Shown piece by piece: positions 1 to 64,000 of a stretch of 64,000 bases of DNA. The notes under the pieces are model-generated. The model worked only from the letters and a program-made list of their open reading frames with translations. It did no database searches and was not told the origin of the DNA. The DNA comes from Moniliella sp. 'wahieum' (Eukaryota). The position numbers were made by a program, and so were the translations under genes. Each line of letters opens with the position of its first letter. Within the stretch, counting starts at the first letter, position 1. Location: assembly GCA_003971905.1 (NCBI GenBank), contig RSEE01000079.1, forward strand, positions 124,001-188,000. The letters are read 5' to 3'.

Positions 1-500
1 GAGGTTAAACGTACGTTAAACGTTGAACGTTACACGTTAATCGAGTTAATCGATAAATCGATCGATAATCGATAATCGATAGTCGGGGACATGGTGACAT
101 GCGTCACCGGCCACCCCGTCCCATGTCGCACGTCCCACAGTGTATACCCTGTCACATGTGTCACACACCCAGCCTCTCAGGAAGGTATAGGAACTCCAGC
201 ACCCCAACTACAAACACCGCTACCCCACGCCCCGCCCGCCCCACCCTGCCCCGCCGCTTCAGCTACGTCTGTTGCCCACAATGAGTACGAGTACTGAGTT
301 ATAGTCGCCACAAACAGTCCAGCTTCCAACGTTTAACGAACGACGTACAACGTACCAATCGCGGCCAACAGATCCTGTGTGCATCAGATTCATCAGATCC
401 CACAAAAGCACGCGTCACGCGTCACGCGTCACGCACGCGAAAGCGTCACATGTCACATATGTCACCGGTGTATGTGCACATGTGTTGTTCAACATGTCAA
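1..500. repeat. Dense cluster of 7-bp-phased palindromic micro-arrays
   Basis: AACGTT-G-AACGTT (19-31), ATCGAT-A-ATCGAT-A-ATCGAT (61-80), ACGCGT-C x3 (410-430), AAGCGT-C-ACATGT-C-ACATAT (441-460). Confidence 0.9.
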
Positions 501-3500
501 CACGACGGGCATCGACAAAATTTCTGCCTCCAAGCGCGACGGGCCTCGCACCTGTGTGAGAAGTATGTCAACAGCTGGCCAAGTCCTGCAGGACTGATGT
601 ACTGATACTGGAGTATACTTATTACCTGAGTATATAGAGGCGGCTGAGGACCTTCCTGTTTTACGATACCGCGCAGAGTACTACTCCGAAGTACGAGTCT
701 TACTCTCCAAGTGCTCGATGCTCTCACTCTTACGTGCGTTCTAGAGATACCCCGTACATTATCGAAACCCTACACCATAACCCGCAGGCCGCATCACACT
801 CTACAACGTCACATACACCAACAGCAAGTACACCAAACGGCCCTACGTAGTAGGTATAGCATAGAGAAGAATAGCCGCTCTCTCTTCTCCACCCCGTGCT
901 GCTAATCGTTCCATAGTGTTTACCGTTTACCGTTTACTGATCACCAGTCTTACAGCGCATTGCGCACAGCTAGCTCTGCACTGTGGTAGTTGAGTGTATC
1001 GAAAGGTTAAACGTTGAACGGATTAAACAGGGGAGTTGCTCCGACATGAGATTTACGTTGGGGGATTGGCCTTATAGAGCTTAGACATTAGAGGGCTTAG
1101 AGCTTGGGATTTAATATTAGGTCGTAGAAGGCCTTAGGGCTTAGACTTAGGACTTAGGCCCTTGGAGAGAGACACTTCAGGGGGGGTGATGCAGGCGATG
1201 CTGGTAGTAATGGGTAATACCCCTAGGGAGACCTCCACACCTCGATCAGCAAACCAGAGGGGGGGCAGCTATGGTGGACAGATGTAGGTTCTCGTTCCCT
1301 TAAGTGCGGAGGTCATTTTTTCGCGAGAGGGGACGCTGCGGACGACGGATTAAACGATGAACTTATTGCTCTGATCGGCAATTTACACAGTAGTGACTAT
1401 ATAGTGGCCGGTGACCGTGACCAAAGAAGTGTGGGAGGCGAGTGGAAGTGGTGGGGATGAAGCTTGAACTTGAAGCTTGAAGATGCAATCTTAATCAGGG
1501 GGAGGCAGCCCAGAGGCGCCAACGAGGAGGGGCGGAGCAGAGGCGAGCCCGGCCAATGCAATCTCATATCGATCATGTCATCTCCTCTCTCTGAGTAGTT
1601 GTTGAGCTCTCAGCCGCAGGCTTATGTGTCTCCCGTCGTCCCTCCCGCATGACATCCCACACGGTATAATAGTTCAACTGTGTCGACGAGGCCCCATGGT
1701 TCTGGCGTTGCGCGGGTCCAGTTCTCCGTCGCTGCAAAAAGTTTTTCTAGGCAATTATAATCCTTCGTTTGTCCCGCCGCCCCGGCTGATGCACCAGGTG
1801 GCGCACCTCACAAAAGCGGCAATCTAGACACATATGCCCCGCGTTGCCCCCAGGTTTCCCATCTAGCATACATAGCACGACGCGAGTGGGATTAAGATCT
1901 GTTGACTGTGATCCTCCGGCTCCCAGTCGGTAGACCAGGTTCGCCTCGGTTCCATCGGCTTCCACGCTGGTGCCCTAGCGTGTCACTGTCCCTGTGCCCT
2001 GCACTCTCTCCTGTGTGACTCACTGGCCCTGTGCCTAGTCCAGCCTCCTATATAGATGCCTCTGTACCCAGACCCAACTCTGGCTCCAATCGATCACCTT
2101 CTCCTCATCCTTCTGCCGTCCGGCTCCCTAGGCTAACAAGATCTAAGATGTGTATCATCCTAGCTCTCATTTTCTGTGTCCACCCTATTACCCCCCCCAC
2201 AAACAACAATCACATGTCGTCGCATGTCACATGTCACACAGGGGGAACTAAGTATGCTGGATGGTCTGTTCGATCTGAAGCTTGAAGACACTAGAAGAAT
2301 GTAGCCAGTAGCTAGTAACGAGTAACACTTGAGACGTGTCGACCAGGATCTCGCTGTCGACAGGCTACTTGATGTGTATACTATCGGGGAACTTCAGGGC
2401 GGTTTTCTCCTATCCACATGAGAACACAGACACAGCATAGAGCCCCCCCGATGCATGTGATAGCAGGGCAGCGTCCCTGTTTGGGGGCTGTGGGGGCACA
2501 GAGAGACGTGAGTAGTGACTAGCCTGCGACGCGTGTGTTGCCCATGAGTACTGTGTGTGAGTACAGAGTATAGGAAGTATGCAACACTATAAGCGCAAGC
2601 CCCCCCCGCGCGACAGCAACCTTTACCATCACATATGTAGTGTCAGAAAATGTGACCACACACCATCACAACCACGGCTGGGGAGGAGAGGGAACACTTT
2701 GGATCATATCTTGGAGTGCAACAGGCAGCCCATGTGCATCCTCATCAGGTGCATCAGGCATCAGACCTCTGGGAGAAAAGATGGTGGAGCTGCGCGTACG
2801 AGACGTGGCAGGAGACATGGGTTGCATGGGGTAGGGGCCACAGCACAAGAGACATGGCCCAAGCGCGGCGGAATGCTACCCGGCCATCGTTGGGTCCAGT
2901 CTTCTGGTGCGGCCACAGTCTGCTGCTGCAACGCTCGAAGGCGGAGCTTGCAGAGAGATGCATGATGCATGATGTGTGACATGTGATCCATGATGCGCTC
3001 GATGGCCAGCCACACATTTAAGCTTTCCGAGTTGCGCATCTGCTGTTCCTGCTCCACGCACTGCCCCCGTGCTGCGCCGAAGCCGTTGAGCACCGGGCAC
3101 TGAGTCCCTGCGTACCTGAGTATTGCATACTGGTCGATGATCGAATATCTCCAGGGCGTGCCTCTGCACAAGAACGCACCCCACCGAAAGGCCTTTGGGT
3201 GCTGAACAGTGATTCCGCCGCCTCCGCCCTGGGGTGGCGCCGGCATCTTCGACACCATCGGGGCCGGTCATGGACATCAGTACTCAGTCCTCGATCTTCC
3301 CCACACCGGCCTCACTGCATCCAACACCCTTCCCCACCAACCGGACATTTGAGCCTGTAGGTTTTAACGTTTAACATTTACCGGTTACCATTTACGAACC
3401 GCTGGGCGGCTGACGCAGGGCGGAGGCGGTGCGGACGCTGGTGAGACGCACTAAAGGCCGCGTGCACATAGGTGCCAATGCCCAATCTGCAAGTAAGCCG

Positions 3501-4658
3501 AATAGGGCGTGTTGGCAGGGCGTGTTGGCAGGGCGCGTGGCAGGGCCTGGCCCGCCAGGTGCTTGCGCCTAGCGCGTCCGTCTCAGGGCGCACGGCGCCA
3601 CTGCGTGCTGCCTATCGACTACATCGACTATCCGTCGCTCTACCGGCTACCAAGCTCGGCCGCCAAGGCGCGGTCTGGGTTCGGGGGCGCGTAGGCAGCG
3701 GGACAGTCGGGGCCGAGAGTGGACAGTGCCTAGTGCCTGGCCCCCGCGCCCCGCAGTGGCTATTAGCCCTACCAGTGGCCCCGCGCACGCGACATGTCAG
3801 ACACATCACATCCGCAAAGGCCCGCGCGGCGAGAACACAAGGCTCTGGCACCACATCACACATCACGCTCACGCTCGCCCAGCCTGCATCACATATCCCA
3901 TGCACCATCAACACCATCAACCACCACCCAGTTGGCAGGTACTGGCTGGTATACTGTGCCAGTTAAGCTGATCACCACTAGTCAGTAAGTCATTACCACC
4001 ATTTGCATTGTTCCCACCGAAACACCCCCGGTTGCCGCCGTCACAATCACACCAGAGCAGGGTCACGGATGTCGCTAGTCACTAGTCGCGGCGTCCTGGC
4101 GCGCTGTGCGGTCAGCAGTGTGCGGCCTGCATCCCTCGATCCATCGCCCCGCGTTGGGTCTCTGTCCCCCCCCCCAGCCTCGCCCCCTCGCCCGGCGTCC
4201 AGCGGTCAGATCGTTCAGAGCTGCCGCCTGCTGAGACCCAGGCTGGCCTCCCCGCCAAGAAGCCCGCCACGCCTGCGGCACACATGCCTTTCCGTCTATA
4301 TTGCCGCGACAGGCACCACCGTAGCCTCTACAGCCGCCCGAAGCGAGAGCAGCAGCGCGGCTTGAAGCAAAGCCATGGTGGGGTCAGTAGTCACCACTAG
4401 CCACGACTTGGGGGACACTCCCCGACCCCGTCCCACAACGGTACTTCATGTGCCATGTTTTTGGGGCCTGCAAAGCGTGGTATAAAACCCCTCCGCCCTT
4501 CTCCCGTCGACAATTCCCGCCTCGTCATCTCATCTTTCCTCTCCCCTCCTCCCCCCCCCCAACACGGTCCAGCGCACCTCGGGCCGTTTCCCCTCCTAGT
4601 CGCCTTCTCCAAGCCCCTCTCCCCGTTCAACTTCACCACCTCACACCCTCTTCCCATC

Positions 4659-6521
4659 ATGCCCGCCATTACTGGTGGCGGCCTCGCCGCTCACAAGCCT
4701 GCCGACCTGAGCATCCGGCAGTCAATGCCGGCCATTCTGATTGGCATTGCCGCGTCCATGGGCGGTCTTCTGTACGGTTACGACACCGGCACCATTTCTG
4801 GTACGTACTCCCTCTGGCATGGGTCCCCCAACCTCTCTTCTGCCTCTGTGTGTGTTCCAAGGATCCATATCTGACCCCAGACGTTGGTTGGGTCACATCG
4901 TGCAGGTCTACTGGACCAGCAGCGCTTCAAGGAAGACTTTGGTCACTGGCAAGCTGGTAGCGGCAGTGGTTCGGGTAAATATGCTCTCGGGTCTTCGACC
5001 ACGTCGATGGTCACCTCGCTCTTGTCTGTGGGTACCTTTGTTGGTGCCTTGGTTGGTGCACCCTTTGGCGACTACTTTGGCCGCAAGAACGCGGTGCACC
5101 TGGCCAATCTCATCTTTGTCTTTGGCGTGTCACTCCAGACGGGCGCGCCGAAGCACCACCTTGGTATGTTTGTCGGAGGACGTGTTGTGGCTGGTGTGGG
5201 CGTGGGTATCATCTCGACCATCATCCCAACCTACCAGTCGGAGACTGCCCCGCGCTGGATTCGTGGCGCAATCGTCGGAGCCTATCAGTGGGCGATCACT
5301 ATTGGTTTGTTGTTGGCGTCGGGTGTCAACCTGGGCACGTCTCGGTACCACGACACCACGGCCGAGTACCGTGTCCCGATTGCTATACAGCTTGGATGGG
5401 CAATTGCACTCTCTGCTGGTCTTCTGTTTATGCCCGAGTCGCCCCGCTGGCTCGTTCGTTCCGGCCGGGACGCACAGGCGCGCCAAGCGCTCAGCCGTCT
5501 GCATTCTGTCGCTCCTGACAGTGAAGAGGTCGACCTGGAGTACGCCGAGATCAAGTCCAACCTAGAAGAGGAGCTCGGCCAAACTTCCCCCGGCATTCAC
5601 GGTTACATTGACTGCTTCCGGATGGGCAACAGGAAGTACCTGCTGCGCACGTTGACGGGTATTTTCATCCAATGTGCGTACTATCCCCCAACACGATTTC
5701 CCAGACGCTTCCACCCCATTTGATGGAGTTGGATACTGACCTGCCTGTCTTCTCTTCGTTTTTAGTCTGGCAACAGTTTACCGGCATCAACTACATTATG
5801 TACTATGGAACTGTCTTTGGCTCGCAGGCTATTCCCACTTTGGACCCTTTCGTCTTTGCCCTGATCCCGGCTATCGTCAACGTGGTCGCCACGATTCCCG
5901 GGTTGTTCCTGGTGGACAAGGTGGGTCGGCGTCGTATGCTTCTGGCTGGTGCTGCGTGGATGGCGTTGTGCCATTTGATTGTCGCTGTGGTCTCGCTCAG
6001 CACGCCGATTACCAACCTGCCGTCTCGGAACGCTATGGTTGCCTTTGTCTGTCTCTTTGTCGCTGGCTTTGCCCCGACCTGGGGTCCGATCGCGTGGGTT
6101 GTCTGCGGTGAGATTTTCCCCTGGCCATCCGTGCCAAGGGAATGAGCTTGTGCGCGGCGTCCAACTGGGCGATCAATGTTGCTCTCGGCTCCTCGACGCC
6201 GTACATTGTTGAGCGGATTGGAACCAAGGTATTCTTTGTGTGGATGGCTACCACTCTGTGTGGCATGGTGTTTGTCTACTTCTTCGTGTACGAAACGGCG
6301 GGCTTGTCGCTTGAGGAGGTGGACGAGATGTACGGCCAGACGACGACGCTCAAGTCGGCCACGTTCAACAAGGAGATGCGTGAGCGCCGTGGACACGGCA
6401 ACATTGCCGAGCCGGGTGAGTGGCACTCTCCCTCGAAGAAGATGCGGCTATGGCTGAAAAGAAGCTCGAGGGAACCAACATTGGTACTCTCGACGCTAGT
6501 ACTCCGGGCTCGGTCGCTTGA
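4659..6521 (+). CDS. MFS sugar porter (hexose transporter, HXT/Ght/Rco-3-like)
   Basis: Motifs GGLLYGYDTGTISG, GDYFGRK, PTYQSETAPRWIRG, PESPRWL, QQFTGINYIMYYG, VDKVGRRR, WGPIAWVVCGEIFP, ETAGLSLEEVDEMY. Introns 4801-4905 (gtacgt..tgcag) and 5674-5765 (gtgcgt..tttag). Frameshifts near 6120 and about 6430; the stop is inferred. Confidence 0.95.
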
Positions 6522-7048
6522 TCGAGTCTCTTTGTTTCATATTCTTGTTGCCTATCAATATGTGCTTGTCACGTTAAATTCCCCTTTTGCACAACTTTTC
6601 TGTGCTTTTCGACATTCCCCCGCTATGAATGAAGCTTCATTGCCACTCCGTGTATTGGCTGCTTCGGCTTATAAGGTGTACACCATGTGCCTGGCATTAT
6701 AGCTGTCATGCATGTCATGGTTTCAAGAATTGTATATAGTTACCAGTTCAGGTGAAGCGTTCACTTGAACTGCTTGAAACTCGCTTTAAGTGAGCATCTA
6801 TAGTTCTAAGTAGTCTCACGGCAGGATTTACGCTTTACTACTAGTTACTCCAAATAATTCGTCACGCTCATGTTTCCGTTGGCCTTGCGTTTTGTATGAC
6901 AGTTGCTTTGCGAAGAGCGCTGATCTGACGCACTGACGTCTGATACCCATGCAAGGTCCATGCGTTTGCATCCCGTGCTCCCCCGACCGAGTTCATCTTC
7001 CTTAGTATGGCACCGGCTTTTCTCATCGAGACTACTCCGTTCAGTCCG

Positions 7049-8850
7049 TCAGTCTAGTAGGTTCAGTTCATACGTAAAACATGTACGGCCCAATGCTTGC
7101 CTACCCCCTACCGGTTCCACTATCTTGGCCTTACCTCGACTACTGTCCCCAGGCCCAATTACACAAAGCAACGTACCTCCCACCTCCATAAAGTAAAGAT
7201 CGGCCGGGGAGGGTATCTCCACCCAATCCATCGCGGGAGGGACCGATCCCAACATGCTCAACTAAATCATTTGTTTCGTTTCCGTCCGACCCAGGCACGA
7301 ACAGGAGCCAAGCGAATCGGAATGAGGTACGTCAGGGACATTAGACTATCGAGGCACTAGACCATGAACCACCAGGCCACGAGGCTACTAGGCCATCAGG
7401 CCATCAGACTGGTCCAGCGTGCGCCCCAACCAAGAAAGTAGAGGCGCGTGGGGTAGGGCGGAAAAGGGCGTCACGGACAAGGTACAAGAGCAACTTATTT
7501 ACTCCCATTGTGGGTTCGGTGGGAGAATAGGTATGCTTGCCCCCCCAATCCGAGTCGGTGGAATACTCTTCCTCTTCCTCCGCTTCTTGCCGAGACGGAG
7601 TGGCGCCCCGTACAAGACCCTGTGGCCAGAGAACCAACTCCGATGCCTGTTGAAGAAAGTGGGCCAGGTCCCAGGCCAAAGCCCAGGAGGCTCCAAAAGC
7701 TTGGCTCAGACGATGGATAATCATCTCCTGTCCTGGGTGTAGGGTGGTGCGCGGCAGCAAGAAGCATAGCCCAGTGTTCTCTAAGCTGCATCGTCGTTTC
7801 CTCCCCAGATCAACAAGAGGCTGGGCCGTCGCCTCATCTGAAACCAACAGCAGGGAGAAGTGTTAGCCCCATGCAGCCCAATCGGGTCAACGTACTAAAG
7901 TAAATTTGGGTTGTGCCTCGTGCACCTTTGTGTCCGGGTGGTAGCAGTTGCACCAGCCGCGAATGGAAGGTGCGCACCAGACTTTGGCCCACTTGGATTT
8001 GCGTATCATGTGCTGGGGTAGGAGGACGACGCCGTTAAGAACCAAGGTGTTGGAGGAACAGTACTCGCCAACCAAACTTTGAACATACTCTTCCTTCCCC
8101 CCTCGCTGGGGCAAAGAAAGGGGATCACGCGTCCGATGCGAGTTCGTTCCGGGCTTGGGGAGAGGGAAGGAGACGTGGTGTGGGAGCAAGAGCGGAGCGA
8201 CGACGTTTCTCCCACCCGCCACCCCTTGAGTAAGTCAGGCACACCAACCAAGCCTCGTCCCGATGCCCAGGACTGACGGCGAGGCGTGTGAGTCGTTTCG
8301 GAGCGGTGGTGCTGAGCCTTGGCCTGGGCCCAACGGGGGATCAGCGTCCCCAATGCCTCTTGGTCCGAAACCAAGACAAGCACCGTAATCCCCGATGGAG
8401 GCGGAGGAAACAAGCGCTGCATTAGGCCCTGCAACAGCCCTTCCCCTCGCCCACCGGGCAACCCCACCGTATCTTCTCCTGTAGCGTTGGAGGCGAGGGC
8501 GACAGCGAGGCTGTATGCGAGCTCGGGCGCAGCCGAGGGGAGGATGACAACCGCACGCCCTCGGTTTTTAGCTGAGCGAAGCTCGGGCGAGGAAAGGTCT
8601 TCAGGTGCCGAGTGGCGCGGGGATAGGGGAGGGGGGAAGAGCATGAGCAAGTGCGAGGCCAGGAGGGCGCGTACCTGGGCGCTCTGGTGCTGCAGGTGAG
8701 CACACAAAGCGAGTACGACGCCACACAACGCCTCTGCTGCCATGGCGCTCCCCAGCAGTACTAGCGCCAACAGCACGACCGTCTCCGCCGCCACGTGGCC
8801 TAGGTAGTGATGGCGCGTGTCAGCTCGGCGGTCGGGTGCACGCCCATCGG
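7049..8850 (-). CDS. Hypothetical protein, probably with an N-terminal membrane anchor (frameshifted)
   Basis: Overlapping minus-strand ORFs (8006-8794, 7887-8222, 7404-7847, 7049-7261) tile the interval with protein-like composition, with a hydrophobic segment near the N-terminus. No family recognised. Confidence 0.45.
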
Positions 8851-9209
8851 TGTGGAGGAGATGGTGGCGGTCACCGTGAGCTCTTAATGTGCGGTTCCGC
8901 TTTCACTTGGAGCGTGAATTGACAAGCCGATTAAGGTTGTGCGCTCGGATAGATTAGACAGGCGGATTGCGACTGCAACAATGGAGACTGAGGTCAATGG
9001 TGAGATCGGTGAGATCTGACAGTAAAGGAGTCCTCGATCCAATTGCTCCTGTTTGGGCTATGGGCGCCGCCACTGTCCTCTCCCTTTCTTCGCTAGCGCA
9101 TCAACGGCTTCCCTCCCTGTGTCTCCTATGCTCGCTCCGATCTGCTATACACATCACAGTAAAGAGGCAATGTGACGTCCAAGTGACTGTTCCAATCCGC
9201 AACCTGAGC

Positions 9210-10530
9210 CTAGGCCTGGGCCTGGGCCTTAGCCGCCTTCTTAGCCTCCTTATCCGCCTTCTGCGCCGCCAGTGCCTCCTCCTTGGACTTGGCCGTGCCA
9301 CCCTCCTCTACAGTGAACATGTGTGCCACCCGCGGGTTCTTCGCTTTGACCGTCTTCTTGGCCGGTTTGGCCGGCACATCGGCGGGGTAAGCCTCCTGGT
9401 TGATCTTGACGAATTCCGGCTGCTCAAATGCTTTTCGCACGGGCGCAAGAAGTGCAATGATCGCATCGGCTACACCTTTCTTCAAGTCGAGCGGGTGGAG
9501 TTTCTTGGCAACATAGTCCTCCTCCAATTGGGCGTAGGAAGTGTAGTGAAGCGACCCGCCGAACTTTTCCGGACGGGAAATGGAGAAGAGCGTACCAGCC
9601 GGAGCAGAGTCGAGGTGCAGTTCGCCACCCGTACCATTGTCCGGGTGGAGAAGGTCACCATGACCTTCGGCGCGCGTCTCGGCACGTAGCCGTGCAACGG
9701 GGAACACGACCGCCTTGGCAAATGCCAGCACGCCATTCTCCTCCACTTGCCCCTCGACGCAGAATGCCTCATTGAGTTTCTTTGAATCTCTTTGGGCGAG
9801 TCGAGGAAATCAATCTTGCTGCCCTTGTCCGAGGAGCTCATCTTGCTCCCCTTGAGCCCTGGCACCATGGGACTCATCAAGTGCGCACGTTTCTCGTAGC
9901 CCAGCTTGGGCAGGAAAGCCTCAGCGTAGGTAAAGATCTTGCGCTGGTCCACCCCCCAAACTGGAAGTCCACATGCAGGTGCTCCTCATCCAATGCCTGC
10001 AGGCCCGGGTAGAGCAGCGAAGAGAGCAAAGGAGAAGCGACCTGTTTTACCACCTCGGCACCGGCACGCAATGCATCGTGCTCGGTCACGATGGACGCTA
10101 GACGGTACTGGTCCATGGTGTACTCGGGCGTAAGCTGGTACGAGGACCCAACGACAAACTCGAGACGGTCCACAGGTACACCAATCGCTTGCAACACCAC
10201 CTTGATCATTGCGCCGTAGTAAGCCGCGCGCCTTGACCAACTCAATGGGCGCCTTGAGGTTGTCCAAGAAAGCATGGATGTCTGCCAGGAGCACCTTGAC
10301 GTGCACACCTGCCTTGAGGAAGTCAGCCAACTTGCAGAGCGGAACAAGGTAGCCAACGTGCGGCCGACCCGTGGGGGCGGTGCCAAAGTACGCCCGCACC
10401 GGCCGTTCTTGCGCCGTAAGGATCGCCTTGACCTTCTCCCCCCCAGCACTTCTTGCAGGTCACGCGTGATGAGCTCGTACTTGGCCTCGGGGCTGAGCTG
10501 AGACGAGATAGCTTCGGATTTGCTGGCCAT
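9210..10530 (-). CDS. TYS1: Cytoplasmic tyrosyl-tRNA synthetase
   Basis: [14 protein letters not shown] (HIGH-like), [38 protein letters not shown] and [11 protein letters not shown], spread over several frames by indels. Confidence 0.96.
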
Positions 10531-10849
10531 TGGGGCGAGTGGAAGCGGGGCAAGCGGTGGCAAGGACGGGGGTGGTATCGGAGTAGGAGTTGGGAGGTGG
10601 GAGCTGGGAGGGGCGTTAACCAGGTGTGGTTCTGACTCACGAAAAGCGACCGAGTTTGTTCCACCGGGTTACATAATCCAAACCCGATCCTCTTTTCCGC
10701 GTCGCTGGCTCCTGAGGCTCAGCGGCTCAGGGCGCAGCGCCGCCCGGCGGGCTTTGCAGATTGCTTAAATCCAACCGGAATGGATCTGCCGCTTCACGCG
10801 TGGAGACACCCCGGTTACTACGAATCCAGAACACGCAACGCCAATCACT

Positions 10850-12110
10850 CTAGCCAGATCGCAGCGGCTCGCTTGTTGGATCCAGAGCGAGCTGGACGTT
10901 GGACTGAGTTGAGTCCATGGACCCAGCAGTCACAGAAGGGCGTCCATTGCAATCAGGGTAACCGGTAACGGGGGAACCAGAGAGGGAACAGAGGGATGCG
11001 GGAGGGGTAGGCAGAGTGGGACATTGGATGAGAGGCGTGCAAGGGGGGCGTGCAATAGAGAGGGAGGAAAGTGCGCAAGGAGAGGAGTATGCTAAGGTGC
11101 GGTGGCAGAGGACTAGGGTGCGGTTGAAGAGGACAAGAAAGGGGAGCTGTCGAGGGACAGGTCTCCAGCGCGTGCAGTGCGCAGCGGGGAGTATCCTGCA
11201 CCGGGATCGCAAAGGAGGAAGCAGAGGGTGCAGTGGAACCTGTTGCGACCGAACGAAGGGAGTGAACCCCCCGTCCCACGACGATAATCTGGTCCCGGGG
11301 GAGAGAGAGGTCTCCTGTTCGGGAAGGGGAGCAAGCTCCGAGCCGATGGGACGATCGGTGCGATCAGGGACGTAGATCCGCGGGGAGGGCAGCGAGCGGC
11401 CACGCCGACGCTCCTCTTCCTCGGTATGCTCCGAGATGCGAGAGAGGTGTGTGGCAGCAGAGATGGAAATTCGCTGGTTGGCTGCCTGGGGCGGGAGCGT
11501 GAGGGACTCCTCGTACGTGGTAAGTCCATCGCGGCGGAGGATAGTGTACTCCATGTCGTCGGTGGACAAGGATCGAGGCGGTGGCATAGGCATGCGCTCG
11601 CCGCGCTTTCGGCGGCCAGCGCACGAAGACGCGCGTCCTCGCGGGCGACCAAGGCAGCGTGTATCCTGCGCTGCGCGCGGGCTCGCCACACACACACGCC
11701 CAACAACACCAGCGCCACCCCGGCCAAGGCGCCACCCACGCCACCACCAATGGCGGCACCCTTGTTGCTGCTGCTTCTCGTGGACGGGGAAGGGAGGCAG
11801 TAATTGTCCGGGCAGGAGCGACCGCAGGGCAAGGCGATAAGGCGCTCGACACAGGTGGTGCAGTCAGTGGGACAGATGGGAGAGTAGAGGGTGGTGTTGC
11901 ACTGGCACTCTTGCTCTCGAGCGTCAGGAGTGTCATGGCCGCGAGCAGGGTCGCAAGCGCGAAAGCGAAGGCAGAGGTGGGACAGGGGCGAGAGCAAGAG
12001 GTGCAGAGCGCAGAACCAAATGAACAGGCTATGGGCACGGACACCAGAGCAAACGACCCAGTGGCTGGCCAGCCAGAAGCGGAAGCGAGGGGCGGGGAGG
12101 GCGTGGATGA
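10850..12110 (-). CDS. Single-pass membrane protein with an 8-Cys extracellular module, Opy2-like
   Basis: CQC..ICPTDCTTC..PCGRSCPDNYC is followed by a Ser-rich linker, the TM GAAIGGGVGGALAGVALVLLGVCVW, basic residues and a low-complexity tail. This architecture matches fungal Opy2. Both ends are uncertain. Confidence 0.55.
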
Positions 12111-12453
12111 CAAGGAGGTTCCTCGAGTGGTGCTTGTGTGTCCTGGGTTGAAATGTGAGCGCCATGGCCACGCATCTCAGAGGCGTATTAGCGACTGCCA
12201 TGTGGAAGACGCGATTACCGCACACTGCCCCCACGCGGCGCCTGGGAAATGACATTTCAATATTCAACGCCACTGCACATTCAATATTCACATCGCTTTC
12301 CATTCTGTTTTCTGCTGGCACTGGCTTAAAGCACCCACACTGCTGTCGCCCCTCGCACAGCCACGGGCTCGACAGCGTTCATTACTCCCGTCCCTGTCAC
12401 CTCTACCACTGCACCTACTCGGCACTCTGTTGTAAGGCCAGCATACGTTGCTC

Positions 12454-13370
12454 TCACGCCGCGCTGCTCAGCACCTGGAGGTCAACCGTTTTGGTCTCCT
12501 GCGCTGCCGCGGCGCTCTGGCCGCTTCCACGCCGACAGACCAGAAAGTCGACCAGCTGCCGGAGTTGGGCAAAGTACTCGATCTTGCCCTGGAGTTGGAC
12601 GCTGGTCACTCGTGCTGACGTTGACGGCAGCGCAAACAACAGCACCTCTCCCCTTGCGATGCAAGACAAAAAGGCATCAACCCGTACCCCTGTTCCATAG
12701 GAGTGCCAACAGGTACTTCCACCTTCCTTTTTTGTCCCGACGCTGAGAGAGCGCGGACAAATTCCAATGCAATGCCTTTGCCCACGAATGCAAGACCCTG
12801 GGGCAAGCGTGTTGGAGCTTGTGCAGGAGGGGCAGCGCGTCCGCGCGTTGCTCCTGTCGGCTCAACTGGCTCATCTCCCGCGTCGGACGCGGAGTAAGGT
12901 TGGTCAATCCAATCCGATAGGGCCCTAGGCTAACCTTGCCCGTTTTGTTCGTCTCTTCTTTGATCAAAGGGAGCGAGGGCAGCTGGGGCAGCAGCTCATC
13001 CTCCTCTGGAGCTAGGAGGCGGCGGCTCAAGCCGAATGAATAGGCAGGGATAGAAGTGGTTGGTATGGTGGGCGTAATGTCGTCCTCTGCGTGCGGATTC
13101 GAGTCCTGGGTTGATACCCACGAGGATCAGGTCGAGAGGCAGGGGTTCGAGGTAGTCGGGAACACCGCCGGTCGTGGTATGTTTTCGGTCGTACCCGAAC
13201 GGCGCTTCTTGTTTGAGGGAGGCGAAGCAGAATGGAATGAGATGCCGCGTCGCGTTTTCGCGGATGCGCAGGCGGTGATGGTGTGCGATCTGGCAGCGAA
13301 GAGGAAGGAGATGGTTGGTGAGTTTGGCGAGCAACGGAACCGTAATACCGGGCACAGTAAAGGGTGCCAT
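12454..13370 (-). CDS. G/T(U) mismatch-specific DNA glycosylase, TDG/MUG family (S. pombe Thp1-like)
   Basis: GVPDYL..LILVGINPGLESARRGRHYAHHTNHFYPCL, IGLTNLTPRPT, LAFVGKGI and LPSTSAR are UDG family 2 motifs. Confidence 0.92.
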
Positions 13371-13613
13371 GGCGAGTGGAGGGTGGGATGCCGACGCTGG
13401 GGGATCAGGTGGGGCGCAGGTTAGGTTACAAGTGGGGTCAGAATTCCTGCACTGCAGTGGGAATCGTCTGCATGGCAGGGCGAGCGATGATGGTTAGATG
13501 GTAGGGTGCTTCCATACAGGCCAGGAGGAGATAGGTGAAAGAAAGACCAGTGGCGTCGACGACGGCGATAACACGGCTGACGTCATCCTCATCGGTGATC
13601 GCCGAGTTGGGCT

Positions 13614-13646
13614 GCTTCAAGCTTCAAGCTTCAAGCTTCACTAGTC
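13614..13646. repeat. 7-bp-phased array AAGCTT-C x3 followed by ACTAGT-C
   Basis: Read directly at 13619-13646. Confidence 0.9.
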
Positions 13647-13774
13647 TCTGACTGCCCCAGCTTGATTTATTGGCTTCTAGCGAGCATGGCCTAGACTCTG
13701 GAGTACTTGATGCTTACCACCACCCAAGCTACCGGCCGCCATCCTGCTCATCCCTCACGCCCCTCCCCGCCCCA

Positions 13775-14250
13775 TGATTGCCGTACAAGCAAGTGCTGCG
13801 TGTGAGTCGGTACCCCCCGTTTGGTGTTTTGAAGGCGCGAAGAAGAATTGATTGAACTTTGAGTGCGCCACAATCCTTCCTCGAACTGTGGCCAAAACGT
13901 GATGATCAGGATGAGAGGTATGCTCTGCAGTCATTGCTAGCCTGGATGTTCCTACGGATCGCTTGAAGCGCTCAAGGAGATCCAGATGGTTTTCAAGCGG
14001 GACGGATGGGACGTGATCACGGCGGTGATAGGCAGCTGCCTTCGGACGTGATCCATCTCACTTTTTTGCCCACACAGTTTGTACAAAGACCTCCTGTTCA
14101 TTCTCCCCATCGGCTAACAATCCAGCGGTCAACTTGGTGCTTGAGATGATCGGTACCCGCGTAAGGCCGAATGCAAAAGGCCCTCCGCACCCACCCGGCC
14201 TTCAACCTGATGTGCCTGAAACGAACTCGTCATCTTTTCGCTGCTGTTAA
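13775..14250 (+). pseudogene. Possible highly degenerate Rab-like small GTPase or relic
   Basis: Stitching frames gives ELWPKRDDQDERY, SLEALKEIQ..DVITAVIGSC, DLLFIL/SANNPAVNLVLEMIG and a terminal SSSFRCC*, colinear with a Rab layout. Canonical G boxes are not intact. Confidence 0.25.
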
Positions 14251-15753
14251 AACACCTACCGCGGCTTCATCTTCCTCCCAGTATATGCCTATATACTTGG
14301 ACACTCTATGTTTAGCCAGATCAACATGTCCACATGACTCGAGCTGTGGCGCCACAGGGTCTGACGTTTGCAATAGAGGGACGAAGAAGAAGAGAAGAAA
14401 GAAGGGTTGTGAGAAGATAGTAGGGGCGTATTCTATGGAAACGGTGGATGCAATGAGTGGTTGGGAAATTTACTATGTTAACTTGACGCATTTTCGGCAA
14501 TGAATTGATAGCCCAATCAGAAGCGAACCCATCCTCATGCCCTTTGAAGTGTTGTCGTCGAAGGACTAACCTGCTGCTTGTAAAACTCCTAATGCCAAAC
14601 ACTTTTTTTCAGGCCACCAAAACCTCACTCACTCCCAGATGCCTCATGGATATTGGCTGTGCTATGCCATAAAGCATCGAAGCTGGCGCAAGTCATGGCT
14701 GGGATGTCGCTGACGAAGAGCCCACAGTTTAGAAGCGCACCGCAAGAGTAGAAGCGCACCGCACAGAAAATCCACTTTCTGTCTCCCCACTACAGTCTTC
14801 CTATACGGGCACAGTATAGCACCTTAGTCCGAGGGCGGTACTTTCGGTCAAGGCTCAGCTTATATTCATCTTTCAGGGGCCTTTGACGTTCTGATCGGTG
14901 CGCGGCCAGAGGCAAGCATGCCCTGATGGGCTTGTGATGGCATCCCTGCATCGCCCCAGCGTTATCCTAATTCAGATCAGACGTCTCGATGGACCAGCAG
15001 AGCCTTAGTCATATATAAAGCTAGTACGAACCCATTAACATGTAACGTGTAATAACAGAGAGAAGAGCTTTTTCTCATCGCAGCTGCTCTCTCCTTCGTC
15101 TTTCAGGCACCACATGGATGGGATTCCTCACGCGTCGGGGGGCGTAGTGCCCCACATATCTGGTAGGGACTGCCGACTGGCTTGTTGCAGCTTTCAGTTT
15201 CCCGCTCGAAGCTGCACCACCGATAGAGAACAGAGGATGGGATAGGGATCGGCCATCGCTATTCCATCTGCTTCCAACGCGGGGAACCTGGGTGCAGCTG
15301 GCGTGTGACATGTGATGCGCCGATGCACACTGCGCGTGTGCCGGTGTGCCCGGCCGGCTCCACGCTGGGCCGCACTGCGCCCAACGTGACAGCAAAGCAA
15401 ACACTGGTCCTGTGCGTCGCTTGCACCGAGATCGGCAGCGCACGCAGGCTAGCCGGGCGCGTCGGCTCGCACAGCGCCCGCGTACCTGCGCCCCTCCCCC
15501 GCGCGCCCAGCGGGGCTAAGCGCCAAGTGCTAGGCGCCAGGTGCTAGCCGCCCATCCCAATTTGGCGGTGGAAAAACGGGGAAGTGGGTGAGCTTGAAGC
15601 TTGAGCCGAGGTGGAGGCGCTCAGACCGGAGGCTCAGGCCTCAAGCGCCAGCGAGGGTGGTTTTGCTGCTGAGAGGTGGGGATCATTGGTGGGGCCAGGA
15701 AGGAGGCTACTGCTTGGGTGATACCTTCTCTGCTTTCCTTCCACCCGCTCGCC

Positions 15754-16831
15754 ATGGCCCGTAAACCATCTCCCCTCTCGCCCTCGCCTACGCCCCCCTC
15801 CACGCCCGGGACCAAGGCCAAGAGCAAGGCCACCAAGATGGTTGAGAAGGCACCGCCAGCCTCTTCGGCTGCGTTGGTCCAGTTTGTCGAGCGTGATGGC
15901 CACTTTAGCTTGGTCCGCAACTTCCATCTCGCCGATGCATTTACGCTCATGAACGGCTTTTGTGGTGCGCAGAGTATTTGCTTCGGGCAGGTACTTGCTC
16001 ACCTCGGACCCAATTCACGCCTGGCACGCACTCTGGTTCCCCCTGGTTGGGGCGTGTTTGATTTGCTCGATGGCCGGGTCGCGCGCTGGCGTCGCTCCTC
16101 CTCGCTCCTGGGCCAGGAGTTGGACTCGTTGGCGGACGCGGTGAGTTTTGGTATGGCCCCGGCGTTTGCCGCGTACGCACTGGGCATGCGCACCTACCTC
16201 GACTCGATGGTGCTACCATTTGTCTGCTGTGGCATTGCCCGTCTGGCTCGGTTCAACGTCACTGCTACCTCCATTCCGCACGACAAGAGTGGAAAGGCCA
16301 AGTACTTTGAGGGCTTGCCCATCCCTCGTCGCTCCTTCTCGTTGGTGGCATGGCCCTTTCGCTGCTCTATGGAGCTGTCGACCTGGCCCAGTCGGCCCGA
16401 TCGCAAGTCATCACACGCAGCTCTTTTCCGAGCAGCCGTCACGCCTGCTTCGCTGGGCCACCCAACACCTCATTGGTGCCGATCCCAACCCCAGTGCTGT
16501 TGGTTGGTGTGGGGCCTTGGCCTCGCCTGCGCTCCAGGCCGCGCAGGGGAGCAAGCGCGCCCTGGGGCGCTCCGTCGTGCCAGGCGGTACGATTGAGCTC
16601 AATCCTGCGGCAGCCGTGATTTGGCTATTTGGGGTGCTGGACCAGGCCCAAACTATGATTGCCGTCAAGGTCCCCCAGGTGGCCCAGTACTGGCCTGTCC
16701 TACCCAGTGCGGAGAGCGTCGGTGCCTGGACCCAATCCCACCTGCGCACCAGTGTTCATCTCATCTCCTTCCTGTGGCTCGCATGGGCTATGGCACTTGT
16801 GTCCAAGACGCTCAAGGTGCCCAAACCGTGA
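15754..16831 (+). CDS. CHO1: CDP-diacylglycerol--serine O-phosphatidyltransferase (phosphatidylserine synthase)
   Basis: GHFSLVRNFHLADAFTLMNGFCG, the CDP-alcohol motif DLLDGRVARWRRSSSLLGQELDSLAD, ARLARFN, KYFEGLPIP and C-terminal SKTLKVPKP*. Confidence 0.95.
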
Positions 16832-18123
16832 TCAGTGGTAGTACGTCGACCTCATGGCTTTTTCTGGGACCGATTCTGTACCGGGCGTGCAGCTCTTCGA
16901 CTAAGCCGTTCGGGTCCTGTTTGATCCGCAATTCCGATGGATTCCCTCCCCTCCTTTGCCTTTCTGTCTCGCTCTCACATAAGTGGACTGGGCTGGGTTA
17001 TATGCCATAGGCAACTTGCGTCATACAGTTATTCGATGCTACCAGTCATAGTCCCACTGTAGGTGGAGATCAGTTGCCAGCTTATCAACGTCCACGTCGC
17101 AACCATTTGTCCTTTGTTCTGCACCCGGGACTGGGACGCGGACTCCAGCTCGACAAAAGTGACGGACAATACCTGTGATAGTCTGATTCTGATTGGTTCT
17201 GCTCATCACTAGCCCTTCCTCTTCCTCTTCGCCTTGCTTTTCCCACAACAGGTCCAAGGACTTGATTTCGGGCTTCTGTCTATGGCGAGAACACAGAGGC
17301 AGCATGAAGGTCCATTCAGCCCTAAACAGCTACAGCTCGTATCTATGGTGATCACCACGGTTTCAATTCGGGAAAAAGAAAGACCCAAACAAACAAATGG
17401 AGCAAAAGAAATGCCTCTTGGCCGAATCGAACGACCGATCTTCCATTACTAGTGAGATGCTTTACCACTGAGCCAAAGAGGCGGATTGCTGTAAGATGGT
17501 GGGATTGGGAGTTGATGCGGGGAATCGATAACCTGCGTGGCTGCGGGTGCGTCCAAACGGCACGGCAACCAGCAGCAGCGTCTTCGGACGGAGATTGTGA
17601 CATGTGGGCACGAGAATGGAAAATGTATGTCCGAGGGAGACGAGTAGGACGGATCTCCATGTTGACGTTCAAACGGTGAACGCCCACTAGGTGCTGTGTG
17701 CCAAGCCGCATCACGCGTCAGGCCTCAGGAAGGAACCGCTGCGTTCTAGAAGGCACATTGAGTTTCTTACCCGACTCGTAGGATGCCCGCGCAATGCGGT
17801 GGGGAGTGCCAGAGATGGGTAAGCATGCCGGAGGGGGGCTGTGACAGACGTGTGACATGTGACAGGCCATGTCCGCCAGTCGGGGGGCGGTCGGTCCTGT
17901 TTGTTTGTGGCAAAGAGTCCTCCCAGAGCCTAGATCAGCGTTCGATGGCCTGACGTCCGACAGGCCACATGGTGGGCCACTTGCGCTTGAACTTTCACTT
18001 GAACCGCTTGGCGCTTCTGTGCTGAAGTGCGCCCAGCCGGAGCCTCTGTCGCCGCCGCCGCCCGCTCTCTCCGCCGCCTCGACCGCCGCTCTTCCTGCCG
18101 CCTCCCTCGCGCTGGCCGTCGCC

Positions 18124-20892
18124 ATGGCCATGCCCATGCCCACTGCGCTCTCCGCCAACACGCGACGCGCCCAGCGCGGCGCAACCGCCACCCCTACCCC
18201 CGCTGCCCCTCCTGCCCCGCCAGCATCCTGGCCCAGGCCCCCACCCGCCGTGCCACCGCCCAGCCCCACGACGCCCACGACCTCAGCAGCTCTGTCTGGA
18301 CGCCTGCCCCTCGTCCTGCCGTCACCCGCCCGCCGCCGCCGCCCCCCGCCCCCGCATGCAGTTGGGCCCGTATGTCCTGCTCCACACCCTCGGCGAAGGC
18401 CAGTTTGGCAAAGTCAAGCTCGGCCTCCGCATCCCCCAGGCCGACGTGGTTGCCATCAAGCTCATCAAGCGTGCCCCCGCCGAGGTGGGCCAGGATTCGT
18501 GCCGCCATTCCCGCAAGCGAAGAGTCCAAATGGGAGCGCGTCCGCAGGGAAACAAGCATCCTGCGTCGTCTCCACCACCCCAACATTATTGCCCTGATCG
18601 AGATCATTACGAGCGAGCGGTGGCTAGGCATCGTGCTGGAGTACGCTTCGGGCGGGGAACTGTTCGACTACATTCTCGCTCACCAGTTCCTGCCTGAGCG
18701 CGAGGCCCGCCGCATCTTTGCCCAGCTCGTGTCGGCAGTGTGGTACATGCATGCCAAGGGGTCGTGCTCCGCGACCTTAAACTCGAAACGCCCTCCTCGA
18801 CCGTCACCGCAACATCCTCATCACCGACTTTGGCTTTGCTGGGATTTTAGGCCCAAGCGCCCTGATGGCCACGTCCTGTGGCTCTCCCTGCTATGCCGCC
18901 CCGGAACTCGTGCTCTCCGACCAGCCTTACCTTGCCCCTCGGTCGACGTTTGGTCCAGCGGCGTGATTCTGTACGCTATGCTCTCCGGCTTCCTGCCCTT
19001 TGACGACGACCCTGCCAACCCCGAAAGCCGTAACATCCACCAACTTTACCGTTACATCACACCACCCTCTCAACTTGCTGACCACGTGCCTGCGGCGCCG
19101 CGCACCTTGCTGGCGGGTATGCTCGCCCCGGACCCGGCCAAACGCATGGGCTTGGACCAGGTCCGCGCCCACCGCTGGCTCGAGCCCTACCAGCAACTCT
19201 TCCGCTTTGGCGTGCCGGAACTTGAACATGCCGCCTTGGCACAACAGGTCAAGCGCCAAGAACATTCCCGCACTCTGTGCGTCCCGGCCCGCCTTCCCAC
19301 CCTCCGCCGACCCATCGGGACCCGCGTTGGTCCGGCAAGAATCTGAGCTGGTCCCATCCACGTCTCCTCCCCGCGGAAGCGAGGAGAATGTCCTTTCTCT
19401 ACCTACCGTTTCGCCTTGCCTGTTGCACCCTCTACGTCCAACGCCCTTGCCCGTGTCACGTCGACTTCGACCGCGCCTCCGAGGACGGCAAGTCCGACGG
19501 TGACTCCCACACGTGCGTCCAGCACGTCGGACGGGACTTCGGCTGCGACGCTAGTGCCAGCGCCCCGCGGTACGACGATGTGCGCAGTTCTGCCTCGACA
19601 CTTCCGGCGCTTGTGCTACGGGGTTCGAGCCTTCGTCGCTGGGTCGATCTAGTCTCGCACTACGCCCCCCCTCCGACCTTTCTTCCGTTACTGTCCCCTC
19701 GAGTTCGGTACCTTTTTCCATCCAACCTCTTGTCCACCCCACCTCTCCCCCCGGCAACTCTCGACCCGCACCACCTCCCAGCCCCGCCCTTCCTCTCTCC
19801 GCTCTCCTCAGCGTCCCTCTTCCGTCTGCGCCACGGCTCCCAGCCTTCCTCCTACGCACTCAGACGCTCCCGCCCCGCTTCGGATGCGATGGACATGTGC
19901 GTTCCCCCACGGAACGCTGTTACGCTCATGCCCAATTTCCGACCGAGCGAACCTGTGGTGGCTACGCCCACGCAGAGCGGTAGCCGGACGCGGTTCCAAC
20001 AGCCGCCAGAGCGTGGTGGACGTTGGCGTCGGGCTACCGTCATGCCCTCTTCGTCGGTTCCGACCGGGTCTGGGTTAGGGTCTGGGTCTGGGTCCGGGTC
20101 TACGCACGCACGGCGGAAGCAAGAAGAGGGTCGTCCCAAGTCCCGGTTCCCCCTTGACAAACTGTTTTCCCTTTTCCACCGCCCTTCTCCCACTTTGCCG
20201 GCGAGGCTGCGAGCAGCGGGGCCAGTGCCAGTGCCAGTGCCAGAGCTAGTGCCAGAGCCAGTGCCAGAGCCAGTGCCAGAGCCAGTGCCAAACCAGTACC
20301 AAAGCCAGGGGATGGGGATGGGGATGGAAGTGGGAATAAGAATGGGGGTGGGAACGAAGTGCAGGTGGAGGTGGGACTATGGGGCGGGCCGGTCCGGCCA
20401 AATCGTCCGGCCGGAAACTATTCCGTTTGTTTGGCTCGCACGGGTCGAAGCACGAAGCGCGATCTAGTTCGCAGCAGATGCTGGCAGCGGCGGCGGCGGA
20501 TCGGCAGTTACGGATCCCCGGTCTGGCACCTCGGCGGGCGGCGCGACGTCGAGGGAAGAGGTGCGTGTGCACGAGGGCGAGTTGCGGGAGGAAGCGTTAA
20601 CGTCGTTACCGTTGGCGCAAGTTGTGGACCGGGTGACGGTGGCGCTGAGCGAGATGGCAGCCGAGACGAATGTACCGGAGCCGTATGTGGGGGCGTGTCG
20701 GTGGCGCGACCCATATGCGCGGGGCAGACGGCGCTGGTGGTGTTTTCGGTCGAGGTGACCCGGGTGGCACGTATTCCTGGTCTTTGGAGCGTCGATCTGC
20801 GCTTCTTGGCCGGCCAGACGGACGCGTTTGTCGGCTCTCAGGTGTTTTATGTCCGGTGCGATTTGGGCTCGGGCCCTGCAGTTGGCTCATGA
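18124..20892 (+). CDS. CAMK-group Ser/Thr kinase, Kin4/Ppk1-like, with a KA1-like C-terminal domain
   Basis: [87 protein letters not shown]. The C-terminal [20 protein letters not shown] resembles KA1. Several indels. Confidence 0.9.
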
Positions 20893-20926
20893 TCAGTTGG
20901 GCGCTCACGATGCATTTTTTTTTCCT

Positions 20927-20982
20927 GCCCTTCCCCCTTCCCTTCCCTTCCCTTCCCTTCCCTTCCCTTCCCTTCCCTTCCC
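20927..20982 (+). repeat. (CCTTC)n pentanucleotide microsatellite just downstream of the kinase stop
   Basis: About 10 tandem ccttc units, read directly. Confidence 0.9.
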
Positions 20983-21303
20983 ATGCCCTGTGTACCTGCG
21001 TAACCTCCCCCCCCCACCGGTGTTGTTCTGGTGGTTTCTGCTCATTCCCCTCTGTGTTGCTCGATACCATACCATCCATACCGTTCTTTAGTCAACTCTT
21101 GCTCTTCTATCTCAACTCCGCATTCGCATTCCTAGCTAGCAGGCGTACTACAAACTCGTCAAAAGAAAGTGCATTGTCCACAAAAAAGCGTTTGGGCCTG
21201 CGCCCTCGTTACGCGTCACGAGTCGTGGCACCATGCATGGTCCAACGTGGATGAATATCAAATTGAATAGGGCTGAATGCTCACCTCGCTTGTTCCTTAG
21301 ATC

Positions 21304-22282
21304 TTAGATCTGCGGGGGCGGAGGCGGAGCAACGGGAGCAGGGCCAGTGGGCAACAACGAGCCCCAAGGGGACGAGGCAACCGTGGGTTCGTACAAGCCC
21401 CGCGGGAGCGACCGGTCCAGGACCAGTGCTCCACGTCCTCCGCCGCGGACATCGTACGATACTCGCCGTCCAGCCCCAGCCGAGGGACGGGGCGAAGCAG
21501 GTGCTAGGTTGAGGGGGGTGGAAGGTGGCACGGGAGTGGTACTGGTGCTACCGGCACCGCGTCCACCACATGCTCGTACGATGGCACAGGCGTCGTTTCG
21601 TATTGCCCAAACCGTTGTTCCCATGCATGTTGCGCCCCCAACGCCGCTTGTTCCTGCTGATGCGTGGCTAAAGCATCTTGGGCTTCCATGTAGCGCCGCA
21701 GCTGCTCCTTCTCTGTCAGTGCTGGACCCGCTGAGCTTCCCGGGACCGGGGCAGAAGCTGAAGCCGAGGGCAACGAAGCAGCAGCAGCAGCAGCAGCGAC
21801 ATCCTCAGGTAACGGTGGCGCCATACCACCTTGCTGCTGTGCCACCTGGTCCCGCGCTTCCAGGAAGCGCCGTAACTGCTCCTTCTCTGTCAGTGCTGGG
21901 CCCGCTGAGCTTCCCGGGGCCGGGGCAGAAGCTGAAGCCGAGGGCAAGGAAACAGCAGCAGCGACATCTTCGGGTAAAGGCGGGGCCATACCACCTTGCT
22001 GCTGCGCCACCTGGTCCCGTGCCTCGAGGAAGCGCCGTAGCTGCTCCTTCGGTCAGTGCTGGGCCCGCTGAGCTTCCCGGGGCCGGGGCAGAAGCTGAAG
22101 CCGAGGGCAAGGAAACAGCAGCAGCGACATCTTCGGGTAAAGGCGGGGCCATACCACCTTGCTGCTGCGCCACCTGGTCCCGTGCCTCGAGGAAGCGCCG
22201 TAGCTGCTCCTTCTCTGTCAGTGCAGGTCCCGCTGAGCTTCCGGGAACCGGGGCCGGGCGGAAGCTGAAGCCGAGGGCAACG

Positions 22283-22326
<44 letters not shown>

Positions 22327-22655
22327 TCCTCAGGTAACGGTGGCGCCATACCACCTTGCTGCTGTGCCACCTGGTCCCGTGCCTCGAGGAAGCGCCGTAG
22401 CTGCTCCTTCTTGTCAGTGCTGGGTCCGCTGAGCTTCCCGGGGCCGGGGCAGAAGCTGAAGCCGAGGGCAACGAAGCGGCAGCAGCGACATCTTCGGGTA
22501 AAGGCGGGGCCATACCACCTTGCTGCTGTGCCACCTGGTCCCGTGCCTCGAGGAAGCGCCGTAGCTGCTCCTTCTCTGTCAGTGCAGGTCCCGCTGAGCT
22601 TCCGGGAACCGGGGCCGGGGCGGAAGCTGAAGCCGAGGGCAACGAAGCAGCAGCA

Positions 22656-22716
<61 letters not shown>

Positions 22717-25215
22717 TCCTCAGGTAACGGTGGCGCCATACCGCCTTGCTGCTGTGCCACCTGGTCCCGTGCCTCGAGGAAACGCCGTAGCTGCTCCTTC
22801 TCTGTCAATGGCGGGGCGGAGGAGCTGGCAGGGGCCGAGGAAGGTGTGGCGACCGAGGCCGAGGCTGAGGTTGTCGCTGCGGCCAAGTTGTCTGGGAGGG
22901 GCGGGGCCATTCCGCCTTGTTGCTGAGCGACGCGGTCGCGTGCCTCGAGGAAGCGGCGCAACTGTTCCTTTTCAGTCAAGGCTGGGCCTGAGGAGGTGCC
23001 TGCTGGAGCTGAGGCAGGAAGTAAGTTAGCAGGTAAGGGGGGTGCCAAGCCACCTTGTGTTGAACTACTTGGTCCCGCGCCTCGAGGAAGCGCCGTAACT
23101 GTTCTTTCTCTGTTGGTGCTGGTCCCAGTGATGGTTTGGCAGTGGGGGGGCAAATGCGTTGTCCACATCCAACGGTCGTGAAGCACCGGTAAAGGGGGTT
23201 CCGGATGCAGGTTCTTCCACTACCGCCGAGCTGGTCGAGAGCATACTAGGAACACTCTTACGTTTGACCGAAGGCGTGCCGCGCAACAAGGAGACAGGAC
23301 GTGTGGCGGGCGTGGGGATCGGGGTGGGGACCGGGGTGGTATCGAGGTTATCAGGGAAAGGAGCTGGGGCAGAAAAAGTGGATTGGTATGCCTCGGCCTC
23401 GGCGCGGGCTCGAGCGAAACGCCAAGCTTTCTCTTCCTCGGCCGAGAGGGGCTGGGAGGAAGTCACTTGGGCCTGGTACGCCTGGCCCGCCCGCGTCGCA
23501 GCTTCAAGCGCTTGGTTCGTATGGCTCTGCTGCTGGGCGGGTGTACAAGCGTTCCTTCTCTACCTCGGCCGCGGCACCAGGGATGTGGCGGGGGAGCATG
23601 TCCTGTGCCTGCTCGGGCGCCAGACCCAGCAGGCCCGAGTGGCCCCGGTCAATCTGATTGGTTAGCGCCAACTCCTCGTCCCTATCCAAGCCCGGCGGCA
23701 TGCTTTGGTGCGCAAACGCAGCCCGAACAGGCATTGGCGCCACCGTTCCCGGAGGCAAGTTTCGCCGCGCAGGATCGGGGTAAGGACGAGTGGCATCAAA
23801 TGCGCCGGCGATGCCGCGACCGGCGAAATTAGGTCCACTCAATGCCCAGCTGAGACCAGTGTTGGTACTGGTCAAGGTGTTGCTCCGTTGCAGGGTGGGG
23901 GTGAGGGTGGACATGGTGGGAGCCGGATCCAGATGTGGGGTGGGGCGGGGACTCGCTTCCGGTTCCAGCGTCGGGCCGGGTTCGGGGTCCACCCCGGGCG
24001 CCGGGGCTGGTGCCAGCGACGGGTCTGATAGCCCAGCGACATACCCAATCTTGGGCAGAATTTTGGCCGACTCGGCACGGGAAAAGGAGGAGATCTTAAT
24101 GGGAAGATGATCAATCACGATGGTTTGCTTGTTGACCTCAACGGCCAGGCGCAGGCTAAGGCAAAGGCAAAGGCAAAACAGGGCCAACGTTAGTGTCTCG
24201 TGGGAACCAGCAAGTCATAAAGTCATACCAGCAGGCTGGAGACGACGTACGTATAAGAAACCTCGATGTGCTTGGCAGTACTGATAGTCATGAGAGCGTG
24301 ATGCTTGGAGATGGGTAGGCTAAGGTCGTACAGTCTCGATTCGGCAGGCGACAGCTTCTTTCCTGTGGGGAAGGAGCGGGTGGCAACGGTGGTGACCCGC
24401 TGCGATGCAGTTGACTTTGCGCCGGCCGGGTCGGGGCGGGGCTTGCCCTTTCCCTTGACGTCGGCAGCCAGGGAAGGGGAGCCAGTAAAGGTGACCGTCT
24501 CCTTGAGGGAAAGCGTGATGTGTTTGGGCTTTACGGCCTTGGTCGCCTCGCTGACCAATGCAACTCGTGCATCGATCGAGTCGCCAGGGCCAAAGCAGTG
24601 CTGATTGTGCATCAGGGTGAGCTTGACGTCGCCCGTGTCGGTGCGGACTTGGGCCTCGTTGGTGTCGGGGTAGTTGTAGAGGAACCAGGGGGGTGAAGGT
24701 CATGCTTGACGAGAACAACGGGGTGGGTGGTCTGGATGATGCTGCTGACAGCGGCCTCCTTCTTGCGGAAGACGCCACGGCGCATTCGGACACAGAGGGA
24801 GGCAACCAGTTCATACGCCACCTCGCTCTGCTTGTCGATGCGCGCGGACGGGGGGAGGGCCTCGGGGATGGGGAGGCGAAAGGGGAACTGGTGGGAAGTG
24901 AGCACCTGCCAGTGGTCGGCGTCGGGATCGGATGGGTTGGTGGCGGGCGCATCGAGGTGGCGGGAGGGGTTGGCGCGCCAGACAGTGAGCGGGCCGCTGC
25001 CGATAAGCTCGCCCCAGTGCTCGCCACCGGGGATGGACTCGAGCTTGCGCAGCTCGACACGCAGCCACGATGCGTTGAGGCCCTTGCCCAGGCGCACATC
25101 GACGGTGCCGGCAATGGCGGCGGCGGGGCGGTCGGGCGAGGGGGGATGCCGGGCCATCCCTGGACGAAGGAGGTGCCGCGGGCGGGGCGGAGGCCGAGCT
25201 GTTGCTCTGGGACAT
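21304..25215 (-). CDS. Alpha-arrestin-like protein with a long repetitive C-terminal tail
   Basis: LRP..GTSFVQGWPGIPP, GTVDVRL..WLRVELRKLE, FPFRLPIPEALPPS, VAYELVASL, CFGPGDSI, ITLSLKETVTF and HIEVSY indicate an arrestin N/C fold. Probable intron near 24150-24228. Pro/Ala-rich tail. Confidence 0.75.
21690..23150 (-). repeat. Coding minisatellite of about 9 copies (about 160-230 bp each) with embedded (GCT)n tracts
   Basis: LTEKEQLRRFLEARDQVAQQQGGMAPPLP recurs near 21700, 21875, 22040, 22200, 22400, 22560, 22790, 22960 and 23095. Poly-Ala tracts at about 22284-22322 and 22657-22712. Confidence 0.92.
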
Positions 25216-25656
25216 GCTGGGGGGGCAGCTGGCCGATGGCGGTCGGGGGGCAGTTGGGGGCGCAGCCGCCGCGCAGCGCAGGCCCAACGACTTGCACACT
25301 TGAACATTGCAATTGCGCTCGCGCGCCGGGTGGCGCAGCAGTCAGCGGCCGAGCACCGCAGCGGTGACGTGGATCGACAGCGGGCCCCGGCTGCCGCAGT
25401 GCCCGCCTCGCCCTCCTCTCCCTGCAGCCTCTGCGCTGCCCCCATGCCTCCCTGCCGGTCTGCTGCCTCCCCAGATACAAAGCCGATCGACGGCCATGGC
25501 GAGCTGCACCGCACACGCAGCCCCGAGGGATTAATTATTAATTACATGGCCCCCTCGACAGACACCCCCACTAGTTACCTACACCCCCCACACCCGCACC
25601 CGCACTCGCACCCGCGGGCCCATGCCCAGGCTGGAGGCTCAAGCGGGCGTTGAACG

Positions 25657-25880
25657 TAATTGATGATCCCCCATCTGTCATGCTCCAGCACCAGCAGGAG
25701 CCAGGCATGGATCATCCATCCGTCGCTAGCATCCAAAGCCACGGTTACGGGTCACGCGTCAGGGGTGCGGGACTACGTGCTGATGCGGCAGGGTGGATTG
25801 GAAAAGCATACCAAAACAGGCAGCCGGCTGCTGGGCACCAATGCTGTATGGCCGAGACAGCCTGCCCTCTGGTGCTTCCC
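25657..25880 (+). repeat. Duplicated segment C (inverted copy at about 41395-41678)
   Basis: Shared blocks atccgtcgctagcatccaaagccacg and gtgcgggactacgtgctgatgcggcag..tggattggaaaagcat..aacaggcagccggctg match the reverse complement of 41430-41590. Confidence 0.9.
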
Positions 25881-27148
25881 TCAGAGAGACACCTGTATGC
25901 TTGTGTCACATGTCACGCTGGTGGGTAGTCATTGCGTTGCCGAGCTGGTCTGCCCCCTGCTGCCCGCATGCCGCCTGCCCTCTGGTGCCCACCTATGAGA
26001 GGGAACTTGAACTACACATGGCCGTCTCGTCGCCAGAGCAGCGTCCATACCACGCCCCCATTTGGTGCTAACACGTCTCTGAGCGTACCGCCTCCCACCG
26101 TGGGGCAGGCGATGGATCTGCCGTCTTTCCGCAACAGTGCATGCTCACCGCTAGCATCCTGCCAAATTTTAACGAGGACGAATGAGAAACGGCTGAGATA
26201 TGGGCATTTTTTGATATCAGCTTCCTACATGACCATCTCATCTCAGCTTGTCTCGATTGCGATTGGCACCTCTCTCTGGCTCTGGGTCAGACCTCAACCG
26301 AGCCTCACGCTGTAGTCTACTCCCCCGCCGTCCACCAGAGCGTGCCTGCACCGACTACCATCTGCATCTGTGCACAAGCTCGAAGTGATGGTGCATAGTA
26401 GCAGGTTCAAATACGGACAGGTCGGTGTGGAGTGTGCGCCCGTACCCCACCAATTGTCGTCCGATCTAAAAACTGGTAGCGGCCCATCCTGCACAGCATT
26501 CGTATCTTCCAGGGGAAGTAACGCACTCGCGGACTCGACCAGGATTGAGGTCAGAACACTTAATACATCTGACCGGAGGTCCAAATGGCAGATGACCTAT
26601 GTTGATGGGATCAGATCAGTACTGCACCCATTCTCGTCAAACAATAGATTGGATACGTTTTCACATCGTGAACAAGAAACGGGCCTTCCATGGGAGGTAA
26701 GGCGCTCCAAGGTTGAACAAGAATTGAGGTCACCCCACGTCCAAACATCAGAGGTTTAGTCAAAACACCGGATGGTCAGTACGGATGGTGCCGGCGCTCC
26801 TCCAATTCTGGACGGATCTGTGGGATCTGTGAAGGATTCATTGTACTCTCGAATCAGGCCTTTCAGGAGAGCTCATTGGCATTTTTATTGGTCCAGGATT
26901 GGAGCCACACCACTTCCATATAGCTCAGGTCGGGTCCAGACGGCGCACTGTTCGATCAAACAAGATCGGCGCACCACCAATTCTGGACGGATCTGAGAAT
27001 GAATGGGTGCGCATGGTGCCCCAGGTAGTCCTGTTTCAGATGCGCACAGGTGGAGGGCCAGGCGGGGCACAGTGATGGAGAACGGGCATGTGGCGCTGGA
27101 CGAGCTGGTGGTATAGTGGTTTGGTCTCATCGGTGGCGGCCGAGCCAA

Positions 27149-28097
27149 TGTGACGGCGCAGGCCACGCATGCGGGAAATGGAGCGACCGTTCCCCTCGGC
27201 CCGGCACACTGCGTAAGTTGCTGCTTCGCAGATCCACAACACCATCCTCTTTGGCCCACTCAACGTCCAGCACAATTGCGTGAAGGCTAAAAGTGCCCGG
27301 TTGTCCCCAACAGCATTTCGGATGCAGCCACTGGCTTGACCTGCGATGGGGTCCAGCACAACAACTTGGCGGGGACGTTGGCGGTGCAGCGCTACGTGTT
27401 TAACCACTTTGTTACCTCTGTGTCTCTTCCCACACTGTCATCCTGCGACTTTTTGCTGACTTGGTCTTTGCCCAGGACTGTGGGCGATCGTCAATATGTT
27501 CAATGCTTATATCTCAGGCATCTCAGAGCCTCAACCCTCCACCCGAGGCTGGGAGTATAGGCGGGCCATATAGGAGTGGTGCGGAAATATGATGGTCTGA
27601 GAGCAGTGGATGACCACTGACATATAATGGCACCGCGAGAGATATGGTCATGCGTCGCGTGTCATGCTGTTCGTATTTACCTCGTCAACAAGGGTCTGCT
27701 TTGCCAAGAGAGGGCGTCGCAATGGAGGTTGGGACGAGGGCGATCTCAAGAACTCGAGAAAGAGGTATGGCGCTTGAAATTCATGAAGGCGGACGGGATG
27801 GCAAAGGAGGAAGGTGGAACGGCGATCTGGGAGTCCCTCTATCGTTCTAGGTATTAAGGTTTTGTAACACAGTGACTAGTGATGCATGATGCATGATGTG
27901 TGTCATGCATGTCGCATGTCGCATGTCACATGCCACAAGCATGTCACCAGCGTCATCGATCGTTGTCACGCGTCATGTCTCACACTGTCATCGATCATCT
28001 CAATCACTGAATGATCGAATCATCGGTCATCGACCTAAGGTTCCTTGTCCCTCATCTATGCCCATCTGTGCCTGCCCCTCCCCCGCCTCAGGCACGA
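27149..28097 (+). mobile_element. Repeat copy 1: DNA-transposon-like relic plus flank
   Basis: Aligns by eye with the reverse complement of 41682-43034. Carries a broken NVQHNC..C..H..YVxNH coding fragment and the end-like sequence ggttttgtaacacagtg (to 27874). The repeat is directly seen; the transposon identity is inferred. Confidence 0.6.
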
Positions 28098-28158
28098 TCA
28101 CGTTCCCGTTCCACGTCCAACGTTGACGCCCAGTTGCATTGCATCTTCCCTTGCATCT

Positions 28159-31100
28159 TCAGCACTCGATCCGCTGTCCCTGCCGCGCCAGCTCGATCCG
28201 CACCCCCAGCCGCGCCCGTTTCTCCCACGCCCGCAGCTCCGACAAGATCCGGTGCTGCATCGAGCGCGGGTCCGGGTAGAGTGGCACATCCTCTTCTCCT
28301 TCGTCTTCTTCTTCTTCTTCTTCTTCTCCCTCCTCCTTCCCCTCCGCGTCCCTGTTCCCTTCCCCGTTCTGCTCGCCGGCATCCTTGTGCTTGGTTGCGC
28401 CTTGCGCGCCGGTCGCTGACTCCGCGTGGTCTTCGTCCTCGTCCTCGTCCTCGTCGCGCAAGTAGGATGGGTAAAGCGCCGACTTGACGTGGATGACAAT
28501 TAGTGTCAGGCCCTGGAGCATTCCGCGTAGACCGCGTAGGTCCGCTTGCTCTTGCTCGCTCATAGCAGGCAGCGGAGGCAGTCCCTTGAGAGCTCTCCAG
28601 CGCTGTTCCAGTTCACGGTACTGTTCCCGTACAGTCCGTGCGAGCGCGACGAGTTCGACGGGCCAAAAGGCGGCGCTGAGGTGACCGTACAATGTCGGGA
28701 GCGGGGTTCGGCAGGAAAACTGCACTCGAGAAAGATGGCATTGAGACGGCCTTGGAGGTAAAGCTGCGCAGCGCGAGTCCAGACGGCTTGGTTGCCTGTC
28801 CAGCCCATGGGGATGAAGTTCACTGGGCAAGGTGGGTGGAGAACGCAGACCGGGACGTAGTTCTTCTCCTTTGGTTTCGTCGTTCGTATCTGTCGATTCG
28901 GCCGGGTCGCCGCGCTTGGAGGCTAGCGCCGCCAATTCCGTCCATACTTCCTCAGCATCTTCATCGGACAAGCTACTGCGAGCCTGTGAGCTGCGGTGCC
29001 AGACCGACGGACGCGGTAGGTTGAACAGCGACGGAGGCGGCGGACAGGCCAGTGCATCCCCCCGCCAGCTAACATGTCACTCTCCACATCGCCAAAGAAG
29101 ACCACGGCGCCCCCCTGCGCCGGATTGTGGAGCACAAACGCAGTGCTTTCCAAGCGATCTTCAATGTCGTCGGGAGGTCGTTGTGCTTCCGGTTTGGCCA
29201 CCTCACTTTCGTTGGGGGACGCAGAGGCGGGCACCGAGACCTGGGCCACGGACAGAGCCGGCTCCTTGGCAGAGGAAGAACTGGGGTTGGGATCTGGCTT
29301 GGACGCATCTCCACCGTGAGCAGTTCCACTTTGGCCCGGGGCCGATTCGGCCAACTCTTCTTCTTCTTCCTCTTCGTCCTCTTCGTCTTCTTCTCGCTCG
29401 TTAATGGAGGGAATCTCATGCAGCTTCTCCTTGCCCTCAGCCCGATCGAGACGGTAGGTAGGCGAGTCGAGGACAGAGGGAGAGCTCTCCTCGTACGCTA
29501 GCTGTTGCGAAAAGCTGGCCCGCATCGTGGGCGAAGCATCTCGGCTCGGGGAACGTGTGGTACCGGGGTAAGGCTCGGTGAAAATTACTTTGGGGTGATC
29601 CCTCGTCGCGCGCCGACCCAGGGGAGAGGCAAGAGCAGTGGCAGTAGGTGGGGAGGGGGTGACACGCGGCGGACTGTGACTGTACTGTGTCATTTCCAGC
29701 TGGGACAGCGGCATCATCGTCTTGGTTGACAAGCCCGTGTCGACCGAATGAGGATGGGGCAAAGGGGGTCGCTGCGGCTCTTCTCCATCTTCCAACTCTT
29801 TCACCCCGGGCAACGGTTCGGCCGCTCGGAATGGTCGGGCCGAAGGGGAGGGAGGTGCGGTAGCAAGCCGCTCGGGCGCTGATCGACGTCCTTGCGCATG
29901 CGCAGGATACGGCACGCCGTATCCCAATCCACTCAACGACTTTCTCGGGTCGGTAAAGTAATTCCCATACGCACCATACGGCGGCGGCACCGTTCCGTAC
30001 CCATACCCGTACCCGTACGCATGCGCCCCAGGCGCATAGGCAAACCCATGGGGCAAAGGGCTGTGGCCATGGGGTGCAGCGGGTGTTTGGGAACTGCGCC
30101 GGCGCATCGTACCCGCCGGCCCAGAAAAGGAGAAAGACAGACTGTTGGTATAAGGGTAACTGTGGGCATAGGGAAGCCCGGCCGTGGGCGCGAGCGAGCC
30201 TCGTCCTAGTGCCGCTTGAAGCGCAGCATGCTGTTCTGGACGATCAAAGGCGTAGCTATGCGCACGACGCAGCGCGAGGGCAGGTGCCATGGTTGTAACC
30301 CTTGGGGAGCGGGGATGGGCGGGGCGTAGCTGTGCGATCCGGCCTGCGACGGCGCTTGGGACGCGACTTGCGATGGACCTTGGGAAGGCGCGATGGCCGA
30401 GGTGCCCCCGGCGGAAGCGGGGGCCGAGGGTGCTGCCGAGCCCACGGGAGCAGTCACAGATCCACGTCCTCCTGACGAAACTGAGTCGCGCGGCTCGGAG
30501 GTGGTAGGTGCGACCGAGGCCGAACCGCTAGGCTCGGTTATGTCCCAGTCTTCGGGTGCGATGCGGGGGTCGCGGCCGTGGCTCACAGGGAACGCTTCGA
30601 CTTCCAACCATCCCTCGAGGATCGAGGTTCGCACCACCGGGGTGAGGCTGGGCAAGGGAACAACGCGTCAGTTGGAAAGATAGTCGCAAGAAGGGTGGGG
30701 CGAGAAGGAGGAACATACGGAGATAGGCTGTACAGCGTGGCACAAAATCCGTTTGGATCATCGTTTTCCGACGAAGCGTCCGGAGCCCAGTCTGCCAGCG
30801 GCGGCCATGCCGACCCATCAAATAGACAGTCCCGGATAGTCGACAAGACGCCCCGGAGGCCATACACGTTTCTCATGCCCGGCAGAGCGGCACATGCAAG
30901 AGCCATACCCAAGGTATGGTCCAGATGGGTGTGAGACACGAGGAACGCACGCACATACGCGCCCATGCCCTACCTTCCACAGCAGCTGTTGGTGCCGAGA
31001 GGGGGCAACTCGTCGTCGTCCAGGCCGAGGCAGGGGTGGAGATTGGAGCGCAGTCAAGTCGGGCACGCCCACAAACGCTGGGCCGTAGCTGTACTCCTCG

Positions 31101-31871
31101 TCCGATTCGGGGTATCCATCGGGCTTGAGATGGGGTCGGCGGCGCGGATGCCGGCGGCGATGCCGGGAGCGCTGCAGTGCCCCGCCGCCAGGAATGCGTT
31201 CGGGCTGTCGCAGCGTGCGCTCCAGGCCACCGAGAAAGGTACCCCCTTCAATCGCGATGCACCCGTCTTCCCAACCCCATTCGCCATCTTCCTCGTCCAA
31301 TCCCGCGTCCTGCGGCGCTCCGTCAGGTGGGGGCTGCTGAGGATGGGACTTGGACTGGGACTGAGATTGGGGCGGGGAGCGAGGGAGTGGAGAGGGTGGA
31401 ACGGGCCGGGGACGGCCCCCGGGTTTGACGAGGTAGCAGGAGGAGTCGGTCTCAAGGGGGCCGCCGCCGGCGCCGAGACAGACAAAGGTGAAGTTGGCGC
31501 GGGCGGCGGGGGCGGGGCGGGGGGGGGTGGCAGAGGTGCTGCCGCTGCCGCTGTCGCTGCCGCTGCCGCTGTCGCTGCCGCTGCCGCTGTCGCTGCCGCT
31601 GCCGCTGCCGCTGGCAGCATCGAGGTCGGCCTGCATCTGGCGAGCGCGGGGGACGAGGCCGCGGGGGGCATGGAAGAGCTTGAGGTGACGGGGGACGCGG
31701 TCGGTGGTCGCATACCAGACGGCGCCGACGTCGGTGTCGGAGCGGGCATCGGAGTCGGAATGGGAGTCGGAGTGGGAGCCGGGGCCGGAGCGGTGGCGGG
31801 CGGCGTGGGGCAGCGGGCATGGTGGGAGTGGGGGTGGAGATGGCCGTCGCGTGCGTCGAGCCGTCGCCCAT
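28159..31871 (-). CDS. PDE1: Class II (low-affinity) cAMP phosphodiesterase
   Basis: CLGAGGGPLETDSSCYL, FLVSHTHLDH (class II HxHLDH), WPPLAD, FPVSHG, STAF, FFGDVESD, IFLECSFP, LYGHL, IHVK, QGQRIEC*. Start codon uncertain. Confidence 0.92.
31538..31612 (-). repeat. (AGCGGC/AGCGAC)n hexamer repeat encoding Ser-Gly/Asp in the PDE1 N-terminus
   Basis: Tandem gccgct/gtcgct units, translating as SGSGSGSDSGSG. Confidence 0.85.
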
Positions 31872-32503
31872 CGGCTGGGGGTTGCGTTGGGGGGCTGGGC
31901 GGCTGCCTGGCGATTGGGGGGGCCAGGATGGATAAGACTAAGCGCTTGCTAAGGCCTGGCCTCCAACGCCCCCAGCCCACTGCCCCCCTGCCTTGCTATG
32001 GCATCCTGTCCACACACTGCCCCGGCGCCCGCCCACGCACTGTCCCGCCCAGGCACCAGCTGACCCGTCACGCATGGCTCACCCGTCACCTGGAACCCAG
32101 CACAGCTCGGCACTGAGACTCAGTGCCATCACAGCGCACATCACATGTCACATGGCCCGTCGCCCACGTCACGCGTCACGAAGGTCACCGCTCCCACGTC
32201 ACCCCCTGTCCCCCACGCATGGGCGGCACCTCGCCCGTCTCTGCCCAATCAATACTGCCCAGTGCCATTTCCCTCCGGCCGCATCCATCATGCATCAATA
32301 TGCAATCTTCAATTGGCAATGTTGCAATCCATCCGCATGTCGGATCTTGCAATGTTGCAATCCCTCCTCTCCGACCTCACATCCACTCCTCCCCCCACAT
32401 CACCTCCACCGCACGGCGTTCCCACCCACCCTGCCCCGCTCGCCATCTCGTCTCCACCACCGCCGCCACAACCACCCCCCCCACCACCATCCCCCCCCTC
32501 CCG

Positions 32504-34908
32504 ATGAGCGCCTGGGACTCCGAATACGACTCTGACTGGGTCTCTCAACACGACCACGACTGGTACTCCGACCAGGATGTCGCCTGGGATTCCGAAACAA
32601 GCCTTGGCGGCACCGCCTACCGCCCTGCGCGCTTCCGCGTTCCTCGCCACGCCCACATCGACGACGAGGATGATGACGAGGTCCCCTTGGACTTCTTCCA
32701 TGAGGATGACGACGAGGGCCCCTTGGACTTCTTCAATGAGGATGACGACGAGGGCCCCTTGGATTTCTTCGATGGCGATGACGACGAGGTCCCCTTGGAT
32801 TTCTTCGATACCCTCTTCGGAGCATATGCCGCCAACCTTGCTACCGACTCCAACCACACCCGCACCCCCAATCCTTTCCCCCCCCTTCCCTTCATGCACT
32901 TGGCCCTGGACACCTTCCTGTCCGACCACGCCTCTCGCGTTCCTTCGCCTTCCTCCCCCTCTGCCAGCGCCCCCAACGGCACCATGCCCGAGGAGGATGT
33001 CCTCACTCCCACTCGCTTCTCCGACCCCGATTCCGATTTCGATTCTGACCCCTACCCCGATCCCCATCCCCGCCCCTTGGCCCGACCGTCGCCCGAGCAG
33101 GTTGTCGAATCTGACTCGGATGCCACTCAACCTGACCTTTCTGACGACAGTGTGGCGCCGCAGCCCCTGAGCCCGGCCGCGCTCGCTTACCGCGTCCCAA
33201 CATCCAACACGCCTCTCCATCCCGCCCTCTGTCTAAGCGACAACGCGAGCAACACCTCGAACAACCCCACTCCAAGCGCTCCAAGGTGAATCACTCTGCT
33301 GGCCTCCGACGCCTGTCCCCCACGGCGAGCACTCCCCTGCTTAGTAGCCGATCTGAGGGGGAAACAAGTTCCACCTTTGCTTCCTCCTGCTGCGACTCCC
33401 GCTCCCATTGCCGCCACAACCACGGTGGCAGTGGCAATCAAGTCGGCTCCGTTGCCCAGCAGATCCCAGCTTTGACCAACACTGCCACGTGCCCCATTTG
33501 TCTTGAAGTGCCACGCAACGCGGTGGCCACCCCTTGCGGTCACATGTTCTGTGGCGAATGTCTTTTCTCTTCCCTTCGTTTCGAGGCAACCAAGGCCCAG
33601 GAAGAAGAAGAGGTGCGGGACCGCAGGGCCGTAGCGCAGGCTGTACTATGGCATAGCCCGTCTCCGCAATCAGCTCGCCGCCCTTGCCCTCACCTCGGGG
33701 CGGGTTCTTCCTTTCTGCCCTGCAATTGTCCAACGTTCTCCGCTCCCTCCCACTCCTCCACCGCCCAGTTGCTCCAACTCTTTATTGAGCGCAACCGCGC
33801 ACTTAATACCGATCATTGGTTCCGGTTTGGTCGGTCTCTTTTGCGCGGCGCCCGCGTCAACAATGTCTTAGTCCTCCCCGGTCGGGAAACACGAATGCCC
33901 GACCGCGCGTCACAGTGGAAGCGCTGATGCGTTACCTTGACACGGCGAGTATTGATCGTCTGGGCTCAGTTTTGGCCGGCACCTACGAGCCCGAAATGGC
34001 CCGGAGCGTGCCCTGGTCACGATCCGGGATGGAACTCAAGTCGAGACCCAAGATGCGAAGTTTATGAGCCCCGCCCCTCGTACACGTCATTTTGGTTCCT
34101 CTTTATCGATTCGACCGGTACGATGGCATCGCGAATGGAGGCGATGCGTGAAACTCATTTGCTCTACCGCGCTGTGCTTGCCTCGCTCCCTGTATCTCGG
34201 CGGGCGTCTGGATCCCTCGATGATCGGGGAAGTGCGCCCCCATCCCGGTCGAGAGGGAGGTGAACGTGATGCGTGAAATGGCACGCTACGCAGAGGAGCA
34301 TCAGCTTACGTACCAATTGGGTATGAGCTCGTCGGTACGGTGGATGGGACAAGATGCGGTGGATCGGTTGTCGGCGGTACTGTGGGGCGTACTGGACGAA
34401 GGCACTTCCCGAGGCTGGACACGTGCCGAGTTTCTGATTGCTGGGCAACAAGAGCGAGCCAACGCACGCAACCTCCTGGTCCTACGCGCCAAGGCCAACG
34501 CCGCGTTCGGGCTGGCAAGGAGGAGACCGATTTGTTCCGTGGTGCGTGCCCGTGTGTCGTGCTCCGATCCCAGGCGGCTTGTTTGCCGGGATTCGGCACC
34601 AGGGCGCCCAAGGCATCCGGTTCAAACTGGCCAAACCCAAGGACGAACTGGCGCTTCGCTATGGTTCGCACTTTATTGCCAGCAGCAACAGGGGTTGGTC
34701 GACCCGGCCTTGGTCGCTCAGTTGCTTGGTCCTCCCCCTTCGAAAGGTACAGGTCGGGTTGAACCTGGCGGGACGCACCTGGTACCGATCGGCGTTCTGC
34801 CGGCACCCACACCTCTTATCCAGCACCGCGTCCCAAGCGAGCCACGGCCAGCTCCACCTCGCGCTCTTCCCTGGACACGATCCTGCTGACCCTATCGTTC
34901 TCGCATGA
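32504..34908 (+). CDS. C3HC4 RING E3 ligase, Slx8/RNF4 (STUbL)-like, with a split RING
   Basis: CPICLEVPRNAVATPCGHMFCGEC at about 33490-33561 and the last CPVCRAPIPG at about 34547. Acidic, disordered N-terminus. The STUbL assignment is inferred and the 3' end is uncertain. Confidence 0.7.
32666..32809 (+). repeat. 4 x 36-bp coding tandem repeat (E/G)DDDE(V/G)PLDFF(H/N/D)
   Basis: Read directly in ORF 32123-33289. Confidence 0.92.
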
Positions 34909-35499
34909 CCCACGTTGGGTCATACGCCCCCCCGCACGCACACCTTCCCCCTACATGGTCATGAGGATGGACTCGAGGACCACCGAAGGTGAACCACTTT
35001 CCCGCGCCCTTCTGCGGCTCCAGTGTCATGTACACTATGCCCCTTCCCCTTCCCTTACGTTTTGGCGTTCCGTATCGATTTTCATATCTGTTGTTCGTGT
35101 TGCTTCTGAAGAGCGCGCAAGACCGGTTTATCTGCAGCGCAAGTCGAATCGGATCCCATTCGCTGTAGCCCCTCCCGCGCCCGCCCATCGAGCCGTGTGT
35201 GCCTCTGTTCCCCTCTTTTGTGCAGGCGGAGAGAGAGATTGCCTTAGACTAGCCACAATGACGCCAGTCTACCACCATGTCTTCCCATGAAAAGCGAGGG
35301 ACCCACCCGGCAGAGTTCATCTCTTCAAGGGTGGTATAGTGGCAGAGAAAATCCTGCGCCTCTCCACGCTCGACCTCATCTACCTGGCAGCGGCGGGAAT
35401 GCTGAAACAAGCGAAAGCCACCTCTGCTTGGCCAGCACACCCCACAGCACATCCCTTCGATGCGTGTTTTTATGTCCTTTCTTGTCCTGCCAACTGATC

Positions 35500-38400
35500 A
35501 TTCAATGCAGTTCATAGCTCCCCTGGTCTGCCCACTGGTACGTGAGATGGCGAGAGGGACGTCCCCATGGGGGAGGTGTCTCCACCTTTGTCCGCCCTGA
35601 TCATCCAGTTGGACACAACAGCTGAAATTCCTTTTCCGCCCCTCCATGCCTCCACTGACGGTCCCCTTCAGCGTCTGCATACCCCTGCCCCCCCAGGAAC
35701 CCGTTTCGTAGCGTAGCCCTCTGCAGCCGAAGGGGAGGCAAATCGCAGCCGACGAGGCGGCTGCGTGTGGGATCGACGAGCCGTGATGGCGAGGGTCGCG
35801 CGTCGAACGCGGGTCGAGACAGGCGCCAGACGGAGGAAGACAAACGAGGCATCAAAGGCACTAGAAATGGATTCAGCAACAGTAGCAAATGGTACATACA
35901 TCAAAATGGGTAAGGGGGAGAAAACAAGGGACGGTGTTGGGCGCCCCAGAAGGGCTGCGCAAGGGACAGCGGAAAGGGCGACATGGTGGACATGTACCTG
36001 CCCAAGCCCCGGATCCTGACGCCCTGACGCCCTGAGGGCCTGGGTCTGCCGCCCTGAGGTCAGACATAGATGAAAACAAAGCAAACCCAAAAAAAGCAGG
36101 AGGGGAATTCACATCTACATCAACTCATCAACTCATCGCGTCCCGGGTGCCAGACAAACTGGATGCGCGACCGATTGCGCGTCACCTTCGAGCGTGTCAA
36201 ACAGCTCGGTCCAGCTTGTTCCCACGCTACTCCGGGGGGGAACATGGACGGGTGAGTGCTGTTGTCCAAGCCCAAGGGGGGTGGATCAACGACGGCGTCA
36301 TGCTGGGCAAACCAGCATACGCCAACGAGGGTGACCGTTGTCCCCCGCGTCGAGGTGCGGCGGTGGGAGAGGCGCTAGCTGCCCGTCGGGGCCGGGGTAG
36401 GAGACAGAGGACCAAGGCCGGCTGTGCTGGACGGCGTGGGACCGTATCCCGTCCCCCAGACAAAAAGTAGCTCAGAGTTCTTGCGATCCATGGGCAGGCG
36501 TGCTAGAGTGTCGCGAGCAACGTTGAGCTCGGGGTCGGAGGTGCGGGCGCGCCGGGCCATGTCGAAAGTGGGGCAGGCGTAGGGTGTGGCGCGGCGGCAC
36601 TGGTTTCTGCAGGGACGACAGGAGCCGAACCACCGGCGCCGGCTCCTGCTGCACCAAGCAGACTCACACTGGCCAAGTGTTGTAGGTTTTGCTGCTAACC
36701 TTGGATACCTTGCAGAGCGCCGAGGTGTTGCAGCTGTTGCAGGAGCTGGAGCGAGTTGAGCTGCGCCCCTACGCCCAGCGCGCCCAGAGAGGAAAGGTGG
36801 GACAATGCGCTGAGCCATTGAGGTGGGTGAGGGAGTTGAGGTCGCCCAGTCCCGAGGGCCGCTCAGGCCACCGAGCGAAGCCAACGCTCCGAGCCCTCCA
36901 AGGCCCCCCAACTGCGTGCTCCATGTTTGGGGAGTCATATCGGCCAAGCGGGACAGACGCGCGTCCATCAGTTGCACCATCTCGTCGTCATCGGTTCCGT
37001 GAGAGGCGAGGGGCACGGTGGCGCTCGGGAGGTTCGCATCCAGACTCGGAGTCACCACGTCGGGCGCATGGATAACTGCGGTGGGGAAGAGAAGCCGTAT
37101 CGGACAGTGCGCTGCACTAAGGGTCTGGCGGTTCAGTCTGCTTGGTCTGTTCTCCCATCGAATCTGGCCTCCTTGTACAGGAAAGGGGGCAGGGACGCAT
37201 GTGCTGCGAACGCAACATTTGCTGTTGAAGCCCACGCTGAACTGTGGCCGCCATAAGACGTTAGGTTTTTACTCACGCCATGCAGAACTGATCCCTCCAC
37301 CGCTTGGCCTTCGTCCTTCAAGCGATCGATGATCCAGGTCAGTTGTCCTCCATCTCCTTTGTTTCTTCCGGACTGTCAAACCCAATCAAGCTCGGTTCCA
37401 ATGGCGCCGAGGGAGCGAATCCCGTCCGAAATGCTTTGGCGTTGCCCCTTGCTCCCCTTCACCCAGCTGGCGGGTGACTTGACGGCGGGTTTTCTTCCTT
37501 CGGGATATCTGCACTCGCATGTGCGCTCAGCCGAGCGGATCAGGTGCACTGGAGGCCGGGAGGGTGGGGTGGACAGAGGATAAAATGTGCGCGGGCGGTA
37601 CCACAAGTCGGTGATCATGGCCAAGCAAGCTTGGAAGAGGTAGTAGCGCTGAATCCGATCTCGCCGGGAAATCCAGTTGGCTGCCATCAGACGCGCCTCG
37701 ATCACGAGTTGACGTGCGAGTCGAGTGCGCGAGGAACCGAGGCAACAAAGGCCTGGTCCGGGCACGGTACCCCTTGCTCATAAATGGACGGTGTAGCTTA
37801 AGTGTGCGTAATGGACAGTGGCACGGATGAGACTCGCTTGCTTTTGGAGCCGTTTGATGTCCAGGTTGTTTTTGAGCTCTTCTTGTCCAAATGTTAGATC
37901 AGTTTCGCGTCTAGTCCACGCACGTTGTTCTAGGACATTATGTAACTTGGCGTCCAGCTTGAGAACCTCTTGATAGTCCACCTCTTCCCCATCACTTCGG
38001 CCTGGATCGTCAACTCATGCACTTGCCGCGCCACATCAGCGGTTTCTAGCAGCCCAAGCCAGGCGTCATGCGGGCTAGGCATGCCCCTCTGACTGCTTTC
38101 TGGTGGGCGGGCGCATAAGGGGGCACGTAGTGTAGCTGTACGGACGGATGGAGTAGGACCCATTCAAACCCGAGTGGTTCCAGTCTGCCATGGCCAGCGC
38201 ACTCCACACCGCCCGCCCAATCTCAAGGTTGTCCATGCTCATTTGACATCGGGATCGACCCACCAATGTAACGCTTTCCGCTGGCTCTTGTCCAGTGAAG
38301 CATCCAAGTCAGGACGTGGGGCCGGGCCCGGCGCCACCCCCACCCACGTTCATCCCAGTCCGGACGGAGCGATAGGTCGTCCGGTGTCTGACCAGGGTAG

Positions 38401-39583
38401 GCAGGTAGATCGGCGGCGAGCCAAGACGGTCCAAAGCCAATCGACGAGCAGCACGCATGCTCCCATCCAACAGCTTGAGCAAGTCTTCGTGACGGAAACG
38501 GTGGGCCAATGTGATGACGGCCACTAGGCTCGCTTGGACTCCTTCGAGAGAAGGGTGGGCTGCCAATTCGTTCGCTTCGAGACATTCCAGTGCCGCGTCC
38601 AGCCAATCATGGAGGAGGGTAGAGATCTGATCACTGTTGCGGACCAAATTGAAAGAGATGATGGTGGTCGAAGGCAGCAGTTCCACAATCGCACTCAACG
38701 CAAACAAGACATACGCCAAAAACGTCAAACGGGGCTGGGTTCCCCAGCACCGGCCCCGTCCCTACCACCGGCTGCACCACGGCTGCCGGGCGGGGGGAAG
38801 GCGGAGCAGTCGACGCACCGTCATTTGCGTCCACAAGTCGATGCCGAATCATCCCACTGGGCCCATCCTCAACAATGGTAGGAAGCACATTCGCCCCTTG
38901 GAACCAAAGCACCCAGCAACCGAGTCATACAGAAGATCCAGCTCCTTCATCACAAAGTCCACGCGCACAAACGGCGTGATCATCCCCAACTCCTCGAGGT
39001 ACATGTTGATCAATTGTACCGTCTGGGGTTTGCCGGGCAGAAGCGCAAGAGCCCGCGTTTTGGCTTTGGCTTCATTGAGTGAATTCTTTTGTAGCACTTT
39101 CTCCCCAATCGCCAACAATGCATTGGCATTGCCGTTTTGTTTTCCCATCCCCAAACCGCCCACCCAACGCCAGGGAAGACGCCCGTTGGGCCAGGTGTGG
39201 CACTGGCACTCCCTGGGTGCGAACTAACTCCCGAACGAGCAGGAGTCTGTGCCCGGTGTGAATCGGATCCTCGACGCCTCGATTCGGGACCAGGCTTTCA
39301 CTTGTTGTATCTTCGGGCCTCGGCCCACCGTTCGAGGAGACCTGGTGGCCGACGCGGAAAGATCGCCATGCGTCGGGGACCAGGGGGGCTTCATCATGGT
39401 GCCAATCGCTGCCATGGTTCCTGCATCGCCACGTGAAGCAGGGCGTCCTCGTGGGCGTCCCCTTGCCTCCTCGTCAGACGAACTCGGATCGGGAATAGAT
39501 ATTTTGGCCCGACGCACACGATTGTCTACCCGGGCTGGAGGCAGACCGGTGGTGGTGGGGTCGAAATGGTGCTAGATCCATAG

Positions 39584-39614
<31 letters not shown>

Positions 39615-40998
39615 GCCTTCGACAGGCTCCAACCGTACCCTGCTCCGAAGGGAGCGAGGCAATTTCCTTTCACCCGTCCGTTCCAGCGCTTCAGAGCCAG
39701 TTGCGGTGCTCTGCCTTGCCTCGCAGTACAGACGCTGCAGGCCCAAAACAGCACTGGTCGTGTCCTGGTTTCCAAGTGCATCGAGCAATTCGGTCGTATG
39801 CTCGTTCCGACCTCCAGGGCGAATGTGGCCCCGAGGACGGGAGACGCGACATGGAACTTGCCCGACGAAGGTGAGCTGCCTCGGCCACAATAGCAAAGGC
39901 GGGCCTACCCGCCCGACGGGGACTCGAGGGACGGTGGTGCGATTGGCTGCGCGGACCAGAGGTTGGGTGCACATGCGGGCTGGGTGCAGCGCTGCTGATG
40001 GGCGCCGAGACTGGGCTTACCTTGGTCGATACCCCTGGTGCAGAAGCTGGGGCGGAGTGGGGGGTGTGCGCAATCCGTTCAAGCTGGGATCAGAGGAGCC
40101 TAGCGCCGTGATCAGTGCCTGCAACCCATTCTGCGCCGCAGTGGGTGGGGCAGCCGCGTCGCCTGGAGGAGACAACGAGGCACCGAATTGGTTCCCATAC
40201 GCGCGCCAACATTTGGGTACGACGGGTATTGACCAAGAGCTACAGCAGCAACAGCAGCAGCAGCAGCCTGGGCGTGGGCTTGAGCTTGGGCCTGGGCGTG
40301 GATTTGCGCAGCTTGACTACGAGCATGGACGGCCAGCTGAGCATGAGCGGCAGCGGATGGGGGATTGCTGCTGGCTGGAAGGCCGGACGGAGAGAAGGAC
40401 ATAGGAAGGGTAGCTGGGGCCTGTGCAGGTGCCGGTGCCTGAGGGCTTTCCCACTCATTACGAGACCGTTTGGGTAGAGTGGGGTCGTCTTCGTCGTCAC
40501 TCTCGTCCGAGTCGTCGTTGTCGTCGTCGTGTGTGTGGCCAGAGGGATCGAGAGATGTGGTTGCACACGTTTCGAGCGGCCTTGAGGGCTTTGCGGTGGG
40601 CACGGCGACGCTCTCCTTCCTCGAGCTTGCGGAGACGGGTCAGGCGCTGCTCAGACGTCTCGTAGTCGCGCTCGTCGCCAAATTTACACCGCTCGAGTGG
40701 AAGCTTGCGCTTGACACAGGCCGAGCATCCTGGGATGTGCCGGTCGCACCTGGTGGGAGGAGGTCAGTGGATCGGGAAGGAGGGGGGGGACAAGGTTAGG
40801 GCAGGGCGACGCACTTGAGCTTGCGTTGGCGGCACTCGGTGCAGGAGATGGGCTGGCGTTGCTTGCGCGGGCGCTTGGGATGGGAAGAACGGGGTGGCGG
40901 GGCGTGGAGGGGCGCCGGGAGGAGAGTGTCGGGCATGGTGGGGGGACGGAGGACAGAGGCGGTGGGGCCGCTGCCGACGGCGGCGTGCGGGCACTCAT
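35500..40998 (-). CDS. Zn(II)2Cys6 fungal transcription factor with a Fungal_trans-like middle region
   Basis: RKQRQPISCTECRQRKLK|CDRHIPGCSACVKRKLPLEC across intron 40750-40814. Downstream helical region (LINMYLEEL.., LAYVLFAL, PSLEGVQA, IGRAVWSALAMADW). The 3' end is approximate. Confidence 0.88.
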
Positions 40999-41394
40999 GG
41001 ACAGCAGGGGCAGGCAGAGGGGGAGCGCCAGCGCAGCCGTCGTGGACGCGGAGGATGGGGACGAGTAGGGAGGATGCGGGGAGGGGGTGGGGGATGGAGG
41101 GATGGAAGGACAGAGAGGAGGAGGAGGACGAGTAGATGCAGAGGGAGAGGAGCGTGAGACGCGTGCGGTGCAGTGCGAGGCGAGGCATGCGAGGAGAGAT
41201 AGGTGGCTCTGCGCTCGAAAAAAGCCAAGTCCAACCCTACGTGGGGGCTGGGCGGGGGCAGTGCGCCGTGCCCGGGGGGGCAGCAGCAAGGAGGGAGGCG
41301 GTGAGGGGGCGGGTGCGGCCCACTGCGGATGCTTTCAAATTGCACGCGAGCGGGGGTGCAGTAATTTAATGCAGCCCCGACTGGCATCCCGGGG

Positions 41395-43034
41395 AAGGCA
41401 CAGCGCCAGTGTGACGTCCTCGGCAAGGGTGCGCCGTCAGCCGGCTGCCTGTTGGGGCATGCTTTTCCAATCCACACTGCCGCATCAGCACGTAGTCCCG
41501 CACCAGGCCGCCCCCCTCAGACCTCAGGCTGCGGCCTCACGCGGGACGCGGGACCCCGTGAGCGTGGCTTTGGATGCTAGCGACGGATGAGATCGATGAT
41601 CCATGCCGGCTCCTGGGGCTGGAGCACTCAGCTGCTGCCGCTCGCTGGAGCATGACAGACAGGGGGATCACCAATTAGTGCTCGTGCCTGAGGCAGGGGG
41701 GACAGGCACAGAAGGGCAGATGAGAGACAAGGAACCTTAGGTCGATGATCGATGACCGATGATGTGATCATTCGGTGGTCGATGACAGTGTCACGCGCGA
41801 CGCGTGATAGCGATCGATGACGCTGGGTGACATGCATGTGACATGTCACATGTCACATGTCACTAGCCACTGTGTTACAAAACCTTAATACCTAGAACGA
41901 TAGAGGGACTCCCAGATCCCGTTCCACCTTTCTCCTTCGCCATCCCGTCCGCCTTCAAGAATTTCAAGCGCCATACTTCTCTTCTCGAGGATTGAGACCG
42001 CCCTCGTCCAACCTCCATTGCGACGCTCTCTTGGCAAGCAGGCCCTTGTTGACGAAGTAAGCACGAACACCATGACACGGATGCGTGGCCACTCTCTCAC
42101 GGTGTCAGAGTATGTCAGTGGTCATCCAGTGCTCTCAGACCATCATATTCCGTACCACTCCTATATGGCCCGCCTATACTCCCAGCCTGGGTGGGGGTTG
42201 AGGCTCTGAGAGGCCTGAGATATATGCATTGAACATTGACGATCGCCTATAGTCCTGGGCAAATGCCACGTCAGCAAGTCGCAGGATGACGGTGTGTGTA
42301 ACGGTGTGGCCTCCCGGGCGATGACACCTCGCCCGACGGGGGCACAAAGGGGAGCCTGCCTCTGGCTCGTCAGGCAAGGGGACCAGTGTAGGCCCGAGCA
42401 CGAGCTTCGTACCCAAGAGGCGTCCTCCCTCCGCCTTCCTAGCGATAGGTTCCTAAGCTGAGTCTGGAGAAGGCGGCGCGGAGGGTGGACGTAGGACAAG
42501 ACGATTGGTCGCTTGCCTCCATGCATTCTTAGTACAGAGCGGGTCTTATATAGGCAGGCAAAGGCCCGCAAGTCGTACAATAGGCAAGCGGCTGACTGTG
42601 GTCTGTTGGAGACCACGCGGCTGATGGCTCCCGCCGATCTGCACGCGCGGAACATCGGCGATCGAACTGATTAGAAGCCAAGAGTGAACGATAAGCAGCG
42701 GCGGCGCCAACGGAAATATTTCCGGTGGCTGTGCTGCGCATCGCCCCGTGACAGTGTGGGAAGAGACACAGAGTTGACGAAAAGTGGTTAAGCACGTAGC
42801 GCTGCCGCCAAGTCCCAGCCAAGTTGTTGTGCTGGACCCCATCGTAGGTCAAGCCAGTGGCTGCATCCGAAATGCTGTTGGGGACGACCGGGCACTTGGC
42901 CTTCACGCAATTGTGCTGGACGTTGACTGTGGGCCAAAGAGGGTGGTGTGGATCCGCGAAGCAGGAACGTACGCAGTGCGTCGGGCCGAGGGCAACGGTC
43001 GCTCCAGTTCCGCATGCGTGGCCTACGCCGTCAC
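41395..43034 (-). mobile_element. Repeat copy 2: transposase-like relic (segments A-x-B) contiguous with segment C
   Basis: ORF 42529-43080 contains VNVQHNCVKAKCPV..GVQHNN..RYVLNHF. End-like cactgtgttacaaaacc starts at 41868. Contains 462 bp that copy 1 lacks. Confidence 0.6.
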
Positions 43035-43196
43035 ATGGGTTCGGCTGTAGCGTTTCCCTGTCCAGCCTAAGCTCTGTCATGATAGTATGGATGCAGTATA
43101 GAGATTCATCATATATTCATCTGAAGAATAATATATCGCGGGTCCTTTTTTCCACGTTGTGCACACACCACAATGGTATAGGTGTGTTGAAGAGAG

Positions 43197-44942
43197 CTAG
43201 CATGTTGTCGGGGAGGAAAAGAGGCTGAGCCGCACTGGCCTTCGAAAAATTCGGAGCGGACCTTGAAATCGGGAGCGGGCCCAGAAAGTCCACACCCCCA
43301 ACCCCAAGACGGCGACCACTCCAATTACGGCGCAAACAAAATTCTCCGTCGCCGATTTGAGAGGATAGACGGATGGAAAGCAAAACAAGACCGAGGTCAG
43401 GAGCAGATAGCAAAGGCAGACACGTTGACGGCTGGTCCCAACGCCCCAGAGACCAGCGGCGCTCAACGCCTCGCTCATTCAACATTATTCCCCCAGAAGA
43501 GCATGGCAAAACGCAAGGCATGTAGGACATCTGAAGAAGAACGACCGAGGCACTTTGGATCGCGGGAAGGATTGTTGATTAGGCAAAAGATGAGACAGCC
43601 AAAGACCAACATAGCCAAAACAGGTTGAAAAGAGTGGCCCAGACCGGCCCCTCATACACTCGACTCCGTCTTTCCCAAAACCGAGGGAAATTGCGATCGT
43701 TCGCAAACGCTTGGATCATCCTGCTCGTAGTGATCATCAACGCTGGCAAAGTGAAGAAGAGCGTTCCAAATGCCACGACGCCCAAAAATATCGTCCCACC
43801 CAGTGCGAAGGGATGGTAACACACAATGAGAAACCCTCCTCCCTGCGCCTCCACCACGCTGGTGGGGTCGGTGATCGCCCCTAATACTGCGATCAACAGG
43901 ATGAAGATGTTAACCCCCCAATGACACATGAAGACACCATGGCCAATGGCGCGTACATAGAGGGCCGAGGGATCTCAGTAACCAAATGGGCGGCCCCATC
44001 TAGAAGCAGAAAGGGAAAGAGTGTGTCAGTGCCTAAGTTTTGGCATGCATGAGAGGAGATCAACGCACCAGCTCCGACTAAGGAGTATTGTGCTTGCATC
44101 AGCCCCATGATCCAAGCTAACCCATCTGGCCAGCCCGTTTCGTTCAGAAATGTGGCAAAAATCCACTCGCCATTGCGCAAGCGCGAGTTGGAGCAGGCGA
44201 GAAGAGTGACAAAGATGACGAGAAGCCAAGGATGCTCCAGCAAAGCGATACCTTATTGAAGGTGTTGAGAATGCGGACACCAAAGATAGTAAAAAAGTAG
44301 ACCAAAGGATGAGAAATACGTAGACGACAAAGATGGCCAGTGAGTGGGCACCCAATCTGGATGATATAGAGTCACCGCAGACGCCACAAATGCCCTGCCA
44401 CACGTGGCGCGCTAGAACTAAGAGCAATCCATCCGCACAATGTGGTCCAACCCACCATTGAGGTCAGAAAACGCGTCCAGAGCGTGTTGCGGTGCAATGC
44501 AAATGTCCAACTGTAATGGGCACCTTGGGTGGGCCAAACGGACCTTGCATCGAAAATGGTACAGTATGTCAGCGCCCCTCATTGGCTGTAGTGATGGGGT
44601 GAACTTGACAAGGCATAAGAGAATATGCGTACAGAGTTCAGAGAGGGATGCAGCGTTGGCTGTTGCGCACTGTCGCAGCTAAAGTGCCCCACAATACGCC
44701 AAACGGGTCCTCCAGAGTTAAGGCCAATGTAGATCGAACCAGCGTTGGCGCTCCAAGAATTGAGGATGGCATAGGCGATCCCAAGCAAACCCAACATGGA
44801 GAAATGTTGGTAATTGCCTTCCGCGGCCACATCAGCAGCCGCACCCAGGTCGATAGGAATGAGCTCGATTGCTGGTTTTGTATCCCTTGCCAGTGTTCTT
44901 ACGTCCTCAACAGAGGGCCCCAGCTTTGATGGCTACCGCCAT
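43197..44942 (-). CDS. APC-superfamily permease, choline/GABA transporter (Hnm1/Uga4-like)
   Basis: FSMLGLLGIAYAILNSW..GLNSGGPV, NETGWPDGLAWIMGL, DGAAHLVTEIPRP..APLAM, TSRMIQAFA.DRNFP, WARSRFQGP. Many indels and at least one intron. Confidence 0.88.
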
Positions 44943-47900
44943 CGAGTGACTTCGTTTCGACTTGCGCCTTCTCACGTCCAGAGGGTGGCTCATGATTGTT
45001 GGAGTGGCGATTCGAGGAGAGAGAGGATAGCGGTCATGTGAGAGCAGGGCCAACTCTTTTTATACGATGTGCAACTCGCGCATTCTCCGCCCCTGTCGAT
45101 TCAGCTTTCAGCCCTACTCGCACTAAAACCCCCCAGTCGCGAGCGTGTTGGGCTTATCAATTACCACACCTTCCAAAGGAGTACGTTGTAATAGGTACAG
45201 GAACACGGGTACAGCTGCTCAGTACTCAGTGGCGCGTCTTTTCAAGCTTTAGCCGAAGGCTTGATGAGGCTGAGCCTCAGTGCTAACTAATGAAGCAAGT
45301 GAAGCAAATGACATGTGAGTTGACCCGGCGACACTATAGCGGCACAGCCAGGTGAAGCTGAAGTGTGGCGCTTGGCAGCTCCGGAGATACAGGTATTGAT
45401 CCGAAAAAACAAATAAGTTGAAAATTGACACTGCGAGCGCCGCTGCCGCGCTATCATCACACATACAGGCATCACCGTCATGCGTCACGAGTACCCCAGT
45501 ACCTAGTAAGTAGTAGCCTCGTGACGCGAGTGACGCGTGACCTGTGACCATGATCATCGAGAACAACCGAATAAATATAATAAACAATCTCTTATCTACC
45601 ATGGGACAAGAAACGCCGCGTGCCAGGTTTCGCTCAGCGCTCACTGATTATCCGGCGTTTCGGCTGGACGTCGGGTACTAGGTACTGCTGCTACCTTATA
45701 TATAACTCGTAGTGTTTTTTTCACCGTGTCGTAACGTGTGGCTGTGGAGGACGAGAGAAATGAGGGGAAGGTGGGGTTTTTGTATGTTCAAAGGAGAAAA
45801 GATTCCCAACAAAGAAAGGGTAGGGAGGGGAGAGTCGGAGACAAGAAGGAATGACGACGAAATGCTAGCGCTAATGCCGCGACTGAGGTATTTTGCAACC
45901 ACGCCAACAGTGGTATATGTATAAACAACATCCGCGTTTAACGAACCCTCTGTGACGTGTCCGAGCGCTCAGCAGGCTGAGCGCTGCAAATTCAAAGGGA
46001 GCCGTGTGACAGCTGTGCTCTTTTCGTGATGCATTAAATGAGCGAGGAGACACGGCGTAGGGGGAGATGTCAGCGCATCATGCATGCAGCTGATCACGCA
46101 TCACGCATCGCGCTGTTCTACCCGACTCTCCCCTATGTTCTGCCCTAACGGGCTCCTCTTTTGGAATAGATCCATCACCTCCCTCTCTCTTCTCTCTCCG
46201 TAGGCCTTTGTCCTCGTTTAACAGGAGATAGGGGAGAGAGACCGATGTATAGAGCTGTGTTCGAGCATCATGTCAAAATGCACGAGGAAGTGATATTTGG
46301 AATAGCCTGTTTGTAATTTTTTTCGTCACTCTCTGTTTGACCTCGGAGATCTCAACGTCGCTCAACTACAGATCTCATCGTCCCTCAAGTACAAAGTTGA
46401 GCGGCTGAGGACTGTGGTATCAATGTGACATCTGGTCTGGAAGGGAAAATCACAACCGGAGGGAAAAGTCGGAGTGTTTTGGTGTGTGAGTAAGTTTTTT
46501 CACAGCTTCTCTCAGATCTCAGTGTTCAACGCCCCTCCATATATACAGGCCCAACAGCGTCAACACCTCTCTTCCGTCAGTTCAACAACTGCTTATAAGG
46601 GGATGGCATCAATCAATACAACCTTTGGCCATCAAACGTTCAATAAGAGGCCACCGTCGTCGCGCGGAGTTATAGCCCGCTTGGTTCCCATCGTCAATGA
46701 ATCCGCAGTAGAGAGCAAAGTCACTCCTCTTAGTTGCCTGCTTGGTACTTTCCGTCCTTTGGCTCTCACAGCTTTCCACCTCTCAGCTGTCGCTTAGTGT
46801 TTCGGCATTCCTGAATTCAACCTATCGAGCTTTCAGCCCCACAGACTTCAGTCTCCCCCGGCTTCGATATATCGGTTCCCGCTTCAGACCAAATTCGGGT
46901 AGTTTATATTCATCACGGACCCCCTTTTAAAGTCTGGTATTTCACCAGTCATATCCCTGTTGTGAGTGCACACATAAGTGTACGATGTGGAAGGGCTAGT
47001 GTCATGCATATCCCGCTGGCTTCGGGGAGAGAGCAGTGCTACCAGGTAACCATGTGACCAGCAGTCATATACATAGTCCTCGATTAAGAGAATGCATTCG
47101 GTGGCGTCTTCAGTGAGACCAGAGGGGAAGCTTTGAAGATAGGGAGATAGGGGAGCACCTTAACACCACGATGTAATTCCTGGCACCTATTAGGTCCATG
47201 GTTGCAGCTCCTTCCACAACAATCTTGACAACCTTGGAATCATTTGCGGCACTGCTCTCGCCGTACTTCCTTGCTAACTTAGGGTCACAAGCTTTGAATC
47301 TCGTCGATATCGCTCGTTATCAAGGAGATTTCCAAATGGAAAAGGTCCGGGGCGGTGCCGTGACCCGACTTTTACGTGACCTCAGAGGAATAGTGCCTTG
47401 GATCTCTTACGAGGCGCTCCGTTTATCTCCGGATGCTGAGCCCCGCATGTCGTAGACATCTCACAGCCCAACACACGTCAGTCCTGTTAGACTAGCGAGA
47501 GAGAGCCAGTCGACACCTTATCCATGCTGCGGATATGATCCGCGGCCCGCCATGGTCGCATGGGCTCATGAGCGGTACGATGCTTTGCCCATTATTGCGT
47601 CCAGTCTTGGAAGAAACCTTCCTGCTGTGCTCGGCTATGCAGCGTTAGCGCCTTTGAGAGCATGGCTGTGCATTAGTCTTTACCTCCCTGGAAAGTGCCC
47701 CGCATTGTGTCTATACCTGTCATGGGGCACTTGAGGCCTGGTTTCTTCTGTTGTATATACAAGCCATGTCTAAGGTTTGTTGCTAGCTCTGGTCCTTGTC
47801 GATCATCCTGTCTTTGGTCTCCCGACTACCCATTCCTCCCTTGCCCTTCCACATCCTACCACCCTTACGCTTACGAATTTACGACTTACGTCGAGTTCGC

Positions 47901-48907
47901 TGTAAGCCGCGGTTACTCTCATCAGTACTCAGTAGCACTTGCTCTTCATCTTTAGGACTCTGTCTGTCCCCGCCTAATACTACACCGGAGTAACTTCGGA
48001 GCTCCTGGACCCCTTCAACTGGTCTACGACCTACGTACGCGGCTCCTACCTCCGAGAGTCTGAGCTGCGGCCTTTGCACGCAGGCAGCCGCAAACTACTA
48101 TAGAGGGTCTCTCCATCGCCTCTTGGATCTTGACCCGCTCGGTTCCACCAGGATCTGAAGCAGGACCTAATGTACGAGACACCGATTGGCCTGTCCAAAT
48201 TTAACGTTTATACCCCTAAACTACAGGGGAGGTCCCTCCACCTCGGGACCCCCCTCCCCATGACAGGTTCCCCCCGTAGAGACGAGATTTCTGGTACATC
48301 GTTCTATTGTCCCGCGCGAAGCGCTAATATAGGATTCCCTCTTAGTAAAAATCTCACCGGTCGTCTCCTCTTCGCTATAGTTTGAGCTATAAAAACCAAT
48401 CGGGTTTAGGGATGCTGTTCTACATCCCCGCCCAGCGAAATACATTTCCGTTCCTCTGGGTGTGGATTTGCATCTTAAGTTGTCAATCAATGTATTTTGG
48501 CTCAGAACCATAGCACTACAAGACACGAGAACTCTTGTTGATCCTATGTTGCCATAGGATGTAGCTCTTCTCACCGTGTAGCTTGCCTTACCGAGCTACG
48601 TTCTCATGCATCATGCCAACGATACAGCCAGCACAGGGCACGTGAAATGCCTGTGCCATTGAACTACAGCATCTAGGGGTGTGAAACCATGGACTGAATA
48701 AGGTGGGTGATCATAGCCATGATGCACTTTGGGGGGTGTCCTAGTGAAGGTACAGCCAAGGCTGCACTGCGTTGCTGTGCGGTGGGGCAAAAAAAACGCC
48801 GCGCAATGAAGGAAGAGGAAACTCAAGCTCCTTCCATCTCGCCGCATGAAGCCCAGTGCAATGCCAAGAAGGGTGGGCAAGCAGATGCATCGTTCAAGAG
48901 AAGCCAC

Positions 48908-49313
48908 TTAGAAGCGCAGGGGCGTAAAGAACCAACGGTTCTTGCCAGTCAGGTAACGCTCCTCGAAGAGCTTCTTGACAGCCTTCTTCGAGTCCTTCTT
49001 GCTGGCCGGCTCCTTGAGCGCGTCAGCGGTGACAACACCCTTAAGGCCCTCGAGCTCGAGAGCGTAGCGGGTGGGCATCAAGTGGTTGTAGTTGATGGCC
49101 TTCACAAAGGGCTTACCTTGCTGCGGCGTGACACTTCTTCGCGCCATGGCCTTGGTAACCTTGCGGGGGTAGCGCTCAATCCCAGCAACAAGAACATGGG
49201 GGTAAGGGCGCTCCTTGGTCCCGTCGTCGTGCTGCTTGATCACAACGACCTTCTTACCGGCCTGGCGTCCATGGAGACGAGGGCAACCTTCCCGGGCTTG
49301 TAGATGCGCGCAT
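48908..49313 (-). CDS. RPL27: 60S ribosomal protein L27 (eL27)
   Basis: IYKPGKV, GRQAGKKVVVIK..DDGTKERPY, AGIERYPRKVTKAM, KPFVKAINYNHLMPTRY, GKNRWFFTPLRF*. Probable 5'-UTR intron at about 49319-49789. Confidence 0.97.
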
Positions 49314-49799
49314 TGTTTCTGCACAACCAGAAAGGGTAAGCATTCCGTCCCAATAGCAGTAGAGTGCATGCAGTCCGTCTCCGCTGGATAATGGCCGCAG
49401 GGCGGGGACCGGGGCCGGAATGTACATCAGCCACAGGTCCAACACCCCCAGGGCCGCGTAACAGCGTAGTAGATCTAGCAGGCAACATTCGGGCACTAGA
49501 GGCGTGCACACACCTAGAGCCGTGCGATGGTGTTGGCGTGGATGGTGGTGCAACGTCGACTGACAAACCCTTCCTGAGGCAGTATGGCCGCCGTAGTAGA
49601 CAGTTGCGGAAACCAGGGCGCTGCAACACTCCTCCTGTGCTGACATTGTCTGCATCTCAACCCTAGGAAGCATGAGCGCAGTATACAGCAGGCAAAAATA
49701 AATAATGTGCCGCAGCGCAGAGCAATCACAATAGGTTAAAATTGCCCTCCTTTCGAATCGTAGCTCCTGCCGAGGAAGCGCCTGCTCACCACCGTTCAA

Positions 49800-49870
49800 A
49801 TCTGTAAGTGCTGTTTCTAAGGCCGCACCTAACCCGCCCTACGGCCCAGTCTCATGGCAGTCCTGCTACC
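49800..49870. promoter_or_regulatory. Compact bidirectional promoter between RPL27 and RPS23 with Homol-E-like and Homol-D-like boxes
   Basis: acctaacccgccctac (49827-49842) and cagtctca (49847-49854) resemble S. pombe Homol E (ACCCTACCCT) and Homol D (CAGTCACA). They lie between divergent 5'-UTR intron donors at 49789 (-) and 49921 (+). Confidence 0.45.
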
Positions 49871-50038
49871 TTTCTGTGTGAAGCCTGCCCCCTCGTCTTT
49901 TCGCGCAGGGGGTACCCGGCGTGAGCAACAGGATTGGGAAGGGTTTGCGATACTGCGGCCTTGGCGGCGGTGATTTATGCCTGCGATGGACTGGAGAAGG
50001 AGCGTGTGACTGACCTATGACCTGGTTTGTAGCCCATC

Positions 50039-50521
50039 ATGGGTAAACCTAGTGGCCTCAACGCGGCGCGCAAGCTGCACACGACACGGCGTGAGAACAA
50101 GTGGGCCGACAAGGCTTGGAAGAACGCGCCCTTGGCAACTTCTAAGTCTTCCCCTACTGCTGGTTCGTCCCAGGCCAGGGGATCGTCCTTGAAAAGGTCG
50201 GTGTCGAAGCCAGCAGCCTAACTCGGCTATTCGCACAGTGTGTCCGTGTGAGCTGATCAAGAACGGAAAGAAGGTGGCCGCTTTCGTGCCCCACGACGGT
50301 TGCCTCAACTTTGTTGACGAGAACGACGAAGTGCTCATCGAGGGTTTCGGTCGTAAGGGCAAGGCTAAGGGTGACATTCCCGGTGTCCGTTTCCGTGTCA
50401 TCAAGGTATCGGGTGTTGGTATGTATATGTTTCTGTTTTCTTTTGACCATGTTGGGCTGACCACCTGCTCTCAGGTCTCTATGCGCTCTTCCGCGAGAAG
50501 AAGGAGAAGCCCCGTTCATAA
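50039..50521 (+). CDS. RPS23: 40S ribosomal protein S23 (uS12)
   Basis: [60 protein letters not shown]. Intron 50419-50474, then [14 protein letters not shown]. 5'-UTR intron 49921-50032. Confidence 0.97.
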
Positions 50522-52524
50522 GCTGCACGCATCGCTTTCCGGTGGGCCATGCTTCGCTCCTTGCTCTAGTGGCTCCACTCCTATGCAGGATAGAGACGCA
50601 TCTTTGTACGATTGGTTAACATCATGTTGCCTGACCTAAAAGATCCATGTGAAACGCCCACCAGAACTGATGGCCACTTCAATTAAGAGTTTTGTGTCGA
50701 GTTATCAGTTTGCAGATGAACTTGTGGTACCTTGTTGAAGAGACTTGAAGCTTGAAGCTAGAGACCTGTATAGGTGTGAAGTGGGTGGTAGATTGACCGA
50801 ATTCCTCCCCTATAATAGTTGTTTTGGGCAAATGCCTTGTTACCAGATTTGACGGGCCGAGTGACGTTGCGTCGTCATACGTCCAAGTGGGCTTGAGTGC
50901 ATTCCGGCAATTTGGCCTGCTCGCCATCTGCCTGCTCAGGCAGAGGTAGTATGTCGTACTCCCATCTTGAGGTGAATCTGTGATCCAGAGAGGCGACAGA
51001 TCATCAACTTTCTTAACATCGGAATGATCCTTACATGAAATTGAAAACTGCAATTGATGTATCTGACCCCTTGGCGCAGCGGTAGCGCGTGAGATTCCAG
51101 TTGTTGGCATCCTCAAGGTCATCCGTTCAAATCGGGTAGGGGTCATTTTTTGCTTCACTGAGATCGATGATTTCTTTTCGTTACCCCCCGTTTAAACTAT
51201 GAAGGCAGCAAGAGCGTACATAGCTATAGCGCTTTATAGCGCTTGGGGGGTGGGGGGGGGGGCACAATAGGTGCACATGTAGAAGAGGTCGGAGAAATGG
51301 AGGAGGGCGATGCGGCCAGAAGGAACGGCAGGAAACGGCTTAGCGGGCTGTCCGCAGGGGAGAAGACTATATTGCAGCGAGTGGGTTACCTGCCACTCGC
51401 CAATCCTGAAGCTTGAAGCCTAAAGCGAGGAGTAATCTTGAGCAACGTGGATGCAGGGTGGAAGGGCGTATGGTACGGCCAGTACCCAGTGGCTGGTTTG
51501 AATCCATCTCTTTTGCTTCGGCACATGCAACCCAAGAAACGGGGTCGACGTATTTGTCCCGGTGGTGTTGGTCACCGATAACGATATTGCTGACCGGCCG
51601 GTGGTGGCGCCTGGGCAAACCAGGGCCTCGCAGAGTGTCTATGTCAGTCCTTCACGTATGACTCACCCCCTGCAGTGCACTCAACTTGAATAGTGGCTAG
51701 TCAGCTAGTCGTCAGCTAGTCACCACCACCGGCATTCCATGTCCCCGTTCCATTCCATGCTGGCGCAGGCTGGCGCCCAAGTGCTCACGCCGCAAGCAGA
51801 GCGCCACCAGGCATGGCACATGCGATCTGAGATCTGAGACGGAGGCGCCGGAAGCCCCTGGTCTGTCTCGTCTCAGGTGTCGTGCTGCGTTGCAGGACAT
51901 CATGCATCATGCAGCGTGCATCGAGCATCCTGCTTCGTCACGCGTCACTAGTCACTGGCAGGAGGCGGGCACAGGGAGGCAGACATGCTGTCCGAAAAAG
52001 AACACTTTGACGGCGATCGATGACACTCGCGCCGTGCCCAGCACCCCGTCCGCAGTACCTGCCAGGGGCAGGCCAGCCAGGCCAAGCCAAGCCAAGCCAT
52101 CCCCAAACAGGCAAGCCCGGGTCCCCGGCCCAACTAACCGCGAACGCCTACCCCCGCGCACTGAGTACACCCTCCACAATCCAGACGCGGGAACAGATCC
52201 CACAGCACACAGGCCCTCTGCGCCCTGCTTTGTTCTGCACACACTACTCCACTGCGCCACGCTGGCATCCCTACTGTCGCATACGCCCAGTGTGCCCGCC
52301 CAGCCCCTACACTTGTAGGTCCATATTTCTCCGCCGTGGTATAAAGTTGCCCCCTTTCCCCTCTTCCCTGCGTCTCCCCACCACCACCACCCGCATACCT
52401 TCACAGAGCAGGCTCTGTCCCCTGATTCCCACTAGCCGGTCTAGTCCTTGCCCTACCCTCCCTCCTCAACCTTACGACACCTCCGCTCGCCACCTTCTCT
52501 CTCTCCACCCTATCCATATTCACC

Positions 52525-53845
52525 ATGGTCGCCCTCAAGCACATTCTTGTCGCCGTCGGATTGGTAGCGCCGGTCGCTGCCGACCTGTCCTTCGTCAAGG
52601 GGAACCACATGCACGTGGCTCGTGCGTTTGAACAGCGCGCGCGCCTGTCCCTGAGCCCGTGTGGCAAGTCGACGCCCCCGGTCGGATGCGCTTCAAGAAA
52701 CGTCATTCCAAGCACTGGTCCATCCACCACCACCTCATTCCCTCGGGCACCGCTGGTTCGGGCCGGGGTCTGCTGCTCCGACAGGATTTCCTTCATCGGG
52801 TTCCGACTCGGGATCGGATTCCAGCTCCAGTTGGGGCTCGGGCTCTTCTGGCTCGGGCTCTGCTGGCTCGGGTTCCTCATCGGGCTCCGAAGCATCTTCT
52901 GACGGAAGCTGCTCGGACGCACCGTCGTATTCGGCCTCTGCTGCGGCCAGTGCGTCGTCGTTGAAAGGTAATTTGCACTACAAGAGCGGCTCCAAGTCGT
53001 CTTCTTCCTCTTCCAGCCGGGGTTGGGGTTCCGGGTCCGGTTCTTCGGACTCGGATTCGGGTTCTTCCAGCTCTTCGGGTTCTTCGGGTTCTTCGGGCTC
53101 TTCGGGATCCAGCTCTGGATACAGCAAGCAGCAACTCAAGTCTGATCTCACTAGCTTCCTCAGTGCGGTTGGAGACACGAACAATGCTCAGTCGCACTTT
53201 GACGAATATGTCGAGGCAATTTGGGACTCGGCGCAGCGGTACTGGCCCGATCTGCCTCTCGAGCTGGTTTGCCGTACCATCATGGCTGACATTCGGACCG
53301 AGTCGGACTTCCAAGCCAACATGGTGGACGGAACGGCGTGGGGTGCTCTCCAGGTCACTCCGGGCGGAAGTTCAGGAGAGTTGACCCTGTTCCAGCAGCA
53401 TGCCACCACGACCAACACCTTTTCTTGGGGCAAGGGCAAGATGGGCACCTTGATCGACTACAAGACCAAGAAGCCCATTGACCTTCAGTCGCTCACCCAA
53501 CAGGACTTGCTCCGCCCTTGGATCAACATTCATGTCGCTGAGTGGATTCAATCGAACGAGGCTCGGACGGGCTCGGCAGACCCCGGGGACTGGTCCCGTC
53601 TCGCCTCAGAGGCCAAGAACGGTGGTCGCATCTCTGTCAACTCTGGTGTCAAGGCCAACATGGCTACTGGGCTTGGCACGTGGTTCGCCGGCCCCAATGC
53701 TGACGACGGTTTCCAGACTTCGGGAGACAAGGGCAGTGGCGGTTACGTCAACACTGTCATGCAGGGCCTCGGTCATTTCTACAATGGCAACGCGCCTAGC
53801 CTTACCCAGCACACTGTCCGGCAAGGACTGGTCGATTTCCATTAA
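52525..53845 (+). CDS. Secreted Ser/Gly-rich protein with a C-terminal lysozyme-like (SLT/GH23-type) domain
   Basis: Signal peptide MVALKHILVAVGLVAPVAA, long S/G linker, then IMADIRTESDF..AWGALQVTP..DLLRPWINIHVA, matching the SLT motifs ES / GLMQ / L.dP..NI. Confidence 0.65.
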
Positions 53846-55095
53846 CTTTCACTCTCCAGCTGGTCTGAAGTGAAGTGTATTGCGGCTTTCCTCTGTCTTC
53901 TATTACCTACCTACGGGCTGTGCCCTGCGGGATGTACTGAGATGCACCACGGCTTTTGAATCCGTGAGCCTACGTGTCTGCACAGAAAATCTTTTGAGTG
54001 CAATAACTCAGAAGCACGAGCGGGATGCTCATAGTTTGTAACACCAGCCCGCAGATGAGGTGGTGTCTGGTGATGTTCGCTGGACCTCCAAGTTCCGTTG
54101 AGAGCTTTTATGCATCGCGCTTTATCCCAAGGGGCGAGGATCGGAGGTAGCATCGAGGGGAGATGAATGAAGGCGCTCCTCGGCAGCGACGTTCTAGAAG
54201 GGTTGGTTGGCTCCCTTCAGAAAGATCATGGGGAAGCGCGGTGAGTGATGATACCACTCACTGTATGGTGTGTCTGGCCGGAGTAGGTCTGTCGCCTCTC
54301 ACCATTACACTCGGGTGCTAGCACCCCCTCCCACCCTAGAGCGTGACCCATGAGTGGGACCTCTCTGCTATAAGCTTCAGTCTATATATACCAGATGGTG
54401 GCACAGCACGGTAATGTGCCCACCAAATTAGGAGATGTCCCTGGCATCACCCGCCAGCCAGGACTTTTCTGGATCCCGTTACTTGTCTCCAATAGCATAA
54501 TACTGGAGCAAAAGCAGATAAGTATGGACGTGATGGGCGCATGTGTGTGAGCGATGGTCCATTGTTCCTCGTCAGACTCATCTTCTATCTTTCCCGTGGT
54601 TGATAGGGGGTGCGACCTCGATGTCTACGGACCATAGCTGAATGGGAGGACGTGTGGCGCGTTCTGGTGCTGTGGCCGTCAATTGTGGATGCTGAAAAGT
54701 GCGGCACGACGCGAGACCTACGACGCGCCCACACATTTCCGCACACCTGTTCCAGTGCTCTCAGGGCAAGCAGCTCGTGGACATCCTTCCTGGACAGGGA
54801 CAGCTTGGCATTTACTATTTCCGATAGCTAGCGGGGCCTTACTACTTCTCTCGCGACCAACCCTTTTCCTGACACCGGCTGCACGTGTCGCTTGACGCTA
54901 GTATGACGGCCCGCTCCGACCCCTCGTCCTCAGACATCCAGAGCGCGGGTGTTCAGCTCGACTCAACACTCAGCACCTTCACCTTCAGTACCTTAAATTC
55001 CAGGTCCGCTATACCAGCCCTCAGATGATCGAGATGAACAGCCTACGCCATCCATCCGTTTACTCGTGGACATGCATTGCACCTAAAGGGCGAGT

Positions 55096-56871
55096 TCAAA
55101 GCGACGCAAGCTCATCGCGGATCTCCTTCTCACCTGCAATCTTCTGCAGCTGGTTCGCCTCAAGCTGTTCCCCGCGCCTGCCGGTCCTTCAACTCCTGGA
55201 TCGCCTTGAGCTTCTTGTTGAGGTTCCGCACCTTTTTCTCCAGCGAGTTGTTGAACGAGCCCGAGGCGTCCGCTACGCCCGCCGCAGCAACCGGCGCAAG
55301 CGCAGGAGCCGCCTTATCCTTCTTACCCTTTTTGGGAGCGCTCCCAGGAGGGGCACCAGGAACGGTCTTGCGTCCCCCGCGAGCCGATGGCGGCACGTAC
55401 GCCCCACTGTCTCCCAATCCGGACGCCGCCATGAGAGGGAAAGCGAGGTGGGTCCCGCGTCCCCGCCAAGCGCACGGGCGCCGGGTGGGCGGTAGACCTT
55501 GGCCGCTCCGGCCGGCTTAGCAGATTTGGATGTCTGGCTTGCCTGTGCCGAGGGCGAAGCCTCCGGCAGGCGGAAGAACAGATGGGAAAGCCGGCTCAGT
55601 CCCAGGAAGCGCTGGCCGCCACGAGGCCTGGTACAGTTCCTCGGCCGGAACCACGTGTACCAGCTTGCCAGTGCAGTGCCAGAGACGCACCCCGTTGTCC
55701 ACTCGCAGACGGGGAGAGAGCACAGCAGTAAGGATAAACAGACCGTCAGGCGACCATTGGCACACCGAGCTGCCAGGCGCCTCAAACGTGTACACCTTGC
55801 CTTGCGATAGGTTTTCCCGATCCCACACGTCAACCGTGCCGTGCAAGTTGCCAAAGCCACCGAGGAGAAGGAAACGGCCCTGCGGGTTGAAGGCAACAAA
55901 GTTACGCGGGGCCACGCCAAGCTCGGCAATCACGTTGACCTTGTACGAGAACAACACAGTCTTGGCCGGCATGTAGCCGTAGATGACGACAAATTCGCGT
56001 CCATTTGGGCTCCAAGTAAAGTCATGGATCGGACCTTCCTTCTCGAGGCCAACGCGGCAGTCAAATTCGCCCCTCGAAGTCATCATGTAAGGTTGTTTTC
56101 GCCATAGTAGGATTGGCCCGTCTTGTCCACCTCGGTCGAGGTCATAAACAAGAGTGCCGACCCACTCGCATTCCACTTCATTTGGATCTTGTCGGCCTTG
56201 AAAAACGTCTTTTGAGAGACCGGGGCCGGCGTCTTGTTCCCGTCCAGACAGGAGACCAACGTAAACACGCGCACCGACGCGGGCTTTCCTTTCTTCTCAC
56301 CCACAAACGCGGCAAGCGAGGGCTTTTCTCCGGACCCAGAGCAAAGCTCGTCAAACCCTCCACACGAAGCTTGCCGAGGGGCACAGGGGCGCTCCCCTCA
56401 GCTAGCTGGCGCAAGTCAAACACCTGCAGCTCATTCGTAACTTGGCGAATACAGTAGGTCTCGTTGGACGAGAATTGAAAGAAGGCACCCTCCTGTGTCT
56501 TGCGTTCAAACTCGCCCACCTTCTTGCCCGACTTGACCTCCCAAATGATCAAGTTGGGAACCAGGCCAGCACCATCGTCTGTCTTGACCGGACGCGACCA
56601 CGTGGAGATAAAGTTCCCCAGCGGGGAAAAGGCCAGGTCAATCACGCCACTAACAGGAAGCGTGCGCACCAACTGCCCGGCATCCTTGTCGTCCGCCGAG
56701 TAGATAGCCACCGCATCGGGCAGGGCGGCGGCTACAACAGACCCGTCCGGCGCATACTGAACGTTTACCGAGCGCTTGGCCCGCAAAGTCGCCAGCGGGA
56801 GCGTAGGAGGGTGCGCCGGTGGCCAGTCCAAAGGCCTTTCCGGTGCGCCAAGCGTACTGTGCAGCGCTCAT
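55096..56871 (-). CDS. EIF2A: Eukaryotic translation initiation factor 2A
   Basis: FSPLGNFISTW, GKPASVRVF, KTFFKADKIQMKWN, TEVDKTGQSYYGE, GPIHDFTWSP, YGYMPAK, GFGNLHG, LSPRLRVDNG, YRPPGAR, KKVRNLNKKLKAIQELK. Confidence 0.96.
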
Positions 56872-57307
56872 CGCGTACGGGTCGATCAGGGACTGGTGGT
56901 GGCCAAAGGAGAAGGCGCAGCTTCGCAAGCTACCACCTGCCTTCAGCCAGCCTGTTCTGAACTTCCGAACGCCTTCCTTCTTCAAGAAATTAAAAACGTT
57001 CAAATGGTGGCCCACATCATCGATCAAATTGCAAATCCACGTTTCAACGACCACGCATCATGCATCACATCATGGTGTGGCGCGTGACGCCCCGAAACCA
57101 GCACACCTGGCCACGCCCCACCTGAGTTTCACGTCGGCTTTTGGCACATGTCCGGATCGTCCAGATCCACTGCCAGCACCTGACCCAAAACAACTCGTTC
57201 ACCTTGGCATTAGGCTAAGGATCGCTTTCACGAGCAACGCTTCCATTATGATGCGCGGGCCACGAAGGGGTATGCAGGCGTAGAGTCGCCAGAATACAAA
57301 ATGTTAA

Positions 57308-57720
57308 CTACTTTACGCGCTTCGACCAAAGAAAGGCTTGCTCCTTCAGGAGCTTGTTCACCAAGTTCGACTCCACCTCGGTCTCCTTCTCGTCTTGAGC
57401 CTGATCCAGCTCGTCTTGCACTTTAGTAGGGATCTCTTCCCGTCTCGTGAAGTCAAACATCACAGGGCGTCATGATCTAGTCATAGAAGGTCAGGATTGC
57501 TCCGACACCGAGGGAGCACCAAGAACAAGAACAAGGCCGTCGACTTGTCGTCGAAAGAATGGATGGTGGAATGAGAAAGGAGGCCTGTCAAAATAGTAGG
57601 GACCGATGCGTGCAGTGGCGTGGAGCGATGGAACTCGGAGCGTAGACCTCTGTTAATAGGAACCACCGGAATCGCAATTGGGCACCCACGAACTTGCCAA
57701 GTAGGCCGGAATCGTCAATA
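57308..57720 (-). CDS. Possible small hypothetical protein (fragmentary)
   Basis: Protein-like C-terminal frame MFDFTRREEIPTKVQDELDQAQDEKETEVESNLVNKLLKEQAFLWSKRVK*, preceded by ORF 57481-57666. No family recognised. Confidence 0.25.
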
Positions 57721-57823
57721 GTCGGAGCAACAGCTAATCGGCCCCTTTCAAGTACAAGGTTGCGGCGCAGAACACAGTAGACCCTTTTGGCTCAAAAGGG
57801 GCGGCCAAGTATACTGCCCCACC

Positions 57824-57922
57824 CTGCATGATGCATGATGCATGATGCGAAATGCTCAGGCTCCCACCTGAGAAAGGGGTGATCGCTGTGATCGATGATC
57901 GCTGATCTGCGATCGATGATCC
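57824..57922. repeat. 7-bp-phased arrays (ATGCAT-G)n and (ATCGAT-G)-type
   Basis: ATGCAT at 57831 and 57838; ATCGAT-G-ATCGCT-G-ATCTGC-G-ATCGAT at 57891-57917. Confidence 0.85.
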
Positions 57923-58180
57923 TTCACTCGCAGCACAGGGCCAGCCAGGAGGGTTGAGCTGCTGACGCACAGGCGCAGTGTGACCTGTCGGACCGCAAGT
58001 GGCGCAGCGCAGCACAGGACAGTAGCCCCGGCCCAGAAAGTAGACGTTGAATACGTCAATGCGGAGGGTGCGTCCCCTCCTCTCCCCTCTTCCACCACCG
58101 TCTGCACCCAGTGCCCCAGCGCCAACAGCGTCCTTCCCTCACTGGCTTGACTGGCGCGAGCCTCACCTTGAAGATTGACC

Positions 58181-59192
58181 ATGCCAGCCTTGTACCATCC
58201 TCCCTCTGCACGCGCATGGGAGTGGAATGACGGCAGCGGCAGCACGTCGACCAACCGCCTCGCTCTCACTTCGGACCAAAAAGTGGTGGTGATCGTGGCC
58301 TGCTGCTATATTGCCGCCATTGCGCTCTGAGCTGGCTGCCGGTTGTCAACTGGGTGTTTTACCCCTTCCGTCTGCTGGCCGTTGGGTTCCACGAGTTCTC
58401 CCATGCCGCCGTCGGTCTGCTCACTTGTGCCAAGATCGAGAGCATCGAGCTCGACCCCTACGAGGGTGGTGTGACCCGTATGCGCGGTGGCATCCCTGCC
58501 CTCACTCTTCCAGCTGGCTATACCGGGAGTGCCTTTATTGGTGCCGCCCTGATTGCTTGCGGATTCGATGAAAAGGCATCCAAGATCGCCTCTATTGTCG
58601 TGGGCGTCTTCTTTCTCATCACTCTGTGGTGGGCCCGGCGGGATTGGTTCACCTGGCTTTTAGTTATTGTGTGTACATACCCCTATGCTCTGTTGCAGCC
58701 TGAAGCTGACTTGCCTTCCTTGGTCCTCTGGATCTCTTCTTTACTGCGACAGATCTGGGTTGGCCGTACGTCCCTTTTCCCTTAGAAACATACATATACT
58801 AACTCTGCACAGTATTCCTAGCCTTCTGGTTCATCAAGGACTCGGTAGCGCTGCGTTTCTTTGTTCTGTTCATCGTGCGTCTTTTCTCCTCCCCTTTCCT
58901 TCACTCGCACTTTTATCCTCATCATGACTAACCTATCTTACTCGCGAAGGGGGTCCACAACTGTCTTTACTGTATCTGGGACATCTGCGACGACCTCATC
59001 TTCCGCAAGGTGAACGAATCGGATGCATCTGCGTTTTCCAAGCTCTTTGGAGGTACACCGCAGTGCCACGGGTTTATCTGGTTGCTGATCGCTGTCGGAT
59101 TCTTTGCCTGTGGCGTGATTGTGGGTATTGTTGCGTTCAAACGCACTGCGGCTCAGCAAGAGGCCGACCCATTCCTTAAGGTTAACGATTAA
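58181..59192 (+). CDS. Peptidase M50B-like membrane protein
   Basis: YPFRLLAVGFHEFSHA (HExxH), IESIELDPYEGGVTRMRGG, LTLPAGYTGS, WDICDDLIFRKVNESDAS. Introns near 58671-58812 and 58876-58948. Confidence 0.9.
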
Positions 59193-59888
59193 CGTTTACC
59201 GCCAAGATCACGTTTGACGCCAAGATGACCTCCATTCTCTCTTGTTCATCGTCTGTGATGGGCCGAGCTTTTTGCTACGGCTCGTGGCCCACTGGACCCT
59301 CTCTTCCCCCTCTTCGACCCAGAACAGTGTACCGCCTGCCCATTACCCACCGTGTATTCTTCCCTTGCATTCGCCATGCGACGATTCCTCCATTGATAAT
59401 TGATGTGATCATCTTTCGCGGGCCACTCAAAAAGACGAAGGACGAGCCTCGAAAAGTAGTTACAGCAAGCATGGTAGGTTGGTGTAGTGTATGCGTACTA
59501 TTCAAACCTACTGTGCATACCCTTTTCAGGGATGACGAGTCTGGGCGTGGGCGGGCCGGAGCTTAGGGCAGAAAGTGAGTGAGGGGAATGCCCAATTCCA
59601 TCGACAGATGCGACGGGGAAAACGTGTACCAATAGGAAATCTAGTCGCTCTCATGATCGACATGATCATCGCCTCGTGGCAGGCTGTTCCATCAGACCGA
59701 CCAACCATATCTCGTCTCATCCCGGCGCTACGAATGATATGCTACATCCACATTTTCCTTGCGTTTGCTTTCCAATTTGCACGACCGCTCTCGTACGTCC
59801 CTCGGGGCAGGTGGGATCAGATGGATGGGGTTTTATATGCATTTTTACTCCACTGACCCAGACGGTTTCCAGTGGCATCATTTCCAAA

Positions 59889-61586
59889 CTACTTTTTGCC
59901 GTTTGGGACGTGCTGAAGGGCCTCCGAGTCTTTCGGGACCCAAATCGACACGCTGCTAGCAGGACAAAGGAACTCGGCCTTTCCATCGTCTCCGATAGTA
60001 ATCTCCCCCTCGTGCCAACCAAGAAGGTCGACAAAGGTCTTTCCCTTGTAGCGTTCGCCCATCTCGAGCACCTTTCCCCCTCTCCCTCACCATTGCAGAT
60101 TACCACGGCGCATCCATCATGCGCCTCGTCCCCCGCCCGCGACCATCCCACACACTGGGCAAAGTCCCAGACATCGCGCTGTTCACCATACGCAAAGTGC
60201 CGCCGGGCATAGATAAACTTGTCCAGGTCCGACATGGGGGGCACCTCGTGTGTCGCCTCGCCCCCCTCACCCTGGCCATGGCAGCCATCGAGATCACCAA
60301 TGAACACACATGGGAACCCGTCTTGCCTCAGGAGATGAGCGCGTACGCGAGCGGCACAAAGGGCGGCGCACGACAGACTGCAGTGCTTGGCCCGGTTGCG
60401 TATCGTGGTTTGCGACCAGGGTGACAGCGTCCAGTGGACGGGCTTTGACGAGCGTGTCGTCAAAAATGGTGCGCAGGTCAAAGTCTTTCCCCTGCTCGCC
60501 CGCCTGAACAAAGTTGTAGTGGAGGGGAGCATCAAAGAGGGAGAACTGCTCCCCGTTCTCGCCTGCGGCAAACTGCTCCAAGTAGGAGACGCAGGTCCCC
60601 ACATCGTCTTTCCATAGTTCGCCGACAGAGAAGAGGATGGGCCCTTCATCCTCGTTGACGGGCGGCAGACCCTTTTCCTTGCGCATTTCGCGGAGACTTG
60701 GCGAGAATGGTGGACAAAGTCACGAATAAAGTCGCGAGAAATGTGTTTGACCGCATCGAAGCGCATTCCATTGATGGGGAAGGTGCGCAGAACCCACTCG
60801 GTCCAATGGAAAAGTTCCTCTCGCACTGCCGATGCGCATGGTCCACATCGGCGCCCATCAGGTAGTCATACGACCCTTTCTCCCCATCCACATCCTTGGC
60901 CCAGTTCTTTCCATCGCCCTCAATGCGGAACACTTGGTTCTTCTCCTGCTTCTGATCCCAGTCGACACCAGTAAAGTGGTTAAATGTCCACTGGAAGGTA
61001 GAGAAAGGTGGGTCGGAAGAGTACTCCGGCTTATCGATACTGGCTTTGCCCTCGGGAATGCGGTTGGGGAATGTGAAGGAGGTATAGCCTTCAATATCGT
61101 ACGCTTCGCCTTCCTCCAGCCGATTGTCCTCCTTAACCGGATGGGCGAGGAAAGTTTCGGTTTTGTCTGCACCCATGCGGTGGTTGAGGACGGCGTCGAG
61201 GTAAATCCGCTCCACACCTGCCTTGTTGAGCTGGGCGAGGGCCTGCTCGAACGCCTTCCGATCGCCATACTTGGTCTGCGTCGTGGCTGGGTTCGTGCCC
61301 TTGGTGGGAAACTGGCCAAAGTCCCAGAGATCATAGACGTCGTACCCAGTGCTTTGGTCACCGGACGCCGCCTTGTACGGCGGCGGAAGCCAGAGATCCG
61401 TTAGACCCATTGACGCGAACCGCTCGGCGTTTTTCCCTAGCCAGTGCCAGTGGTTTCCGCCCCCGGGAGTGTACCTGTCCCCACTAGGTCAGTCGTGCGC
61501 AACGGAAAACAGAGGCGACCTGCCAACCAAACGTACCATTCAAATGCCTGGAGGAGGGTGTGGTTGTGCTTTTCGTCGCTGGGCAT
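59889..61586 (-). CDS. Intracellular alpha-amylase, GH13_5 (bacterial liquefying type, Amy1/AmyD-like)
   Basis: TLLQAFEW|Y across intron 61475-61536, WLPPPYKA, GYDVYDLWDFGQF, DAVLNHRMGAD, YDYLMGADVD, GMRFDAVKH, GELW, VTLVANHDTQPGQ. No signal peptide. Confidence 0.95.
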
Positions 61587-64000
61587 CGTGAGATGGGTGC
61601 TGGCTGAGTACTCAGGCTGAGTACTCTGGCGAGTGCTGGGTTAGGTGAGTGTGCTGAGGATGGCGCTGTGTGCTTGCCGGTTGCGCAACGAGGCAGAGCG
61701 TATTTAAGCTGTACCAGCGGGGATGGGCCGGTGGCAAGTAGCAGTGCGTCTCAGCACACCCGTCTGTTGGCCACCCTCGGGGCTAGAGGCAAGAGCCCGT
61801 CGGAAGAGTTCGACAGTGTGTGGTTTCTGGGGTTTGGTACTGGCAGGCACGCTGGCTGCCGGTCGAACCTGTGGGGTGCATTATGTGAGACGGAATGTGT
61901 GACAACACCATTATGATATGCATGGCCCGGCCAGATCAATTTGGTAAGTATGCAGTATGTACGGTACGAAAAAAACGATAATCGATAAGATCGAACATCG
62001 ATACAGCGAGCAACAGGCCATTCCAAACCCACTGGCGACCGCCGCTCTCGATCGAGAGGAGGATTATCGATGTATCGATGCCTCACTATCATCGATCGCC
62101 AGCACTCATCGTCGGGCCCATTATACAGCCAATGCACGCCAATACTCCCGGCCATCGCGAACCGAGGTGAGTACACTGAGTAACTGAGTACTGAGTAATA
62201 CTCAGACCGAGTACTGAGTCGGGTGTGCTTGGGTGTGCTGTCTGCAACTAAGTACCACTCTAGGTGGCCAGTGACGTTATGACGGCGGTGAGTGACGTGT
62301 GGTGTGTGACATGTGATGGCGGCGAAAGCATCCAAGGGGCCCCAGATGAGTTTGGCAAAGTTCTCCCGTGGTGGGCGGACGAAATGGGCGCACCGAGCGG
62401 CCGCGTGTGCCTGCTTGCGAAGCAGTGCATCTTTCCACATGCCTCACTAGGCAATGGCCAGGCCCATCTGTCGCCCCCGCCCCCCTATCTCACCGGTCAC
62501 CGGCCACCCCCAGACGGATCGAGCCAAGCTCTGCGTGTAGCGCGTAGCACCCTAGTACCCGGTGTCCGGGGTACCGCCTTTCCTGGGCCGTAGGCCTTCT
62601 CACCTGCGACTGAGATTTGGGATCTGAGTCTGAGGTCAGATCGGAGACAGCTCGAGCTAGTCGTTGGCGCTTTCGGTATGCACGTTACGCGTTACATGTT
62701 ACAGCGACTGCTGGCTAGCTTGAGCTTGACGCGTGACTAGGACTAAACTGGTATGGGTGACACGGTGGCCCAGCGCTCAGCGCTGCAGGGCAGGGGCGTG
62801 TAGCGCGTGCAGGGACAGATGCTCAGCCTCGTGGGCTCCATGTATCCTGCGGGTGTGTCGCAGTGGTGACCCTGAGACCTTGTGACTTCCATTCCCAAAC
62901 GGGGGTTTGTGGTCCGTGCCCTCCGCTTTTATCTTCCGTCCCATGTCTGGGCGCCTCCATCGTCCGCACACCACTCGCCATATCGATTCGAACTTCGCAC
63001 AGTAAGGTGCCGGGGTCTCCCTCCCAAACCGCGTCCCAGCCCCAAGGAGCCCAGGGACCATAGGCAAACCTATGGGGTGTCACGGGGGCGTCGCCAGGGG
63101 GCCCGCCCTGGGGTTTTTTGGGGTACAATCCCTTAGGCGACGGTAGGTCGACTCACGGTAGTTTCGGGCTTGGGCTGGTTGGTGTATCCGAGCGGAGCTA
63201 GGGACGAGGAGAGGCCTTTGGTGGGGCGGCTGCACGTGTGGCAAGGCTGCGTCTGCACCGGCTTGGGCCGTAGTAACGTGTCTGAAGCCTCCGGGACTTA
63301 GAGACGGGAGGAGACAGCGGCGGACAAACACTGCCTCAACTGAGACTGGAAATCGATGCGGCCAGAGGAGGGCTCGCGCGACAGGACTGACGAATGGCTG
63401 AGGACGAGATTGGAGGAGATGTCGGACGCTAACAAAAGTAGGCTGCCTGTACTGGATCAATCGGCTGGAAAACGGGCAGGAGTCGCACAGGATAGGCGAG
63501 AGGATAGACAAGGGGGTTGAGACGAGAATGGAAGGTGGGGGAAAAGATCCCCATCAACCAGGGGGGGTACAGGCAGGATCAAAAGGGAAACGGATACAAG
63601 AGGGTTTGTAGAAAGGAAGACATGTCAAAAGCGGGGTTGGTCGCCACAGGCGCGACCGAGAAAGGAAAAGGAAACGGGGACGGGGCGACAGTCGTCGCAA
63701 CGGCACTGGAAGCTCGGTGGCCTTATTTAGGCCGGCCGACTTGGACTTGGGCGGGGGGACTATTGTCGCACGGAGCATGGCCCTTCAGCCACGATGCTTA
63801 ATTTAGCCAACCATCATCACACTTGGTTGGCCTGCGGAGCACGCTCTACTGGGCATGTGCGGAGCAGGCGGGCCTTAGCTTCGGTCGGACCATCTCGAGT
63901 CCGCCGCAGCCCGTGACATGGGGGAGGGAATATGGAAAGAAGCATGCATGACATGTGCGACAGAGGAGATTAGTGAACAAGAACTAGGTATAGGTGCTGA

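Follow-up and report, generated by a model that had tools for sequence, protein, structure and literature searches.

What process duplicates seven bases around a T-N-A centre at dozens of non-coding sites and leaves an inverted copy of two bases at the joint? The question is raised by a 64,000-nt stretch of Moniliella sp. 'wahieum' (assembly GCA_003971905.1, contig RSEE01000079.1, positions 124,001-188,000, forward strand), hereafter the window, in which such joints are built into short 7-base tandem arrays, the largest of 4-5 units. The pattern, pointed out in an initial annotation of this DNA, is real: all 14 example strings quoted there were found where reported or directly beside, several of them at further sites as well.

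Measured against 100 local dinucleotide shuffles, the recurrence of 5-mers at offset 7 is in large excess (393 positions, 99.9 +/- 14.2 expected, z 20.7), and 7 is the sole strongly enriched period not divisible by 3, the other strong periods being multiples of 3. The entire excess comes from units consisting of TNA plus a 4-bp palindrome (57 runs, 0.9 expected) or lying one change away from it (49 versus 14). Among 180 maximal exact period-7 runs of at least 12 bp, homopolymer units removed, 56 have a unit made of a palindromic A....T hexamer and one further base, which corresponds to an odd palindrome with TNA at its centre; the other palindromic centres are ANT (4), CNG (1) and GNC (1). Self-complementary units thereby make up 62 of the 180 runs at period 7 (34%, 11% expected), are close to expectation at periods 4-6, 8-10, 12 and 13, and lie slightly above it, with small counts, at periods 11 (5/87, against 1.4% or about 1 expected) and 14 (1/85). 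Fourteen of the 16 possible A-pal4-T hexamers occur in arrays, in line with the earlier count of at least 13, AAATTT and ATATAT being absent. The spacer test proposed in the initial annotation gave a clear answer: where TNAzw recurs at offset 7, the spacer is the reverse complement of zw in 36 of 51 cases, compared with 26 of 342 for non-TNA 5-mers, and the mirror form, xyTNA, carries the inverted copy in 37 of 54. Likewise, a 5-mer D beginning with TNA, followed by the reverse complement of its last 2 nt and by D again, occurs 73 times on both strands versus 0.1 in shuffles, while D beginning with ANT, CNG or GNC gave 2, 0 and 0. Neighbouring spacer lengths with a TNA-type D gave 0 at k = 3, and 12, 6 and 2 at k = 0, 1 and 4 (6.3, 1.5 and 0.0 in shuffles). 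The sequence thus varies within a fixed geometry, as had been claimed, and the effect is specific to TNA centres and a period of 7.

The duplicated unit itself had to be redrawn. What was described as a 5-bp duplication with TNA at its edge is a 7-bp one, xyTNAzw, symmetric about the N of TNA. Seven loci, with 0.0 expected, carry the full 7-mer on either side of two inverted nucleotides (xyTNAzw + w'z' + xyTNAzw, a gain of 9 bp), and at five of them P-nucleotides of a 5-bp duplication cannot account for the repeated xy. Examples of this +9 joint are TGTCACA-TG-TGTCACA on a TCA centre (150-165), the mirror form, which reads CATCAGG-TG-CATCAGG on the + strand (2743-2758), TGTCATG-CA-TGTCATG, directly past the last sugar transporter ORF (6704-6719), GGTGAGA-TC-GGTGAGA, which extends into two full 9-bp units (8999-9016), and CATGATC-GA-CATGATC (59652-59667). 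For the form D(7) + rc(last 2) + D(7) the count is 11 against 1.2 expected, and among period-9 16-mers the spacer is of this P type in 3 of the 131 lacking a TNA centre but in 7 of the 9 that have one. The common +7 form is the +9 joint minus 2 nt from the other side, and these even joints number 36 + 37 (0.2 each in shuffles); minor products are +6 (5 joints, 0.5 in shuffles), +8 (3, 0.05) and +11 (one exact and one near-match, 0.0). Duplication, 7-bp length, TNA centre, inverted dinucleotide and joint spectrum can all be read directly from the DNA. Also supported is the proposal that two flank nucleotides are copied at the joint in inverted, P-nucleotide-like form, as a hairpinned flank would predict.

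How the two copies relate was apparent from the 84 TNA-pal4-TNA 10-mers. In 70 of them the two Ns agree, in 5 they are complementary and in 9 they differ otherwise, indicating direct copying. Within the 70 same-N 10-mers, the outer flanking dinucleotide is repeated in 55 (right 18, left 19, both 18) and missing from 15, six of which are TCACGCGTCA or TGACGCGTGA. Left and right joint forms are equally frequent, and the 28 oriented events include 12 with C and 10 with G at the N position, as a symmetric enzyme would give. A weak G at -2 and a weak C at +2 are the sole extra target preference around TNA.

These joints look like the scar of a departing cut-and-paste transposon, and we put at about 55% the probability that a cut-and-paste process targeting nnTNAnn left the arrays as its scars. 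On insertion the target would be cut with a 7-bp stagger, the N of TNA in the middle, which would duplicate xyTNAzw, and on departure of the element both flanks would be sealed as exact hairpins. Opening of each hairpin about 2 nt off the tip would leave four self-complementary terminal nucleotides, zww'z' or y'x'xy; end joining would mostly retain one palindromic end and trim the other, giving xyTNA-zww'z'-TNAzw or its mirror and lengthening the site by 7 bp overall. Less common products would keep both flanks whole (+9), both palindromes (+11) or a single inverted nucleotide (+6, +8). Since each scar makes a second TNA, further visits would be possible and would add identical units, building period-7 arrays, whose copy number, mutated units included, ordinary slippage may later alter. 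The joint spectrum agrees with what transposon excision would leave if the target duplication were 7 bp, the flank hairpins exact and the P-nucleotides even. Run ends fall in the phases that the model predicts in 11 of 16 12-bp runs (p = 0.001) and 16 of 18 13-bp runs (p = 0.004); simulating 14-bp duplication followed by decay as the null gave 0.23. Left-hand and right-hand events acting on a single 7-mer can account for compound arrays, AGTGATG leading to 27871-27898 and CGTCACT to 51936-51956 (CG-TCA-CGCG-TCA-CTAG-TCA-CT). The window start (4-85) is compound too, with the +11 joint GT-TAA-ACGT-ACGT-TAA-AC (4-21), ACGTTNA x4 (13-40), the +9 joint GTTAATC-GA-GTTAATC (36-51) and ATCGATA x3.6 (61-85).

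The search for an element was negative in the window. A search along the lines suggested in the initial annotation turned up, in the 64 kb, no transposon and no element whose terminal inverted repeats (TIRs) lie between TNA-containing duplications of 3, 5 or 7 bp. Neither the 231 ORFs of at least 110 aa in the window nor the 28 ORFs of at least 60 aa in its ORF-poor stretch contain transposase, integrase or RT domains. From the joints we infer the hairpin, the end joining and, most of all, that a transposon or transposase was at work.

Several known systems share part of this geometry. In V(D)J-type joints the hairpin usually opens 2 nt off the tip, and the even palindromes built from the two terminal nucleotides of one flank (73 at +7 and 8 at +9, both strands) resemble those of V(D)J and Transib. 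Transib and RAG transposition, however, gives 5-bp duplications, while here 7 loci repeat the full 7-bp xyTNAzw, and no RSS-like (heptamer-like) ends or transposase were seen in the 64-kb window. The hAT target consensus, nTnnnnAn, is unmatched by nnTNAnn, which has one base between T and A. PIF/Harbinger targets are centred on T-N-A. TNATNA, however, is not enriched (33 versus 41 in shuffles), and the duplicated unit here is 7 bp, against the 3 bp given for PIF/Harbinger in passages of PMC12730594. Hairpins on the flanks are formed by hAT, Transib, RAG1 and a MULE, according to part of PMC5499845. Candida Ac/Ds footprints, as described in part of PMC5873905, are short deletions or P-nucleotide palindromes of two main types, 35 and 18 of 128; the likeness to hAT lies in the retention of both flank copies, short palindromic insertions or small losses, and one or two main products. 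Ac-type palindromes nevertheless centre on the complement of the element-adjacent base (same part of PMC5873905), and five patterns of this type gave 0, 3, 4, 0 and 0 matches, at chance level, compared with 73 of the even type. Of the families invoked earlier, Transib falls short on the length of the duplication and Ac/hAT on the odd-palindrome joints.

Target duplications of 7 bp are described, in passages of PMC12730594, for hAT7 families of rust fungi (Pucciniales) and for Kyakuja in the basidiomycete Laccaria. The idea of an undescribed system is not established: transposons with this duplication length are already reported in Basidiomycota. For hAT, which otherwise makes 8-bp duplications, the length match concerns hAT7 only, and hAT7 is described from Pucciniales rather than from the smut lineage, to which the DNA studied here is related. 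Kyakuja (KDZ) elements are likewise comparable in duplication length; they have 5'-CA..TG-3' ends and no TIRs. No Kyakuja copy or KDZ transposase domain was found in the window, and ends of two bases offer too little sequence for a search.

A cut-and-repair process encoded by the host and independent of any transposon, producing the 7-bp duplication and inverted dinucleotide at intergenic TNA, is an unlikely source of the joints; a transposase that has been domesticated, or some other nuclease with TNA specificity, could be its agent. It would suit a window without element or transposase, recurrence at the same sites up to 4-5 units, and the scar density and uniformity, which tell against excision footprints: about 80 joints versus 1211 TNA sites outside ORF cover is very high for footprints, and most published sets of footprints show a less stereotyped product. 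But a nuclease alone would hardly yield both a 7-bp duplication and hairpin-type palindromes, an earlier insertion supplies the duplication in known systems (part of PMC5499845), and 64 kb is a small sample of the genome. Ordinary microsatellites, in which self-complementary heptamers fold and grow by replication slippage without site-specific cutting, are quite unlikely as the whole explanation. Only TNA palindromes are enriched, although G+C-rich ones would fold better, and other periods lack a clear self-complementary excess; 34 of the 57 TNA-palindrome runs are shorter than 14 bp, that is, under two full units, with ends phase-locked to TNA, and slippage does not produce the +9, +6 and +11 joints. 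Slippage, or another route, does contribute, as indicated by exact arrays of imperfect units: GTTTACC x2.9, a TTA-centred, non-palindromic plain 7-bp repeat (918-937), GCATGTC x3, with TCG, and ATCACGC x2.4. Some array ends also misfit the cut model, 57825-57848 having 4 extra left bases and 409-434 beginning with GCA, not TCA.

Functional clusters of palindromic transcription-factor sites, selected in promoters, would account for the many arrays 5' of ORFs or between divergent ORFs and for ACGCGT-containing 10-mers that recur without flank copy. They are very unlikely, since nearly all possible palindromes are used in one fixed geometry, N is copied directly and not symmetrically, the flanking dinucleotide is copied too, and some joints lie 3' of genes (50744, 48604, for example). 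Simple slippage and transcription-factor sites, against which the initial annotation argued, both fit the data poorly, as do Ac-type joints. An assembly or sequencing artefact is hardly credible for a TNA-specific pattern that avoids supported ORFs and recurs in diverged form in each arm of an old inverted duplication.

These arms are about 90% identical elsewhere, yet their arrays differ strongly, which also argues against transcription-factor sites. The left cluster (27871-28039) holds AG-TGA-CTAG-TGA-TGCA-TGA-TGCA-TGA-TG, GCATGTC x3, TCATC-GA-TCATC and TCATCGG-TCATCGA, and the right one (41742-41863) TCGATGA x2 plus one variant unit, CATGTGA/CATGTCA x4 and the near-match +11 joint (about 41826-41843). 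Against the footprint reading, deleting model joints from both arms barely raised their similarity (0.722 to 0.734), and no empty allele was seen. The one clean +7 difference, a single TCATCGA unit, lies inside an existing array, and plain slippage explains it equally well.

Relative to genes, mapped roughly as ORF cover of at least 150 codons plus Pfam matches, none of the 49 array loci touches a Pfam-matched ORF (16% of the window; p = 2e-4), while 18 of the 49 lie within the crude ORF cover (63% of the window), mainly at its edges. The statement that sites occur almost only outside ORFs thus holds for Pfam-supported genes, on what is a rough gene map. Frameshifting joints avoid supported ORFs; the sole joint in one, CATCAAG-CT-CATCAAG within a kinase ORF (18454-18469), is a +9 joint, a length divisible by 3. 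TCAGG-CC-TCAGG (17718-17729) and TGTGACA x2 (17851-17864) lie upstream of this ORF, and TGTGA-CA-TGTGA (15304-15315) and AGCTTGA x2 (15591-15604) upstream of a CDP-alcohol phosphatidyltransferase ORF. GCATCAT x2 (57055), TGCATGA x3.4 (57825-57848) and TGATC-GA-TGATC (57889-57901), all within 57055-57907, sit between eIF2A (-) and peptidase M50B (+) ORFs. Single joints are scattered over the ORF-poor stretch 45218-48616 (45218, 45530, 45631, 46510, 47922, 48604), followed in 50744-51956 by CTTGAAG x2.3 (50744), TGAAG-CT-TGAAG (51407), GATCTGA x2.3 (51824) and CATCATG x2.3 (51898). Other loci are CACGCGT x3.7 (409-434) and GTCACAT x2 (445-458), GATGCAT x2.6 running immediately into TGTGA-CA-TGTGA (2957-2986), TCACATG x2, CGTCACG x2 and CATCA-TG-CATCA (32141-32297), and a cluster at 61976-62784 (61976, 62183, 62305, TCACCGG x2 at 62490, a compound on TTA at 62683/62691 and CAGCGCT x2 at 62771). 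GCTTCAA x3.9, a repeated CTTCA-AG (13614-13640), has a length matching 5 + 7 x 3 plus one base. TCAGT-AC-TCAGT (3277-3288) precedes TTAAC-GT-TTAAC and TTACC-GG-TTACC (3363-3395), where the TTA sites share a 7-bp phase yet carry different 4-mers.

In the window, 393 positions hold a 5-mer that occurs again 7 bp further on, compared with 99.9 ± 14.2 in shuffled sequences; the other offsets with strong enrichment are divisible by 3. Exact period-7 runs, taken at their maximal extent and at least 12 bp long, number 180 (73.1 in shuffles), and 57 of them, against 0.92 in shuffles, are built from a unit made of TNA and a 4-bp palindrome. Runs one violation away from this unit number 49 (14.1 in shuffles), those with two violations 48 (45.7) and those with three 26 (12.5). 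The period-7 excess sits in TNA-palindrome units, exact or with one violation. Palindromic period-7 units with ANT, CNG and GNC centres occur 4, 1 and 1 times, and self-complementary units show no clear excess at the other periods from 4 to 14, lying slightly above expectation at periods 11 (5/87, about 1 expected) and 14 (1/85). Hexamer palindromes of the A....T class are enriched (274 vs 164), with no enrichment of the T....A, C....G and G....C classes. The initial annotation had proposed a 5-bp duplication with a 2-nt inverted copy at TNA sites. All 14 strings that it quoted are present in the window, and the spacer test that it suggested bears out the inverted copy, the spacer being the reverse complement in 36/51 cases for TNAzw versus 26/342 for other 5-mers.

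There are 200 TNA pairs spaced 7 bp apart, compared with about 100 for nearby spacings, and 84 of these 200 enclose a 4-bp palindrome. Both TNAs have the same N in 70 of the 84 pairs; in 5 the two Ns are complementary, and the remaining 9 show some other combination. Identity of N is not what a symmetric binding site would lead one to expect, and we conclude that the copy is a duplication. In 55 of the 70 same-N cases, the dinucleotide outside one TNA equals the near half of the palindrome, on the right (18), on the left (19) or on both sides (18); this flank copy is absent from the other 15. Run ends are locked to TNA: 11/16 runs of 12 bp are exactly TNAzw-w'z'-TNAzw (w'z' being the inverted copy of zw) or its mirror image (p = 0.001), and 16/18 runs of 13 bp contain such a 12-mer (p = 0.004), while a simulated null, a 14-bp duplication with one substitution, gives 0.23. 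What most events produce is therefore a match of 12 bases rather than two full units, which plain tandem duplication does not predict.

The duplicated unit is 7 bp long and centred on TNA. A 7-mer D, followed by the reverse complement of its last 2 nt and by D again, occurs 11 times versus 1.2 expected. Such joints, with a net gain of 9 bp (+9) and TNA at positions 3-5 of D, are found at seven loci (36, 150, 2743, 6704, 8999, 18454 and 59652). Among period-9 16-mers, counted after exclusion of 7-mers with no more than two different letters, the spacer is an inverted dinucleotide in 7/9 with a TNA centre versus 3/131 without. The length proposed in the initial annotation has to be revised, as 5 bp leaves the repeated outer dinucleotide unexplained in 5/7 of the +9 loci. 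We likewise rejected a 5-bp duplication with P nucleotides at both ends, which gave 2 matches, both also readable as 7-bp duplications, and a 3-bp TNA duplication with a hairpin, whose predicted TNA-TN' joints are absent. The joint spectrum was scored against 60 shuffles, allowing between two copies of xyTNAzw the loss of 0-2 nt and the addition of 0-3 inverted nt per side. Joints with one inverted dinucleotide (+7) number 36 on the right and 37 on the left (0.2 each in shuffles), followed by the seven +9 loci (0.0), five +6 joints with one inverted nucleotide (0.5), three +8 joints (0.05) and, for +11 joints carrying both palindromes, one exact case (4-21) and one near-match (about 41826; 0.0 in shuffles). 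The +3 joint, TNATNA, is observed 33 times against 41 in shuffles, and plain non-palindromic TNA-centred 7-bp repeats are few (918, 1144). The target shows no more than a weak preference for G just ahead of T and for C just behind A, and N follows the background.

This spectrum matches the products expected if a 7-bp target is duplicated and the two flanks, once hairpinned, are end-joined, and from it we infer the hairpins, the joining steps and the transposon. Upon excision of a cut-and-paste element that had duplicated its 7-bp target, both flanks would be hairpinned and end-joined; if one 4-nt self-complementary end were kept and the other clipped, two mirror-image +7 products would arise in equal numbers, and the mirror products are indeed equally common (36 and 37). 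Each scar adds a TNA, so that repeated visits would extend an array by identical units. The compound array AG-TGA-CTAG-TGA-TGCA-TGA-TGCA-TGA-TG, for example, would go back to a single 7-mer through one left and two right events. The palindromes are even, and Ac-type palindromes, centred on the complemented end base, occur at chance level (0, 3, 4, 0, 0), suggesting that the hairpins would be exact. Exact flank hairpins are a feature of V(D)J and Transib. Filler taken from transposon ends, in the style of Tc1 footprints, is ruled out by the local copying of the flank and by the occurrence of 14 different palindromes.

Several known systems share part of this pattern. Excerpts of PMC5499845 describe flank hairpins, opened by host nucleases, for hAT, Transib, RAG1 and a MULE. 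In excerpts of PMC5873905, the footprints that Ac/Ds leaves in a fungus consist either of short deletions or of palindromes of P nucleotides, two products being predominant (35 and 18 of 128). Target duplications of 7 bp are given for hAT7 (Pucciniales) and Kyakuja (Laccaria) in excerpts of PMC12730594, the supplement of which holds consensus sequences without duplication data. Transib has one feature in common with the scars but fails on its 5-bp duplication, and PIF/Harbinger (3 bp, TNA) shares one feature but fails on another. In our full-text literature search, no paper turned up that describes TNA-centred heptamer arrays or footprints this dense; PMC13234504, on telomeres of Microstromatales, proved irrelevant.

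Excision footprints grown into arrays are the best explanation of these data, with several observations standing against them. No element or transposase was found in the 64-kb window, where a scan for elements flanked by 3-, 5- or 7-bp TNA duplications gave none that was credible, the best TIR/duplication matches falling within arrays or the inverted duplication. The window showed no empty allele either, and the scar density is extreme, which we count against excision. Some array ends are out of phase (57825-57848, 409-434), and exact arrays of imperfect units (GTTTACC, GCATGTC, ATCACGC) need slippage. Finally, the same-N 10-mers without a flank copy include six TCACGCGTCA or TGACGCGTGA (17711, 25752, 27966, 45531, 62727 and 10460), which may represent a true regulatory motif of the ACGCGT type and not a scar.

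The 64 kb of eukaryotic DNA has a G+C content of 58%, and its Pfam matches comprise pieces of a sugar transporter, a class-I tRNA synthetase, a CDP-alcohol phosphatidyltransferase, a protein kinase, an arrestin-like protein, a RING protein, an amino-acid permease, ribosomal proteins L27e and S23, eIF2A and an M50B peptidase. The eIF2A ORF is 52-75% identical to the top-listed named proteins, all from Ustilaginomycotina (including Violaceomyces, Tilletiaria, Tilletia, Thecaphora and Malassezia), with Agaricomycotina lower in the list; the DNA accordingly comes from a basidiomycete belonging to the smut and Malassezia lineage. Because codon bias is too weak for ab initio gene maps (dicodon, codon and 3-periodic Markov models), which recovered few genes, gene context was judged by Pfam-supported ORFs. 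These cover 16% of the window and are touched by 0/49 array loci (p = 2e-4); the sole joint within one of them is of the +9 type and leaves the reading frame intact. On this crude gene map, array loci often lie 5' of ORFs or between divergent ORFs, and some lie 3' (50744, 48604).

An inverted segmental duplication links 27139-28057 with 41718-43045, about 13.7 kb apart, its arms being 79-97% complementary in pieces. Array clusters are present in both arms, which share AGTG(A/G)CTAGTGA followed by different units, TGCATGA x2 versus CATGTGA x3, and differ by one TCATCGA unit. With a shared lead-in and different units, the arrays turn over much faster than their surroundings. Collapsing the model joints in both arms changed their similarity from 0.722 to 0.734, leaving them not clearly more alike, a further point against the excision reading. 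A segment of about 455 bp, present in one arm only between 10-bp direct repeats CACAC(T/C)GTCA, was not accepted as an element, given these 10-bp repeats and its lack of TIRs. A second block (25717-25830 vs 41438-41589) is not collinear with the first.

Should the scars be excision footprints, the genome would preserve, densely and legibly, the way in which one organism opens hairpinned DNA ends and joins them again, one product being dominant and the minor ones forming a defined set, and transposon scars, not slippage, could seed most short non-coding tandem repeats of a genome. As the scars cluster beside genes and differ between copies that are otherwise alike, regulatory variation may arise from them steadily. 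The rule predicts an element not yet pointed to in the smut lineage, with its target (nnTNAnn), duplication length (7 bp) and end chemistry (exact hairpin), which should make it easy to look for. A bolder proposal, which we consider improbable, is that this smut-lineage fungus has a TNA-targeting activity of an undescribed kind, working with a 7-bp stagger and exact flank hairpins of the RAG type, maybe a domesticated, transposon-independent enzyme; it would have scarred about 1/15 of intergenic TNA sites, be the chief origin of non-coding tandem repeats in the genome and continually rewrite gene-adjacent sequence.

Other features of the window were recorded. Loci 2954-2983 and 27878-27907 have in common a 30-bp composite, AG(A/T)GA-TGCATGA-TGCATGA-TGTGTG(A/T)CATG, at 93% identity; homology of the two loci was rejected, the likeness being confined to the 30-bp arrays, which may reflect convergence or a preferred sequence context. 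Degenerate TTAG-containing heptamers clustered at 1075-1158 (CTTAGAG, CTTAGGG, ACTTAGG), of period 7 and non-palindromic, look like telomere repeats. The interval 43579-48697 is 5 kb without an ORF of at least 150 codons, has a lower G+C content (0.50-0.51) and carries several single scars; a Pfam search of its 28 ORFs of at least 60 aa gave no match. A tRNA-Thr(AGT) lies at 17412-17482 on the minus strand (ARAGORN and Rfam), and a tRNA-Trp(CCA) of 83 nt, which may contain an intron, at 51064-51146 on the plus strand (ARAGORN only). A tandem array at 21638-23131 has about 9 copies, 60-100% alike, of a unit of about 163-174 bp and includes AGC/CAG runs as long as 22 copies; it lies within long, overlapping ORFs on both strands and gave no Pfam match. 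In-frame, coding-type repeats occur at 32662-32809 (36 bp x4.1), 31538-31613 (18 bp, GCTGCC-type, x4.2) and 20221-20308 (12 bp, GCCAGTGCCAGA, x7.4).
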